DNA of 64,000 nt, taken from a virus. Below the pieces are notes generated by a model that had not been told where the DNA came from, did not search any database, and worked only from the letters and a program-made list of their open reading frames with translations. Shown here in pieces: positions 1-64,000 of this stretch (the first letter of the stretch is position 1; each line of letters starts with the position of its first letter). The translations under genes and the position numbers were made by a program. The stretch lies in the IMG/VR virus record IMGVR_UViG_3300042402_003181. One strand, written 5' to 3'.

Positions 1-1
1 A

Positions 2-277
2 GAAAGAAAAGCAATTATGAGCGAATTGTTGGCTCCTCTAAACGCTGAACAACGCTCTATTATGGGCGAATTGATGACGAGTGTGAAAACTTCAAAACTT
101 AACGAAAGCTTTGAAAAATACTTACCGGCAGTAATTTCTGGTAAACAAGCACCACAAAAAAGACAAGCTCTTGTAGAAGCTAAAGAAATAACAGGAAACA
201 AAGCTGTTTCCACAACCACCCGTAGCAGCGAAGATGAATCAAACATTATTGATATCCGCCGCCTCGCTGGTCTATAA
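2..277 (+). CDS. Prohead core/scaffolding protein, C-terminal part (5'-truncated; T4 gp22-like position)
   Basis: The frame is open from base 2 (ERKAIMSELL...), so the listed ATG at 17 is probably internal. The product is charged and helical-looking and lies directly upstream of the major capsid gene, the scaffold position in T4-like phages. Confidence 0.6.
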   Translation, partial: ERKAIMSELLAPLNAEQRSIMGELMTSVKTSKLNESFEKYLPAVISGKQAPQKRQALVEAKEITGNKAVSTTTRSSEDESNIIDIRRLAGL

Positions 278-295
278 AAATTTAGGAGAATTTAA

Positions 296-1468
296 ATGTC
301 AGAACTACTTAATGGCCGTTGGGCAGAAACAAAGCAAGCACTTTTAGAAGGCTTGACAGGTACAAAAAAATCAGTAATGGGCGTAACACTTGAAAATACA
401 CGTAGGTATTTGATAGAATCTCCTACTGCTGGTGCTACATCAGCTGGAAACATCTCAACTTTAAACCGTGTGATTTTACCAGTAATTCGTCGTGTTATGC
501 CAACTGTTATTGCTAACGAATTGGTAGGTGTACAACCGATGACTGGCCCAGTTGGTCAAATCCATACATTGCGTGTTCGTTATGCAGATTCTAGCACAGG
601 TGCTGGTGTATTAGCAGGCGAAGAAGCATTAAGCCCATTCAAAATTGCAGAAAGCTATTCAGGTAATGAATCAGCTACAGCGAAAGCTGCATCAACTGCA
701 ACTTTAGAAGGACAAGCAGGCAAAAAAATGAGCATTCAAATCTTGAAACAAACAGTTGAAGCAAAAACTCGTAAGTTATCAGCTCGCTGGACATTTGAAG
801 CTGCTCAAGACGCTCAAGCACAACAAGGTATTGACGTTGAAGCAGAAATTATGGCTGCATTAGCTCAAGAAATTACTGCTGAGATTGATCAAGAAATTAT
901 CGCTTCATTGTTAACATTGGCTGGTTCAGATGTTGAAAGATATGACCAATCTGCAGTATCAGGTACTGCTACTTTCGTAGGTGACGAACATGCTGCATTA
1001 GCTGTTCAAATCAACCGTGTAAGTAACTTAATTGCACAACGTACACGTCGTGGCGCTGGCAACTATGCTGTTGTATCTCCATTTGCTTTAACAATTTTAC
1101 AATCAGCTACTACTTCAGCTTTTGCTCGTACTACTGAAGGTACTTTTGAAGCTCCTACTAACACTAAATTTGTTGGTACATTAAACAATTCATTGAAAGT
1201 ATATGTTAACAGTTATGCAACTGATAACACATCTATCTTAATTGGTTACAAAGGTGGTTCAGAATCAGACGCTCCTGCGTTTTATTGCCCTTACATTCCT
1301 TTGATGTCTTCAGGTGTTGTTTTAGATCCATCAACATTTGAACCAGTTGTATCGTTCATGACACGTTATGGTTATGTTGAACTTTCTAACACTGCGTCAT
1401 CTTTGGGTAACGCTGCTGACTATTTAGGTCGTGTTGGTATTTCTAACGCTAACGTAAGATTTAGCTAA
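296..1468 (+). CDS. gp23: Major capsid protein, T4 gp23-like
   Basis: Family motifs IANELVGVQPMTGPVGQI, VEAKTRKLSARWTFEAAQD, FYCPYIPL and FMTRYG; AGGAGA RBS at 284-289. Confidence 0.95.
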   Translation: MSELLNGRWAETKQALLEGLTGTKKSVMGVTLENTRRYLIESPTAGATSAGNISTLNRVILPVIRRVMPTVIANELVGVQPMTGPVGQIHTLRVRYADSSTGAGVLAGEEALSPFKIAESYSGNESATAKAASTATLEGQAGKKMSIQILKQTVEAKTRKLSARWTFEAAQDAQAQQGIDVEAEIMAALAQEITAEIDQEIIASLLTLAGSDVERYDQSAVSGTATFVGDEHAALAVQINRVSNLIAQRTRRGAGNYAVVSPFALTILQSATTSAFARTTEGTFEAPTNTKFVGTLNNSLKVYVNSYATDNTSILIGYKGGSESDAPAFYCPYIPLMSSGVVLDPSTFEPVVSFMTRYGYVELSNTASSLGNAADYLGRVGISNANVRFS

Positions 1469-1492
1469 TTTAAACTTAGGTTTAATTATATT

Positions 1493-1518
1493 AAAAAGGC
1501 TCTTTGGAGCCTTTTTTT
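1493..1518 (+). terminator. Intrinsic terminator after the capsid gene
   Basis: AAAAAGGCTC-TTTG-GAGCCTTTTTTT stem-loop with T run. Confidence 0.85.
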
Positions 1519-1520
1519 AT

Positions 1521-1528
1521 GATAAATA
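1521..1528 (+). promoter_or_regulatory. T4-type late promoter-like element (GATAAATA)
   Basis: Matches TATAAATA at 7 of 8 positions, lies just upstream of the ATG at 1533, and the motif recurs before many genes. Confidence 0.55.
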
Positions 1529-1532
1529 CATC

Positions 1533-2111
1533 ATGACAACACAATTCTATACACCTACCACAATTCAAGAAGTTACACCTACAGACGATTATTTGATGCA
1601 ACCTATTATAGGATGGAATCACAATGGCGCAATATATGATAACAACTATGCTGTTACTAAGCAACCGCTTTATACTATCAGTGGGTTGTGGATGGAGAAA
1701 TATCTCAGTCATACTAGCGAGTTATGGTGTACTGGACTTAATATTCTAGACACTGAGCAATCAGTAGTAGGTATAGAATTTTCATTGCTAATGCATCGAT
1801 TTTCAAGAATTGAAGATTTACGATTGCAATTAACGCTAAATGGCGAAGCAATTGGTGATAACATGGCAAGTCCAGTTAATCCTGTACAAAGTAATATGTA
1901 TACAGGTGATAATAGTCCATTACTTCCTATAATAGGCGACTCTAATATATACGGTAGTTCTACTAATTTATGGGGAACAACTGGATTAACTAGTACCAAT
2001 GTCTCCGATCCGTCATTTGGAATCATAATTAGTTTCCGCAGTAATCAAGTATATCCACATCGTGATATAGCGCAAATAAATCAGATTGCGTTAGGTATCA
2101 CCTACGGATAA
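1533..2111 (+). CDS. Hypothetical protein (192 aa), possibly virion-associated
   Basis: Intact ORF between the terminator/late motif and the next late motif; no family motif recognised. Confidence 0.7.
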   Translation: MTTQFYTPTTIQEVTPTDDYLMQPIIGWNHNGAIYDNNYAVTKQPLYTISGLWMEKYLSHTSELWCTGLNILDTEQSVVGIEFSLLMHRFSRIEDLRLQLTLNGEAIGDNMASPVNPVQSNMYTGDNSPLLPIIGDSNIYGSSTNLWGTTGLTSTNVSDPSFGIIISFRSNQVYPHRDIAQINQIALGITYG

Positions 2112-2114
2112 ATA
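2107..2114 (+). promoter_or_regulatory. Late promoter-like element (GATAAATA)
   Basis: Overlaps the stop codon of the previous ORF and precedes a 78-nt leader. Confidence 0.55.
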
Positions 2115-2145
2115 CTTAGTCATTCAAGTGCTGTAAACACAGACT

Positions 2146-2165
2146 TATGCAGTACCCACTGCGTA
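2146..2165 (+). promoter_or_regulatory. Leader hairpin upstream of the 2193 gene
   Basis: TATGCAGT-ACCC-ACTGCGTA forms an 8-bp stem with one G-U pair and has no T tail. Confidence 0.4.
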
Positions 2166-2192
2166 TGGCTTAAAACGTCAAAGGAGAAAACA

Positions 2193-3158
2193 ATGGGACG
2201 TCCACTCAATAAAAGATATTTTGGTAACCGTAATGTCGGTTCAGCATCCACTACTGCAGATGATGGTATTGGCGGTAAAAGTGTAGCAAGTATTCCAGTA
2301 ACTACTGCTAGTACATACACTACTCGTCCGTTAGTAACATTAACTGGTGCACCTAATTTAGTAAAAGGTACAGCTGCTACTGCAACTATTACTTCAGAAG
2401 CAGCAACCGGTGCAACTACTACTCCGGGTACAGGTTATACTGTTGGCGACACTCTTACATTATCAACTGCAGGCGGCACAGCTGTTGCAGTTGTAGCTAG
2501 CATCACTGGCGGTGGCGCAACTGGTCCAATTGGCTTAGTTAACTTTACTGGTACTGGAGCAAGTCGTGGTAGTTTTGAAGCATTACCTGGTGTTAAAGTT
2601 GCCGCAGTCGGTGGAACTGGCACAGGCGCTGAAATTACTATTACCTTCCAAGCTAAATCAGTAAAAGTATTACCTGGTTCAGGTTACACAACTACAACTC
2701 CAACTGCAGCAGCAACACAATCTGTTGTATTAGGAACCGTGGTAATGACTACTCCAATTGCAAATACTGCTACAGTAGGTTCAGGATTTAATCCAGAGTC
2801 TGCAATTATTGCGTATGCATATACTGCGTCATCTTCTAAACAAGCTGACATTGTTAAACAAGTTTCAACCGATCGTTATAAAGTTGTTACCTCAGATACT
2901 ACTACACCAATTATTGCAAAACTAATAACAGTTGGCACACCTGCTGCAGTTGGCGAAATGATGATTAAAGCAACTGATAGTGCCGGTAAACCATATTTTG
3001 TTAAAAAATTAACTTCACGTAAAGTAGTTATTGTTCCAGATACATCTTCTGTTACTGGACACCAATTTCCTGCAACCTCTGCTGGAGTTTATCAAAGACC
3101 TCAATGGACACTTGGCACTGCAACAGCAAATGTATCAGTAAAAATAGAAAACGGTTAA
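2193..3158 (+). CDS. Virion structural protein, Thr/Gly/Ala-rich (321 aa)
   Basis: AAGGAG RBS; beta-rich low-charge composition with GTGYTVGD/GSGYT motifs; has its own late motif and terminator. Confidence 0.7.
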   Translation: MGRPLNKRYFGNRNVGSASTTADDGIGGKSVASIPVTTASTYTTRPLVTLTGAPNLVKGTAATATITSEAATGATTTPGTGYTVGDTLTLSTAGGTAVAVVASITGGGATGPIGLVNFTGTGASRGSFEALPGVKVAAVGGTGTGAEITITFQAKSVKVLPGSGYTTTTPTAAATQSVVLGTVVMTTPIANTATVGSGFNPESAIIAYAYTASSSKQADIVKQVSTDRYKVVTSDTTTPIIAKLITVGTPAAVGEMMIKATDSAGKPYFVKKLTSRKVVIVPDTSSVTGHQFPATSAGVYQRPQWTLGTATANVSVKIENG

Positions 3159-3170
3159 TAAAAATTAGAT

Positions 3171-3193
3171 AAGGGGTCGCAAGGCCCCTTTTT
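3171..3193 (+). terminator. Intrinsic terminator
   Basis: AAGGGGTC-GCAA-GGCCCCTTTTT, with a GNRA tetraloop and T run. Confidence 0.85.
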
Positions 3194-3204
3194 GAGGAAT
3201 ATAA

Positions 3205-5025
3205 ATGTCAAAAATATTAAAAATTAGCCAAGGTGATTACATAGTTCAAGTACCTTCTGGTAAAAAAATTACGTTAGATACTGATTCGTTACATGTTACC
3301 GGTAATATCGTTGTTGAAGGCACTACTACTGAAATCCAAACGACGAATACTACTATTGCTGATAATATAATCGTTTTAAATAAAGGTGAAGTAGGTCCCG
3401 GAATTACAAAAGCTGCCGACCAATCTGGTTTTGAAATTGATCGTGGAACATCTAACGGATTACCTAGCGGATTAAAATTATCTGCAAGTTTAATATTTGA
3501 CGAATCATTATCTGCATTTGTATTAAACACTACTTCTAACACAACTACTACCTTAACTAATTTATATGCAAATACTGCTAATTTAAATAAAGTCTCGAGT
3601 AACGACGTAGGCATTACTCTTAGTTTAACAAATGATAACACTACAGTAACTATAGAAACACCAAATTCAGCTACTGATTATCATAATCGTACCTTAGTTT
3701 CTAACAGCATTGTAACTAAACAATATCTTGAAAATTATGTTGAAGCAGACAGTGGTCGTGCTATTGTTAGTCAACTTTTGCAAACAGCAGGAACTGTTAC
3801 TAATTCACAAGTTCTAGCAACTGCAGACGCAATTGAATTTTATGTTGGCGAAACAGACAGTGTTAAAAATTTAATTGGAAAAATACTAATCGATGGAATT
3901 TATATTGACCAAATACAAAGTATAACAGGTGATACTGTATTTTTTGTATCAAATATCGAAAGTGCATATAATTTAACACTTACCGGTAATGTGGATATTA
4001 TAGGTGATGCTAACCGAGACATTACACTTACAACAGATGGCACTGGTGTTATTACTCTTACATCAGGAACTACAGGTACAATTAACAATGTAGATATTGG
4101 GTTAACTACTCCTGGTAACAGTAAATTTAATAACTTGCAAGTAACTACTTCAGCTACTCTTCCATCAGGTCCAACAACTGGTGCCGGTGGTCGTCCAACT
4201 AATGCTGCTGCAGGTAACATACGATATAACACAACTATTAAATCGTTTGAAGGATTTAACGGTACATTATGGGGTACTGTAGGCGGCGGTTTACAATCAA
4301 GTCCAGGAATTGAAACAAGCAATTATACTGCATTATCAAATAATTTAGTTAGAGCAAATTCAACAGCTGGTGGGTTTACAATTACACTACCAGATGCACC
4401 AAATGACGGCGATGTTGTTGGTATTATTGATGTTGCAAATACATTTGGTATTAGCGGTAAAGAAGTAACAGTTGTTCCGGGCGCAGTTGGCACAATTGAA
4501 GGTACTACTGATGTAGTTTTAGACTTAGAAGGTACATTTGTATCATTTGTGTATATTGCAGCAGTTACTAACTGGAAGTTAGAACAAACACCAACCGGAC
4601 CAAGCAGCGGATCTGCAGGATTAACTATTTCAAATAGTCGAGTTGTTTCTCGAGTTACAACAGCAACTGCTACACCTACTGCATTGACATTTGACGGCGA
4701 AGTGCCAAGTGCAACTAATCAACTAATTTTACCAAACGACAGCACTTATACATTTTCAATTTTAGTAACCGCAAGACGGACAGATGCAGATAACGAGTCT
4801 GCAGGCTATAAATTTGAAGGAGTGATTGATCGTAATACTATTGCAGCAACAACTAATTTTGTCGGAGTACCGATTAAAACTGTGCTAGCAGAAGATTCGG
4901 CTTTGTGGGATTGTGTTATTTCAGAAGATACCGTTAACGGTGGATTACGAATTACAGTTACTGGCGAAGCAAATAAAACAATTAAATGGGTAGCAGTATG
5001 CAATACCGCAGAAGTTACTGGATAA
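3205..5025 (+). CDS. Fibre/baseplate-like structural protein (606 aa)
   Basis: Fibre motifs TTIADNIIVLNKG and AAAGNIRYNTTIKSFEGF; a gp9/gp10-like segment NSTAGGFTITLPDAPNDGDVVGIID. Confidence 0.7.
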   Translation: MSKILKISQGDYIVQVPSGKKITLDTDSLHVTGNIVVEGTTTEIQTTNTTIADNIIVLNKGEVGPGITKAADQSGFEIDRGTSNGLPSGLKLSASLIFDESLSAFVLNTTSNTTTTLTNLYANTANLNKVSSNDVGITLSLTNDNTTVTIETPNSATDYHNRTLVSNSIVTKQYLENYVEADSGRAIVSQLLQTAGTVTNSQVLATADAIEFYVGETDSVKNLIGKILIDGIYIDQIQSITGDTVFFVSNIESAYNLTLTGNVDIIGDANRDITLTTDGTGVITLTSGTTGTINNVDIGLTTPGNSKFNNLQVTTSATLPSGPTTGAGGRPTNAAAGNIRYNTTIKSFEGFNGTLWGTVGGGLQSSPGIETSNYTALSNNLVRANSTAGGFTITLPDAPNDGDVVGIIDVANTFGISGKEVTVVPGAVGTIEGTTDVVLDLEGTFVSFVYIAAVTNWKLEQTPTGPSSGSAGLTISNSRVVSRVTTATATPTALTFDGEVPSATNQLILPNDSTYTFSILVTARRTDADNESAGYKFEGVIDRNTIAATTNFVGVPIKTVLAEDSALWDCVISEDTVNGGLRITVTGEANKTIKWVAVCNTAEVTG

Positions 5026-5056
5026 AAATAAACCGTATATCAACAAGGAATTTTAA

Positions 5057-8000
5057 ATGTCAAAAAATCTTTCAAACATTCTAAAAGGAGGAACTCTTCC
5101 AGTTATTCACGGAGGTACTGGCGTAACAGTATCAACTGGTACCGGAAGTGTTGTATTAAATACAAGTCCTTCATTAGTTACTCCTGACATAGGTATTGCG
5201 ACTGCTACTTCAATTAATAAAGTAATGTTTACTCAACCAACCGGTAATGCGACGTTGACTATTGCAAATAATAAAGTATTAACTGTAAGCAACACTATAT
5301 CATTTACTGGCACTGATTCAGCTGCAGTTGAAGTTAGTACCGGGGGAACAGTAACTTATACGAAAGATAAATTATCAGTATTTTCAACTACTACATCAGC
5401 TGAGTTAGCAGGTGTTATTTCAGACGAGACTGGTTATGTTGCTGGTGCAATATTAATGTTTAACGACAGTCCTACAATTAAAAACTCAATTGTTACTACG
5501 TCAACTAGTTTTGATTTACTCAATACTAACGCAACTACTGTAAACTTTGCAAGTGCTGCAGGAACTATTAGCATTGGTGCATCCGGTACTGGAACTACAA
5601 CAATTAATCATAATTTACAAGTAGCTGGTGATATTTTCTTTAATGGTACTGCAAGTCAGTTAAGTGCATCAACTATTGAAGTAACTGACACATTAGTAAT
5701 GTTGGCTAAAAATAACCCGGGTGATATTGTAGATGTTGGTTGGTATGCGTCTTATATTGCAACTGCAACAGGTGTAAAAACATATACCGGTTTAGTAAGA
5801 GATGCTAGTGAATCTGATAGATCGTGGAAATTGTTTAGCGGAACAATTACTGCACCGTCAACTACAATTGATTTTGGTAATGCAGTCTATGATAACTTAA
5901 AAATAGCTGCATTAACTGCAACCACTGGTAACTTTTCCGGACAAATAACATCAACTCTTGCACAAGGTACTGCACCATTTTCAGTTGTGTCAACTACCCC
6001 TGTTACTAATTTAAGCATTGGCGGAAATGCTGCAACTGTTACTACAAATGCAAATATGACAGGACCAATTACAGGTACCGGCAATGTTACATCTATTACA
6101 AGTCAAACCGGTACAGGTACTAAATTTGTAATGGATACTAGTCCAGTTCTAATTACACCTACTATTGGTGTTGCTACTGCTACATCAATAAACGGGTTAA
6201 CACTTACTGCATCAACCGGTACATTAACTATTGCAACTGATAAAGTATTAACCGTAAGCAATACATTAACCTTTACTGGTACTGATACATCATCTGTAGC
6301 ATTTGGCGCAGGTGGAACAGTAGCATACACAGGCGGCACAGGTACTAAATTATCATCATTTGCTGCAACAACTTCAGATGAATTAGCAAGTGTTATTTCA
6401 GATGAAACCGGTACAGGTAAATTAGTATTTGCAAATACTCCTACATTAATTACTCCAGCAATTGGTGCTGCAACTGGTACATCAGTAGTACTAACAAGTG
6501 ATTCTACAATTAATGGATTAACAATCGGGTTAGGCGGAAGCAACGTTGCATCTAATACTGTTATTGGTTTTTCTGCATTTAGTGGTAATACAACAGGCAC
6601 ATCAAACATTGCGATTGGTATGCAATCGCTGTATGGATCAACAACTGCTAATGTAAACACATCAGTTGGTTCTCAATCAATGCAAAATGTGCAAGACGGT
6701 AGTGCAAACGTTGGGATAGGTGCTGGGACATTATATTCTAACACATCAGGTGCACAAAACACTGCAATTGGTGCATTTGCAGGGTACGGATCTAACGGAG
6801 TTAACGCAAACACTACTGGAACAAACAATGTATATGTAGGGTATAGTACTATAGGTTCTGCAATTGACAATACAAACGAAATTGTAATTGGTTCACTTGC
6901 AGTAGGGTTAGGGTCTAATTCAACAGTACTTGGTACAACAAGTACAACTACTGCAACTATTTACGGTGCATTATCGATACCTAATACTACTGCATCGTCT
7001 AGTTCAATAACCGGTGCATTAAAAGTTGCAGGCGGAGTTGGAATTGGCGGTAATTTATATGTTGAAGGAAACTTATCTGTAAACGGGTTAATCACTACGA
7101 TTAATTCTACTACAATTACAGTTGACGATAAAAATCTTGAATTAGGATCAACTGCGTCACCAACTGACGTAACTGCAGACGGTGGCGGCATTACGTTAAA
7201 AGGGTTAACTGATAAAACATTTACATGGAGTGCTGCATCAAATAGTTGGGTAAGTAACGTTGGTATTACTGCATCAAGCATTCAAAATACCCCAATTGGA
7301 TCTACAACTGCTAGTTCAGGAAACTTTACAGGTATTACTGTTGAAAATGGTGGATCCTTAATTTTAAAAGAAACATCATTAAATGGTATCAACTATATTA
7401 GCATTAAATCTCCAGATAGTTTAGCTGCAGATTACACAATAACGTTACCTACTACTGTCGGTACAGCTGGACAAGTACTATCAACTGACGGTAATGGTGC
7501 ATTAACGTTTGTTGACTCTGATGTGTTTGGTGGTAACGTTGTGTACGTATCAGAATCTAAAGGTAATGATCTAAATGACGGGTTATCTTTACCAGTTAGA
7601 ACAATTAAACGCGCATTACAAATTGCATCTGGAATGGTTTACAATTCGTTAGGTGCAGTAAACCGTATACGTGCCGTTGTTTCAGTAGCTGCAGGCAACT
7701 ATGTTGAAAACAATCCAGTTATTATTCCTGATAATGTTAGTGTAGAAGGCGCAGGGTTAAGAGCATGTGTTATTCGTCCGTTAAACGCAAACAAAGATAT
7801 GTTTAGACTTAGAAACGGTGGATATTTTGCGCAATTTACATTTAGAGATGGGATAACTGCATCTGGTGTAGCATCGTATACTTGGGCGTATGCATTTGCA
7901 TTTGATGATGTATTTGATACGCAATGTGATCGTACTGGGTATATTAACTTACCAAGTAACAGACCAACGATGACATTGTCGCCATATGTTCAAAACTGTT

Positions 8001-11000
8001 CTATTATTAGTTTCTTAGGCGGTAACGGTGCATATGTTGACGGAAGTAAGGTTGCTAATCCAAACGTTCCGACTAGCTTATTAGAAGTTGAAGTAAACCC
8101 TGCAGGTGCTGCACCTGTACAGTGTAAATCAATGATTGCAAATGCGTTTACTATGATTAGTTTTGGCGGTACAGGATGGCGTGTTACAAATGATGCGTAT
8201 GTTCAGTTAGTATCATGTTTCCAATTATTCTTACTAAATGGTGTTTATGCACAAAGCGGTGGTTATACGTCTATTACTAACTCTGCAACTAACTTTGGTA
8301 AGTACGCATTGCGATCTTCAGGCTATTCGCCTATTGCATACCCATACGATAAAGGTTTTGTATCCGCTGTTGGATCATCTGGAAGTATTCAAACAGTTAC
8401 TGCAATTGGTTTTACAAGACCAGATGGTCCAGTTGAACAATATGTTATTAGAATATACGATAATAACGCATTTACTTACAACGTAGCAATTTGCCAACGA
8501 GATATTGGTTTTATTATTGATGCAATTGGTTACGATATGATGTTTGGCGGTAACTTTAGATCAATTAAAGCTGCAATGACATATTATTCAACGCAAGCTG
8601 CAAACGTAGTTGGTGTTCAAAAAACTGCAACAATTGCAGGATTTACGTATTTACGAGACTATGTTGCTAATGCAGTTAATGGTGATCCAATAGCCGGAGC
8701 ATCTATTATTGCTAATATGAATACAATTAATGATATTGTTAATAACGGGTTGTCAGTAGTACCTGCATCAGTAATACCGGAACCATCTAACATCGATCCT
8801 GGTTTTTCAGATGCTGCTAGGTTACTTGCTGGTAATAAATTATTCTTACAAGCTGAAATAATAGCATTTATGTCGTCAACTTACACTGCATTATGGAGTA
8901 GTTTAACTGCACCGCAACGCTTGTTATGCCAACGCGATGTAGGATATATGGTTGATGCAATACAATATGATTTAATATACGCATGTAACTTAGAAACAAC
9001 TGTAATTGGAAGACTGTATTATAATCGATTAACTAACACTTTTGTAGAGAACGCTGGAGAAAAAACTGCAGCATTGGATGTAGTTTTAAGATTACGTGCA
9101 ATTGTTGAATATATTGTAACAAACAATACTGCAGGCTGGACAAAATCAGCTGGCAATGCAGCATCACAATTTATTAGTGGAACTGCTGCAACTCCTGGAG
9201 CAGTTACTTTTGCAAAGGCACGTTTCCAAGAAATATATGATACTATTAATACAGGTACAGAAACTGCAGTAGCAATATTGCCAGATACAACATGGGTAGT
9301 TGATGCTAACTTAGTTACACAATTTAACATTTTACAAACAACAAAAGACGCAATAAAAACATTTGTTACTGAATATATTTCTACTCAGTACGGCGCTACT
9401 GATTTAACATCACAGTATAAAGTGCAATCACCTAACTTTTTGCAAGTTTCATTTAATGCGTTTACTGAGATTGATATTGCAACTGATGTGTTTACAACTA
9501 GTACACCGCATGGGTTAACAAACGGTGACTCGGTTATCTACGACAGTACCGGCAATTCACCGTTGGGCGGACTGTTTACAGGTAGTGTATACTACGTGTA
9601 TTTCTTAAATACTGTGCAATTTAAATTAGCACACGATGATAGTTTAACATTACCGGTTGATGTAGTAGCATTAGGCACTGGTACACATACATTTACAAAA
9701 AATGATTATGAATTGTATGTTGACACAGTTACTAGCACACATACTACTTTCCAAACAATTGTTTTAACATCTGCTTATTCGTTTGCACCTGGTGATTTAC
9801 TTGAAGGTACAACCGGTGCATTGCCTAATAAAGCAAGCGTTTATAGCTATGATGGTGATAAAACTATTGTTGTTGCTATTAATTTTGTTACTATTGGCAT
9901 ATCACAAGAACGCAAACTATTTGCTACAAATTCAATTATAACAAAAATAAATGCAACTGTAGTTAGTTTAACGGTGTCGTCTGTAACATCAAGAAACGAC
10001 TTACATGCAGCTACATTTAACGTTGCATCAACATTGCTAGGCGGATTATTAGACAACGTTGGTACACTAGTTGGTAAACAAATTTTCTTCCATAGAGCAA
10101 GTATTGTAAACTCGTCTGGTCATACATGGGAATACGCAGGTTCAGGAATTGATTACAACGCGTTACCGACAAATGGTGGTAAAACAGATGTTAGATTTGA
10201 ACAATATCAAGAACGATCTGGGCGAGTATATACGTCAGGTACTAACGAATTAGGTGACTTTAAAGTTGGTGATTTTATTACCGCATATAACAGAACAGGG
10301 AACATTGTATTTAAAAATACTGTTACAGTTAGTCAGTTAAATGTATTAAAATTAGCGTTAAGTGACATTTCGGTTGATGCAATTAGTAATGACACTGGGT
10401 TAGGTGAAAATGAAGTTGGCGGACCATCTGATAGTAAATTAAGTACGCAGCTAGCAATTTGGTCATATGCAAATCAACGATTAGGTGCGTTTATTGATAA
10501 AGCAGTTAGTACTAACGCAGTACCTGGAGCACTAGTTCAATTAAATGCAACTGGGCAAATTAACGTTGACTTAATTCCGGCACAGCGAACATCTGCATCG
10601 GTTATTACATATGGTTACCGTTCACGATTAACTGCATACGATGATGTGCCATCTGTAAACTTTTTATCAGGTGATAACAGTACAGAAGAATTTGAAACTG
10701 TCACGTTAACGTTAAGTGATCCAATTACTGCATTAGATGGTGCAATTGTTACCCAATCTACTAGCGGTGCATCAGGTTTGTTAAAAGGCGATCATACTAA
10801 CGTAAATACTATTTTAGTAGCTAGTACTGGTTATACATTTACTACTGTATTTGATACAACTCCTGCGCATACACTTATTATTAATTTAGATTCAACACCA
10901 AGTACTACTAACACATCGGTGTATTGTTTAGTAGTCAGTGCTGCAATTAGCGCAACTGATAATAGTGTGTTACGTAATTCTACAACTAATCAATACTTAG

Positions 11001-14000
11001 TGTTACCTACTACTGGAACATATGTATATACATTTGTAGGTATTAGTAAGATTCTTAGATACAACAACATTGCATATGTTACTACCGACGCAGCACATTT
11101 ATTAGTATCATCTAATCAAGTTAAAATTACACCAACTACGTTAACAAATTACGCAGCTACACCGTATGTTACTGTGCTAAGTTCTACTAGATTTAGGTGT
11201 CCAAATGTTGGACCACAAACTCCTGCTGCTGCAACTACTACAAACACTGCAACAGTGCCTGCAACTACCGGAACTACTACTGTTACTGTTGCAAGTGCAA
11301 GTGTTTCCGGCGGCCCAATTCAGATTGGAGATTACGTATTTTCAAATATTAATAGTTTTCCAATAGGTTCAGTAGTAACCGGAGTAACTGGAACTACAAC
11401 ACTTTTAATTGCAATTGAATTTCCGTCAGTAAGTGATACTTCTACTGCATCATCGATAGCAGGATTAACATTTATTCGACCAATAACTGAAGCTGGTACA
11501 GTTCGATCTGTTATAACTGCAGTTAATAACAGTGCGCAAGGTGAAATTTCAAGCATACGAAAAGGCATGTTAACTGCAGTTAATAATTTAACAATTACTA
11601 GCGGTAGTTCCTATGTGTCAGGAACATATTATAGGGTTTCGTTATCTAATGTAACAGGTACAGGTTCTGGTGCATTAGCAAATATCACAGTTACTGGCGA
11701 TTCAGTAACGGCAGTAGATTTAACGTATGCAGGATCAGGTTATGCAGTTGGGAATACAGTAAGTGCATCATTGCCTGGTGGCAGTGGTTTTAGTATACCA
11801 GTTTCGGCAATTGAAACTCATGCATATATTAACAATATCTCAGATTTGTTTGTTGGGTCAAGTATATCACCAGATTTTGTTAGTGATAACGCTAGTGCAA
11901 TAAACACTATTACTGTGTCAAGTACAATTTCTAAAACATTTAATGCTTCAAGTGATGTTAATTACTCTACTAACAGAATAACTATTGCAACCCACGGTTA
12001 TTCTAATGGTGATTACGTAATGTATAATCCAGGTTCTAATCAACTAATATCCGGATTATCAATTACTCTACCGTATTATGTTAAACGAATTGATGCTAAT
12101 ATTATTGAACTGTATAGCGAATACTACCTAACTAATATTATATCATTAGGCACTAGTTCAACTGGTACACACACGTTTACAACAAGTGCAATAAACATTA
12201 CTAATAACAGATTGTACGTTGCGGCGCACGGGTTATCTACTGGTGATGCATTAGTGTTTACCGGAACTAACTTACCGTCAATTGATTCTAATCAGATTGG
12301 TGATAGATCGCATTTCTTTATTGGATCAGTTACAACTAACACATTTACAATTCACAATTTACGAAGTGATGCATTAGATAGTGTAAATGGCGTAGTGGTT
12401 GCCCCAAACAACATTACAAGTATTGGATCTAGTACATTATCTATGATTCATTATCAAGTTCAAATTATTGGGTATTCAAATACTAGTAGTAAACAAATAT
12501 CAAACTGGGGACTTTTAGCATCGTCAAGTATTGATGCAAGTAATATTGTGTCGGGCGTAGTTACAACTAGCAGATTAGCAACATCCGGTACTGCAAGTTC
12601 AACAACTTATTTACGAGGCGACTCTACTTGGTCAACTGCAGTTACAAGCATCCAGTCTTCAAACAGCGCGTTAACTATTACCGGATCTGGAATAGGTGCT
12701 ATGTACGGTGCATTAACATTTGATGTTGCAAAAACAACATTCCCAACTGATAATGGATCTTATTCAACATTAGGTGTTGCTAGTTTTAATATTAATCAAT
12801 TTACAGTTGGTACAGGCGCCACTGCTGGTCTAGTTTATATTACTGCAGGAACAATTGATGCTGGTACATTAGATGGTAACGACTCGTCGTATTACTTAGA
12901 TCCTGTAAACTTATCTGCATCAATACCACTCAATAAAGGCGGTACTGGAATTAGTGTGTATACTGCAGGCGATATGATTTATGCAAGTACGACAACAAGC
13001 TTAAATCAACTTCCAATTGGGCCAGCTAATACTATTTTATCAAGCAACGGTACATTACCGTATTGGGCGCCGTCATTATCATTAGCAACTGTTATTAAAA
13101 CAGGTGCTGGCGAGATTTCAACTACTAATGCAGGTTCTGCAAACGTATTTAATACGAATGCATTAACATTAAATGTTGGTGGAGCAGCAACTAGTGTGTA
13201 TTTAGGTGCAAATTCTACAGGTATAACATTAATTAATGTTAAGAGCTATACTACAAACGGTGCATCAAGCACTACTGTTTCAGCAGTATATGGTATTGTT
13301 GCACCTATTAGCACCGCAGCTAGAAATAATAGTGGAGTATCAACTATTGTTACTACTATACCGCACGGTTTAACTGCAGGTGATCTAATTACGGTTGTGT
13401 GTTTGTCTGACCCGTCGTACAACGTAAGAAACGCTGTAGTATCAGTTACTAACACAACTACATTTACCTATTCAAATGCTGGCTCGTTAACTACCGTTGT
13501 TGCAAGTACTGGTTCAATATTTACTGGGTCACAATCATTATCATTAGCAACGACTGCTGCAAACGGTGATACTAAATTAATTTTTGGTAGTACTGCTGGA
13601 GTTATTATTGGCCAAATTGTATTAGGTAATTCGCATATACCTACAAATACAACAGTTATTGGTATTGATGCGTTAAATATTTATTTAAGTGCAGCAATCA
13701 CTGATGTAATTATGTCAGCTACGTCAATTGTGTTTGTTCACACTAATGCTAGTTTAGGTATTGCTACTGGTAACCAAATAACTATTGCGTCATCTGGTAT
13801 AACAAATTTAGACGGTACATGGCCAGTTACTAGCGCATCTTCATTTTCAACATCATTTAGTATTTCAATAACTACTGCAATTACTGCATCATCTGCTCCT
13901 CGCGTAGGTAATATTACTAAAGCTAATTCATTAGTATTAAAAAATAAAAATATTACAATTGGTAGCAGTGAAGCAAGTGCAACTCCGGTTGCAGCTACAT

Positions 14001-14554
14001 TAATTGGTGAAAAATCAGTAGGTACAAATGTTGCAGGTGTTGATTTTAATATTATCCCTGGAACAGGAACAGGTAATGCAGCATCAGGTAGTTTTGTAGT
14101 AAAAACAGGTAACGGTGCAGCATCAGGCACATCACCCCAAACTCCGACTACTAAGTTAACTATTGATAATAATGGTATTGCAACATTTACAAATTCAGTA
14201 GTTATAAATCAAAACATTGAAGTACACGGTGTTAATACTACTGGAATTACTAATGCAGCAGCTGTGCCAGTAAAATCATTTTCAAAGACAGTTTATAGAA
14301 GTGCTAAATTAATATTCCAAGTAACTTGTACGTCGGGACCAAATGCAAATACATATCAAATTGGTGAAGTTTTAATCATCCATGACGGTACTACTGCATA
14401 TATGGCAGAATACGGTGATATTAAAACTGGTGCAAACATGTTAGCAACATTTACTTGTGATATTGATGGATTAGATAACGTTCGAATTTTAGCACAAGCA
14501 CTTACTGGTGATACTATTTCAGTTCGTGTAGTAAGTAGTTTAAATATTATATAA
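5057..14554 (+). CDS. Giant virion structural/fibre protein (3,165 aa)
   Basis: Contains fibre-shaft cassettes, NTAIG-type beta-roll repeats, a beta-helix-like region (VYVSESKGNDLNDG...SPYVQNCS), two CxRD helical repeats and several HG(L/Y)xxGD repeats. Confidence 0.8.
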   Translation: MSKNLSNILKGGTLPVIHGGTGVTVSTGTGSVVLNTSPSLVTPDIGIATATSINKVMFTQPTGNATLTIANNKVLTVSNTISFTGTDSAAVEVSTGGTVTYTKDKLSVFSTTTSAELAGVISDETGYVAGAILMFNDSPTIKNSIVTTSTSFDLLNTNATTVNFASAAGTISIGASGTGTTTINHNLQVAGDIFFNGTASQLSASTIEVTDTLVMLAKNNPGDIVDVGWYASYIATATGVKTYTGLVRDASESDRSWKLFSGTITAPSTTIDFGNAVYDNLKIAALTATTGNFSGQITSTLAQGTAPFSVVSTTPVTNLSIGGNAATVTTNANMTGPITGTGNVTSITSQTGTGTKFVMDTSPVLITPTIGVATATSINGLTLTASTGTLTIATDKVLTVSNTLTFTGTDTSSVAFGAGGTVAYTGGTGTKLSSFAATTSDELASVISDETGTGKLVFANTPTLITPAIGAATGTSVVLTSDSTINGLTIGLGGSNVASNTVIGFSAFSGNTTGTSNIAIGMQSLYGSTTANVNTSVGSQSMQNVQDGSANVGIGAGTLYSNTSGAQNTAIGAFAGYGSNGVNANTTGTNNVYVGYSTIGSAIDNTNEIVIGSLAVGLGSNSTVLGTTSTTTATIYGALSIPNTTASSSSITGALKVAGGVGIGGNLYVEGNLSVNGLITTINSTTITVDDKNLELGSTASPTDVTADGGGITLKGLTDKTFTWSAASNSWVSNVGITASSIQNTPIGSTTASSGNFTGITVENGGSLILKETSLNGINYISIKSPDSLAADYTITLPTTVGTAGQVLSTDGNGALTFVDSDVFGGNVVYVSESKGNDLNDGLSLPVRTIKRALQIASGMVYNSLGAVNRIRAVVSVAAGNYVENNPVIIPDNVSVEGAGLRACVIRPLNANKDMFRLRNGGYFAQFTFRDGITASGVASYTWAYAFAFDDVFDTQCDRTGYINLPSNRPTMTLSPYVQNCSIISFLGGNGAYVDGSKVANPNVPTSLLEVEVNPAGAAPVQCKSMIANAFTMISFGGTGWRVTNDAYVQLVSCFQLFLLNGVYAQSGGYTSITNSATNFGKYALRSSGYSPIAYPYDKGFVSAVGSSGSIQTVTAIGFTRPDGPVEQYVIRIYDNNAFTYNVAICQRDIGFIIDAIGYDMMFGGNFRSIKAAMTYYSTQAANVVGVQKTATIAGFTYLRDYVANAVNGDPIAGASIIANMNTINDIVNNGLSVVPASVIPEPSNIDPGFSDAARLLAGNKLFLQAEIIAFMSSTYTALWSSLTAPQRLLCQRDVGYMVDAIQYDLIYACNLETTVIGRLYYNRLTNTFVENAGEKTAALDVVLRLRAIVEYIVTNNTAGWTKSAGNAASQFISGTAATPGAVTFAKARFQEIYDTINTGTETAVAILPDTTWVVDANLVTQFNILQTTKDAIKTFVTEYISTQYGATDLTSQYKVQSPNFLQVSFNAFTEIDIATDVFTTSTPHGLTNGDSVIYDSTGNSPLGGLFTGSVYYVYFLNTVQFKLAHDDSLTLPVDVVALGTGTHTFTKNDYELYVDTVTSTHTTFQTIVLTSAYSFAPGDLLEGTTGALPNKASVYSYDGDKTIVVAINFVTIGISQERKLFATNSIITKINATVVSLTVSSVTSRNDLHAATFNVASTLLGGLLDNVGTLVGKQIFFHRASIVNSSGHTWEYAGSGIDYNALPTNGGKTDVRFEQYQERSGRVYTSGTNELGDFKVGDFITAYNRTGNIVFKNTVTVSQLNVLKLALSDISVDAISNDTGLGENEVGGPSDSKLSTQLAIWSYANQRLGAFIDKAVSTNAVPGALVQLNATGQINVDLIPAQRTSASVITYGYRSRLTAYDDVPSVNFLSGDNSTEEFETVTLTLSDPITALDGAIVTQSTSGASGLLKGDHTNVNTILVASTGYTFTTVFDTTPAHTLIINLDSTPSTTNTSVYCLVVSAAISATDNSVLRNSTTNQYLVLPTTGTYVYTFVGISKILRYNNIAYVTTDAAHLLVSSNQVKITPTTLTNYAATPYVTVLSSTRFRCPNVGPQTPAAATTTNTATVPATTGTTTVTVASASVSGGPIQIGDYVFSNINSFPIGSVVTGVTGTTTLLIAIEFPSVSDTSTASSIAGLTFIRPITEAGTVRSVITAVNNSAQGEISSIRKGMLTAVNNLTITSGSSYVSGTYYRVSLSNVTGTGSGALANITVTGDSVTAVDLTYAGSGYAVGNTVSASLPGGSGFSIPVSAIETHAYINNISDLFVGSSISPDFVSDNASAINTITVSSTISKTFNASSDVNYSTNRITIATHGYSNGDYVMYNPGSNQLISGLSITLPYYVKRIDANIIELYSEYYLTNIISLGTSSTGTHTFTTSAINITNNRLYVAAHGLSTGDALVFTGTNLPSIDSNQIGDRSHFFIGSVTTNTFTIHNLRSDALDSVNGVVVAPNNITSIGSSTLSMIHYQVQIIGYSNTSSKQISNWGLLASSSIDASNIVSGVVTTSRLATSGTASSTTYLRGDSTWSTAVTSIQSSNSALTITGSGIGAMYGALTFDVAKTTFPTDNGSYSTLGVASFNINQFTVGTGATAGLVYITAGTIDAGTLDGNDSSYYLDPVNLSASIPLNKGGTGISVYTAGDMIYASTTTSLNQLPIGPANTILSSNGTLPYWAPSLSLATVIKTGAGEISTTNAGSANVFNTNALTLNVGGAATSVYLGANSTGITLINVKSYTTNGASSTTVSAVYGIVAPISTAARNNSGVSTIVTTIPHGLTAGDLITVVCLSDPSYNVRNAVVSVTNTTTFTYSNAGSLTTVVASTGSIFTGSQSLSLATTAANGDTKLIFGSTAGVIIGQIVLGNSHIPTNTTVIGIDALNIYLSAAITDVIMSATSIVFVHTNASLGIATGNQITIASSGITNLDGTWPVTSASSFSTSFSISITTAITASSAPRVGNITKANSLVLKNKNITIGSSEASATPVAATLIGEKSVGTNVAGVDFNIIPGTGTGNAASGSFVVKTGNGAASGTSPQTPTTKLTIDNNGIATFTNSVVINQNIEVHGVNTTGITNAAAVPVKSFSKTVYRSAKLIFQVTCTSGPNANTYQIGEVLIIHDGTTAYMAEYGDIKTGANMLATFTCDIDGLDNVRILAQALTGDTISVRVVSSLNII
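8461..9390 (+). repeat. Two phycobiliprotein-like CxRD helical repeats
   Basis: ICQRDIGFIIDAIGYDMMFGGN (Cys codon 8492) and LCQRDVGYMVDAIQYDLIY (Cys codon 8927). Confidence 0.7.
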
Positions 14555-14563
14555 GGAAAATAA

Positions 14564-17500
14564 ATGGCTCAAGCTGATTTTACCATAAAAAGCGGATTTA
14601 CCGCTAACGACATTTTGCAAGTTAATTCAGAAACTGATTCAACATCATCTATAACTGGTGCGGCAATTGTTGTAGGTGGTATGGGTATTGGTAAAAAATT
14701 ATATGTAGGTAGTGGTATTAATACCACTACCGGTACTTTTACATCAACCGTTTCAACAACTCAATTAACATCAACTATTGCACAAGGAACTGCACCATTT
14801 GTTGTAACTTCTACCACGCCTGTTACTAACTTAAAATCAGATTGGGTAGTAACAAATGCAAATATGACAGGTCCAATTACAGGAACTGGAAATGTAACTT
14901 CTATCACAAGTCAAACTGGTACTGGTACTAAATTTGTTGTTGATAATTCACCAACGTTAATTACTCCAGATATAGGAGTTGCAACTGCAACTACGGTTAA
15001 TAAAGTAACAATTACTGCTCCGGCTACTAATTCTGTACTAACTATTGCTAATAACAAAACGTTAACTGCAAGTAATTCTATTACGATTGCAGGTACTGAT
15101 AGTAAAACTTTAACTGTTACAAATTCGGTAGCATTTTCAGGTACTGACAGTTCAACGTTAGCATTTAGAGCAGGTGGCCAAGTTGCATATACTGATAAAG
15201 ATAAATTATCAGCATTTTTAGCAACTACATCAGCTGAATTAGCAACTGTAATTTCAGATGAAACCGGAACTGGTGTTTTAGTTTTTAGTACAAGTCCTGC
15301 ATTTACTACATCAATTACAACCGGATCTACTAGTTTTGATTTAATCAATACTACTGCAACTACTGTAAATTTTGCCAAAGCAGCAACTGCATTAAGTATT
15401 GGAGCAGCTACTGGAACTACTACAGTTAACAATAACCTACAAGTAACTGGTGACATTTATTTTAATGGTACTGCAAGTAAACTTAGTTCAACTAACATTG
15501 AAGTTAACGATGCATTAGTTTATTTTGGTGCAAACAACATAGGTGATTTATTAGATTTAGGGTGGATAGGACGTTACAACAACGGTGTTGTTAACGATGC
15601 TCACGTAGGATTTATAAGAAGTGCTGCAGATAAAGAATGGAAACTCTTTAGTAATATTACTGCAGAACCGACTACTACTGTAGACTTAACAGGAGCTACA
15701 TACGATAATTTAAGGATTGGAAAACTAACAACTACTGGTGTTAATAAGGTAGCAATAACTGCCCCAACTACAAGTGCAACATTGACTATTGCAGACGGCG
15801 CAACGTTTGCAACATCAGGTGCATTTACTACTACAATTACATCAACTGCTAATACTGCAGTAACATTACCCACTTCTGGAATATTAGTTAATACATCTGT
15901 AACAACACTCTCATCATTAGCATCAGTTGGTACTATTACTTCGGGTACTTGGTCAGGATCATTCGGCATAGTATCAGGTTCAAATCTTACAAGTTTAACT
16001 GCAGGAAATTTAAGTGGAACTATTCCAAGTGCAGTGTTAGCTAATTCAACACAGTATATTGGAACAACTGCTATTACGCTATCGAGAGCATCATTAGCAC
16101 AAACCCTAACCGGTGTTAGTATTGACGGTAATGCTGCTACAGTTACCAGTGGAGTTTACACAACTGGAAGTTATGCAGATCCAGCATGGCTTACAAGTTT
16201 AGCTTATTCAAAAATAACTGGAACTCCGAGTGCATATTCATTACTAGCAGCTACTACAACTACATTAGGTGGGGTAAAAGTAGACGGTTCTAGTATTACA
16301 ATAAATGGGTCAGGTGTAATTAGTACTCCTGGACCAACACTTAAAACTATAAACAGTAGTTCACTTTTAGGATCAGGAGACATTGCAGTAGTATCATCAT
16401 TGTCAGTTACATCAGCTAACGGGTTTGCAGGTTCTATTTCTGGAACTTCTTCATCAGCAATTACAATTTCTACTTCTATAACAGGATTATTAAAAGGTAA
16501 TGGAACTGCAATTTCAGCCGCTACTGTTAACACAGATTATTTACCTGCAACCAGTCCAGCTGTTACTACATCGTTAACTACTCCGTCGACGTCTTTTGAT
16601 TTAATTAATACTACTGCAACTACTGTAAATTTTGCCAAAGCAGCTACTACCTTGAGTATTGGTGCAGCAACTGGTACTACTACAATTAATAATGCAATTT
16701 CGTCAATATTTGATGCAACATTTAACTCGTGTGTGGTTGGCTCTGGATCGTATTCAACAAATATAAGAGTCGGATTTGGCACATTAGCTAACGTTACTGC
16801 AGCCGGTGTTAGAAACACTAGTGTAGGATATGCTCCGTTATCGTATACTACTTCTGGTACAAAAAATACTGCAATAGGGTATGGCGTATTAAATGTTAAT
16901 TCAACTGGCAGTTCAAATACCGCAATTGGTTCATCGGCATTAATAAAAAATTCAATAGGTAACTATAATGTTGCGCTTGGTTCAGAATCATTAATAAATC
17001 TAACTACATCAGTTGCTACTATTACATTTACTGCCGGATCTGGATATACTGCTAATTCTACATTTACTGCAGCACAATTAGTGTATTCATCAGGTACAGT
17101 TGCAGGATCGTATCCAACTGCTACTATTGTTACCAATGCTAGCGGAGTAGTTACAAGCGTAACGTTAGTAACGTATGGAACTGGATTTACTGACGCAACT
17201 ACTGTTATGACGTATGCAAGTATGGGCGCCGGTACCGGATTTACTGTAACCGCAGCAACATTATCAGCTACTGGAAGCAGCAATATTGCAATTGGCTATC
17301 AAACATTACTTAGCACAACTACTAGCGGCACTAATATTGCAATTGGGACACAATCGTTAGCATTAAATACAACCGGTAGTAGCAATACTGCAATTGGGCA
17401 TGCAGCAGGGTATGCAGGTAGTTCAAATGCAAATGCTACCGGATCAAACAATGTATATGTTGGTTATTATGCCATAGGATCTGGAACAGCTAACACAAAT

Positions 17501-18022
17501 GAAATTGTAATTGGATCATCTGCTATTGGTTTAGGAAGTAATTCTACTGTAATTGGTAACAGTACTACAACTTCGGCTAAAATATTTGGTGCATTAACAT
17601 TAGCAGGTTCTTCGTCAACGTTGGCTGCTATTCTTACAAATATGGCAGAGGTAACAACTGTAATTGCAACTGCTGCAGCAACTTCAGTTACTTACTACAC
17701 GTCGTCACAGGCAGTTCTATATTATACAACTGCAGCATCATCAAACTGGGCTATAAACATAACACATTCAGCAGGTACTACACTAAACACCGCGTTAGGG
17801 ATTGGGCAATCAATCACTGTTGCATTTTTAGTAACTCAAGGAGCTACTGCATATTATAATACCGCAGTTCAAATAGACGGAACAGCAGTAACTCCAAAAT
17901 GGCAAGGTGGATCAGCGCCAACTTCCGGTAATACTAACGCTCTTGATGTATATTCGTACACTGTAATTAAAACTGCAGCTTCAACATTTACTGTGTTAGC
18001 ATCAATAACTAAATTTGCATAG
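14564..18022 (+). CDS. Tail fibre-like protein (1,152 aa)
   Basis: Shares shaft cassettes with the 5057 and 22240 genes; NTAIG beta-roll repeats; C-terminal domain ending ...PKWQGGSAPTSGNTNALDVYSYTVIK. Confidence 0.8.
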   Translation: MAQADFTIKSGFTANDILQVNSETDSTSSITGAAIVVGGMGIGKKLYVGSGINTTTGTFTSTVSTTQLTSTIAQGTAPFVVTSTTPVTNLKSDWVVTNANMTGPITGTGNVTSITSQTGTGTKFVVDNSPTLITPDIGVATATTVNKVTITAPATNSVLTIANNKTLTASNSITIAGTDSKTLTVTNSVAFSGTDSSTLAFRAGGQVAYTDKDKLSAFLATTSAELATVISDETGTGVLVFSTSPAFTTSITTGSTSFDLINTTATTVNFAKAATALSIGAATGTTTVNNNLQVTGDIYFNGTASKLSSTNIEVNDALVYFGANNIGDLLDLGWIGRYNNGVVNDAHVGFIRSAADKEWKLFSNITAEPTTTVDLTGATYDNLRIGKLTTTGVNKVAITAPTTSATLTIADGATFATSGAFTTTITSTANTAVTLPTSGILVNTSVTTLSSLASVGTITSGTWSGSFGIVSGSNLTSLTAGNLSGTIPSAVLANSTQYIGTTAITLSRASLAQTLTGVSIDGNAATVTSGVYTTGSYADPAWLTSLAYSKITGTPSAYSLLAATTTTLGGVKVDGSSITINGSGVISTPGPTLKTINSSSLLGSGDIAVVSSLSVTSANGFAGSISGTSSSAITISTSITGLLKGNGTAISAATVNTDYLPATSPAVTTSLTTPSTSFDLINTTATTVNFAKAATTLSIGAATGTTTINNAISSIFDATFNSCVVGSGSYSTNIRVGFGTLANVTAAGVRNTSVGYAPLSYTTSGTKNTAIGYGVLNVNSTGSSNTAIGSSALIKNSIGNYNVALGSESLINLTTSVATITFTAGSGYTANSTFTAAQLVYSSGTVAGSYPTATIVTNASGVVTSVTLVTYGTGFTDATTVMTYASMGAGTGFTVTAATLSATGSSNIAIGYQTLLSTTTSGTNIAIGTQSLALNTTGSSNTAIGHAAGYAGSSNANATGSNNVYVGYYAIGSGTANTNEIVIGSSAIGLGSNSTVIGNSTTTSAKIFGALTLAGSSSTLAAILTNMAEVTTVIATAAATSVTYYTSSQAVLYYTTAASSNWAINITHSAGTTLNTALGIGQSITVAFLVTQGATAYYNTAVQIDGTAVTPKWQGGSAPTSGNTNALDVYSYTVIKTAASTFTVLASITKFA

Positions 18023-18032
18023 GAAACACAAC

Positions 18033-21000
18033 ATGCCATCATTAATATCTTTTGGAACTGCAGCAGGACGTGCATATGGGTTAACTAATAAAAAGGGTTC
18101 GTCTATAGGTGATCCGTATTGGGATAATGTTACTATTATGTTACATTTTAATGGAACAAGCGGGTCTACTGTTGCTACTGATACAAGTAATAATCAGTTA
18201 ACAATGACTAATATATCGTCGTTAAACAGTATTAATACATCTACCTTAAAATTTGGAACTGGATCAATGTATTTTCCAGGAACTTCTAATTTAACTAATC
18301 CAAGTACTGCAACTACATTAGTTGGTTTAAATAACAATTTTACAATTGAATTTTGGGTATATCTTAATGGCACGCAAGGTGCATGGAAAGGATTTTGCGG
18401 AAACTATTTAGATTCGAGCTACGGATCAAGAAGCTGTTGGGCAATTGGGCTTGACGGCACCGGTAGTGGCTTAAGCTCGAGTATTGCAACCAGTACCAAC
18501 GGAACATATCAAGGTACATCTTTAGGTACATCAACTTATACAGTATCGCCAAACACATGGTATCATGTTGCATTTGTTCGATCAGGCAGCACGTTTACTC
18601 AATATGTTAATGGATCAAGTACTGGAAGTTTTACATATTCTGGTTCAATATATGATGGCGGTTCTAATCTTGAAGTCGGATCGTACATTAACGGAGGGTA
18701 TCGATTTACTGGATATATGGATGAATTTCGTATTACTAAAGGTGTTGCAAGATACACTGCAAACTTTGTTCCTCAATCATTTGAATTTTTAGATTTTAGT
18801 ACCAGTAGTACTGCCCCTGTAATTACTGCCATTGGCATATCATCTTCATCTGGTATACAAAATAATTATATGAATGAAACTGATTCATTAATTGCTGTAG
18901 TGTCGTTTAACAAAGCAGTTACTATAACAGGAACTCCGAGATTGGCAGCAAATATCGGTGGAAGTATTTTATATCTAAATTATGTAAGTATATCTGGATT
19001 AAACGTTTATTTTTCATATGGATCATTACCTGCAGGATATAACGACTCTGATGGTATTAGTTTTGATGCAAATGCAGTATCATTAAATGGCGGAACAATA
19101 ATTGATATAGCAGGTAATAGTGCTGATCTAACTAGTCTTGCAGTAGCAGCAAATCCATCGTATAAAGTAGACACTACCGCCCCAACTGGAGGATCGATAA
19201 GTGTAGATGCAAATGGATTAGTTACAGTAAGTGGATTAGAGTCTGGAGCAACTTGGCAATTCAGTACTAATTCTGGTAGTTCATGGACGACTGGTACCGG
19301 TACTACATTTTCTTTAGCTACGGGTTCATACGCAATAGGTTCAGTTCAAGTACGACAAACTGACTTAGCAGGTAACGTGCAAACATCTGGAATTGCATAT
19401 AATTCATCACTTATAACAGTAGCATCTACTTATGATGTAACAAAATTAAGCTTATTAATGAACTGTGACGGTGCAAATGGTTCAGCAATCTTTTTAGATC
19501 ATTCATTAAACAACGTAACTTTATCTAACGGAGGCGGTGCACCGCAACTAAGCACAGCTACCTATAAGTTCGGTACTTCGTCGTTGTATGTTAACGGATC
19601 AAGTAGCAGGGTGAGCGCACCAAATAACGCTTTATTTAACTTTGATTCAGGTGATTTAACTATTGAATTTTGGATGTACACTCCAATTGCATGGACAAGT
19701 CAAGCGTATAGTGCAGGAATACTTGGACAAAAGGCAAATGATTCTACTAACGGGTGGGTACTTTATATTGATGGAGGTTATCCATCTAAAATAAATGCAA
19801 GACTTGCATTAGAAAACAATTTTCCAACGGGAAGTACACCAACACAAAATACATGGGAACATTGGGCATTAGTAAGATCTGGTACAACATTAAAATGGTA
19901 TAAAAATGGAGTTTTAGATGCAACAGGTACATCCTTTGCTGCTGTTTCAGATTCAACTGGAACGTTTTATATTGGACACGCTCAAACATGGGGCGGATAT
20001 TTAAACGCGTATTTAGACGATATTCGAATTACTAAACAAGCATTGTATCTTTCAAACTTTACACCTCCTACATCAAAATTGTTAACTTATCCGGACATAT
20101 ACTATAACAATGTAAGTTTACTTTTAGTAGGCGATGGTGCTAATGGGGTAAACACGTTTACCGATCTAAGTCCTACACCTAAAGCAATTACTGCTGCCGG
20201 TAACGCTATTAACAGCACTACTACTTATAAAACTGGCACATCATCGATGTACTTTGACGGTACCGGCGATTATCTGTATGTAACAACTGCAAATTCTGCA
20301 TTTAATTACGACATAAGCAATTTTACTATTGAATTTTGGGTATATCCGCAAGCAGGTCCTGCGTCAACTTATAACCCAACATTCTTTACAAATCATGGTG
20401 ACAACGATTGGAATTCAGTAGGTACTGGTGTTCGTATTCATCATCAAAATGTGTTAATTGGAAGCTCTCAAATAACATTCAGTAGTCCTATAACTAATAA
20501 CGTGTGGACGCATGTTGCTCTAGTACGAAATGATAACATAATTACTGCATATAAAAACGGTGCAAGTGTTGGTAGTGTTTCGTACACCGGATCAGTCGGC
20601 GCCAATTCGGATCGTCCTGCATTAGCAACATCAGACAGTGTTGGTAGTGGAGGTAGAGAATTCTTACAAGGGTTTATCGACGACCTTCGTATTACTAAAG
20701 GTATTGCTCGATATACATCAAACTTTACTGCACCTGGACGATTAGGGGTGTTACGTATAGGAGCTTCTGCGCCGCTTACTATGACGTTAGCAGGTGGTAC
20801 TAATGTAACTATTAACAAAGCATGGTTAATGACAAACGGATGGGATGGAAATTCAATACTTTCTACAACTATTACTAATACTGCAGATATTCGATCTTCA
20901 ACTACTTCAGTTGCAGCATTAACATTTGCAGCTGATTTGTCAACACTACCATCTGGATCTTCTATTACTTTTACTAATAGCTCCGGAATTTATATTGCAG

Positions 21001-22190
21001 GACGAGGAGGAGATGGCGGTGTATGGGGAGGCGCAGGCGGCGCAGGCGGCACTGCAATAGCAGTAAACGCGGCAATTACATTTAACAATAATGGAATTAT
21101 TGGCGGTGGCGGTGGCGGTGGCAGCAGTTATTGGGGATGTGGTGGCGGTGGCTGGGGAGGCGGCAACGGCGGATCAACAGCCGACACAAGATCAGGCGGT
21201 GGAGGTGGTGGCGCCGGGGGTGGTGCAGCTGGTACCGGCCCGATGGGCAATGGCACAGCTGGTAGTACAAGTCTTGCAGGTGCAGGTGGTAGCGGTGGAT
21301 ATTCGGGCGCAAGTGGAGGTAGCTCACTTGGTGGAGGTGGCGGTGCCGGGTCAACACAAAGTGCAACAACAGGCGGTGCAGGTGGTGCTAACGGTAATGC
21401 AGGATCAGGTTCCGGTTACGGCGGTGCAGGTGGTGGTTCTGCTGGAGCTTCCGGTGGTATAAATACTGGCAGTGGTGCCGGCGGTGCAGCTGGTGCAGCG
21501 GTTGTTGGTAATTCTTATATTACCTGGGGAACTACTGGCACAAGATACGGAACTCCGTTTAGTGTAGTTATACCTACTCCATTAAACTTAGTTAGTTCAA
21601 ATCGATCGCCATTGTATGGTGCATCAAGCGCCGGTTCATGGCCTCCAAGTGGATGGACATCACAAATAAATAGTAGCCAAGACGATGCTAACTTTGGTCT
21701 TACCCTACCGTTTACTTTTTACTTTAACGGAACTGCATATACTACCGTGTATGTAGGATCAAACGCTTATATAACTTTTGGAAGTGGTTCGAGTAACTAC
21801 TCTGGGTTATCAGCTTCAAATCCAGCAATTGATAAAATCATGATGAATTCAGGTGACAGAAGTTGGCAACGGGTTGCCACTTATTCAACAAGTTCTTATG
21901 TAAGAATTAGATATGAAGGCAGTGCATCTACTTCAGGAACAGTCGGCGCATCAACAGTAATTTACGAATGTACAATATTTAATCCAAGTGTTCAAAGTGG
22001 AAACTCGGTAATTGAATGGATTATAGGATCTAGTAACATTATTAGTAGTACTAATATTGCGGGAATATATTCAAGTTCTGCATTAATAACAGCTTGGAGT
22101 CCGGCTGCAAATACATCATATGTATTTGCAAGTAATTCAACTGGAACAGCTTGGCAAGTGTACAGTGCATACATTAGCGGGTATTATTAA
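18033..22190 (+). CDS. Multi-domain adhesin: three LamG/concanavalin-A-like domains, bacterial Ig-like modules, gp38-like Gly-rich domain, NIDO-like C-terminus
   Basis: Three copies of FTIEFW(V/M)Y...W.HVA.VR...Y.NG...G(Y/F).D(E/D).RITK; VDTTAP and VRQTDLAGN; IAGRGGDGG followed by a poly-Gly region; DDANFGLTLPFTFYFNG. The start is placed at ATG 18033 because AGGA lies at 18021-18024. Confidence 0.8.
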   Translation: MPSLISFGTAAGRAYGLTNKKGSSIGDPYWDNVTIMLHFNGTSGSTVATDTSNNQLTMTNISSLNSINTSTLKFGTGSMYFPGTSNLTNPSTATTLVGLNNNFTIEFWVYLNGTQGAWKGFCGNYLDSSYGSRSCWAIGLDGTGSGLSSSIATSTNGTYQGTSLGTSTYTVSPNTWYHVAFVRSGSTFTQYVNGSSTGSFTYSGSIYDGGSNLEVGSYINGGYRFTGYMDEFRITKGVARYTANFVPQSFEFLDFSTSSTAPVITAIGISSSSGIQNNYMNETDSLIAVVSFNKAVTITGTPRLAANIGGSILYLNYVSISGLNVYFSYGSLPAGYNDSDGISFDANAVSLNGGTIIDIAGNSADLTSLAVAANPSYKVDTTAPTGGSISVDANGLVTVSGLESGATWQFSTNSGSSWTTGTGTTFSLATGSYAIGSVQVRQTDLAGNVQTSGIAYNSSLITVASTYDVTKLSLLMNCDGANGSAIFLDHSLNNVTLSNGGGAPQLSTATYKFGTSSLYVNGSSSRVSAPNNALFNFDSGDLTIEFWMYTPIAWTSQAYSAGILGQKANDSTNGWVLYIDGGYPSKINARLALENNFPTGSTPTQNTWEHWALVRSGTTLKWYKNGVLDATGTSFAAVSDSTGTFYIGHAQTWGGYLNAYLDDIRITKQALYLSNFTPPTSKLLTYPDIYYNNVSLLLVGDGANGVNTFTDLSPTPKAITAAGNAINSTTTYKTGTSSMYFDGTGDYLYVTTANSAFNYDISNFTIEFWVYPQAGPASTYNPTFFTNHGDNDWNSVGTGVRIHHQNVLIGSSQITFSSPITNNVWTHVALVRNDNIITAYKNGASVGSVSYTGSVGANSDRPALATSDSVGSGGREFLQGFIDDLRITKGIARYTSNFTAPGRLGVLRIGASAPLTMTLAGGTNVTINKAWLMTNGWDGNSILSTTITNTADIRSSTTSVAALTFAADLSTLPSGSSITFTNSSGIYIAGRGGDGGVWGGAGGAGGTAIAVNAAITFNNNGIIGGGGGGGSSYWGCGGGGWGGGNGGSTADTRSGGGGGGAGGGAAGTGPMGNGTAGSTSLAGAGGSGGYSGASGGSSLGGGGGAGSTQSATTGGAGGANGNAGSGSGYGGAGGGSAGASGGINTGSGAGGAAGAAVVGNSYITWGTTGTRYGTPFSVVIPTPLNLVSSNRSPLYGASSAGSWPPSGWTSQINSSQDDANFGLTLPFTFYFNGTAYTTVYVGSNAYITFGSGSSNYSGLSASNPAIDKIMMNSGDRSWQRVATYSTSSYVRIRYEGSASTSGTVGASTVIYECTIFNPSVQSGNSVIEWIIGSSNIISSTNIAGIYSSSALITAWSPAANTSYVFASNSTGTAWQVYSAYISGYY

Positions 22191-22239
22191 CTCTAATTTT
22201 TAAACTAAATACTGCATATTAGCAGGAAAAGGAGATCTA

Positions 22240-25200
22240 ATGGCTATAGCAGATTTTGTCGTTAAACACGGAGCAACCGTTAACGAAATTGCAACATTTA
22301 CATCACAAACTGAAGCAACATCTACATCAAATGCAGCACTAATTGTTGCAGGTGGTGTAGGTATTGCAAAAAAACTTATTGTTGCATCAACAATATCCGG
22401 AACACAATTAATTTCAACTATTGCAACTGGTACTGCACCGTTTTCTGTAACGTCAACTACTACAGTTGCTAATTTAACTGCAGCAACCGTTGCAACTAAC
22501 GCAAATTTAACCGGACCAATTACATCGACAGGTAATGCTACTGCTATTGCAAGCCAAACTGGCACTGGTTCTAAATTTGTTATGGACACAAGTCCAACAT
22601 TAGTTACACCTGCGCTAGGAGTTGCAACTGCTACTTCAATTAACGGGTTAACAATTTCATCGTCAACTGGTACTTTAAGTATTGCAAATACCAAAACATT
22701 TGCAGTTAACAATACAATAACATTAGCCGGTACTGACTCTACTACTATTACATTACCAGCCACTACTGGAACAGTTGCACTTAATAATCAAATACATTAT
22801 ATTGGTACAACGTCAATTGCAATTAATAGGGCGTCGTTAGCACAAACATTAACCGGTGTTAGTATTGACGGAAATGCAGCCACTGTTACAACTAATGCAA
22901 ATTTAACTGGTGTTATTACGTCAACTGGTAATGCCACAGTTATTGCAAGCCAAACTGGTACTGGTTCTAAATTTGTAGTTGATACAAGTCCAACATTAGT
23001 AACTCCAATATTAGGCGTAGCAACTGCAACATCTATCAATAAAGTAGCAATTAGCACAATTGGTACTACTAATAATGCATCTATTGTAATAGGTGATACA
23101 AAAACTCTTACAGTTAACAATACATTAACTTTTAATGGAACGGATGCATCATCTGTAGCATTTGGCACAGGTGGCACAGTAGTTTATGCATCTAGCGGGC
23201 TGAGTCAATTTACATCAGCATCTACTACATCTGCTCAATTAGCAACTGTTATATCAGATGAAACCGGATCTGGATTATTAGTATTTGGTACTAGCCCAAA
23301 CATCATTACTTCGTTAACTACTACTTCAACTAGTTTTGATTTAATTAACGCTAATGCAACGACTGTAAATTTTGCTAAAGCGGCTACTGTATTAAGTATA
23401 GGAGCAACGACTGGCACTACTACAATTAACAATGATCTAACGGTATCAGGTGCATTAACTGTAAACGGAACAATTACTACTGTAAATTCAACTACAGTAA
23501 CCGTTGACGACAAGAACCTTGAATTAGGATCAGTTACTACACCAACTGATGTAACTGCAGACGGCGGCGGTATTACATTAAAAGCAGCTGCTGATAAAAC
23601 ATTCCAATGGGCATCTGCATCAAATACATGGGTAAGTAATATTGGGTTAACTGCAGCAACATCATTAGTATCATCGTCTGCATCATTTAACTTAATTAAT
23701 ACTACTGCAACTACTATAAACTTTGCAGGAGCAGCTACTACGTTAGCTATTGGTGTAGCTGGTACTGCTACTACGTTAAATGGATCAGTAAATTTACCAA
23801 ATGTTGGCACTTCTGGTTTTGTAAAATTAGGCGCAAGTGGTGCGTTAAGTGCTGATACAAATTCATATGCACTAACTAATCAAACAATGTATATTGGTAC
23901 TACTGCAATTAATATTAATAGAGCGTCAGGTGCATTAACGTTAACAGGCATAACAAGTATTGACGGAGCACTTGCAAGTCAAGGTGCAGTGGCAAATAAT
24001 ACAACTGGAACAGGATTAGCTCCAGGATTAAGTCACGCGCAAGTTTATAATAATGGATATCCTACAAGTTACGGTAACGTAATGACAATGTACGGCACAG
24101 GCGCATCTCAATTATTATTAGGGTGGTCTGGGACAACTGGTGCAACTGCTGACAACTATATAAGATCATTACGTGATTCAGCAGTAGGAACTAATGGTTG
24201 GTCAACATGGGATAAGATATTAACAAGTGCAAACTATAATACGTATTCTCCAACATTAACTGGTACTGGTGCAAGCGGAAATTGGGGTATTAATATTACT
24301 GGTACTGCTACTGGATTATCGTCATCACCAACAGTAACTGGAACGTTAACATTAGATTACGCACAAGCTGTTGGAACAGGAGCAATTGGACAATACGATG
24401 CAGTATACGGTTCAAGCACATCTTGGTATAATGCTGGGTTTAGAAATGATGGCGGAAACGTTTACTTATTAAGTTCAAATGTTCAAACTACACAGGCATT
24501 AGCTAAAGCTGCATCTTGGAATACATATAGACCACTGTCGTGGAATTTAAGTACTGGCATATTATCGTTATGTGCTTCGGGACAATCTATTAATATTGCA
24601 GGAGGTACAGGTAGTTCTCAAGTAAACATTGCATCGTCAAATGCATACGGCGGCGCTGGATATGCTGGGTTCTTTACTCTAACTAATACTAATGCCGGTG
24701 CTACTAATACTAACAAATATATTCGCACTAATATAGCAGGCGGACTTGAAGTAATTAACAATGCATATAACGCAGTAATTTTTGCAATATCCGATGCTGG
24801 AAATGTAAATATTTCTGGATCATTTAATGGTAGCGGCGCCGGTATATCAACTAATACTATTCCAGTTGCGTCAATTTCTGCCACCGGCACTAAAGATTCA
24901 ACTACATACTTAGCAGGTGATGGAACTTGGAAATCGACGTTACTTGAACCAACATACACTCCTTCTATTACAGGTAGTGGTGCAATTACATTAACTATAG
25001 ACTTTGCAACAGTGAACTCAACTACTATTTTAATTCCGTTACCAACAGGCATTACAGGAGCTACTATTACATTTACTAATTTAAGCAGTAAAGCAATATC
25101 AAATACTGTATTTTCATATAATGTAGTGTTGTCGCATGTTTCTGCATTATCCGCAACAACATCAATTGTTTGGAAATTTGGATCAGCTCTTAATCCAAAA

Positions 25201-25329
25201 TGGACTGGGAATATTATACCTCCAAGTACTGTTACTGCAGGTGCTATTGACATATGGTCGTTCTTTACATATGATGCAGGTGCAAGTTTAGTTGGCAGTC
25301 TATCAATGGCTGACGTTAGAAATGCATAA
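22240..25329 (+). CDS. Tail fibre-like protein (1,029 aa)
   Basis: AAGGAG RBS; shared shaft cassettes, one present twice; fibre domain GYPTSYGNVMTM...YIRSLRD...WSTWDKIL; C-terminal domain ending PKWTGNIIPPSTVTAGAIDIWSFFTYD. Confidence 0.8.
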   Translation: MAIADFVVKHGATVNEIATFTSQTEATSTSNAALIVAGGVGIAKKLIVASTISGTQLISTIATGTAPFSVTSTTTVANLTAATVATNANLTGPITSTGNATAIASQTGTGSKFVMDTSPTLVTPALGVATATSINGLTISSSTGTLSIANTKTFAVNNTITLAGTDSTTITLPATTGTVALNNQIHYIGTTSIAINRASLAQTLTGVSIDGNAATVTTNANLTGVITSTGNATVIASQTGTGSKFVVDTSPTLVTPILGVATATSINKVAISTIGTTNNASIVIGDTKTLTVNNTLTFNGTDASSVAFGTGGTVVYASSGLSQFTSASTTSAQLATVISDETGSGLLVFGTSPNIITSLTTTSTSFDLINANATTVNFAKAATVLSIGATTGTTTINNDLTVSGALTVNGTITTVNSTTVTVDDKNLELGSVTTPTDVTADGGGITLKAAADKTFQWASASNTWVSNIGLTAATSLVSSSASFNLINTTATTINFAGAATTLAIGVAGTATTLNGSVNLPNVGTSGFVKLGASGALSADTNSYALTNQTMYIGTTAININRASGALTLTGITSIDGALASQGAVANNTTGTGLAPGLSHAQVYNNGYPTSYGNVMTMYGTGASQLLLGWSGTTGATADNYIRSLRDSAVGTNGWSTWDKILTSANYNTYSPTLTGTGASGNWGINITGTATGLSSSPTVTGTLTLDYAQAVGTGAIGQYDAVYGSSTSWYNAGFRNDGGNVYLLSSNVQTTQALAKAASWNTYRPLSWNLSTGILSLCASGQSINIAGGTGSSQVNIASSNAYGGAGYAGFFTLTNTNAGATNTNKYIRTNIAGGLEVINNAYNAVIFAISDAGNVNISGSFNGSGAGISTNTIPVASISATGTKDSTTYLAGDGTWKSTLLEPTYTPSITGSGAITLTIDFATVNSTTILIPLPTGITGATITFTNLSSKAISNTVFSYNVVLSHVSALSATTSIVWKFGSALNPKWTGNIIPPSTVTAGAIDIWSFFTYDAGASLVGSLSMADVRNA

Positions 25330-25338
25330 GGATTAGTA

Positions 25339-26877
25339 ATGTTTTCAAGATTAATTAAAAAAGTATTTACAGAAACTACAAACATTTCCGATATTACACC
25401 TGTTACATTTAATGCAACCGGTAATTATAATCCAAGATACGGAAAGTCTCGCCAATACGTAAGTGGAAAAGGAGCCGCCGGTTCGTATATAGCCGGCACT
25501 GCAAATTATAATGTAGTTGCTGGGACTGCAAATTATACAACAGTTACTGGTACTGCAAATTACACAACAGTTACTGGGAATGCAAATTATAATACTGTTA
25601 ATGGATTTGATGTTTATTATACTGCTACTGGGAATGCAGAATATTATAATACTGGAGGCAATGCAATTTATAGCACAGTTACTGGGACTGCAAATTACTA
25701 TGCGCCGACTGCAGTTGCTGCAACAAGTAACTCTACCGCTAATTATACTAATAACTCTGGTGGGACTATTTACGGTAGTTATGTTAATGAAACTAGTTTT
25801 TCATCAAACAATTACTCAACATACGGTCAAGGTCCAGTTAATGCAGGATCGGCGTATAGTGCAGGATATAATACATGGTATCGTACAACTACGTATCAGT
25901 ACTATAGTGCAATTGCATTTAGCCCAGGTAATAATGCAAATTATAATGCATCTAATCTAAATGCAACAACCTATAATGCATCTAATCTAAATGCAACAAC
26001 CTATAATGCTGCAACTCCCGGTACTATTGGATATATGTCGTACGTTGCCCAAGGATGGAATGTAAATTATGCAAAAGGTGCACCAAACACATATTTCAAT
26101 ACAACGCTGTATAGGACAGTAGGTGTAAATTATTATTATACATTGTATTATGCATTGTACACAACACCATTACCTTCACCATCATATATTTACAGCGGCG
26201 CATATACTGAAAATCAAGGACCGGTACCTAAGGCAAGTGCGCTACCGGCTAACTATGCAAATACAAATTATTACTCTCTTACTGCGGTTGACGGAGTTAT
26301 ACCTATACAATCTATACCAGGAACTTATAATACACAAAATGCAATTCCAGGAACTTATAATACACAAACTGTTGCAAGCTATAATACCCCAAATGCGTAT
26401 TCAGCATTTAGAATTTGGTATAATGTTCAATATTTAACTGTATACGACAGTAATGCGTTTACTCAACTTGGAAATGTGTCTGGTAATAATAATCCAAGTT
26501 TTCCGCATAATGGTAATAACGCAATAACTCCAGTGCTTTGGTATTATAATACAAACTATCCATACTGGTATACTAATAATACAAATTATCCGTATGCAAA
26601 TACTAATGCAACAAATTATCCGTATGCAAATACTAATGCAACAAATTATCCGTATGCAAATACTAATGCAACAAATTATCCGTATGCAAATACTAATGCA
26701 AATATTACAAATACCGGCGGTTCGTCTAGCGTACTTGGAATAACATTACCTGGCGGATACGGTGGGCCAAGTACAGTAGTACCTGCTACATTAGCATCAT
26801 CTATACCAAAATACGGAACTACAACACCAGTAACTGTACCCTCCGGTGGGTATGTTACAATTACATTTACACTATGA
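25339..26877 (+). CDS. Tyr/Asn/Thr-rich tandem-repeat protein on a Gly-rich-adhesin-type scaffold (512 aa)
   Basis: N-terminal VTFNATGNY...VSGKGAAG and C-terminal LPGGYGG...VPSGGYVTITF flank several in-frame tandem repeats. Confidence 0.75.
   Translation: MFSRLIKKVFTETTNISDITPVTFNATGNYNPRYGKSRQYVSGKGAAGSYIAGTANYNVVAGTANYTTVTGTANYTTVTGNANYNTVNGFDVYYTATGNAEYYNTGGNAIYSTVTGTANYYAPTAVAATSNSTANYTNNSGGTIYGSYVNETSFSSNNYSTYGQGPVNAGSAYSAGYNTWYRTTTYQYYSAIAFSPGNNANYNASNLNATTYNASNLNATTYNAATPGTIGYMSYVAQGWNVNYAKGAPNTYFNTTLYRTVGVNYYYTLYYALYTTPLPSPSYIYSGAYTENQGPVPKASALPANYANTNYYSLTAVDGVIPIQSIPGTYNTQNAIPGTYNTQTVASYNTPNAYSAFRIWYNVQYLTVYDSNAFTQLGNVSGNNNPSFPHNGNNAITPVLWYYNTNYPYWYTNNTNYPYANTNATNYPYANTNATNYPYANTNATNYPYANTNANITNTGGSSSVLGITLPGGYGGPSTVVPATLASSIPKYGTTTPVTVPSGGYVTITFTL
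25498..25605 (+). repeat. 27-bp (9-aa) tandem repeat, 4 degenerate copies
   Basis: Units start at 25498, 25525, 25552 and 25579 and encode (T/N)ANY(N/T)xVx(G). Confidence 0.85.
25942..26009 (+). repeat. 30-bp perfect tandem repeat, 2 copies plus a partial copy
   Basis: TATAATGCATCTAATCTAAATGCAACAACC x2 encodes YNASNLNATT. Confidence 0.9.
26317..26368 (+). repeat. Direct repeat with 30-bp period
   Basis: CCAGGAACTTATAATACACAAA occurs at 26317 and 26347 (PGTYNTQ). Confidence 0.85.
26551..26700 (+). repeat. 30-bp tandem repeat: 4 perfect copies plus 1 degenerate copy
   Basis: ACAAATTATCCGTATGCAAATACTAATGCA x4 at 26581-26700 (TNYPYANTNA); degenerate copy at 26551-26580. Confidence 0.95.
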
Positions 26878-26886
26878 GAACCTAAT

Positions 26887-27483
26887 ATGTTTACAATACC
26901 AGATATCCATTCTGCGTTAGAACCATGCGTTTGCTGGTCAGGCGCATTTTCAGAAGAAGAACTTGATGCAATCATCGAACTAGGTGATGCTCAAGAATTT
27001 CATCAAGGCAAGACAGGCTCAGGCGACGGCATAGACGATATAGCTGTTCGAAACAGCAATATATCGTGGATACAGCCGGCGGAAGATACTGCTTGGTTGT
27101 TTAATAAAATGGTTGAAGTAGTTGCAAGAATGAATACCGATAAGTATCAATTTGATTTAACATCAATCGACGAGTTTCAATATACTACTTATACTACCGG
27201 AGGGTTTTATTCGTGGCACATTGACGGCATGGCAGAAGATACGTTTGGACCTAGACATAGAAAACTTGGTATTATTTTAGTGTTATCTGACCCTACTACT
27301 GAATTTGCAGGAGGTGAATTCCAGATTATCCCAGACGGCAATCCCGAACATGTAAATACAATAGAAATTAAGAAAGGAGATGTATTAGCATTTCCTGCAT
27401 TTGTTCCTCATCAAGTTGCAGAAGTTACTTCAGGTAAACGCAGAAGTTTAGTATGCTGGGTGCTTGGGCCAAAATTTAAATAA
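26887..27483 (+). CDS. 2OG-Fe(II) oxygenase (prolyl-4-hydroxylase/PKHD-like)
   Basis: HxD motif (WHID), GGEF, distal His (PHQV) and the 2OG-binding Arg (GKRRSLVCW). Confidence 0.9.
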   Translation: MFTIPDIHSALEPCVCWSGAFSEEELDAIIELGDAQEFHQGKTGSGDGIDDIAVRNSNISWIQPAEDTAWLFNKMVEVVARMNTDKYQFDLTSIDEFQYTTYTTGGFYSWHIDGMAEDTFGPRHRKLGIILVLSDPTTEFAGGEFQIIPDGNPEHVNTIEIKKGDVLAFPAFVPHQVAEVTSGKRRSLVCWVLGPKFK

Positions 27484-27494
27484 TCAAAGGATTT

Positions 27495-28214
27495 ATGTCA
27501 TTATTATCATTTTTTAAAGATCCTCTTATAGAGTTTTTAACTACCGAAGAATATTACGATATTCTAATACCCCCTGCACCTGCAAATAAATTTATACCTG
27601 ATTGGTATAAAGTAATTCCATCCCACAGCAAGAAAAATAGAGATGCAAAAGGTGGATTTGCAATGACTGCAAAGAAATGTTTACCAATGATTGATGCAAT
27701 GACTCACGGCTATATTATTCCGCTAGCAGGTGATGTACATATACGAACAAACGATGATGCAACTAGAATTGATATTACTGAAAACCATTATGTTAAACTT
27801 ACAGATGAACACAGCGAAGAACAAGTAGGACCGCAGTTCCCGTTTCCAGGTAGGCATTTAGTTAAATTTATAAATCATTTTGTTATAAAAACTCCTCCTG
27901 GCTATTCGTGTTTGTTTGTAGCACCAATTAATCATTTAGAAACTAGATTTCATACATTAGGTGCAGTTGTTGATACTGACAAATACGACAGAGAAATAAA
28001 TTTTCCAACATGCTGGTTAGCAGCTAATTATGACGATATATTACCTGCCGGTACACCTATTATACAATGCATTCCTTTTAAACGTAGTACAAGTATTAAT
28101 GAATGTGACGTTCGTCCATTTACAGATACAGAATTTAAAAAACGAGAAATTACTAGATTAAAACAAGACAATCAAAATAGTTATTATGTAAATAATCTTC
28201 GAGTAAAAAAATAA
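27495..28214 (+). CDS. Conserved hypothetical protein, paralog 1 (DUF6065-like beta protein)
   Basis: P(D)WYK...KCLPMIDAMTHGYIIPL...KTPPGYSCLF...GTPIIQCIPFKR; clearly paralogous to the next gene. The family name is from memory. Confidence 0.65.
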   Translation: MSLLSFFKDPLIEFLTTEEYYDILIPPAPANKFIPDWYKVIPSHSKKNRDAKGGFAMTAKKCLPMIDAMTHGYIIPLAGDVHIRTNDDATRIDITENHYVKLTDEHSEEQVGPQFPFPGRHLVKFINHFVIKTPPGYSCLFVAPINHLETRFHTLGAVVDTDKYDREINFPTCWLAANYDDILPAGTPIIQCIPFKRSTSINECDVRPFTDTEFKKREITRLKQDNQNSYYVNNLRVKK

Positions 28215-28966
28215 TGTCGGTATTTTCAAAAATTAAATCATCAGTATCTGAAATGTTTAGTCCACAACCAATAATTAGGTTTAAGTGTTGTATTCCGGGA
28301 TATGAAATTGGACAACCAGTGAAACGTGCAATGGATGTAAAACCAGACTGGATGATCAAACAATTAAAAGACTCCGAAAAAAATAATACCCCTAAATTTT
28401 CGTCATGTCCGGGTATGCACGACTATTATAGAACAGGATATATTATTCCTGCATGGGAAGATTTTGAAATTGTAGTAAATGATAAAACTGCAAATATTAA
28501 AATTGGCATAACTGATCAAATAAGTTGTGCTCCTTTTGAAAGAATGGGATATAGTGTTCTTGCAGGCGCTGCTAATATTGATGAGAATATTAAACCACAT
28601 GCCCTAAAATTACCGTGCCCGTGGAAAGTATTTACTAAACCGGGATATTCTGCATTTGTTATGCCTGCGTTATATCATTCTCCATTTTTAAGAGATTTAT
28701 TTTTATATCCGGGAATAAACGATTATGATCATTACCATACAATTAATGTTATGTTTTCACCATTAAGAGAAATGCGTGTTAAAATATATGCAGGTACTCC
28801 AATGTTGCATGTTATTCCGTACAAACGAGAAGACATTACAGCCGAAGTTGGATTAATAAATCAGAAAGAGGCCGGGTTAGCTAACTTTACTTACCGAACA
28901 AAATCTCCCGGCTTTTATAGAAAATGGTTACACCAAAAGAAAACAACTGATATAACTTACCTTTAA
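28214..28966 (+). CDS. Conserved hypothetical protein, paralog 2 (DUF6065-like beta protein)
   Basis: PDWMIK...SCPGMHDYYRTGYIIPAW...FTKPGYSAF...GTPMLHVIPYKRE; its start overlaps the previous stop (TAATG). Confidence 0.65.
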   Translation: MSVFSKIKSSVSEMFSPQPIIRFKCCIPGYEIGQPVKRAMDVKPDWMIKQLKDSEKNNTPKFSSCPGMHDYYRTGYIIPAWEDFEIVVNDKTANIKIGITDQISCAPFERMGYSVLAGAANIDENIKPHALKLPCPWKVFTKPGYSAFVMPALYHSPFLRDLFLYPGINDYDHYHTINVMFSPLREMRVKIYAGTPMLHVIPYKREDITAEVGLINQKEAGLANFTYRTKSPGFYRKWLHQKKTTDITYL

Positions 28967-28991
28967 TCTTATAACCATACCTGACTAATTG

Positions 28992-28999
28992 TATAAATA
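28992..28999 (+). promoter_or_regulatory. T4 late promoter consensus (TATAAATA)
   Basis: Exact match in the intergenic gap before the 29067 gene. Confidence 0.7.
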
Positions 29000-29066
29000 C
29001 TACAATATAGTTGGGTATCGGTCAAATTTGCAGATTGTATCAACCAACTCACAATCGGATAATATA

Positions 29067-29399
29067 ATGGCAACACTCTTAAAAAATAAACTTCTTGCTA
29101 ATATTGGTGCTACAGAAGCACTAATACTTACAACCGATTCTACCACAAGGGTTACGGTAATTGGATTAAGTTTAACAAATATTACTGATGCTATGGTTCT
29201 TGCATCTGTTCGTATTCTTGATACTACTACTTTAGATACTGCATACTACATAAAAAATGTAATTATACCACCTCATCAAAGTTTACGAGTTGTAAATGGA
29301 GGTGAGAAATTAGTGTTAAGTCAAGGTATGAGCGTGTACGTACAAACAAATACAGAATTAAGCATAGATCTCGTAATGAGCTATGTTGAACTTACATAA
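29067..29399 (+). CDS. Small virion structural protein (110 aa)
   Basis: ATG 29067 (MATLLKNK...) is preferred over the upstream alternative start that overlaps the promoter. It resembles the 43114 protein. Confidence 0.7.
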   Translation: MATLLKNKLLANIGATEALILTTDSTTRVTVIGLSLTNITDAMVLASVRILDTTTLDTAYYIKNVIIPPHQSLRVVNGGEKLVLSQGMSVYVQTNTELSIDLVMSYVELT

Positions 29400-29410
29400 G
29401 GGAATAAACT

Positions 29411-29770
29411 ATGGCATATTATGTTGGCGGAGACATCGACCAAAGAGAATTATTAGGAACTAATTCTAGATATTTCTATGCATTACGCAGAACAGACGAC
29501 GGGGAATTATATTTTACCCGTGTAAATCAATTAACAGATAACGAAATTGTAGCAATCAATTATTCAGGTGCTATGGACGAAAACTACAACGAATTTGCAC
29601 AAGGTGTGGATTTTTTTGAAGGACGAGATGTACATCACGAATTAGTGTTTGATAATTTACAATATGAACAATACAGATGGGATGATTGCAACTTGTTTTA
29701 CTTTATTGATGACACTGGAAATTTAGTAGTAAGAATGTATTCGGCATATCAGTATCCAACCGGTATATAA
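29411..29770 (+). CDS. Hypothetical acidic/aromatic protein (119 aa)
   Basis: AAGGGA RBS; intact ORF within the late operon. Confidence 0.7.
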   Translation: MAYYVGGDIDQRELLGTNSRYFYALRRTDDGELYFTRVNQLTDNEIVAINYSGAMDENYNEFAQGVDFFEGRDVHHELVFDNLQYEQYRWDDCNLFYFIDDTGNLVVRMYSAYQYPTGI

Positions 29771-29801
29771 CAAATGAATTTACATAATTATGAGGTAAAA
29801 A

Positions 29802-32800
29802 ATGGCTGAGTTTAAATTAGAAAGAATTAGATTTTCATGGGTAGGAGATTGGATAGCTGCTACTTTATTTAGAAAGGACGATATTGTCCGATACGGCGGC
29901 AAATCATATGTCTGTTTAGTTGGCCACACTTCAAGTTCTAATTTTTATACAGACCTTAACTACGTAGATACTGCATCAGAACCAGATATTCCTAAACCAA
30001 AATGGGTACTATGGTTTGACGGTTATGAATTTAGAAATAACTGGACTGGAAGCACGTTGTATAATTTAGGTGACATTGTTAGATACGGAAGTTTAATCTA
30101 TGTATGTAACGAATCACATACTAGTGATCCATTAGGATTAGAATACACATTAAGCAAATGGGTAATATACGCAATTGCTGAAAAATGGGGGAATGCGTGG
30201 CTACCATTAACTAACTATAAAGTTAATGATATTGTAAAAATATCAGGAAATTTATATCGGTGTAATACTACGCATGTGTCAGCATCTACTATTTCAACCG
30301 GTGTTACACCAGATATTGCTAAATGGGATGTTGTATCAACCTCAGAAAATTGGCAATCAAATTGGATACCCGGAGCACGATATGAAATTAATAGTACTGT
30401 TAGATATGGCGGTATTGTTTACTCTTGTGTTACCGGTCATGCTGCAGCTGCAACAGATGCGTTAGGTCTTGAAGCTGATATAGAAAAATGGACTGTTATT
30501 CATGCTGGTATTGATCATAAAGGTATTTTTGCATTAGCAGTTCGATATAAATTAAACGACACTGTAAAATATGGTGCAAATGTATGGATTTGTACAGCAG
30601 GCCATACTTCAGTTTCTACATTTGATCCAAATAACTGGGCAATTTATATCCCAGGTAACGAATATGTTGATCAATGGACTGATATTACACAATATGTTCC
30701 GGGAGATATTGTAAGATACGGCGGATATAGTTATACTTGTCTTAATCACAATCTTAATGTTATCCCATACGGTCATCTACTTGACTGGAGATTATTAACA
30801 ATTGGATTTAAAGTTGTTGGTAATTGGGATAATGTTACTACATTTAAAACTGGTGATCTTGTTCGTCGTAACGGTAGATTATATGTAGCAAATGCTAACA
30901 CTTCCTCGCAAGAACCCACAACTAATTCAGTGTGGACATTAGTTGTACCGGGGGACGAATGGCATAAAGTATGGGTAGTGTCAACAGCTTATGCAGTCGG
31001 TGACATTGTTGATTATGCATCTACATTGTACCGTTGCATTTTAGCGCATATTGCATTAAATTTAATCAAACCGTCAATTGATAACACTTATTGGGAACGA
31101 GTAATAGATGGTGATCCACGCAATCCATTAACATACGCAGGCGATACAGTTTCTTATAACTTAGATGAAAATATAAGAACAGGAATTGGCCAAACAAGTC
31201 AATTGTTTAAATCAGAAATATTACCATATTTTGGCGGTTTTGGAGAAATTGGTTACATATACTACGTATCACCATCAGGAGTTGATGATCCATCTTATGG
31301 TAAAACGTTAGATCTACCATTTAAGACTATTAAATATGCTTGTGATTTTGTTAAAGCTGGTACACAAAATCAAAATGCAAATTTTTTATTAACTTCAAAT
31401 AGAGCATGGGTACTTGCAGAGATGTATCAATGGATGTTATATCAAAAAGCTAATAATATTAGTCCATTTACTGTTAGTTCTGTAATTGATCAATCTAAAA
31501 CAATTCGAGATGCAAGTATTATCTTTAATGCATTATCTTATGATATATCTCGCGGCGGTAATAGCCAACTAGTTACTAATACATACGCATATTTTCAACC
31601 AGGTACTAATTTATTCTTTAATACAGACGTTGCAAATGACATGCCGTATATTATTGCAGCATTAACAAAAATGATATCATTGATTCAAGACGCAGTTTCA
31701 AACTCTGCACCTTTGCAAAGTTATCAATTGTTAAACGGAGTAACTGTTCCTGCATTACAAGTTATTAATCCATCATATCCTCCTGAACTAGGAATTAACA
31801 ACTTAATAACAACATTATCAAACATATTAATTAACGCACTAACTACACAAACAACTTCAAATATACCTAAAATTACCGGCGGGTTAGATGCAACTATTTT
31901 TATTAAAACTGGTACATATTATGAAAATACACCAATTATTGTTCCTGCTGATACTGCATTAGTAGGTGATGAACTTCATAGTACCATTGTACATCCGGCT
32001 ATTGGCAATGAATTAGTTGATATGTTTAGAGTACGAAATGGCACTGGTATAAGAAATATGTCATTAAAAGGATTATCTGGAACATTAGGACCAGCTAATC
32101 AATATTTAACAAAACGTCCATCTGCAGGTGCTTATGTTAGTTTAGATGGTGGTGCAGGACCGGCTGATTCATCAACTTGGATTACTACAAGATCGCCGTA
32201 TATTCAAAATGTTACAAACTTTGGTGTGGGTTGTGTTGGTTTAAAAATTGATGGAAATTTACACGGTGGTGGGAATAAATCTATTGTAGCAAACGATTTT
32301 ACACAAGTATTAAGTGACGGAATTGGCGTTTGGTGTACCGGATCTAACGCATTAGTTGAATTAGTATCTGTGTTTTCATATTATGGACATATTGGATATT
32401 TAGCAGAAAATGGTGGTAGAATCCGTGCTACTAATGGTAATAGTTCATATGGTAACTACGGTACGGTTGCGGAAGGGTACGATTTATCAGAAACTCCTCA
32501 ATTAGGAACTATTAATAATAGAACACAAGAAGCACAAGTTGCGTCAGTAGTTGCAGGTGAATCTCAAAATAAAATTATATTATTAGAATATTTAACAGCT
32601 GGGCAAAATTATACAGCAGCGGCATATTCGTTTGCAGGTTCCGGTACTGGAGCAATTGCAGTTGCTGATGAATTTAGAGATCGCGCAATCTTTGAAAATA
32701 AAATATATGGAACAGAAATATCTGCAGGTGGCGACGGGTATTCTACAGCAAGCAACCATGCACAAACCGGTGATGCAACTACAATTACAATTGCGTCAAA

Positions 32801-35546
32801 TGACACTAATCTTGCTGTAAATTATATAGGCATGCGAATTGTATTAACTAGCGGAACCGGTGTTGGACAATACGGGTATATTCAGGCATATGACGAAATT
32901 GGAAAAGTTGCAACGGTATATAACGAACAAACGGGATTAATTGGGTGGAATCACATGATTCCGGGTACTGTAATTTTATCAGAACTTGATGCTACTACTG
33001 TATACAATATTGAACCTCGTGTTACATTTTCAACACCGTTATACTCATCAACTGCAGTTACTTTACCGGCTGCATCTTGGACAGGTGTGGTATATGGCAA
33101 TGGCAAATTTGTAAGCGTTGCATCGTTTTCAAATGCAGCATATTCAACTGACGGTACAACATGGTCTGTAGGATCAAATTTCCCAAGTTTAATATCCCCA
33201 ACGGTAGCATATACAAATGGAATATTTGTCTCTGTAAATGCAACTACTACATCATACGCATTCTCAAATGACGGTATTACATGGGACTCGGGTACTTTTT
33301 CAACAGGCGCATCGTATTCAAATGTAATTGCAGTTGGTACTACATTTGTAGTTGTGAGTTATAGTACTACTGAATTATTAGTATCATCTAATGGTGTATC
33401 ATGGGCTCCTGTAGCTGCTACTGGCATACAATCTGGAAAAATTGCATACGGTGCTAGCACGTATGTATCGTTTGCTAGTGGTAGTACAAATGCAGCTGCA
33501 TATTCAACTAATGGAACAACTTGGACTAGCGTAACATTACCAACAACTGCAACATGGGCAAGCATTACATATGGTAATGGTAGATTTATTGCTATTGCAA
33601 CTTCAGGAACATCAGTTGTTTATTCATTAGATGGTATTACTTGGGTAGCATCTGCTGTGTTAACTGCAGCAGCGTGGACATCTATTGCATACGGGCAAGG
33701 TGTGTTTGTTGCAGTTGCAACCGGAACAAATACAATTGCTACAACACAAGACGGAATAGTATGGATTACTCGAAGTATTTTAGCATCTAATCAATGGTCA
33801 GCGGTTGCATTTGGAAATCCATCATCATTAAGACAATTCATTGCAGTAGCAACCGCCGGTTCATCTGCAGGTAGACAAATACTAGCAGGTGCTCAATCGT
33901 TTGGTAGAGCAGTAATTGCATCCGGAAAAATTGGTAGCATTAATATTTGGGAACCTGGCAGCGGATATTCACTAACTCCAACTGTAGTGCAATTTGTTGG
34001 TTCTATCTCTAATACAACATTATCTGTTACTTATGTAATATCAGGTGCTCTTGCTGCAGGCTTGTTTTTAGGCGGCGGTCGAGGTAATATATCTGCTAAT
34101 ACGTCTATTACTACAGTAAATAATGCAGTATTTACTGGGTTTATATCAAATACATCTTTAACTATTGTTTCAATAGTTTCAGGAACTGTTACGTTTGGCA
34201 TGGTAATCGATAACGGAGCAGCAAGTTCCGGTACAACTATTACAGGAACAATCACTGCAGTATTTACTGGATCAATAACCGGAACTACGCTAACTGTAAC
34301 TGGAATGACTTCTGGAGTTATTTCTGCAGGCATGGTGTTAACCGGTGGCGCTATACCTGCAGAAGTGTTTATTGTTTCAAATATAGCAGGAGCAGGGATC
34401 AATAGTACATGGTTAATCAATACAACTGTTAGTCAATCTTCTACATTGATAACTGGAACAAAATACACAGTTGAAAATGGACAAATTAATGGTTCGCCAA
34501 GTCTAACAGTTACATTTAATGCAGTTAACTACACTATAAGTTTAACTCAAACGGTTGCGTCTGCTAATATGTTTGCGTACACATTAGGATCTGCAGTAGT
34601 AACTCTTACTGCACCAGATGCCATAACAACAGTAATTGTAAATTGTAGAACTGCAGACGGTGTCTTAGGGAATCCTTCTTTTACAAATCGAGGAAATAAT
34701 TATCAAACTTCAACTACAAGTTGTACAATTAGCGGTAACGGATTTGCAGATATTCCAAGTATTTCTAAATATGTTTATGTTAGCGGGTTGGACGCAGCAC
34801 CTAGTCCAGGAGCTAGTATTGCAATTTCCGGAAACTCAACACAATTTAAAATTGTTAACATTACTCTAATTTCAACAGGTACTTATTATTTTCAAATTGC
34901 ACCTGCACTTACTAGAATGACTGCTCCGGTTCATGCCACTGCAGTTGAAATTAGACAAAAATACAGTCAAGTTCGGTTAACTGGTCACGACTTTTTGTTA
35001 ATTGGAACCGGTAATAAAGAATCGACTAATTTTCCTAATACTGATATTACGTTAGCATTACAGGCATATCAAGTTCAAGAAAATAATCAAGGACGGGTAT
35101 TTGTAACTGCAACTGATCAAGACGGTAACTTTAAAGTAGGTGGGCAATTTGCAGTACAACAAGCAACTGGTATTGTTACAATTTCGGCAGATTTATTTAA
35201 CCTAGCAGGATTAAATCAAATTACATTAGGCGGCGTGCAAATTGGACAAAACACTGTTACAATTACGCAATTTTCAACCGACTCTTACTTTACTGCAAAT
35301 AGTGATAACATTGTCCCTACACAAAAAGCTATTAAATCTTATTTGGCTAGACTAATTAGTAGCGGTGGTGCAAATGCAATGACGTCTATTTTAACTGCTG
35401 GTACAGTCGGTATCGGCCCGCAACGCATTTTTTCATCGTCAAACGATACTATTGTAATGAATAACAATGTTAATTTCACAGGCGGGATTGCCGGTACTAT
35501 GTTAGCATTGCAATATTTTATGCAATCACCTGGATCTACTGACTAA
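29802..35546 (+). CDS. Giant virion structural protein (1,914 aa), paralog of the 35605 gene
   Basis: N-terminal CBM5/12-like repeats (W...Y..GD.V.Y.G..Y), a beta-helix-like core, Asp-box repeats (S.DG.TW), and a shared C-terminus YSQVRLTGHDFL...TDQDGNF...PTQKAIKSY. Confidence 0.85.
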   Translation: MAEFKLERIRFSWVGDWIAATLFRKDDIVRYGGKSYVCLVGHTSSSNFYTDLNYVDTASEPDIPKPKWVLWFDGYEFRNNWTGSTLYNLGDIVRYGSLIYVCNESHTSDPLGLEYTLSKWVIYAIAEKWGNAWLPLTNYKVNDIVKISGNLYRCNTTHVSASTISTGVTPDIAKWDVVSTSENWQSNWIPGARYEINSTVRYGGIVYSCVTGHAAAATDALGLEADIEKWTVIHAGIDHKGIFALAVRYKLNDTVKYGANVWICTAGHTSVSTFDPNNWAIYIPGNEYVDQWTDITQYVPGDIVRYGGYSYTCLNHNLNVIPYGHLLDWRLLTIGFKVVGNWDNVTTFKTGDLVRRNGRLYVANANTSSQEPTTNSVWTLVVPGDEWHKVWVVSTAYAVGDIVDYASTLYRCILAHIALNLIKPSIDNTYWERVIDGDPRNPLTYAGDTVSYNLDENIRTGIGQTSQLFKSEILPYFGGFGEIGYIYYVSPSGVDDPSYGKTLDLPFKTIKYACDFVKAGTQNQNANFLLTSNRAWVLAEMYQWMLYQKANNISPFTVSSVIDQSKTIRDASIIFNALSYDISRGGNSQLVTNTYAYFQPGTNLFFNTDVANDMPYIIAALTKMISLIQDAVSNSAPLQSYQLLNGVTVPALQVINPSYPPELGINNLITTLSNILINALTTQTTSNIPKITGGLDATIFIKTGTYYENTPIIVPADTALVGDELHSTIVHPAIGNELVDMFRVRNGTGIRNMSLKGLSGTLGPANQYLTKRPSAGAYVSLDGGAGPADSSTWITTRSPYIQNVTNFGVGCVGLKIDGNLHGGGNKSIVANDFTQVLSDGIGVWCTGSNALVELVSVFSYYGHIGYLAENGGRIRATNGNSSYGNYGTVAEGYDLSETPQLGTINNRTQEAQVASVVAGESQNKIILLEYLTAGQNYTAAAYSFAGSGTGAIAVADEFRDRAIFENKIYGTEISAGGDGYSTASNHAQTGDATTITIASNDTNLAVNYIGMRIVLTSGTGVGQYGYIQAYDEIGKVATVYNEQTGLIGWNHMIPGTVILSELDATTVYNIEPRVTFSTPLYSSTAVTLPAASWTGVVYGNGKFVSVASFSNAAYSTDGTTWSVGSNFPSLISPTVAYTNGIFVSVNATTTSYAFSNDGITWDSGTFSTGASYSNVIAVGTTFVVVSYSTTELLVSSNGVSWAPVAATGIQSGKIAYGASTYVSFASGSTNAAAYSTNGTTWTSVTLPTTATWASITYGNGRFIAIATSGTSVVYSLDGITWVASAVLTAAAWTSIAYGQGVFVAVATGTNTIATTQDGIVWITRSILASNQWSAVAFGNPSSLRQFIAVATAGSSAGRQILAGAQSFGRAVIASGKIGSINIWEPGSGYSLTPTVVQFVGSISNTTLSVTYVISGALAAGLFLGGGRGNISANTSITTVNNAVFTGFISNTSLTIVSIVSGTVTFGMVIDNGAASSGTTITGTITAVFTGSITGTTLTVTGMTSGVISAGMVLTGGAIPAEVFIVSNIAGAGINSTWLINTTVSQSSTLITGTKYTVENGQINGSPSLTVTFNAVNYTISLTQTVASANMFAYTLGSAVVTLTAPDAITTVIVNCRTADGVLGNPSFTNRGNNYQTSTTSCTISGNGFADIPSISKYVYVSGLDAAPSPGASIAISGNSTQFKIVNITLISTGTYYFQIAPALTRMTAPVHATAVEIRQKYSQVRLTGHDFLLIGTGNKESTNFPNTDITLALQAYQVQENNQGRVFVTATDQDGNFKVGGQFAVQQATGIVTISADLFNLAGLNQITLGGVQIGQNTVTITQFSTDSYFTANSDNIVPTQKAIKSYLARLISSGGANAMTSILTAGTVGIGPQRIFSSSNDTIVMNNNVNFTGGIAGTMLALQYFMQSPGSTD
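31370..31860 (+). repeat. Degenerate copy of the CxRD helical repeat (Cys replaced by Thr)
   Basis: NANFLLTSNRAWVLAEM...QSKTIRDASIIFNALSYDISRGGN; Thr codon at 31500. Confidence 0.6.
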
Positions 35547-35572
35547 ATATTGAAAATTAGTAATATCAAATG

Positions 35573-35580
35573 AATAAATA
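35573..35580 (+). promoter_or_regulatory. Late promoter-like element (AATAAATA)
   Basis: Intergenic, 24 nt before the ATG at 35605; a second CTAAATA lies at 35543-35549. Confidence 0.5.
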
Positions 35581-35604
35581 TAATAAAGAATTTTGGAGCA
35601 TTGA

Positions 35605-38600
35605 ATGGCTGAATTTAAACTAGGTAGAATACGATTCATATGGAAAGATGAGTGGACTCCATCCACATCTTATCTACGAGATGATGTTGTTAGAAACGGT
35701 GGTAAAGCATACGTTTGTATAGCAGGGCATACTAGCTCTGTTTTGTTTACAACTGATTTAACCGGTATTCCTACAAAATGGAATCAAGTATCTGACGGTA
35801 CTACATGGAGATCAAACTGGACAGTTAACACATATTACAATTTAAATGATTTAGTAAAATATGGTGGAATTGTATATATCTGTAATAATAGTCACAACTC
35901 TGCAGCAACTCTTGTATTAGGCCTTGAAGCAAATCAAAGCAATTGGACATTATATGCAACTAGCTTTGATTGGAAATCAACTTGGACAGTATCAACAAGA
36001 TATAAAAAGAATGATGTTGTAAAATATAGTGGTAGAAATTATGTGTGTAATGCTGGTCATACTTCTGCAGCAACATCTGCGCTGGGTCTTGAAAATGATC
36101 AAGGTAAATGGGATTTATTTACTGATGGTTTTACATGGTTAACTGATTGGACAGTATCAACAAGATATAAAGTAAATGATGTTGTAAAGTATGGAGGACA
36201 GACATATGTGTGTAATGCTGGTCATACTTCTGCAGCAACCGCTACGTTAGGTCTTGAAAATGATCAAGGTAAATGGGATTATTTCCATAAAGGTGTTAAT
36301 TATTTAGGTCAATGGAGTGGAAGTTCTGTTCGTTATACAGTTAATGACTTAGTAAACTACGGTGCCGATGTTTGGATATGTACAACATACCATACATCAT
36401 CTACACTATTTGAAGAATCAAACTGGGCAAGATTTGTTGAAGGGTTAACTTATGAAGATTCATGGGATAACGCAACACTTTATCAGCCTGGAGATATTGT
36501 TGGGTACGGTGGTTATTCATATATTAGTAAAACTAATAATTCAAATAAAACTCCTACTGCTAACGCAAGTGATTGGTCTTTATTTACAACCGGATTTTCG
36601 TTTATTGGAGATTGGGCATCTGGGCAATCATATTTAGTTGGTGATGTTTTACGAAATGGTGCGTACACTTACGTAGTTACAGCTGATCACACTTCTGCAT
36701 CTAACAATCAACCACCAAATGTTACTTATTGGTCAAGATTAAACTCAGGGGTAAAATGGGCAAATACTAATAAGACATATACTGCATTAGCAGGTACAAA
36801 CATAACAGCTGCTGGCAGCTCTGCAACATTTGATGTTAGTACAATTGGTACTTCTTACACTGTTACTAAAAATGCAGGTGGTACTGGATATGCTGCAAAT
36901 ACAACCATTAAGATATTAGGTACACAAGTTGGCGGGTTATCACCGTTTAATGACGTGTTAATTACTGTTGCTACTGTTTCGGGTAATGCAATTGCTACTA
37001 TTACAGCAACTGGCTATGCAGCAACATGGGATACTAGTGTTAACTATGTGTTAGGCGATACTATAAGTGTTGGACCAAACAGTTATATTTGTATTTTAGC
37101 ACATACAAGTGCAAGTGGTAACAGACCGGATGTTGATGTATCAGGACAGTACTGGAATGTGATTGCTGCGGGTGCGCAAGACTCGGTGTTAACAACAGCT
37201 GGTGATATACCATACATGAGTCAAAGTGGTCCTACACGATTAGCAATCGGTGACCCTGGTCAGGTGTTAAAAGTTTCACCAACGTTACTACCATCGTGGG
37301 GATATTTTGGTGTTATTGATCAAATTTATTATGTTGGGCAGACTGGCTTAAATAATCCAGCACCAAGTTATGGCGCAACTTTAGATCGTCCGTGGTTAAC
37401 TGTTAGATATGCAGCTGAACAAGTTACAAACGGACCATTAAATCCAAATGCAAAATATTTCTTAACAAATAACCGGGCATATATTCAAAAAGAAGTTATT
37501 GGATGGATTAATTCACAAATAACTAATAATACACTACCATTTACATCAGCATTTACTTATAATGAAAGTAAATGTGAGCGTGATATTGGCTATGTAGTTG
37601 ATGCGTTAGCTTATGACTTATCGCATGGTGGCAATGCTAAAGTTGTAGAAGTTGCTCAATCGTATGTATCCGGAAGTTACACTGTATTAGGTACCCAATC
37701 AAGCCAAGATGTTGCTGGATATAACTATATGTTGTCTGTTATTAATTCAGTAATTGCAAGTACTTCACCAAATACTTCATATCAAGCAACAGTAACAAGA
37801 GTTTCAAATAATCTTAAACCTGTTGAACCTGGCGTAGTTACATTGTTATCAAATTTAGTAGGTGTTATCACAGCAGCAATTACTGCCGGTGTAAGTACAA
37901 ATATTCCGGCGGTTGTTAGTACAACTTATTCTATTTTTGTTAAAACAGGGATTTACTATGAAACACTTCCAATTATTGTTCCAGATAATACGTCAATTAT
38001 TGGAGACGAATTACGATCAACAAATATTAGACCGTCCCCGTCGTTAATTGCAAGTAACGATATTGCAAAATCAATTTCAGCAGTTACATATATTCAATCA
38101 ATTACGTCAGATATTATATCAAACACTACAGTTGCATCGCCGTATCAGGTTACAGTTTCTCAAGATGTGCATTTGCCAGCAGGATCTGTCGGTAGTACGT
38201 CTGCAGTAACTGCAGTATCGGAAAATGCCGATGTAATGTACACAATTCTCAATGGCGGTACAGTGTCAGCACCTCCTTATACATACACCGACCCAACAAG
38301 TTATAATACTGGATTTTTAAATGCTAGACGATTAATTAATGCTAACAAACAATTTTTAAAAGATGAAGTTACTGCATTTATGGTACTTAATTACAGTTCA
38401 ATATGGACTATGTTAGGTCCAGCAGGTCAAGCATCATGTACGCGTGATATTGGCTATATTGTTGATGCAGTATACTACGATTTAACATACGGGACTACTC
38501 TTATTCCTTGTAATTTAGCTACAACAATTGTTGCAAGATCATATTATAGCAATAATAATTTTGTTGAATTAATTACTGAAAAACCTGCAGCATTGGCTGT

Positions 38601-41600
38601 TCAAGATAGAATTAAAACAATTATCGCAAGCATTGCACAAGGCACTGCGATTACTAGAACTACCGGAAACACTACTACGCAAGATGTTAGTGGTTCGGGA
38701 GGTTCGACGAATGCTGGTACATTTGCACAAGATCGTATTCAAGAAATTTATAATACTATAAACACCGGAATTACACCAACATTACTTGCACCAACAACAA
38801 GTTGGGTTGCTAGCGGTCTAGTTGCAGCAAATACTGCATTACAAGCAGCAAAATCACAAATACAACTTGATTGTCTAGCGTATGTTAAAGCGCATAATGC
38901 AACATTATTGTTTAATCAAACTACGTGTTCGCGAGATGTTGGATATATGATTGACGCAATTGGGTATGATATGATGTTTGGAAGTAATTTCTTATCATGT
39001 CAAACTGGCATGTCGTATTACAGAGCAGTAGCGTCGGCACAAATTGTATTATCAGGACAAAAATCTGCAACTTTAGGAATGATAACGTTCTTAAAATATA
39101 CTGCAAAATATATTGCAGCATCGGGATCAGCAGCACTTGCTAATGCATTGTGGACAGATGTTATTGCAAATATGAGCGGAACAAGTGTTCCAAATGCAGG
39201 CAGCAACTTTACAAATGCAAGTAATGACGCAATTAATGGCGCATATCAGTTGCTTGCAAATGCTGATTTTCTTGCAGCTGAATCAGTTGCGTATATTAAT
39301 ACATTTAATACTACTGTTACTGCAAGTTCAACTACTACATTCACATGTACAAGCACCAGTTGGATGGTAGCCGGAGACAAAATTACATTTACTGGATCAA
39401 TATTTGGTGGAATTAATTTAAGTGTTAACTATTATATTCATACAGTAGTTAACGGAGTTTCGTTTAAAATTTCATCTACAGTAGGTGGATCTGCAGAAAC
39501 CTTAACTACTGGTACTGGATCTATGATTGTTTCTTATGTTTATGATCCAATTTCGTGTGCAAGAGATATGAAAATTTTAGTAACTTCAGTTGCTAATGAC
39601 ATTATTAATATTGGAAATTATTCATCTCAATGGAGTGCAGCGTGTTATTCAACTGCAGTATCTGGTTCTCTGTTATCTGATATGTTCTATGTTAGAAATT
39701 CAACAGGTATTAGGAATTTAACAGTACAGGGATTAACTGGCACTTTAGGACCTGTAAATAGCTATGGTACAAAACGTCCAACTGCTGGCGCATATGTTAG
39801 TTTAGACCCAGGTTGGGGACCAAATGATAGACGTACCTGGATTACATCACGGTCACCGTATATTCAAAATGTTACAACATTTGGTACAGGGTGTATTGGG
39901 TTAAAGATTGATGGAACTATACACAGTGGCGGAAACCGTTCTGTTGTAGCAAACGACTTTACTCAAATTTTAAGTGACGGTATTGGTGTTTGGTGTACTG
40001 GTTCACAATCATTAACTGAATTAGTATCTGTGTTTTCGTACTACGGATATATGGGATACTTAGCTGAGAACGGCGGTAAAATTCGTGCTACTAATGGTAA
40101 CAGCTCGTATGGTACGTATGGCACAGTTGCTGAAGGTGTTGATATTTATGAAACTCCATTGATTGCAACGGTTAACAATTATGCTAACCAAGCACTTATT
40201 ACTAATGTAATAACTAACGCAGTTGATAGAATTTACAGAGTTGAATTCTTAAATGCTGGTACAAAGTACAATACTGCTACATTTTCATTTAGTGGAACAG
40301 GTTACGGTGCAGTATCAGTTGCTAACGAATTTAGAGATAACGCAGTGTTTGAAACAAAATTGTTATCAAATGGTGAAAATTATGTAACATCTGCTAACAC
40401 TGGACAGTCAGGCAATACTACATCAATAACCATTGCTGCAGTTGATTTGGCAATTAATTCAACATATATTGGAATGAGCATTCAAATAACTAGTGGTTTA
40501 GGAACAGGACAATACGGCTATATTGTAAGATATAATTCAGGATCTAAAGTAGCAATGGTTGCAAAAGAAAGTTTCAGTGCAATAGTTGCAACCGGAACGA
40601 CTGTTACTTCAAATCTAATCACAGTTCCGAGTACTGCTACATTATATGTTAACATGCCGGTTATATTTACCGGAACTGCAATTGGTGGATTAGCAGTTGG
40701 AACAGTGTACTATGTAATTTCTACAGGATTTACATCAACTCAATTTTCAGTTAGCACAAGCGTTGGAGGATCAGCAGTTACTTTATCGACAATAACTGCA
40801 AGTACAATGACTTTAAATGCTGCAGGATGGGATCATGTGGTATCAGGTACTCCAATTCTAGCAGCGTTAGATACTACCTCATCGTATATAATTGAACCAA
40901 GAGTACAATTTGCAAGTCCTGGTTATTCTGCAACGTCAGTAACACAACAAAATGCTGCATGGATTGATTCAATTTACGGGGATATTAATACTACGTATAC
41001 AGCAGTATCACCGACTGGGGGTGCTGGTACAAGTGCAACATTTAATATAGTTAAAACTGGTGTATCATATGCAGTTACTTTAAATGCAGGCGGTATTAAT
41101 TATGTTAAAGACAATGTATTAACTATATTAGGTACGAGTTTAGGCGGAGCTGCTCCATTAAACAACTTAACGATTACTGTAAATAACGTTGTAAACGGTG
41201 TTATTAGTAACTTTACATATAACGGTTTAGGAGCTGGCGGTAATTATGTTGCAATCGCAGGTTCAGGTACATTAACTCAATATAGTGTTGATGGTACTAA
41301 TTGGGTCACAGGAGGAGCTCTTCCAGTTAGTTCGTCATGGACTGCAGTAACTTATGGTACATTAAGCGGAGTAGGTACATGGGTTGCAGTACAAAACGGA
41401 TCATTAAATACTGCAAAAAGTGTAGATGGCGGCGCAACATGGTCAAGTGCAGGATCGTTATCAACAACAGGTAATTGGTCAGATGTTGCATACGGCAATA
41501 ATAGATACATTGCAGTGTTATCCGGATCAGCTACTGCTAATATTACATCAAATGCTACTGTATGGACATCAACTGGTGCATTACCTACGCCTACTACGTG

Positions 41601-43098
41601 GACTAGTGTTGCATATGGAGCAGGTACATGGGTAGCAATTGCAAGTGGTGGCACATCTGCTGCATATTCAATTAATGACGGAACTTCATGGACACCTGCA
41701 GCATTACCAGTTGCTGCAACGTGGAAAAGTGTTACGTATGGTAATGGTAAATTTGTAGCAATTGCAAGTGGAAGTACTATTGCTGCATATTCGTTAAATG
41801 GTATCACATGGTACTCAAGTCAGCCGTTGCCAGCATCGCAAGCATGGACACAAGTAAAATACGGACAAGGTGTATTCTTTGCAGTAGCAACCGGTACTAC
41901 AACTATTGCTGCATCGTCAGAAGATGGAATTGCATGGATTAGCAGAACGTTATTAACATCAACATCTTGGCCTACTGTATCATTTGGTAATCCAAATAGT
42001 ACTCCAATTTGGGCAGCGTTATCAAGTGCAACTACGACTGCTAACAATATTGTTACTGGTGCAACGGCTCAAGGTCGTGTTAAAGTATCGTCAGGTTCTA
42101 TATCAGAATTTAGAATTGTTGAACCTGGAAGCGGTTACAATGCAATACCAATTGTAACTGTAACTGACTCAAACGTAACCGCTCCATTTACATGGCAAGT
42201 AAGAACAGGGGTAGGTGTATTAGCAAACCCGACATTTAATAATAGAGGAACCCAGTATTCAGTTGCATCTGCAAGCGTAATTGGTAACGGATATGCTGAT
42301 ATGTTCCAACCAGGAAATTATGTTAATATTTCAGGTTTAGCATCAGCTCCAATTCCAGGTTCAAATGTTGTATTTACTGGGGATCCAACTTATTATAAAT
42401 TGGTTGCAGTATTGAATTATATGGGGACTGGCGGAGGGCAATCCCCATATAACGCCACACTACAGCTAAGTCCTGCAGTACCAATTGCAAATGCGCCAGC
42501 ACACGGAGTTATTGCAACTATGCGAATTCAATATAGTCAAGTTCGATTAACAGGACACGACTTTTTAAATATTGGAACTGGTAATTTTCCAAGCACTAAC
42601 TTCCCTGGTGCACCTGCATTAGCAGTTGATTCAGAAAAACAAACTGTGGCATTTGGCGGCGGACGGGTATTCTATACAAGCACTGACCAAGATGGTAACT
42701 TTACGGTAGGTAATTTGTTCTCAGTACAACAATCAACTGGTGTTGCAACATTGAATGCAGATGCATTTAACATCGCAGGGTTAAATCAGTTAACATTAGG
42801 TTCAGTAACATTAGGCGGCACAAGTGCTACTATTACTTCATTTTCAACTGATCCGTATTTTACAGCAAATAGCGATAATGTAATACCAACACAAAAAGCT
42901 ATTAAATCATATATTAGTAGCCAAATCGGTGGAGGTGGTAGTTCTCTGAACGTAAATACAATAACCGCAGGTGTTGTGTATATTGCAGGCAACACTATTT
43001 CAACAACAACGGGTGTACAGATCAATGTAGCAAACACTATGAATTTCATAGGCGGTGTATCTGGATCACCGCTAGCAATGAACTTCTTATTATCTTAA
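35605..43098 (+). CDS. Giant virion structural protein (2,497 aa)
   Basis: Same architecture as the 29802 gene, plus four CxRD helical repeats (Cys codons 37573, 38437, 38926 and 39556). Confidence 0.85.
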   Translation: MAEFKLGRIRFIWKDEWTPSTSYLRDDVVRNGGKAYVCIAGHTSSVLFTTDLTGIPTKWNQVSDGTTWRSNWTVNTYYNLNDLVKYGGIVYICNNSHNSAATLVLGLEANQSNWTLYATSFDWKSTWTVSTRYKKNDVVKYSGRNYVCNAGHTSAATSALGLENDQGKWDLFTDGFTWLTDWTVSTRYKVNDVVKYGGQTYVCNAGHTSAATATLGLENDQGKWDYFHKGVNYLGQWSGSSVRYTVNDLVNYGADVWICTTYHTSSTLFEESNWARFVEGLTYEDSWDNATLYQPGDIVGYGGYSYISKTNNSNKTPTANASDWSLFTTGFSFIGDWASGQSYLVGDVLRNGAYTYVVTADHTSASNNQPPNVTYWSRLNSGVKWANTNKTYTALAGTNITAAGSSATFDVSTIGTSYTVTKNAGGTGYAANTTIKILGTQVGGLSPFNDVLITVATVSGNAIATITATGYAATWDTSVNYVLGDTISVGPNSYICILAHTSASGNRPDVDVSGQYWNVIAAGAQDSVLTTAGDIPYMSQSGPTRLAIGDPGQVLKVSPTLLPSWGYFGVIDQIYYVGQTGLNNPAPSYGATLDRPWLTVRYAAEQVTNGPLNPNAKYFLTNNRAYIQKEVIGWINSQITNNTLPFTSAFTYNESKCERDIGYVVDALAYDLSHGGNAKVVEVAQSYVSGSYTVLGTQSSQDVAGYNYMLSVINSVIASTSPNTSYQATVTRVSNNLKPVEPGVVTLLSNLVGVITAAITAGVSTNIPAVVSTTYSIFVKTGIYYETLPIIVPDNTSIIGDELRSTNIRPSPSLIASNDIAKSISAVTYIQSITSDIISNTTVASPYQVTVSQDVHLPAGSVGSTSAVTAVSENADVMYTILNGGTVSAPPYTYTDPTSYNTGFLNARRLINANKQFLKDEVTAFMVLNYSSIWTMLGPAGQASCTRDIGYIVDAVYYDLTYGTTLIPCNLATTIVARSYYSNNNFVELITEKPAALAVQDRIKTIIASIAQGTAITRTTGNTTTQDVSGSGGSTNAGTFAQDRIQEIYNTINTGITPTLLAPTTSWVASGLVAANTALQAAKSQIQLDCLAYVKAHNATLLFNQTTCSRDVGYMIDAIGYDMMFGSNFLSCQTGMSYYRAVASAQIVLSGQKSATLGMITFLKYTAKYIAASGSAALANALWTDVIANMSGTSVPNAGSNFTNASNDAINGAYQLLANADFLAAESVAYINTFNTTVTASSTTTFTCTSTSWMVAGDKITFTGSIFGGINLSVNYYIHTVVNGVSFKISSTVGGSAETLTTGTGSMIVSYVYDPISCARDMKILVTSVANDIINIGNYSSQWSAACYSTAVSGSLLSDMFYVRNSTGIRNLTVQGLTGTLGPVNSYGTKRPTAGAYVSLDPGWGPNDRRTWITSRSPYIQNVTTFGTGCIGLKIDGTIHSGGNRSVVANDFTQILSDGIGVWCTGSQSLTELVSVFSYYGYMGYLAENGGKIRATNGNSSYGTYGTVAEGVDIYETPLIATVNNYANQALITNVITNAVDRIYRVEFLNAGTKYNTATFSFSGTGYGAVSVANEFRDNAVFETKLLSNGENYVTSANTGQSGNTTSITIAAVDLAINSTYIGMSIQITSGLGTGQYGYIVRYNSGSKVAMVAKESFSAIVATGTTVTSNLITVPSTATLYVNMPVIFTGTAIGGLAVGTVYYVISTGFTSTQFSVSTSVGGSAVTLSTITASTMTLNAAGWDHVVSGTPILAALDTTSSYIIEPRVQFASPGYSATSVTQQNAAWIDSIYGDINTTYTAVSPTGGAGTSATFNIVKTGVSYAVTLNAGGINYVKDNVLTILGTSLGGAAPLNNLTITVNNVVNGVISNFTYNGLGAGGNYVAIAGSGTLTQYSVDGTNWVTGGALPVSSSWTAVTYGTLSGVGTWVAVQNGSLNTAKSVDGGATWSSAGSLSTTGNWSDVAYGNNRYIAVLSGSATANITSNATVWTSTGALPTPTTWTSVAYGAGTWVAIASGGTSAAYSINDGTSWTPAALPVAATWKSVTYGNGKFVAIASGSTIAAYSLNGITWYSSQPLPASQAWTQVKYGQGVFFAVATGTTTIAASSEDGIAWISRTLLTSTSWPTVSFGNPNSTPIWAALSSATTTANNIVTGATAQGRVKVSSGSISEFRIVEPGSGYNAIPIVTVTDSNVTAPFTWQVRTGVGVLANPTFNNRGTQYSVASASVIGNGYADMFQPGNYVNISGLASAPIPGSNVVFTGDPTYYKLVAVLNYMGTGGGQSPYNATLQLSPAVPIANAPAHGVIATMRIQYSQVRLTGHDFLNIGTGNFPSTNFPGAPALAVDSEKQTVAFGGGRVFYTSTDQDGNFTVGNLFSVQQSTGVATLNADAFNIAGLNQLTLGSVTLGGTSATITSFSTDPYFTANSDNVIPTQKAIKSYISSQIGGGGSSLNVNTITAGVVYIAGNTISTTTGVQINVANTMNFIGGVSGSPLAMNFLLS
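35983..36279 (+). repeat. Near-identical tandem duplication with 165-bp period in the CBM-like repeat region
   Basis: 35983-36114 and 36148-36279 share long identical DNA runs, e.g. TATGTGTGTAATGCTGGTCATACTTCTGCAGCAAC and GGTCTTGAAAATGATCAAGGTAAATGGGAT. Confidence 0.9.
37440..39670 (+). repeat. Four phycobiliprotein-like CxRD helical repeats
   Basis: KCERDIGYVVDALAYDLSHGGN, SCTRDIGYIVDAVYYDLTYG, TCSRDVGYMIDAIGYDMMFGSN and SCARDMKILVTSVANDIINIGN. Confidence 0.7.
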
Positions 43099-43113
43099 CA
43101 AGGAAAAACAAAT

Positions 43114-43437
43114 ATGGCAACAGGAAGATTAGGCGCAGTGAATCTTGTAGCAGGAACAGATACGTTATTGTATACTGTTCCTGCTGGGACTTTCACAGTA
43201 GCAACAGTATCGATAGTAAATAGAAGTAACGTTTCGGTTACTGTGAGAATTGGTTTATCTACATCAACAACAACAATCGGTGCTTCTGAATTTATTGAGT
43301 ATGACACTGAATTGCTACCAAAGGGTGTACTTGAACGAACAGGGTTAGTACTTGATGCAACTAAAACTATTTTAGTTAGATCAAGTACAGCAAACGTAAA
43401 TGCAGTTGCATACGGAATTGAGACCCCAACGTCATAA
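43114..43437 (+). CDS. Small virion structural protein (107 aa)
   Basis: AAGGA RBS; beta-sandwich-like pattern LYTVPAG..TV...I.N; resembles the 29067 protein. Confidence 0.75.
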   Translation: MATGRLGAVNLVAGTDTLLYTVPAGTFTVATVSIVNRSNVSVTVRIGLSTSTTTIGASEFIEYDTELLPKGVLERTGLVLDATKTILVRSSTANVNAVAYGIETPTS

Positions 43438-43440
43438 ATA
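43433..43440 (+). promoter_or_regulatory. Late promoter-like element (CATAAATA)
   Basis: Overlaps the stop of the 43114 gene and lies upstream of the Cys-rich cluster. Confidence 0.5.
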
Positions 43441-43459
43441 CACTAACGAGGACATTTAA

Positions 43460-43786
43460 ATGGGAAGATATATAACAACAACAGGGACCGCAGGTGCAGT
43501 AAATAGATCAGTAAGTACTACATACACTGCACAGGTAAATGATAGAATTATCTGTACAGCCGGCGGTTTTACAATTACATTACCAAATAGTGCAACTTGC
43601 ATTGATGGTGATACAATTCAAATACTCGATGTTACTGGAGTATTTGGATCAAGTAACGTTACTGTAGCACGAAGCGGTGCTGCAAATATACAAAATTTAG
43701 CAGAAAATTTAATATTAAACATTAATAATGCATCCATTACACTACTTTATACAGTATCAAATGGTTGGATTATTGCTGGCAAGTAA
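43460..43786 (+). CDS. Single gp9/gp10-like beta domain protein (108 aa)
   Basis: TAGGFTITLPNS...DGDTIQILDVTGVFGSSNVTV, homologous to a segment of the 3205 protein; GAGGA RBS. Confidence 0.7.
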   Translation: MGRYITTTGTAGAVNRSVSTTYTAQVNDRIICTAGGFTITLPNSATCIDGDTIQILDVTGVFGSSNVTVARSGAANIQNLAENLILNINNASITLLYTVSNGWIIAGK

Positions 43787-43796
43787 GGAGCAGTGA

Positions 43797-44573
43797 ATGG
43801 CAAATTTACGAGATTTATCGTTAATTGTTCCACCAGTTTTTGCATCGTATGCGCCTAAACAATTAATGATTATGAACGGCAGAGAAGGGGTTGGTGTTAC
43901 AACCGGAAACACTTGCTGTTGCTGGATAGTGCCGTCAGGTACAACTTGGGCTACATTTGAAGTATACGGGTCCGGCGGAGACGGCGCTGGTGGGTGTTGT
44001 TGTATGGGATCATGCATGGCATCCGGCAATGGTATGTACGTAGTAAAAACTATTCAAACATGCGGCTGCGCATTTTATAATATTTGTGTTGGTATGTCAG
44101 GTTGTTGTTCACCAAACTGTTGCGGCACATGTGGGTTTCCTAGTTATGTTACAAACACTGCAGGTTCTATGGTTGCGTGTGCTAGTGGAGGAGTAGGCGG
44201 TACTACCGGTTGTTGGATGATGTCACAAGCAAGCTATCAAGGAATTAACTGTGGTGGTAGAGTTTGCGGGTGTTGTGGTCTTGGAGATATGCAATATCCA
44301 AGTATGACTCAAGGATCCAAACATAGTAGCTATTGTGCAAACCATAATTTTCCATTTTTGTCGGGTACTTATCAATATGCACCAAATACTAGACACGGGC
44401 AAGATGACTGTTCGGTTGGGTATGCAGGATCAGGTTGTATGAAATGGTGTGCATCACCGTCTAATGCAACATCATGGCCCGGCGGCGGCGGTGCAAACGG
44501 TCTCGGATGTGGTGGCGCTTGTTGTTGGGGAAGTTGGGGTACACCTGGAATGGTTTTAATTACATACGGATAA
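43797..44573 (+). CDS. Cys-rich Gly-rich-domain adhesin-like protein A (28 Cys in 258 aa)
   Basis: Scaffold CCCWIVPSGTTWATFEVYGSGG ... GTPGMVLITYG with CC and CCC clusters. Confidence 0.8.
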   Translation: MANLRDLSLIVPPVFASYAPKQLMIMNGREGVGVTTGNTCCCWIVPSGTTWATFEVYGSGGDGAGGCCCMGSCMASGNGMYVVKTIQTCGCAFYNICVGMSGCCSPNCCGTCGFPSYVTNTAGSMVACASGGVGGTTGCWMMSQASYQGINCGGRVCGCCGLGDMQYPSMTQGSKHSSYCANHNFPFLSGTYQYAPNTRHGQDDCSVGYAGSGCMKWCASPSNATSWPGGGGANGLGCGGACCWGSWGTPGMVLITYG

Positions 44574-44585
44574 AGAGGATATAGT

Positions 44586-45260
44586 ATGGCAGAAAATACA
44601 AATATAGAAAAAACGTTTACATATGATATTGCCGACCAATATTTATACCAAACAAATAAATTAAAAAGAAAAGCAGAATGGACGTATAAAGGTCCTGACA
44701 AGCTTTGGATTTTTATTGACAGTTCTACTAATAAAATTAGTAGTAGATTTCATTATACTGAACGAGATGAGGGTGCAGATGTACCTACCCCAGACGGACA
44801 AATTAAAGTGTTAGTAGATGCAACAGTAAATCCAGATATTGCAAGTTTAATTCATAACGAATGGGATTACGGATCATTGCCGCATACTACCGAAGAATTA
44901 CCTAACGGTGCAGTGTATGGTCATCCGGATCCGATTCCGCCTGATCATACATACGAGTTAACTGAAATTACGTATGATACTAAAAAAAGTAAATTTGTTA
45001 AACCGTATCCATGGAAACAACCACATGTATCGTGGGATGACATTAGTGATCAACGTAATAATTGCTTATCATGGTCAGATCTTCAATATGTACAAGCACC
45101 TGAAAATAAAAAAATTGAATGGGAAGAATTTCGTCAAACGTTAAGAGACTTGCCAACAGTGTTTAAAGATATTGATCCATGGAAAGTTCCATTTCCACAT
45201 CATCCGGGATCAGAGCCTCCTGTTTTTAGAGTTGGAGAACCAACTACTGGGAGTACATAA
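44586..45260 (+). CDS. Tail-assembly-chaperone-like protein 1
   Basis: The C-terminal WDDISDQRNNCLSWSD...WEEFRQTLRDLP matches the phage tail assembly chaperone pattern; paralog of the 46767 gene. Confidence 0.75.
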   Translation: MAENTNIEKTFTYDIADQYLYQTNKLKRKAEWTYKGPDKLWIFIDSSTNKISSRFHYTERDEGADVPTPDGQIKVLVDATVNPDIASLIHNEWDYGSLPHTTEELPNGAVYGHPDPIPPDHTYELTEITYDTKKSKFVKPYPWKQPHVSWDDISDQRNNCLSWSDLQYVQAPENKKIEWEEFRQTLRDLPTVFKDIDPWKVPFPHHPGSEPPVFRVGEPTTGST

Positions 45261-46021
45261 TGGCAAGTTTAACTACATTATTTCCCGATAGTAGGTATTC
45301 TATTTCAATTGGTGGTGTAACACAGTTATCTGTATTGTATGTGTACAATACTAATACAACATCTGTTACAAACGGTGGCATTTGTTGCGGATGGACAGTG
45401 CCCACAGGCGCTACGTGGGCACTGTTTGACGTATGGGGAGGCGGCGGCAGCGGCGCCGGGGCATGTTGTTGTCAACAGCCTTTTCAAGCAGGAGCATCGG
45501 GATCATATACAAGAAAATATACTCGAGTAAATCCTGGTGAGGTTTATACAATCTGTGCAGCCGGATCTGGATGTTGTTCAACAACGTGTTGTGGCGTATG
45601 TGGGTATCCGTCGTACGTATGTAATGCATCTGCAACGTATCCAGTATGTTTGTGTGCAAGCGGCGGATGTGGTGGTCAGTCTCAGTGCTTTATAGCTAAT
45701 GGAGGATGCTATCCATCATTAAGTTGTGTAACTGGTACAACGTGCGGCGGCTCATTAAGTATGTGTGGACATTTTGCAAGCGACCACGGCGGAGGTTCAT
45801 GTGCATTTGAGCACTGGCATTATGTTCCAGGTGCTCCTTATAAATCAAGCGGTGTTCGAGTGTCACGTGACAGCTGCGGTCTGCTTAGTGGATGTCAGAT
45901 GATGGGAGACACTCCTCCATTATTTCCAGCCGGCGCTGGAGCAACTTCATCAGTACATGGTGGCGCCTGTTGTTGGGGACAATGGGGAGCCGGTGGCATG
46001 ATAAAAATAACATACAGATAA
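45260..46021 (+). CDS. Cys-rich Gly-rich-domain adhesin-like protein B (25 Cys in 253 aa)
   Basis: CCGWTVPTGATWALFDVWGGGGSGAGACCC ... ACCWGQWGAGGMIKITY; translationally coupled (TAATG). Confidence 0.8.
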   Translation: MASLTTLFPDSRYSISIGGVTQLSVLYVYNTNTTSVTNGGICCGWTVPTGATWALFDVWGGGGSGAGACCCQQPFQAGASGSYTRKYTRVNPGEVYTICAAGSGCCSTTCCGVCGYPSYVCNASATYPVCLCASGGCGGQSQCFIANGGCYPSLSCVTGTTCGGSLSMCGHFASDHGGGSCAFEHWHYVPGAPYKSSGVRVSRDSCGLLSGCQMMGDTPPLFPAGAGATSSVHGGACCWGQWGAGGMIKITYR

Positions 46022-46030
46022 AGGAATAAT

Positions 46031-46762
46031 ATGTCAAATTTAAGATCACTAGCATATACTGCAACAACTACCCTTGTACCAAATTACCCAATTGAACTAT
46101 TAGTGTATAATACATCAATGTCAGGGGCAAATGGCGGATGCTGCTGTTTATGGACAGCACCAGCTGGTACTACTAATATAATATTTGAATTATGGGGTGG
46201 AGGAGGCGGTGGCGGTATGGCATGTTGTTGTCAATACGGACCAGGCGGTGGCGCCGGTGGGTATGCGAAAAAAACAATTTCTGGTAAGTTAGCCGGTTGC
46301 CAATATACTATATGCGCTGCTAGCAGTACCGGATGTTCTCAATCACTAACAGGTTGTACTGGATCAACTTCGTATGTGACAGGATACGGCTTATCAAATT
46401 TCTGCGGTGCAGGGGGTAGCGGCGGATGTACACAATGTTTTGCATTTGGAAGTTGTTATATTTGTAATGTATCCGGATGTTGTGCAATAGCAACTGGTGG
46501 AGATGTGTGTGCTGCTGGTTATACTGGTTCGGCAATACAAAATACATTTTGTTATTTCAAATCACAGCAATTTTCTGCTCTTGCGGCATCAACCGGATCC
46601 GGTGCGTGGGCAGGACCGGGAGGTTGCGGACCAATGGGGGGTGGTGGCACATGGACTCCGTATTTTCCAGGCGGCGGCGGATGGAACGCAAATGTTTCTG
46701 GAAACGTTTGCTGTTACGGCGGATGGGGCGCAGGCGGGCTAGTATCAATTACTTACGGATAA
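46031..46762 (+). CDS. Cys-rich Gly-rich-domain adhesin-like protein C (22 Cys in 243 aa)
   Basis: CCCLWTAPAGTTNIIFELWGGGGGGGMACCC ... VCCYGGWGAGGLVSITYG. Confidence 0.8.
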   Translation: MSNLRSLAYTATTTLVPNYPIELLVYNTSMSGANGGCCCLWTAPAGTTNIIFELWGGGGGGGMACCCQYGPGGGAGGYAKKTISGKLAGCQYTICAASSTGCSQSLTGCTGSTSYVTGYGLSNFCGAGGSGGCTQCFAFGSCYICNVSGCCAIATGGDVCAAGYTGSAIQNTFCYFKSQQFSALAASTGSGAWAGPGGCGPMGGGGTWTPYFPGGGGWNANVSGNVCCYGGWGAGGLVSITYG

Positions 46763-46766
46763 TAAT

Positions 46767-47414
46767 ATGAATAAAATTACACATACATTTACATACGACT
46801 TACCGGATGATTACTTAGCACAAACTAATATACTCGGTAAAGTTGCAACTTGGACATATAATGGTCCAGATAAAATTTGGATTTTTTTAGACAAAGAAAC
46901 TAATAAAATTGTTGGAAATTTTTTAACTGAAGATGATAAAGGCGGAGAAATACCAGTTCCATTAGATCAATATCGAATAGAAATTGATCCTACAGTTGAT
47001 CCAATTATAGCAACATTAGTTGGTGCAGATGAACTGCCCGATTATGCAACTTTAGAACAATATACCGAAGAATTGCCGTGTGGTAATACGTATACTCGTC
47101 CATTATGTCCACCACCTGACCATACATATGAATTATTAGACATTACGTACGATGTTGAAAATTCTACGTTTGTAACTCCACTTCCGTGGAAACAACCACA
47201 TATAACATGGGATGGTATTAGACAATGGCGGAATCATTTATTAGATGGTTCTGATTATAATGAATTGCCAGATATGCCAGCTGCGGTGTTATCTAACTGG
47301 GTAGCGTATCGACAAGGATTGCGTGATTTACCGCAAACATACGGTGCGTCAAGTGGTTCAACTATTCCACCGGTTGATCCGTGGAAAATCCAACCAATTA
47401 ATCCACCAAATTAA
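46767..47414 (+). CDS. Tail-assembly-chaperone-like protein 2
   Basis: WDGIRQWRNHLLDGSD...WVAYRQGLRDLP; shares TFTYD, WTY.GPDK.WIF.D, PPDHTYE and PWKQPH with the 44586 protein. Confidence 0.75.
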   Translation: MNKITHTFTYDLPDDYLAQTNILGKVATWTYNGPDKIWIFLDKETNKIVGNFLTEDDKGGEIPVPLDQYRIEIDPTVDPIIATLVGADELPDYATLEQYTEELPCGNTYTRPLCPPPDHTYELLDITYDVENSTFVTPLPWKQPHITWDGIRQWRNHLLDGSDYNELPDMPAAVLSNWVAYRQGLRDLPQTYGASSGSTIPPVDPWKIQPINPPN

Positions 47415-47422
47415 CAGTCATT

Positions 47423-47449
47423 AAAAAAGGAGCTAATAGCTCCTTTTTT
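47423..47449. terminator. Bidirectional intrinsic terminator between convergent operons
   Basis: Perfect inverted repeat AAAAAAGGAGCT-AAT-AGCTCCTTTTTT, giving a U run on both strands. Confidence 0.9.
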
Positions 47450-47450
47450 A

Positions 47451-49253
47451 TTAGTTAGCAACTTTGATTATTTTTTGTAATTCTGGAAGATAAACATATT
47501 CAATTTTACTATGGTATAACGTATGCACTGCATCGTCTAAAGTTTCTACTAAGGGATCTCCACCTAGATTAAAACTAGTGTTAAATAATATTGGAACTCC
47601 TGTCTTTTCATAAAAGTCATTAATTAAATTGTAATAATGATAATTTTGTTCAGAAGTTACTGTTTGAATTCTGCAAGTATCATCAACATGAATAATACTT
47701 GGAATTTTTTCTTTAACACCCGGTTGGCAATTTACAGCATACATCATATAAGGACTGTCTTCCATTCCTTTTAAATCAAACCATTCATGAACATGCTCTT
47801 GTAAGATTGAACCGGCAAACGGTCTAAAGTATTCTCTGTTTTTAATTTGATTAACAAAGTCTTTTCCATCTTCATATGTTGGATTAAACATTAATGATCT
47901 GTTACCTAATGCACGAGGTCCATTTTCAGATCTTCCTTGGAACATTGCAACGATATTTTTATTTAAAAGCAAATCAACTACTGTACTATTATCGGCATCT
48001 AATATTTCAGCTCCATACCAGTTAACATATTTTTGCAAATCGTCATCTGTATAATTGTATTCAAATCCAAGATATAATCTGTTTTTAGTATGATCAACAT
48101 GCATGTGAGGATATTTTCTGTTAAACACTAATAATGCTGCACCTATTGCAGTTCCTGCATCATTACTAATTGGTTCAACATATAATTTAATACCTTCTTC
48201 TGCTAATTGGTCTAAGTATGAATAATTTGCTACGCAATTTAATCCATAACCCCCACTTAACACTACTTGCTTTTGACCAGTTTTCTTAACAGCTGATCGA
48301 ATTAAATCTAATACTTGCTGTTGTGTTTCAGACTGGCATGCCCATGCTAAATCTCTTCTATTATCATTTAATGTAACATCAGTTTCTGGCAAATCATTAA
48401 GATAATCGTACAACATATAGTTTACAGATGCGCCATTTGGATATGTTGGAACAATAATATTTCTATTTGCTAATGCTGCAATAGAAGTATCATCAAATAA
48501 TTTAGGAATTTTATCAGTTGCTTTACCATACGGAGCTAATCCCATAGTTTTACCAGCTTCAATAGATGACCATCCGCAATATTGTGTTACTGCTTCATAA
48601 ACTTTTGTAATGCCTGCTCGATCAGTAATTAATGCTTCATGGGTAGATTCCGGTTCTTCATACATTCCGCTATCAAACTCTGTAACTAATGCACCTGGTA
48701 ACGGACCTCTAACACCAATATGTTTATACACAGTTTTAAACCATGTAGGATATGCACAGTCAAAAACTGATTCAGTTTCCCAACCAGTCATTTGTTCACC
48801 ATTGTTTGAAGTTAATGTAATAAACGTACCTGCACCGTCTACAATTACTGCAGTTGCTTCTCTAAATCCAGATCTATAAAATGCACATGCAGCATGCAAT
48901 TTATGATGATAATGACTTAGATCAATCACTTGAGGGTGTTGATACATATTCTCAGTACGACTAATTAATCCTAACTTTCTTGCAAGACCAGTATAAATAT
49001 CTTCACCAGTAAAATCAACTCTTCCAGCAGTATCTGATAATTTTTGAGTATGTGCAATTACAATAAAATCTAATCTATCGGTATAATCTAAAATTTTTAA
49101 AAATGCAGCAAACGGCCCGCCGTCATACTTATTACGACTAACTCGTTCTTCTTCAATACTAAAAACAATTTCACCGTTTTTAGTTAAGCATACACTACTA
49201 TTATGTCCTCTAGCGATGCCTGCAATCCAAATATCTTTGTTTATTAAATTCAT
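47451..49253 (-). CDS. Carbamoyltransferase, CmcH/NodU/TobZ family
   Basis: N-terminal GHNSSVCL...EEERVSRNK, HHKLHA, VDGAG, GKTMGLAPYG, LSGGYGLNCVAN and DAGTAIGAA; C-terminal QGRSENGPRALGNRS, KNREYFRPFA and NTSFN. Confidence 0.95.
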   Translation of the reverse strand: MNLINKDIWIAGIARGHNSSVCLTKNGEIVFSIEEERVSRNKYDGGPFAAFLKILDYTDRLDFIVIAHTQKLSDTAGRVDFTGEDIYTGLARKLGLISRTENMYQHPQVIDLSHYHHKLHAACAFYRSGFREATAVIVDGAGTFITLTSNNGEQMTGWETESVFDCAYPTWFKTVYKHIGVRGPLPGALVTEFDSGMYEEPESTHEALITDRAGITKVYEAVTQYCGWSSIEAGKTMGLAPYGKATDKIPKLFDDTSIAALANRNIIVPTYPNGASVNYMLYDYLNDLPETDVTLNDNRRDLAWACQSETQQQVLDLIRSAVKKTGQKQVVLSGGYGLNCVANYSYLDQLAEEGIKLYVEPISNDAGTAIGAALLVFNRKYPHMHVDHTKNRLYLGFEYNYTDDDLQKYVNWYGAEILDADNSTVVDLLLNKNIVAMFQGRSENGPRALGNRSLMFNPTYEDGKDFVNQIKNREYFRPFAGSILQEHVHEWFDLKGMEDSPYMMYAVNCQPGVKEKIPSIIHVDDTCRIQTVTSEQNYHYYNLINDFYEKTGVPILFNTSFNLGGDPLVETLDDAVHTLYHSKIEYVYLPELQKIIKVAN

Positions 49254-49256
49254 TTT

Positions 49257-50174
49257 TTAAAATCCTTGCGGTGATCCGGGCCACGTTAATTTAGCAGCTT
49301 CGGGTGGAAATTTTTCTTTATTTGCAAGTGAAAAATCAAATGCATATCGATTAGTTCTATATTTTTGGTGTTGCTGATCAATGTAGTCAACTAATAAACC
49401 TACAGAATTAAAAAAGTTTTCTGATAACGATATTTTTTCTGATAATTCACTTTTTAACCATAACAAATGTTGCCTTGCTGACGGGTGTAAGTCAGGAAAT
49501 TTAGAACCATCGGATGCAACGAACTCATAAGTTAATTCTAAGCAGGTTTGACAAAATTCTTCAAATGGCATTAACCAATGATCTTTGTGATCTTCCCATA
49601 TTGGTTTTTCATATACCTGTAAATCAGGTAAAATTGCCCATCCAACGTACCCTGTTGCATGTTTAAGAGCGTTTTTAGTTAACTCAGTTTTTTCACCATA
49701 ATCTTCTTTATCTCTCATATTAGAACCTAAATTACGAATATCACTAATACTTGTCATATACCATTGGCATCCTGTTGATTTTAGTAACCCTTGAGTCATT
49801 GAAATAAAGTTTAAAGTATGCATAAAATATGCAGGTTCGTAAAAAAACGTGTTAACCCATTTTTTATCATATAATTTTACATTATGATAATTGAAGATAC
49901 TACCGTATGTTTTCCAGCCGTCAACTCGTTCTGGCATACTTTCTTGATGCCACCAATCGTTTCTTAAATGAGATGACCATTGGACAATTACAATATCATC
50001 TTTTGTAAATTGAAATTTAGCATTTGCTTCTGAAATTCGTTCAGCAATTGCTTGGTTTCCAATACCGGATAACCCCCAATTATGCACTTCGTCAAATTCT
50101 AAGTCTAAAAAATTAGCCCATGTAGGCCAGGAGTAGCAAGTATAACTACATCCAAATGCAAATATTCTTTTCAT
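49257..50174 (-). CDS. SGNH/GDSL-like hydrolase or acyltransferase (305 aa)
   Basis: Block I-like FGCS, SGIGN, IVQWS and C-terminal DLHP. The start is taken at ATG 50174, coupled to the upstream stop. Confidence 0.6.
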   Translation of the reverse strand: MKRIFAFGCSYTCYSWPTWANFLDLEFDEVHNWGLSGIGNQAIAERISEANAKFQFTKDDIVIVQWSSHLRNDWWHQESMPERVDGWKTYGSIFNYHNVKLYDKKWVNTFFYEPAYFMHTLNFISMTQGLLKSTGCQWYMTSISDIRNLGSNMRDKEDYGEKTELTKNALKHATGYVGWAILPDLQVYEKPIWEDHKDHWLMPFEEFCQTCLELTYEFVASDGSKFPDLHPSARQHLLWLKSELSEKISLSENFFNSVGLLVDYIDQQHQKYRTNRYAFDFSLANKEKFPPEAAKLTWPGSPQGF

Positions 50175-50175
50175 A

Positions 50176-51183
50176 TTATTTTGGGCAGCAAGCTGAAGTT
50201 GGAGCAGCAGATGATTCAATTGCTACTGTTGTATTAACTGGATTTTTAAATTTTCTACTACCTTTTATTACAGAATCAACAATTGCATCTTCAATTTTAT
50301 CATTCATTATCATAATACCGTCATTACCTCGATCAGCAACTTCATCCATTGTTATTCTAATCGGACTGTATCGTCTAATATCTCCACCCATATCTAAAAC
50401 ATCAAACTTATCATAATCCGGATAGGAAACGTTAATTGAGAATGTTGATCCTACTACAATAGTAGCTGGTTTATCTAACGAATATGCTAAATGTTGTCCT
50501 ACAGAATCACAACCTAAGAAGTAGTCTGCATTTGCAATAATGCCTGCCCATTTACGTAGATCAATGTTTTGTGGCATTGCAACTACGTCTTTACAACCAT
50601 GTTTAGCAAATTCAATACCAAATTCTGCCATTACTACTACTGCAAAATTTTTCTGTAATTTTTTAACAATATTCAGTAAATGAGTACTTTCAAAACTACG
50701 TCCAGATGCATCATATATAACACCGTCCTTGTTAGTTACGCCACGACCAAATGGTTGAAACACAACTACTTTGTCTTTTTTAGTTTTTTCTTTAACTTCT
50801 TTAATTGCAAAATAACCTGTAAGCATTTCGTCATTTGATAACCGCATTGTTGGTTTTTGTAATGTTCTAACGCCTTTATTGTTAATTGCAATATCATATG
50901 CTTGCGCAATTGAACATTTTTGATTATAATATTCCCAAATACGATATGGTTCTGGAGATACTAAATCCATATTAATAAGTTTATCTTCAAATAAATTTTT
51001 GTGCCAATGATCGTACGCACGTTCGTGTAATAACGGATGGCCTTTATAAAAGTCAGTGCCGCCTTCGCATACTATAATAAAATCTTTACTAACTTCTTCT
51101 GCGTATTTTTCTAATGCTGGTATAGAACAGATTACTCTACCTGCTCCTCCATTGATAAAAAACGCTTTTGCTCTTTCTGTCAT
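50176..51183 (-). CDS. Glycosyltransferase, GT9 (heptosyltransferase)-like GT-B fold
   Basis: GGAGRVICSIPAL at the N-terminus and LRKWAGIIANADYFLGCDSVGQHLAYSLDKP near the C-terminus; AGGAG RBS. Confidence 0.75.
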   Translation of the reverse strand: MTERAKAFFINGGAGRVICSIPALEKYAEEVSKDFIIVCEGGTDFYKGHPLLHERAYDHWHKNLFEDKLINMDLVSPEPYRIWEYYNQKCSIAQAYDIAINNKGVRTLQKPTMRLSNDEMLTGYFAIKEVKEKTKKDKVVVFQPFGRGVTNKDGVIYDASGRSFESTHLLNIVKKLQKNFAVVVMAEFGIEFAKHGCKDVVAMPQNIDLRKWAGIIANADYFLGCDSVGQHLAYSLDKPATIVVGSTFSINVSYPDYDKFDVLDMGGDIRRYSPIRITMDEVADRGNDGIMIMNDKIEDAIVDSVIKGSRKFKNPVNTTVAIESSAAPTSACCPK

Positions 51184-51212
51184 GTGTACTCCTTATTTTT
51201 GATTACTATAGT

Positions 51213-51241
51213 ATTTTAGCAGAAAACAAACCATAAGTCAA
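51213..51241 (-). promoter_or_regulatory. Sigma70-type promoter for the inverted enzyme operon
   Basis: The minus strand reads TTGACT-17 nt-TAAAAT, with an extended -10 element (TGc-TAAAAT). Confidence 0.75.
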
Positions 51242-51254
51242 TAGTTTTGAGTTA

Positions 51255-51262
51255 GATAAATA
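51255..51262 (+). promoter_or_regulatory. Late promoter-like element (GATAAATA)
   Basis: 18 nt before the ATG at 51281; divergent from the sigma70 promoter. Confidence 0.6.
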
Positions 51263-51280
51263 TACAAAACGAGAACTATT

Positions 51281-52888
51281 ATGACAGATTTTTTAAGAGG
51301 TCCAAACAACACATTTCGATTAAATCATCGGTATCCATCTTTTGGTAGACCATGGACGCGAGTGTATGCCGATACGTTAATTGACAGTTGGTTTGTTGGC
51401 GATTTTTCAAGTGCTAACTACCTCATCACTGTGGAATTTGATTCAAATCAGAAAGAAACAATGCAGGTATTAGTAATAGCACGACCGGAACATGCAAGTT
51501 TTACAATCTACGGTCGTACAAGTATACAAGACGAACTTATAACCTTATCAGCTACTGTAACAGCTAGTAAATTATATTTAACTGCGTCTTCTGCAAGTAG
51601 TGCATTTGACGGAGCAAAAGTAATTTTTACAGCAACTTATGCCGAAACAATTAGTCAACTTGGTAAACCTACTGTAGTTCCTGGAACATCGTCCGGCGGA
51701 AGTGCGTTAGATCCGATTGATAATGCTCATTCATTTGGAACTATTGCAGTACTTTCGCAAGAAAATGTAACAGCAGCTGCAGCATCTGATGAAATCACAT
51801 TTTTAACTGGTAACGGTATTAATATTACTACTAATAATACATCAAAGTCAATAACATTTAGTTCAGTTGTTGATCTTTTTAAAACTGTTACTGTTGGTAG
51901 TACAGTTATAACCGCATCAGATCCAAATGATTCTATAAGATTTTCTGCAAGTAACGGCGTTGCAATAACTGCATCTACATTAACTAATACAATTTCATTA
52001 TCAGCTACAGGTATACTAAGTAGTTTAGATGTGTCTGGTGATAGTACACTTAATACGTTAACTGTTTCCGGAAATACTATATTATCAAATTTAACAGTTA
52101 ATGGTAATTTAATAATTAACGGGTCTACTACATCTGTAAATTCTACTGCATTAACTATTGCTGATTACAATATTACATTAGCACAAGGTGCAACAACATC
52201 TCAACTTGCAAATGGATCAGGTATTACTATTGCAGGCGCTCTTGCATCATTGAACTGGGATCATTCTACATCAAGTTGGCAATCAAATAAGATCATTACA
52301 CCATCAGTAAACAATGCGCTAACATTAGGCACATCTGGAATGTTATGGCAGAATGTATATGCTACTACATTAACTGGTACATTAGCTGCCGGAGCTCAAC
52401 CTAATATTACTGCGTTAGGTTCATTGAGTACACTAACTGTAAATGGATTAGCATCATTTAATGGGACATCAACATTTACCGGCAGTGTATCTGCAGCTAC
52501 AGTATCAGTTAGTGGAATATTAGATGTAACTTCAACAAGAGAAACTGTAGTTGATGTTACTAGTGCATCGACTGTTAATTACGATTATGCAGCATCATCA
52601 ATATTTTATCATTCTACTAGTCCAGCTGTAGATTGGATTGCAAATTTTGCAAATTTACCTAATACAGTAAATGGTAAATCGATTACACTTAATATTATTG
52701 TGCCACAAGGCAGTACTGCTTATAAAATTTCATCGGTTACAATAGCCGGCGTATCGCAAACAATATTATGGTCGGGATCTTCATTGCCAGCTGGCACTGC
52801 AAGTAAAACTGATATATGGGCTTTTACATTTATAAGACGAAGTAATGCATGGACATTGTTTGGTTCACGTTCGGCAAATTTTGGATAA
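51281..52888 (+). CDS. Tail fibre-like protein (535 aa)
   Basis: Shaft motif SVNSTALTIADYNITL; its C-terminal domain (QGSTAYKISSVTIAG...WSGSSLP...TDIWAFTFI) is homologous to the C-termini of the 14564 and 22240 proteins. Confidence 0.75.
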   Translation: MTDFLRGPNNTFRLNHRYPSFGRPWTRVYADTLIDSWFVGDFSSANYLITVEFDSNQKETMQVLVIARPEHASFTIYGRTSIQDELITLSATVTASKLYLTASSASSAFDGAKVIFTATYAETISQLGKPTVVPGTSSGGSALDPIDNAHSFGTIAVLSQENVTAAAASDEITFLTGNGINITTNNTSKSITFSSVVDLFKTVTVGSTVITASDPNDSIRFSASNGVAITASTLTNTISLSATGILSSLDVSGDSTLNTLTVSGNTILSNLTVNGNLIINGSTTSVNSTALTIADYNITLAQGATTSQLANGSGITIAGALASLNWDHSTSSWQSNKIITPSVNNALTLGTSGMLWQNVYATTLTGTLAAGAQPNITALGSLSTLTVNGLASFNGTSTFTGSVSAATVSVSGILDVTSTRETVVDVTSASTVNYDYAASSIFYHSTSPAVDWIANFANLPNTVNGKSITLNIIVPQGSTAYKISSVTIAGVSQTILWSGSSLPAGTASKTDIWAFTFIRRSNAWTLFGSRSANFG

Positions 52889-52891
52889 ACT

Positions 52892-53698
52892 ATGACATTA
52901 TTGTGTTCATTAAAATCAACTACGTTTTGGGTTTCTACTACTGGTTCGTTACCGTCTGCTGTTGGCCAACAGGCATATGCATCTGCCGGCACGTATTTTT
53001 GGACAGCGCCAATTGGCGTTACATCTGTATGTGTTGTGTGTGTCGGGGGCGGTGGCGGTGGAGGGTACGGTAATTCTGCTAATTGGAATGGGTCTGCAGG
53101 CGGCAATTTAAGATATGCTAACAATATACCAGTAGTTCCAGGTAATGCGTATACTGTTGTAGTCGGCGCAGGCGGAACTAACTACTTAACTACTGGTAAC
53201 CCAAACGGAGGAGCTGGTGGTACTAGTTCATTCAACGTATCATCTGTAATAGCAACTGGCGGTGGCGGTGGTGGAGCAGTAGCCGGTGTTTCAACATCTT
53301 CCGGTAACGTTGGATTCGGCGGTAATGGCGGTAATGGACTTGTAACTGTTGACGGCGGTGGTGGAGGGGCAGGCGGTTATTCCGGTAACGGCGGTGCCGG
53401 TGGCTCGGTTGCCCCTCCGGGAGGAGGCGGCGCAGGTGGTCGAAACGGGAGCGGTGGCCCAGGTGGGGGTGGGGTTGGAATTTACGGCGAAGGCCCGTCG
53501 GGGTCAGTTACAGGCGGCGGAGGGTCAGGCGGCGGTTCTACAGTCGACGGAAGCGGAGGCGGATCGTATCAAGCAGGCGGCTTGTTTGGTGGAGGCGGCG
53601 GTTCTGGATACAGCGGCGGACCAGGCGCAAGCGGCGCAGTTAGAATAATTTGGGGACCAAACAGATCATTCCCTTCAACTAATACTGGTAATTTATAA
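52892..53698 (+). CDS. Gly-rich adhesin-like protein (268 aa)
   Basis: YASAGTYFWTAPIGVTSVCVVCVGGGGGGG ... GASGAVRIIWG scaffold with poly-Gly motifs. Confidence 0.8.
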   Translation: MTLLCSLKSTTFWVSTTGSLPSAVGQQAYASAGTYFWTAPIGVTSVCVVCVGGGGGGGYGNSANWNGSAGGNLRYANNIPVVPGNAYTVVVGAGGTNYLTTGNPNGGAGGTSSFNVSSVIATGGGGGGAVAGVSTSSGNVGFGGNGGNGLVTVDGGGGGAGGYSGNGGAGGSVAPPGGGGAGGRNGSGGPGGGGVGIYGEGPSGSVTGGGGSGGGSTVDGSGGGSYQAGGLFGGGGGSGYSGGPGASGAVRIIWGPNRSFPSTNTGNL

Positions 53699-53713
53699 CA
53701 ACATGGAAAAAAT

Positions 53714-54328
53714 ATGTCAATAAGTCAAAAACCTTTACGCTCTGAATTAGGATTTGTAAGTCCTGGTTTTGCAGTCGATGTATACGGAAATGTTAACATT
53801 GCCGGTGCATTTAAAATAAACGGTGTGTCTATATCATCGTCATCTGGTACATTACCAAGCATGTATGTAAACAGTAGTTTAACAAGAGTAGGTACATTAA
53901 CACAATTAACAGTTAACGGGAACACATCGGTATCTGGCGGTACATTATCTGTATCATCGACTGGAACAGTTAGTATAACTGCAGGCACGACTGGAACCTT
54001 AAATAATATTACAATTGGTAACAATGTTGCAGCAGCTGGATCATTTACAGATTTAGCAGCTGACAATGCATCTTTTACTGCGTTAACTACATTAACTTTA
54101 TCAGCAACGAGTGTATCAGCAACTAATCTAACAAATACAGGAACGTTAAATATCAATCCCACTACTGTAGGTGCAATTAATCATGTAAATATAGGGTATA
54201 CAACTCCTGGTACAGGAAAATTTACCACCTTATCAATTACAACAACTCCATCTAATAACACAGATGCAACAACAAAACAATATGTCGATACAAGAATTTC
54301 AGCAATGGCTATTGCTCTTGGATCATAA
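53714..54328 (+). CDS. Short fibre-like structural protein (204 aa)
   Basis: LTRVGTLTQLTV, G.(L/I)N...IG repeats and a C-terminal DATTKQYVD motif. Confidence 0.7.
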   Translation: MSISQKPLRSELGFVSPGFAVDVYGNVNIAGAFKINGVSISSSSGTLPSMYVNSSLTRVGTLTQLTVNGNTSVSGGTLSVSSTGTVSITAGTTGTLNNITIGNNVAAAGSFTDLAADNASFTALTTLTLSATSVSATNLTNTGTLNINPTTVGAINHVNIGYTTPGTGKFTTLSITTTPSNNTDATTKQYVDTRISAMAIALGS

Positions 54329-54339
54329 CGGAGATATAA

Positions 54340-57300
54340 ATGGCAAAACAAAGAATACAAAATTACGTTTTTTTACCCGGTGTTTCGAGTAGCAGTAATG
54401 CTTATCCAAATGCGTATTCTCTATTATCAACAAATAAAGAATTTTTAAAAGCAGAAACAAAAGCATATATTAATGCACAGATTGCAGTAGATACTGCATC
54501 AAACTTATACCCAAATGCAGTTACATTATTAACTAATAATAAAGCATTTATTATTGATGAAATTATTGCGTGGGTTGCATATCGTGTAACTAATAATATT
54601 TCTCCATTTGTAGGATATACTTATAGCGTGGCATCTTGTAGACGTGATACTAGTTATCTCATAGATGCGCTTATTTATGACATTAGATACGGTGGCAATG
54701 AACAAACTATTGATATTTGTAAAAATATGTGGCAAGGTGGTGCAGCTCAGTTAATATCTCCTACACAAGAGATTGCAGGGTTTACTCAAATATTTACAAT
54801 AATTACAAACTTTATTTTACCAAAGACTGCGTACACAAGCCAACAAAGTCCAGTAACTTCTACACAAAACATAACAGGTACTGCAGGCGAAGCAGCTGTT
54901 CCAAATCGTATAAATTCATTACGAGATTTGTTAACTAATTCAATTCCAAATGGCTTATCTGTATTACCACCAATAACTTATTCGTTAAGAAAGTTTGCAG
55001 GATATGCATACAATCAGTCACGTTGCGATCGTGATATTGGTATGTTATTAGATGCCTATCTATATGATTTAAGATACGGCGGCAATTTTAAAACTAGATA
55101 CGTGTCGTCTAAATTTTGGAATGGAGTTATTCCTCAAATTGTAGGCGATAGACAACCTGAGATTACTGCACAGACCTTTTTAAGAGATTTAGTAATTAAC
55201 ACTGTGTTTACTCAAACTGCGTATACACCGTTGCAAACGACTATTGATATAGTAACTAACGGATTAACTATTGCAGAATCAGGTAGTTCGGCAAGAATAA
55301 CGTCATTATCAAACGAATTTTTAGGTGTGCTTACTAACGGATTAACAAGTATGCCAGCGTTAACTACTGGTGTAACTACTATTAAACTACAAGGCAAGTA
55401 TAAATTAGATTCGATATTGTTAATCACAAATACAACGTCTAATCAAATTTTATATAACTTTAGTGATCCGTCAATAGGCGGCAGTGTGTTTATTGACGAT
55501 GGATATGTTAGTAACGATTTTTATACAGAAGAAGATTTTCCATCATTTAGACAAACTACTGACCATGTAACTACCTTAATTTTAGGCGTAGACACATCAA
55601 CCGGATCGGTTGCAGATGACATTCAAATTTTTGTAGAAGCTAAAGAACAACGAACTCGTCCGTATGATTATGGTACTGATGCGATTGAACGTCAACGTGT
55701 TGCTCAACCGCAATCTATGCTTGACGCTGACTTTGAATACGGATTACAACCTACTAAATGGCAAGCTATTGGTATTAGTAGAGGGTATCCATCAGTATAC
55801 GAAGTGCCTGGCACCGATACTCCGGTATTAAATGTTACAACAGACGCTAGTGCAGGAACAGGCGGAACTGGCGAATCAACAATTACGGTAACAACAAGCT
55901 CACCTCATGGTTTTACTGTAGGAATGCCATTTACAATTAAAGCATTAGCAAATAGTATTTCTGGTTTTTCGAGAGCAGAAGGCACGTTTTTAATTAACAC
56001 AGTTCCAACAACTACAAGCTTTACATATTATGCCGTATCTAAAGTTGGGTCAACTAATGGTCAAGTTCTTGCAACAACATATACACAATTAAGAAAAGGA
56101 AGTTTCTATACAGGCTCAGCAATCGGAACTCCGACATTTGCTGTATATAGTAACGGATCAACTACTACATTAACTACTCAATTCATAACTACAGTAGGAT
56201 CTGATCAGCTTGCATTTACCGGAACTCCGCCGGCTGTAGGCGCGCCACTATCAGGGTCAGCATCTCTTACATCCGGATCTCAAGTCGCAGGTGTTGTAGG
56301 TCCAGGTGGCATTGCATTAACTGCAAACATAGAAACAAGTGTTAGTATAAACGATACGGTAGTTGTGTTAACGTCGGCATCTGGTGTATTAGAAGGAATG
56401 GCAATTGATAACGGCGCAGGTACTGCAATCTTTGTTAGTAATGTATCCGCAAACACAGTTAGTCTTACTGGTCCAATTGTTACTGCACGGTTAGGGAATA
56501 CTGCAACTTACTCAAATATATCCGGCACTAATATACTAGTTACTACAGCAAGTGCTACATTTAACGTAAGCCGTGTAGACGGTGAATATCAAGCTACTGT
56601 TATCGACGGCGGAACTGGTTACATTGAAGGAAATCGAATTGTAATTTTAGGTACATCAGTAGGAGGTGCTACTCCTTTAAACGATTTAACTATTACAGTA
56701 TCAACAATATTAGCAGGGGTTATTCAAACAATTTCTGTATCTGGAACTAGTATCTCAGGCAACGGATCATATACAAATGTTACTCCAAATACTACTACTT
56801 CAGTGTCTGGAGCAGGAGCAACTTTTGATGTAACACGGTCAAATGCAGGTTACGGATTGCTAATAAATCAATCAGGAACTGGGTTTTTAGTTAGCGAAAC
56901 TTTAACTATTTTAGGTATAAGCTTAGACGGACTAAGTCCGGATAATGATTTAGTTATTACTGTTGATAGTATTAATGTAGATGGGGGGATTGTTACATAT
57001 TCACTTATTGGCGTTCCTGTTACTAGTAATGCAGTGTTTGGTACGTTGAGCGGGACAAATGTTGCTGCTGCGGGTACAAATGCGCAATTTAATATTACTA
57101 GATCAAATAGTGCATATTCATTAACTATTAATGATCCAGGTATTGGGTACTTTGTTGGAGATCAAATACTAATACTAGGAACCAGTATTGGCGGAGCAAC
57201 TTCTGCAAACGATGCAACTATACTTGTTACAGGAGTAACTAACAACACAATTACCTCAGCTACTATTTTAGGTACCTCGGTTACCGGTGTTACGTTACCG

Positions 57301-59985
57301 TTCTATTCAGCAATAACTATTAGTGAGTTAACGTCTAATACTATTGCAAACGGAGTTACTCTTTCTGCATCAGCAATCGGAGTTATCGAAGTTACGTTTT
57401 TATATAATCACGGATTAGTACCAGGAGCTTCGATATCAGTTGATATTACTAGTACCGGTACAAATCATTCGTTTGCTAAAGGTCCATCTTATGTTGAATC
57501 TGTGCCAACACCGACAAGCCTACGATTTACTTCTCGTGCTTCTGGAACAATCGATACCGGTACTGCATTAACTGGCATTATATACACTCGATCAGATAGT
57601 TATTTTATTCATAGACCATACGACGGCGGCGTAATGTTAAGCACAGGCGGTCCGCAACACGGTGCTCAAGCAATTCGTATGAGTAAGAAGTATATTCGTT
57701 ACCAATCAGGTAAAGGTATTAACTATTGTACAGGTGCATTATTTGCTCCAAGTTTTAATATTCAAACTGCAGTATCGACTGGAATTACTATCGGTTCAGT
57801 TATCACAATTACTATGGATGATGTTGATCATGGTTGCCAAATTGGTGGTGTTGTTAAAATTTCAAATATTGACACAATGGGATTTAATGGGGTATACACA
57901 GTTACTGACGTAATATCAGAACGTGTATTTAGAGTACAAGCCCAAACTGTATTAGCAAGAGCAACTGCTGAGATTACTACTGCGGCAGTTATGTCAATTT
58001 TAAAATGGCACGGTTCTACAGTAAGAGCAGGGACATTTGATGATCAGAATGGCATTTTTATGCAGTATGATGGACAAACTTTTGCAGTTGGTAAACGGAC
58101 AAGTACGTTACAATTAGCAGGGGTTGCTAACCTTGCACGTGATACTAATTTAATTATTGGAACAAATTCTCGATATAGAGATCAAGTAATTGCAGGCGAT
58201 CGTATTGTTATTAAAGGTATGACCCATATTGTTACAAAAGTTATTAGTCAGACTCAAATGACAGTTAATCCGGATTATCGTGGTGCATCAAACGCAGTAC
58301 AAGCTAAATTATGTTTAGTTCAGGAATATATTACTCCTCAATCGCAATTTAACATTGACAAATTAGATGGGACTGGTCCAAGCGGATTTAACCTTGATAT
58401 TACAAAAATGCAAATGATTGGTATGCAATGGTCATGGTACGCTGTGGGTTTTATTGATTATATGTTAAGAGGAAGTGACGGTAACTTTATTTTCTTCCAC
58501 AGAATTAGAAACTCAAACGTTAATACCGAAGCATATATGCGTACAGGTAACCAAGCAGTTCGATATGAAGTTGTTAATGAAAGCGCAAAAAGTAAATTGC
58601 TTTCTTCAATCACAGCAAGCCAAACTACTATACCATTAGCCGATGCAACTAATTTTCCTAATGAAGCAGGATTAGTTTATATTGATAACGAGTTAATTAA
58701 CTTTAGTGGAAAATCAAACAATAATTTAATTGGGTGTACGCGTGCAGCACCTCAGGTATTATTTACTGGGGGGGCACAACGTACATTTACAGCAGGACCT
58801 GCAGCAACACATGAATACAATACTGGAGTAATATTAGTAAGTACGTCAATTAGTCCTATTATTAGTCATTGGGGGTCGGCTATGATGACCGACGGTAACT
58901 TTGATACTGATCGCGGGTACATTTTTAACTACGCATCTACTGGTATTAGCGTATCTACTACTAAAGCAACTGCGTTTTTAATTCGATTAGCACCGAGCGT
59001 ATCAAACGCTATTATAGGCGACTTAGGTGATAGAGAATTATTAAATCGTGCGCAGTTATTATTACAAACGCTTGAAGTAACATCTGATACAGGAACCGGT
59101 GGTATTGTTGTTGAAGGCGTATTAAATCCTCAAAACTATCCAACTGATCCTGCTAACATTACATGGGGTGGTTTAGCCGGTCTTGCACAAGGTGGACAAC
59201 CGAGTTTTGCTCAGATTGCACCGGGTGGTTCTGTAAGTTGGTCAACAGGCGCTACTCAAACTACTGCAACTGCAACTACTAGTGCAACAATGACTACAAC
59301 AATAACTACACTATATGGTACAGGTAGCCAGTCATTTATGTATATTACATCGGCATCGTGGACAAGTTCTGGAGCAATTGTTGGAGCAACCTTAACTACT
59401 AATTTTCCTGCAGGTACGACTATCACTGGCGCAACTAATCAAGGACAATATTATTTCGTTACTACTTCACAGCAATCATCTGGAAATATCAATCCAAATA
59501 TAAGCATTGGGATATCACTAGGGGGCACATTAACAAACACTAACTTCTTATATTTTACACAAGCATCGTGGGTTGCATTAGGTGCAACTGTTGGCCAATC
59601 TGTATCAGCTACTGATACCAAGTTCCCAGCTGGTACAAGGATTCAAACCATATCAACTCTATTAACATTTGGTGTAACAAATTATTATAAAGTAACATTT
59701 ACCCAAACTTCAAATACTGGTGTTACTACAGGTGCAACAATTGCGTTTACATTTGGGCAACCGCCGTACGCATTGCCGGGTGAAACTGTATTTTCATTTA
59801 TTGCAGCACCGGGTGCTACTGCAGCGTTAGATTTAAGAGATTTGAAAGAGTTGACTAATACTACACTGGGCGGAAGAGGAACATATCCAAATGGCCCAGA
59901 CGTGTTAGCTATTAATGTGTACAAGGTATCTGGTACACCAATTACAGCTAACTTAGTATTACGTTGGGGTGAAGCGCAGGCTTAG
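54340..59985 (+). CDS. Giant virion structural protein (1,881 aa)
   Basis: Two N-terminal CxRD repeats, DAIERQRVAQPQSMLDADFEYGLQ, HG(F/L) repeats and four G..Y...(D/N).(I/L).I.G....G...(D/N)D....V modules. Confidence 0.8.
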   Translation: MAKQRIQNYVFLPGVSSSSNAYPNAYSLLSTNKEFLKAETKAYINAQIAVDTASNLYPNAVTLLTNNKAFIIDEIIAWVAYRVTNNISPFVGYTYSVASCRRDTSYLIDALIYDIRYGGNEQTIDICKNMWQGGAAQLISPTQEIAGFTQIFTIITNFILPKTAYTSQQSPVTSTQNITGTAGEAAVPNRINSLRDLLTNSIPNGLSVLPPITYSLRKFAGYAYNQSRCDRDIGMLLDAYLYDLRYGGNFKTRYVSSKFWNGVIPQIVGDRQPEITAQTFLRDLVINTVFTQTAYTPLQTTIDIVTNGLTIAESGSSARITSLSNEFLGVLTNGLTSMPALTTGVTTIKLQGKYKLDSILLITNTTSNQILYNFSDPSIGGSVFIDDGYVSNDFYTEEDFPSFRQTTDHVTTLILGVDTSTGSVADDIQIFVEAKEQRTRPYDYGTDAIERQRVAQPQSMLDADFEYGLQPTKWQAIGISRGYPSVYEVPGTDTPVLNVTTDASAGTGGTGESTITVTTSSPHGFTVGMPFTIKALANSISGFSRAEGTFLINTVPTTTSFTYYAVSKVGSTNGQVLATTYTQLRKGSFYTGSAIGTPTFAVYSNGSTTTLTTQFITTVGSDQLAFTGTPPAVGAPLSGSASLTSGSQVAGVVGPGGIALTANIETSVSINDTVVVLTSASGVLEGMAIDNGAGTAIFVSNVSANTVSLTGPIVTARLGNTATYSNISGTNILVTTASATFNVSRVDGEYQATVIDGGTGYIEGNRIVILGTSVGGATPLNDLTITVSTILAGVIQTISVSGTSISGNGSYTNVTPNTTTSVSGAGATFDVTRSNAGYGLLINQSGTGFLVSETLTILGISLDGLSPDNDLVITVDSINVDGGIVTYSLIGVPVTSNAVFGTLSGTNVAAAGTNAQFNITRSNSAYSLTINDPGIGYFVGDQILILGTSIGGATSANDATILVTGVTNNTITSATILGTSVTGVTLPFYSAITISELTSNTIANGVTLSASAIGVIEVTFLYNHGLVPGASISVDITSTGTNHSFAKGPSYVESVPTPTSLRFTSRASGTIDTGTALTGIIYTRSDSYFIHRPYDGGVMLSTGGPQHGAQAIRMSKKYIRYQSGKGINYCTGALFAPSFNIQTAVSTGITIGSVITITMDDVDHGCQIGGVVKISNIDTMGFNGVYTVTDVISERVFRVQAQTVLARATAEITTAAVMSILKWHGSTVRAGTFDDQNGIFMQYDGQTFAVGKRTSTLQLAGVANLARDTNLIIGTNSRYRDQVIAGDRIVIKGMTHIVTKVISQTQMTVNPDYRGASNAVQAKLCLVQEYITPQSQFNIDKLDGTGPSGFNLDITKMQMIGMQWSWYAVGFIDYMLRGSDGNFIFFHRIRNSNVNTEAYMRTGNQAVRYEVVNESAKSKLLSSITASQTTIPLADATNFPNEAGLVYIDNELINFSGKSNNNLIGCTRAAPQVLFTGGAQRTFTAGPAATHEYNTGVILVSTSISPIISHWGSAMMTDGNFDTDRGYIFNYASTGISVSTTKATAFLIRLAPSVSNAIIGDLGDRELLNRAQLLLQTLEVTSDTGTGGIVVEGVLNPQNYPTDPANITWGGLAGLAQGGQPSFAQIAPGGSVSWSTGATQTTATATTSATMTTTITTLYGTGSQSFMYITSASWTSSGAIVGATLTTNFPAGTTITGATNQGQYYFVTTSQQSSGNINPNISIGISLGGTLTNTNFLYFTQASWVALGATVGQSVSATDTKFPAGTRIQTISTLLTFGVTNYYKVTFTQTSNTGVTTGATIAFTFGQPPYALPGETVFSFIAAPGATAALDLRDLKELTNTTLGGRGTYPNGPDVLAINVYKVSGTPITANLVLRWGEAQA
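54400..55350 (+). repeat. Two nested phycobiliprotein-like CxRD helical repeats
   Basis: SCRRDTSYLIDALIYDIRYGGN (Cys codon 54637) and RCDRDIGMLLDAYLYDLRYGGN (Cys codon 55024), preceded by two tandem NA..LL..NK.F helices. Confidence 0.7.
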
Positions 59986-60431
59986 ATACTATCGATAATA
60001 TCGATGAGTGTTTGAATCTTAGTTTGAATGACTTTGTTACGCAAGCTAAGATTTAAGCCGCGGTGTATAGGTTTAGGAAGAACGTTAATATCAAACCAAC
60101 CCCAAGCAATATGTTCATCGCTTAAAGTTGGTACAAATTCATTTTCAACTAAACAAAAATATGTATGAAAATTAAAGACACTATCGTTAGATACAAACTT
60201 TTCTAACGGTAGTGTTTTTTTAATGTCTGGAAGAAATCCAATTTCTTCTTCAATTTCTCTTGTAAGACCTTGCCACGGATTTTCGTTAACAAGGTTAGTT
60301 CCGCCTACTAACCCCCAAGTTCCTTGATGTTTACCTGAAGACTTTTGTATCAGTAAGAAGCGGTGTGTAGCACGAGAATACATTAACGCACCACTACAGA
60401 TGATTTGATCTTTTACAGTTCCAATCGCCAT
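59982..60431 (-). CDS. Nudix hydrolase
   Basis: Exact Nudix box G-x5-E-x7-REUXEEXGU: GTNLVNENPWQGLTREIEEEIGF. Confidence 0.9.
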   Translation of the reverse strand: MAIGTVKDQIICSGALMYSRATHRFLLIQKSSGKHQGTWGLVGGTNLVNENPWQGLTREIEEEIGFLPDIKKTLPLEKFVSNDSVFNFHTYFCLVENEFVPTLSDEHIAWGWFDINVLPKPIHRGLNLSLRNKVIQTKIQTLIDIIDSI

Positions 60432-61888
60432 TTACCCACCTTATAAATTCCTTCAAAACTCTTAACCCATGCAACTCCATTCCACCTGTATTGTATACCT
60501 GTGTACGTGTTAGTTTGCCAAATTATAGTATCAAATTCATTTTGAGAATCAAAAATTACGTTCCATCTAGTTCCAGACCATTCAATAATATCATTTGCAT
60601 GTGCAACTAACTCGGCGTCGTTAATACCTTTCCATGCATCTGCACCGTCTTCGTTTACAATACTTCCAATATCTTCTATTAACAAATATCTTAACCCAAT
60701 TGAAGGTAGTTGATCAGTTCCTTTGTTTAACGGATCACGCGGATTATGTGTTAACGGATTTATGATTGCATCAAACGACCCTGGACTATTTGATCTATTA
60801 TTGTTTGGATTATACGCAACATCAGTATCTAAGTTTCCAACACTGTCAATTCCTGTATTTGAATTGAGCGTATCTCTATCCCAATTTACATGTAAAATTG
60901 TTTCATCAAACTCGTCTGTAGACACAGTACCGTTAATTTCATTTCCGTTGTCTTGAATTAAGAATACTCTACTTACTCCTGAAATAAACTTATCAGGGAA
61001 CATATCTAATAACTGCGGCCACTTTAATGGCGGCGATGCGGGCTCTGGCATATCGTACGACGTATTGTTGTTTAAATCGGATACATTAGAATCATATAAC
61101 GTTAATTGACTGTTATATGCTTCAATTGTAAAATCTTCTAACACAGTAACTATTTCAGTTAGTAATGTTGACGGCTGATTATCTGCAACATCGTAGTCAG
61201 ACCCAAATCCTGAAATATACGGTGAATTTGCATCGTGTATACCTGTAATAATTTTTGTAATAACGCCAAGCTGTTTAACTTTTACTGGAGGACTAATCCA
61301 TATTGGAGTATCAACTGTTAGCGTACCAATGTCAATTGGTGTATCAGTACCAACAGGCACTGCCTTACTTGACCAATTGATGCTAGTTAAATTTAATACA
61401 GTTATACTAGTCCAATCTACATAATTGTCAGTAGTTTGTAGTTCTATACTTGGATTAAAGAACATTAAAATCTGTTCCATAATTTGTAATTTTTGGTCAG
61501 TATTTGCAGTCCATATATCAACTTTCATAGTTAATTTAAAAGGAGTTGGCATTAACCGTTCAATTGTATAATTACGACCTGGTCCGGAATTATATTCAGA
61601 TCCAACTATATCCCGTTCTCTAATATTCTTTTTACTAACAAATGTTGAATCTGATAGTCGATCTTTGTCTAATTCTAATCCATGGATGTAAACACTAATT
61701 CGTGGTATTGAATTAACTGTATTCTCTGAATTTTGTCTAATTATAGTTGCAGCTTGTCTATCAGCATCGCCATACGCTACTGGTATACGATGCAATGTGC
61801 CGTCACTGTATCTTACAGTAAATTCACTAAAAAATCTAATTGTCTGTGTGACGTACCGTCTTATGGCACCGTCATAAAAATGTTGCAT
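60413..61888 (-). CDS. gp15: Tail terminator/sheath stabiliser, T4 gp15-like, with C-terminal extension
   Basis: N-terminal FYDGAIRRYV...RIPVAYG...PRISV, then MPTPF...DIW...QI.EQIL.FFNP; adjacent to the gp14-like gene. Confidence 0.75.
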   Translation of the reverse strand: MQHFYDGAIRRYVTQTIRFFSEFTVRYSDGTLHRIPVAYGDADRQAATIIRQNSENTVNSIPRISVYIHGLELDKDRLSDSTFVSKKNIRERDIVGSEYNSGPGRNYTIERLMPTPFKLTMKVDIWTANTDQKLQIMEQILMFFNPSIELQTTDNYVDWTSITVLNLTSINWSSKAVPVGTDTPIDIGTLTVDTPIWISPPVKVKQLGVITKIITGIHDANSPYISGFGSDYDVADNQPSTLLTEIVTVLEDFTIEAYNSQLTLYDSNVSDLNNNTSYDMPEPASPPLKWPQLLDMFPDKFISGVSRVFLIQDNGNEINGTVSTDEFDETILHVNWDRDTLNSNTGIDSVGNLDTDVAYNPNNNRSNSPGSFDAIINPLTHNPRDPLNKGTDQLPSIGLRYLLIEDIGSIVNEDGADAWKGINDAELVAHANDIIEWSGTRWNVIFDSQNEFDTIIWQTNTYTGIQYRWNGVAWVKSFEGIYKVGKWRLEL

Positions 61889-61905
61889 ACATTCTCCTGT
61901 TCCAG

Positions 61906-61913
61906 TATTTATT
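61906..61913 (-). promoter_or_regulatory. Late promoter-like element (AATAAATA, minus strand)
   Basis: Lies upstream of the AGGAGA RBS (61893-61898) of the gp15-like gene. Confidence 0.55.
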
Positions 61914-61924
61914 GCAGTATAAAA

Positions 61925-63358
61925 TTACAAATCTGCTTTTGGTTTAAGTGCCGTTGATAAACTTTGACGTTCTGATTCTCTATGATTATACAAACTAACT
62001 CGCCATGCACCACTATACGGTATTACAACTTGCTCATCATTTACAATAGGTAAGTTAATTTTAATCTTTGCAACGCCATCTACATCATACGACTCGACTA
62101 TATTAGTATATTCTGCAACCGCAAAGTCTAATCTAACAGTTTCTAATTTTAATACAACATAAATTGCAGGAATACTAAAATCAATATTTGTATTAATTAC
62201 CGCTGCATCGTTAGTTAATCGTACATAATCAGTACCAACTTCGTCTGTGTACATAAATTTAGTATTGTTAACAAAACTAGTTTTTAATGTTTGTCTAGTA
62301 TTGGTATTAGTCATAGTCATGCGTACATTATCTTCAACCTTTAACCATCGTTGGCCATTAAACTTAAATAATCTGTTTGGTAAAAAGTCAAGTCTTAAAA
62401 AGTAATCATCTTTTGCAACTTCTTGCGGAAAACGAATCCCTTGTCCAAATACATAGCCATTTGGTGGAAATCCGTCACCGAACAAATAACCAGTATACCC
62501 GGTGCGCAATGGCATTGCATTACGACTAGATGCGTTTAAATTTGTTAAACCGTCAATTACTTGACCAGAATGACTTGCAGTAATTTCGTCTGAATCTACT
62601 GTAGTCAACAGTGTATGACCTGTATCGGGATCAATTGCTAATGTATAGAAATGTCTAACTTGAAATCCGCTCATTGGAGAATCAAGTTCTGCTTGTTTTA
62701 CAATTGCATCGCTAATTTCAAGTTCTTTAGTTCGGGTACTTAACAATTCACGCAATGCATAATTAGCATCTTCGCCCGCAGGTTGATCAAGGATATCGGC
62801 ATATTGTTGACTATCTGTAAGTTTTTTAAGTTTTAATCTATATAAATGAGGATACCACGTGGCACTGTAGCCTTCACTAGGACGATCAACCTCTTCAATA
62901 ACAAAGAACCTAGGCATGCTTAAATCTAAGTCGTTTAATGCAAAATCATCTTTTAGATGTGGCAATTCCATAACATCGCCGGCAAGTGGTTTACGACCAA
63001 TTGTAGTGATTATGTCATTAATGTGTACAGTCATAAACACTGTATCGTTATCAATAAATAGACCAAACTGACTTAGGTTAAAATTAAGATTTTGAAGTTG
63101 ATAATGACCACGAATACGATAAATTTCTTGCTCGTACTTACGATCACGGTTTTCTAAGAATAATAAATCTTGAATATTTGTTTCTTTTATTACATCATAT
63201 ATTGGTTGATCAGCAGTTCCTTCTAACGGATTTTTAGGTCCTAAATATTTATGAACGTGAACATCTGTGCAACCGACTTGGAACATCATTGATATTTGAC
63301 GATCGATAAATCTGTAGTTATTGCCTTTCTCGGGTTTATAAAGACTAAGCCTCGGCAT
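61925..63358 (-). CDS. gp14: Neck/head-closure protein, T4 gp14-like, with C-terminal extension
   Basis: LFLENRDRKY...LSQFGLFI..D..F.TVH...GRKPLAGDVMELPH; located between the gp13- and gp15-like genes. Confidence 0.7.
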   Translation of the reverse strand: MPRLSLYKPEKGNNYRFIDRQISMMFQVGCTDVHVHKYLGPKNPLEGTADQPIYDVIKETNIQDLLFLENRDRKYEQEIYRIRGHYQLQNLNFNLSQFGLFIDNDTVFMTVHINDIITTIGRKPLAGDVMELPHLKDDFALNDLDLSMPRFFVIEEVDRPSEGYSATWYPHLYRLKLKKLTDSQQYADILDQPAGEDANYALRELLSTRTKELEISDAIVKQAELDSPMSGFQVRHFYTLAIDPDTGHTLLTTVDSDEITASHSGQVIDGLTNLNASSRNAMPLRTGYTGYLFGDGFPPNGYVFGQGIRFPQEVAKDDYFLRLDFLPNRLFKFNGQRWLKVEDNVRMTMTNTNTRQTLKTSFVNNTKFMYTDEVGTDYVRLTNDAAVINTNIDFSIPAIYVVLKLETVRLDFAVAEYTNIVESYDVDGVAKIKINLPIVNDEQVVIPYSGAWRVSLYNHRESERQSLSTALKPKADL

Positions 63359-63381
63359 ATTACTTCTCCTTGAGTGTTATC

Positions 63382-63403
63382 ATATTTATCGTAAGATAAA
63401 TAT
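63382..63403. promoter_or_regulatory. Back-to-back divergent late promoter-like elements
   Basis: Inverted repeat ATATTTATC-GTAA-GATAAATAT gives GATAAATA on each strand; AGGAG RBSs lie on both sides. Confidence 0.7.
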
Positions 63404-63418
63404 AGTAGGAGAACTATT

Positions 63419-64000
63419 ATGTCTGACGAAACCACATCATTGATAGAAAGAAATAAAGTATTTGAATATGTAAGCACTATGTTAGGTGCGGGAATGATTG
63501 ATTTGGACCTCGACCCAATTCATTACGAAACTGCATTAGATAGAGCGTTAACTCGCTTTAGACAACGCAGTCCAAATGCAGTAGAAGAAAGTTATAGCTT
63601 TTTAGAACTAGTACAAGATCAAAACGATTACAGATTACCTGACGAAATTATAGAAGTACAGAGTGTATTTAGACGTGCTATTGGTTCACGTTCCGGTATG
63701 GGTGCAGGTGGAACATTGTTTGAACCATTTAACTTGGCGTATACTAATACATACATGATGAGTGGTAGTATGATGGGCGGACTTGCAACTTATGAATTGT
63801 TTGCAGGTTACCAAAAACTAGTTGGTAAAATGTTTGGTAGTTATATTGAGTTTAAATGGAAACCTACTAGTCATGTGTTGACAATCTTACAACGTCCATT
63901 TGCACAAGGTGAACAGATTTTAATTAAGTCACATAATTATCGACCTGACTTTGTATTATTAACTGACATCTATGCTAAACAATGGTTGCGTGACTATACA
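63419..64000 (+). CDS. gp13: Neck/head-tail adaptor protein, T4 gp13-like (3'-truncated; absent from the ORF track)
   Basis: An open frame of 194 codons runs to the window end: MSDETTSLIERNKVFEYVSTMLGAGMIDLDLDPIHYETALDRALTRFRQRSPNAVEESY...KQWLRDYT. The LG...I..(E/D)L pattern and the terminal W(L/I)+DYT are typical of gp13. Confidence 0.8.
   Translation, partial: MSDETTSLIERNKVFEYVSTMLGAGMIDLDLDPIHYETALDRALTRFRQRSPNAVEESYSFLELVQDQNDYRLPDEIIEVQSVFRRAIGSRSGMGAGGTLFEPFNLAYTNTYMMSGSMMGGLATYELFAGYQKLVGKMFGSYIEFKWKPTSHVLTILQRPFAQGEQILIKSHNYRPDFVLLTDIYAKQWLRDYT

Follow-up and report, generated by a model that had tools for sequence, protein, structure and literature searches.

Four giant fibre and virion proteins encoded in the window, a stretch of 64,000 nucleotides from the virus record IMGVR_UViG_3300042402_003181, contain a repeat that belongs to a large, uncatalogued, phage-only family. 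In structure models, the repeat has a phycobiliprotein-type globin fold. The explanation that fits best as a whole is that the repeat forms a hitherto uncatalogued branch within the bilin-binding globins (a superfamily that includes phycobiliproteins and the bilin biosynthesis-associated globins, BBAGs), present singly or in tandem in giant fibre and virion proteins and carrying a bilin; its probability is put at about 0.5. Since four giant proteins combine the fold with a pigment-attachment motif, the fibres may carry a bile pigment, and this could explain why such phages make pigments. Binding or attachment of a bilin to the virion is a hypothesis with good circumstantial support.

The window is part of a 176-kb record, which is about half of the phage genome. 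With a profile derived from the copies, eight full and two partial domain copies were detected in this record (lowest E 1e-42), all of them within the four giant open reading frames (ORFs), and the original prediction was correct in speaking of "four giant virion proteins". The eight Cys codons that it had assigned to C-x-R-D motifs (8492, 8927, 37573, 38437, 38926, 39556, 54637 and 55024) and the Cys-to-Thr copy at 31500 were located exactly. The features are as follows, all on the plus strand.

5057..14554, +: P0001 (ORF), giant fibre protein, 3,165 aa, two tandem phycobiliprotein-like domains
8372..8800, +: domain copy, Cys codon 8492 (CQRDIGF); hmmsearch envelope, 139 bits
8792..9229, +: domain copy, Cys codon 8927 (CQRDVGY); hmmsearch envelope, 168 bits
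29802..35546, +: P0002 (ORF), giant fibre protein, 1,914 aa, CBM_5_12 repeats, one domain copy, beta-rich C-terminal part
31356..31808, +: domain copy, Cys replaced by Thr (TIRD, codon 31500), Arg and Asp retained; hmmsearch envelope, 151 bits, and motif
35605..43098, +: P0003 (ORF, Pfam, PHROGs), giant fibre protein, 2,497 aa, CBM_5_12 repeats, three full copies and one partial copy
37429..37863, +: domain copy, Cys codon 37573 (CERDIGY), modelled; 176 bits, AlphaFold pLDDT 90.2, pTM 0.85
38302..38742, +: domain copy, Cys codon 38437 (CTRDIGY); 159 bits
38806..39228, +: domain copy, Cys codon 38926 (CSRDVGY); 150 bits
39526..39669, +: degenerate partial copy, core helix only, Cys codon 39556 (CARDMKI); E 5.6e-6
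54340..59985, +: P0004 (ORF), giant virion protein, 1,881 aa, two domain copies, N-terminal
54391..54501, +: partial copy, first helix only (profile positions 2-30); 9.4 bits, E 2.4e-6
54496..54927, +: domain copy, Cys codon 54637 (CRRDTSY), replicate model; 169 bits, AlphaFold pLDDT 91.8
54952..55314, +: domain copy, Cys codon 55024 (CDRDIGM); 134 bits

P0001 matches the PHROG tail fiber family phrog_5342 (E 2e-161), and no family was found for it in Pfam or NCBIfam. P0002 contains Pfam CBM_5_12 in seven stretches and matches the tail fiber family phrog_9851, while P0004 matches the virion structural protein family phrog_5838 (E 1e-249) and has seven Cys in total, two of them within the motif, as had been claimed. 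The partial copy at Cys codon 39556 spans profile positions 31-78 only (G000:110075-110218).

Two copies, one from P0003 (Cys 37573) and one from P0004 (Cys 54637), were modelled with AlphaFold at the pLDDT values given above, and the two independent models agreed with the predicted phycobiliprotein-like globin. In VIA-align, the top 8 and top 6 matches were phycobiliproteins or the bilin domain of ApcE, with Z 14.0-11.0 and 12.8-11.1, respectively; the best match (Z 14.0) had an rmsd of 3.0 with 132 aligned. When both models were compared with the PDB by Foldseek, the matches listed were phycobiliprotein or phycobilisome entries with TM 0.53-0.64, the only other one being 8u0f, titled "Bacterial fluorescent protein". 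The same fold is found in independently made BFVD models of cyanophage fibre proteins (TMq up to 0.83). Two observations on the models count against a bilin: sensor globins come close behind the phycobiliproteins in both (Z ~10-11), and a 26-residue loop follows the long fifth helix in both. The N-terminal X-Y helix pair was not found, as the profile alignment begins at CpcA residue 36-39 and the model of the first P0003 copy begins as coil; with a profile of 138 positions and commonest tandem spacings of 130-170 residues, there is little room for these helices.

The sequence similarity to phycocyanin is weak but specific. An 8-copy profile matched only phycobiliproteins among PDB sequences, 21 of the 22 matches being phycocyanin alpha chains (best E 0.0025), and with a 135-copy profile the proportion was 33 of 34. 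The match grew no stronger with the deeper alignment (E ~0.005) and lies mainly in the N-terminal half, which weakens the case for a bilin. Comparison with CpcA plus CpcB by hhalign gave 90% probability over 97 columns. In this alignment the C-x-R-D chromophore motif is kept at the position of Cys84, Arg86 and Asp87, as the original prediction had it, and the conserved Asn of the upstream helix and the Tyr before the Cys align with phycobiliprotein Asn47 and Tyr74. The proposed search with PF00502 did return a match, but the top one in the record (the copy with Cys codon 8492) scored 15.8 bits, below the gathering threshold of 22.2; one of eight copies reaches E 0.007, and relatives score 12-17 bits, also below the cut-off, which counts against a bilin. 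Every computational check proposed at the outset came out favourable or neutral.

It is very improbable that the likeness is a convergence, in which an unrelated helical bundle would have acquired a C-x-R-D...Y-x-L..GG helix and AlphaFold would have been drawn to a familiar fold. The marginal E-values (0.0025-0.005 against PDB sequences) fit such a case, as does the caution for VIA that Z below ~13 in helical proteins may reflect a common arrangement. Yet the same register was obtained along three independent lines (HMMER, hhalign and the two structure searches), the Asn and Tyr fall into place in it, and the BFVD models were made by others.

Searched against 1.84 billion representatives, the repeat profile matches 1,447 protein clusters, of which 556 reach E<=1e-30; this is far above chance expectation. 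Parent proteins are 1,100 to 6,400 aa long and tandem arrays reach 36 copies in one protein. In 1,278 copies, which are ~29% identical, the Cys of the motif is conserved in 95%, the Arg in 95% and the Asp in 99%; no second conserved Cys exists as a partner, so the check on Cys conservation favoured the prediction. Of the Cys residues of the parent proteins, 41% are this motif Cys. In the 64 copies that lack it, Arg drops from 97.5 to 56%, Asp from 100 to 77%, Tyr76 from 99.6 to 70% and Tyr41 from 83 to 48%, and Asp60, a fold residue, remains at 100%; Phe, Tyr or Trp stands in place of the Cys in 30 of the 64. The most invariant residues of the family are Asp60 (100%) and Tyr76 (98%), and neither is a phycobiliprotein signature, which speaks against a bilin.

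The phage domain shares with phycobiliproteins (CpcA/CpcB, allophycocyanin, phycoerythrin; PF00502) the globin-type fold (Z up to 14.0), the position of C-x-R-D on the corresponding helix (helix E) and the G-G that follows this helix. It differs from them in being ~15-20% identical and under the Pfam cut-off, in lacking the X-Y helices that pair alpha with beta, in being embedded in 1,100-6,400-aa proteins with arrays of up to 36, in its place in virion fibres rather than a light-harvesting antenna, in lacking accompanying lyase genes and in its own invariant Asp60 and Tyr76. The core-membrane linker ApcE also contains a phycobiliprotein-like domain inside a large multidomain protein, and it attaches its bilin autocatalytically. 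Its bilin domain is among the top structural matches (Z 12.3 and 11.5), but ApcE has just one such domain, in which a loop is inserted and the Cys sits elsewhere, and it is part of the phycobilisome core.

The BBAGs, compared here by their published description, are phycobiliprotein paralogues outside the antenna, as the phage domain would be (Rockwell, Martin and Lagarias 2023, PMC10151467). In phycobiliproteins the bilin sits at C-x-R-D, and those BBAGs that have the motif attach bilins by themselves; BBAG-1 and BBAG-3 share it with the phage domain and need no lyase, whereas BBAG-2 does not have it (PMC10151467). BBAG genes stand next to pre-PcyA and encode small, stand-alone cellular proteins; what defines the group is its genomic association with genes for heme oxygenase and ferredoxin-dependent bilin reductase (FDBR). 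The phage domains, in contrast, are built into structural proteins and show the association at genome level only, in near-complete relatives, at ~67-210 kb from the cassette.

A search for pigment genes, which the original prediction had suggested, gave a divided answer: no heme oxygenase, FDBR or CpeT gene was found in the 176-kb record, but the nearest near-complete relatives encode both heme oxygenase and a reductase, in adjoining genes. Among FDBR-selected viral records of at least 128 kb, 10 of 11 contain the domain, a count that omits G014 and G010, both first found via the domain; at 94% completeness or more, it is present in 3 of 3 (G014, G043 and G044, 94-98% complete). In two of these three, the capsid protein shares 91% and 89% identity with that of the window. 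The pigment cassette lies 67-210 kb from the fibre genes in all three, and 5-aminolevulinate synthase (AlaS) is encoded in G014 and G044, and so in one of the two nearest relatives; in L003, the AlaS gene adjoins a giant gene with 31 domain copies. PHY, GAF, CpeT and CpeS were not found in the near-complete relatives, CpeT/CpeS lyase genes are absent from five related giant genomes, and FDBR was not found in ten fragmentary close relatives, which, like the lack of heme oxygenase, FDBR and lyase genes in the record itself, counts against a bilin. Such hemO-pcyA/pcyX-alaS cassettes, like cyanophage ho1/pebS/pcyA, have been described for the enzymes only; no phage-encoded bilin acceptor was named, BBAGs being mentioned as a mere possibility, and why phages of non-cyanobacterial hosts carry the pigment genes is stated to be unknown (PMC11480375).

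When three domain queries were run against 50,697 cultured phage records, cyanophages made up 110 of 110, 31 of 31 and 179 of 180 matches. The non-cyanobacterial relatives Phosso, PA5oct, Vibrio 2.275.O and HTVC008M were found to have neither domain nor FDBR. Essentially two phage lineages underlie the co-occurrence of domain and pigment genes, and fibre-gene ancestry is a confounding factor, since P0004 outside the repeats is also cyanophage-like (47% identity to a cyanophage S-CAM1 structural protein); a cyanobacterial host may be another.

A real possibility, if somewhat short of probable, is that the domain stems from a bilin-binding globin, has lost its chromophore and now works in trimeric fibres as a compact helical spacer, as a stiffener or as a receptor-binding bead. 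Folding, inter-chain contacts, or an inter-chain disulfide or metal site would then be the reason for keeping C-x-R-D, Asp60 and Tyr76, and the restriction to cyanophages and their giant relatives would mirror the ancestry of fibre genes; the homology of the P0004 remainder to cyanophage structural proteins means that lineage alone could explain the distribution. The long arrays resemble a structural repeat, the strongest invariants are foreign to phycobiliproteins, no lyase was found, and bilin genes are missing from the record that holds the window. Folding, however, hardly explains a lone, unpaired Cys kept at 95% in Cys-poor extracellular proteins, and the joint disappearance of Cys, Arg, Asp and two Tyr, with Asp60 staying, is how a ligand site behaves. 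Moreover, the three near-complete giants encode heme oxygenase and FDBR (two of them with AlaS) and no other acceptor fold, and characterised members of the bilin-binding globin clade, as placed by phylogeny, do bind bilins (PMC10151467). It is unlikely that the pocket takes a ligand different from a reduced bilin, such as host biliverdin or heme, a small hydrophobic molecule, or a metal held by the three symmetry-related Cys of a trimer. The globin fold is general, sensor globins and the biliverdin-binding photocobilin domain reach Z ~10-11, BBAG-2 and photoglobins bind biliverdin (PMC10151467), and many domain-bearing cyanophages, for example S-PM2 and Syn9, lack FDBR. Against this, C-x-R-D marks binders of reduced bilins and is missing from BBAG-2 (PMC10151467), and the phage cassettes hold FDBR besides heme oxygenase. 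No profile column of the 1,278-copy alignment exceeds 10% His, which makes heme with a proximal His unlikely; the phage domain differs in this from heme globins and globin-coupled sensors, to which its structural likeness is also lower (Z 9.7-10.8).

If the fibres do carry bilins, each domain would bind a linear tetrapyrrole in the cytoplasm ahead of fibre assembly, probably by a thioether bond to the conserved Cys. Because no lyase gene was seen, attachment would probably be self-catalysed, as in BBAG-1/-3 and ApcE. The ~350-kb freshwater giant phages, the group of the window, would make the bilin with their own heme oxygenase and FDBR, its supply boosted by AlaS, and marine T4-like cyanophages would take it from the cyanobacterial host. 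The fibres of a virion would then bear roughly a hundred chromophores or more. We know of no report of coloured phage particles, which counts against a bilin. The suggested roles in photoprotection and host-surface mimicry found no support here. The most attractive role would be light sensing that gates fibre deployment or adsorption; that the tail fibres are covalent biliproteins and the virion's own photoreceptor, gating adsorption by light, is a tentative proposal and rather doubtful. Several cyanomyoviruses have been published to adsorb only in light, independently of host photosynthesis. Among five phages compared, the domain was present in the published light-dependent adsorbers S-PM2, P-HM1 and P-HM2 and was not detected in the published dark adsorbers P-SSM2 and P-SSP7.

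No paper was found that describes a phycobiliprotein-like domain in phage fibres. Bilins on the domains would make this, as far as we know, the first virus particle with built-in chromophores, and the orphan phage pigment genes (hemO, pcyA/pcyX/pebS, alaS, perhaps cpeT) would gain a phage-encoded substrate. Cyanomyovirus light-dependent adsorption would have a concrete molecular candidate; with a photoreceptor role, it would be explained why several of these viruses need light for adsorption whether or not the host photosynthesises, and phages, among them giants without photosystem genes, would carry heme oxygenase, bilin reductase and even AlaS for the sake of stoichiometric pigment on their own particles. 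Even without pigment the result is of note: a phycobiliprotein-type globin is used to build fibres, its domain family is large and unannotated, and the history of bilin-binding globins gains a viral branch. Tandem bilin domains that attach their own chromophore would also be of interest as fluorescent tags.

The window covers bases 70,550-134,549 of a 175,916-base uncultured virus record, which is 48% complete according to CheckV. The record's major capsid protein shares 65-70% identity with its counterparts in giant phages that include Phosso (Sinorhizobium), 2.275.O (Vibrio) and PA5oct (Pseudomonas). The window is the structural-gene region: besides fibre proteins, it encodes a T4-type major head protein and proteins similar to the baseplate wedge, and genes for a 2OG-Fe(II) oxygenase and a carbamoyltransferase also lie here. 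The original prediction had described a phycobiliprotein-like repeat with a C-x-R-D motif in four giant proteins of this region. All its motif coordinates proved exact, including that of a copy with Thr in place of Cys at 31500, and a profile of the copies found eight full and two partial repeats in the following open reading frames and none elsewhere in the whole record:

5057-14554 (+), P0001, giant ORF with the repeat, 3,165 aa
29802-35546 (+), P0002, giant ORF with the repeat, 1,914 aa
35605-43098 (+), P0003, giant ORF with the repeat, 2,497 aa
54340-59985 (+), P0004, giant ORF with the repeat, 1,881 aa

Searches of the whole giant proteins with Pfam and NCBIfam matched CBM_5_12 only, PHROGs returned generic names ('tail fiber', 'structural'), and P0004 had no megablast match among cultured phages. 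The CBM_5_12 (chitin/carbohydrate-binding) repeats, 5-7 in number, precede the globin-like domains in P0002 and P0003 and occupy the N-termini of these proteins (29802-31300 and 35605-36700). Outside its repeats, P0004 has homologues in a small number of phages whose hosts are not cyanobacteria (a Puniceispirillum phage, Actinomycetia phage DSL-LC01 and virus Rctr197k), and tblastn queries detected no globin-like domain in these. Within the fibre cluster, the 2OG-Fe(II) oxygenase and two paralogous phrog_7084 genes (26887-28966) may serve virion-protein modification. Between the giant fibre genes, five small paralogous genes (43797-47414) form an array of three phrog_4205 alternating with two phrog_9740 members, which resemble 'tail fiber assembly' proteins, and a Nol-type carbamoyltransferase with two more genes occupies the opposite strand at 47451-51183 (-).

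The domain belongs to a large family: its profile retrieved 1,447 clusters from a set of 1.84 billion representative proteins, with 556 clusters reaching E ≤ 1e-30. Proteins bearing it reach 6,382 residues and contain up to 36 copies, the commonest spacing in the arrays being 130-170 residues. All gene contexts retrieved are of phage origin; at one locus, genes for a T4-type portal, a prohead protease and gp23 lie directly upstream of a 16-copy gene. Pfam, NCBIfam and PHROGs contain no model specific to the domain, ESM Atlas gave no usable match, and no description of it was found in Pfam, NCBIfam or the literature searched on phycobiliprotein-like, globin or bilin domains in phage fibres.

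The copy at 37393-37920 gave a confident AlphaFold2 model (pLDDT 90.2, pTM 0.85) with six helices, and the domain models show a long loop after the fifth. In a Foldseek search of the PDB this model matched almost only phycobiliproteins (TM 0.53-0.60, best E 1.2e-3), the sole listed exception being 8u0f, titled 'Bacterial fluorescent protein'. In VIA-align, a structure search independent of Foldseek, the first eight hits (Z 14.0-11.0; best match Z 14.0, rmsd 3.0, 132 residues) were to allophycocyanin, phycoerythrin and the ApcE bilin domain, and heme sensor globins, RsbR-type globins and the photocobilin bilin domain came next at Z of about 10-11; in the structure searches, phycobiliproteins lead other globins by a modest margin. 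A replicate model of the P0004 copy at 54457-54939 (pLDDT 91.8) left the hit ranking unchanged, and BFVD models of cyanophage tail proteins, made by others, fit the domain model with TMq up to 0.83. An 8-copy profile run against 177,635 PDB sequences matched phycobiliproteins only, with phycocyanin alpha in 21 of 22 cases (best E 0.0025), and phycocyanin alpha chains made up 33 of the 34 matches of a profile from alignment A2, which holds 135 diverse copies from 60-odd viral loci; these E-values are marginal and did not improve with the deeper profile. Comparison by hhalign with 34 CpcA and CpcB sequences drawn from cyanobacterial genomes gave 90% probability over 97 columns. In every profile and hhalign alignment, the motif Cys is matched to Cys84, its Arg to Arg86 and its Asp to Asp87, and the conserved Asn and the Tyr preceding the Cys align with phycobiliprotein Asn47 and Tyr74. 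The two models, the structure searches and these alignments thus support the fold originally claimed, and we place the probability of this fold and of homology with phycobiliproteins at about 0.9. The family stays below the PF00502 cut-off (15.8 vs 22.2 bits) and lacks the X-Y helices, which phycobiliproteins possess; hence, it is read as a distinct branch of bilin-binding globins and not as a phycobiliprotein proper. Asp60 and Tyr76, both specific to the family, call for caution, as does the long loop after the fifth helix.

Conservation in 1,278 near-full domain copies (mean identity 29%), and in copies with and without the motif Cys (n=64 without)
Motif Cys: 95% of all copies
Motif Arg: 95% of all copies; 97.5% with Cys; 56% without Cys
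Motif Asp: 99% of all copies; 100% with Cys; 77% without Cys
Asp60, 14 residues past the motif Cys: 100% of all copies; 99.7% with Cys; 100% without Cys
Tyr76: 98% of all copies; 99.6% with Cys; 70% without Cys
Tyr41: 83% with Cys; 48% without Cys
Asn of the first long helix: 82% of all copies

The C-x-R-D sequence is known as a bilin attachment and hydrogen-bonding motif, and BBAG-1 and BBAG-3, phycobiliprotein paralogues among the bilin biosynthesis-associated globins that bear it, attach bilin without a lyase (PMC10151467). In the phage family, the motif Cys makes up 41% of the total Cys content of the parent proteins. Several residues are lost along with it while Asp60 stays, which is circumstantial evidence from sequence for the behaviour of a ligand site; of the 64 Cys-less copies, 30 have Phe, Tyr or Trp at this position, as though the space by the lost Cys were filled with a bulky side chain. 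A heme globin was rejected since there is no conserved His, and a thioester or ester cross-link domain since the fold is wrong and the Gln/Glu position is mixed. An intradomain disulfide was likewise rejected, a second conserved Cys being absent and 83% of copies having no other Cys at all; the motif Cys might still form an inter-chain disulfide or a metal site. Binding of a bilin by the domain is plausible on four circumstantial lines of evidence, namely the behaviour of the site, the published role of the motif, pigment supply and phage distribution, and we regard its chances as even.

Among 50,697 cultured-phage records, three different domain queries matched Synechococcus or Prochlorococcus phages in 110 of 110, 31 of 31 and 179 of 180 cases, the leftover match being a 'Marine' record. 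Copy numbers and the presence of a ferredoxin-dependent bilin reductase (FDBR) in named genomes were obtained by profile searches.

Domain copies and FDBR in named phage genomes
P-HM1: 4 copies; FDBR yes
P-HM2: 4 copies; FDBR yes
S-PM2: 9 copies; FDBR no
Syn9: 3 copies; FDBR no
P-SSM4: 3 copies; FDBR yes
P-SSM2: 0 copies; FDBR yes
P-SSP7: 0 copies; FDBR no
HTVC008M: 0 copies; FDBR no
Phosso: 0 copies; FDBR no
PA5oct: 0 copies; FDBR no
Vibrio 2.275.O: 0 copies; FDBR no

For each of the eight domain-bearing genomes tested that are complete or nearly so, there is a source of bilin in the form of a cyanobacterial host or the phage's own cassette, and the domain was found in 0/4 phages without such a source (one-sided Fisher p about 0.015, a hand calculation that ignores relatedness and effectively compares two lineages only). 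The same distribution could result from shared fibre ancestry, because P0004 outside its repeats is 47% identical to a structural protein of cyanophage S-CAM1, or from giant phages having a cyanobacterial host that has gone unrecognised.

In the search for pigment genes suggested with the original prediction, the window's own 176-kb record showed no heme oxygenase, FDBR, CpeT, psbA or 5-aminolevulinate synthase; heme oxygenase and FDBR occur in related records. Of 42 viral records bearing the domain, only G014 (353 kb) is near-complete; its heme oxygenase and FDBR genes are adjacent, and it lacks psbA. None of its ORFs at 20-60 kb match the window's record, and it is therefore a more distant, non-collinear relative. 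In G014 the pair (C1:34556-38799) comes after Hsp70, an IbpA-like small heat-shock protein and ClpS, so that the pigment genes adjoin a chaperone/proteolysis-adaptor cluster. A second set of records was chosen by FDBR similarity alone. With G014 and G010 set aside, since they had first been found through the domain, 10 of the 11 FDBR-selected records of at least 128 kb have it. The three FDBR-selected records with a completeness of 94% or more all have it too, in 8-9 copies per genome. Two of the latter, G044 and G043, are among the closest known relatives of the window phage, since their capsid proteins are 91% and 89% identical to its own. Heme oxygenase was found in all five related records tested (G043-G047), and beside FDBR in G043 and G044, for which an FDBR coordinate was on hand; 5-aminolevulinate synthase is also encoded in G044 and G014. 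The 20 kb surrounding the G044 cassette contain 25 ORFs, none of which is matched in the window's record; the structural region, in contrast, is syntenic. The simplest explanation for the missing pigment genes is thus that they lie in the absent half of the genome. For the same reason, the absence of FDBR from the fragmentary closest capsid relatives, 0 of 10 of which have it, is uninformative.

Phages with hemO-pcyA/X-alaS of exactly this type have been reported, the purpose of the pigment genes being stated as unknown (PMC11480375). No T-type or S-type lyase was found in five related giant genomes, no phytochrome PHY or GAF domain in seven genomes and no canonical phycobiliprotein in the related giant genomes searched, which leaves the fibre domains as the sole bilin-binding-type fold seen in the giant genomes; the absence of a lyase also counts as a caveat. 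On an 18.8-kb viral contig (L003), a 5-aminolevulinate synthase gene at 712-1941 (-) (TIGR01821, 566 bits) lies ~500 bases from a giant gene at 2465-16864, whose 4,799-aa product carries 31 phycobiliprotein-like repeats.

To our knowledge, coloured phage particles have not been reported. A rough calculation of ours puts the absorbance due to about 150 bilins per virion at only about 0.02 units for 1e12 particles per ml, and virion colour could therefore easily have been missed. P-SSM2 and P-SSP7 are reported to adsorb in darkness, whereas P-HM1 and P-HM2 fail to do so (PMC6628666), and several cyanomyoviruses likewise fail to adsorb in the dark (PMC2984593). The status of the domain fits adsorption in 5/5 phages, being present in P-HM1, P-HM2 and S-PM2, which need light, and undetected in the two dark-adsorbing phages, P-SSM2 and P-SSP7; adsorption of P-SSM2 is still enhanced by light. 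With a sample of only five, light-gated adsorption through a fibre-borne photoreceptor is a speculative and rather doubtful reading. The match with light-dependent adsorption makes this idea directly testable.
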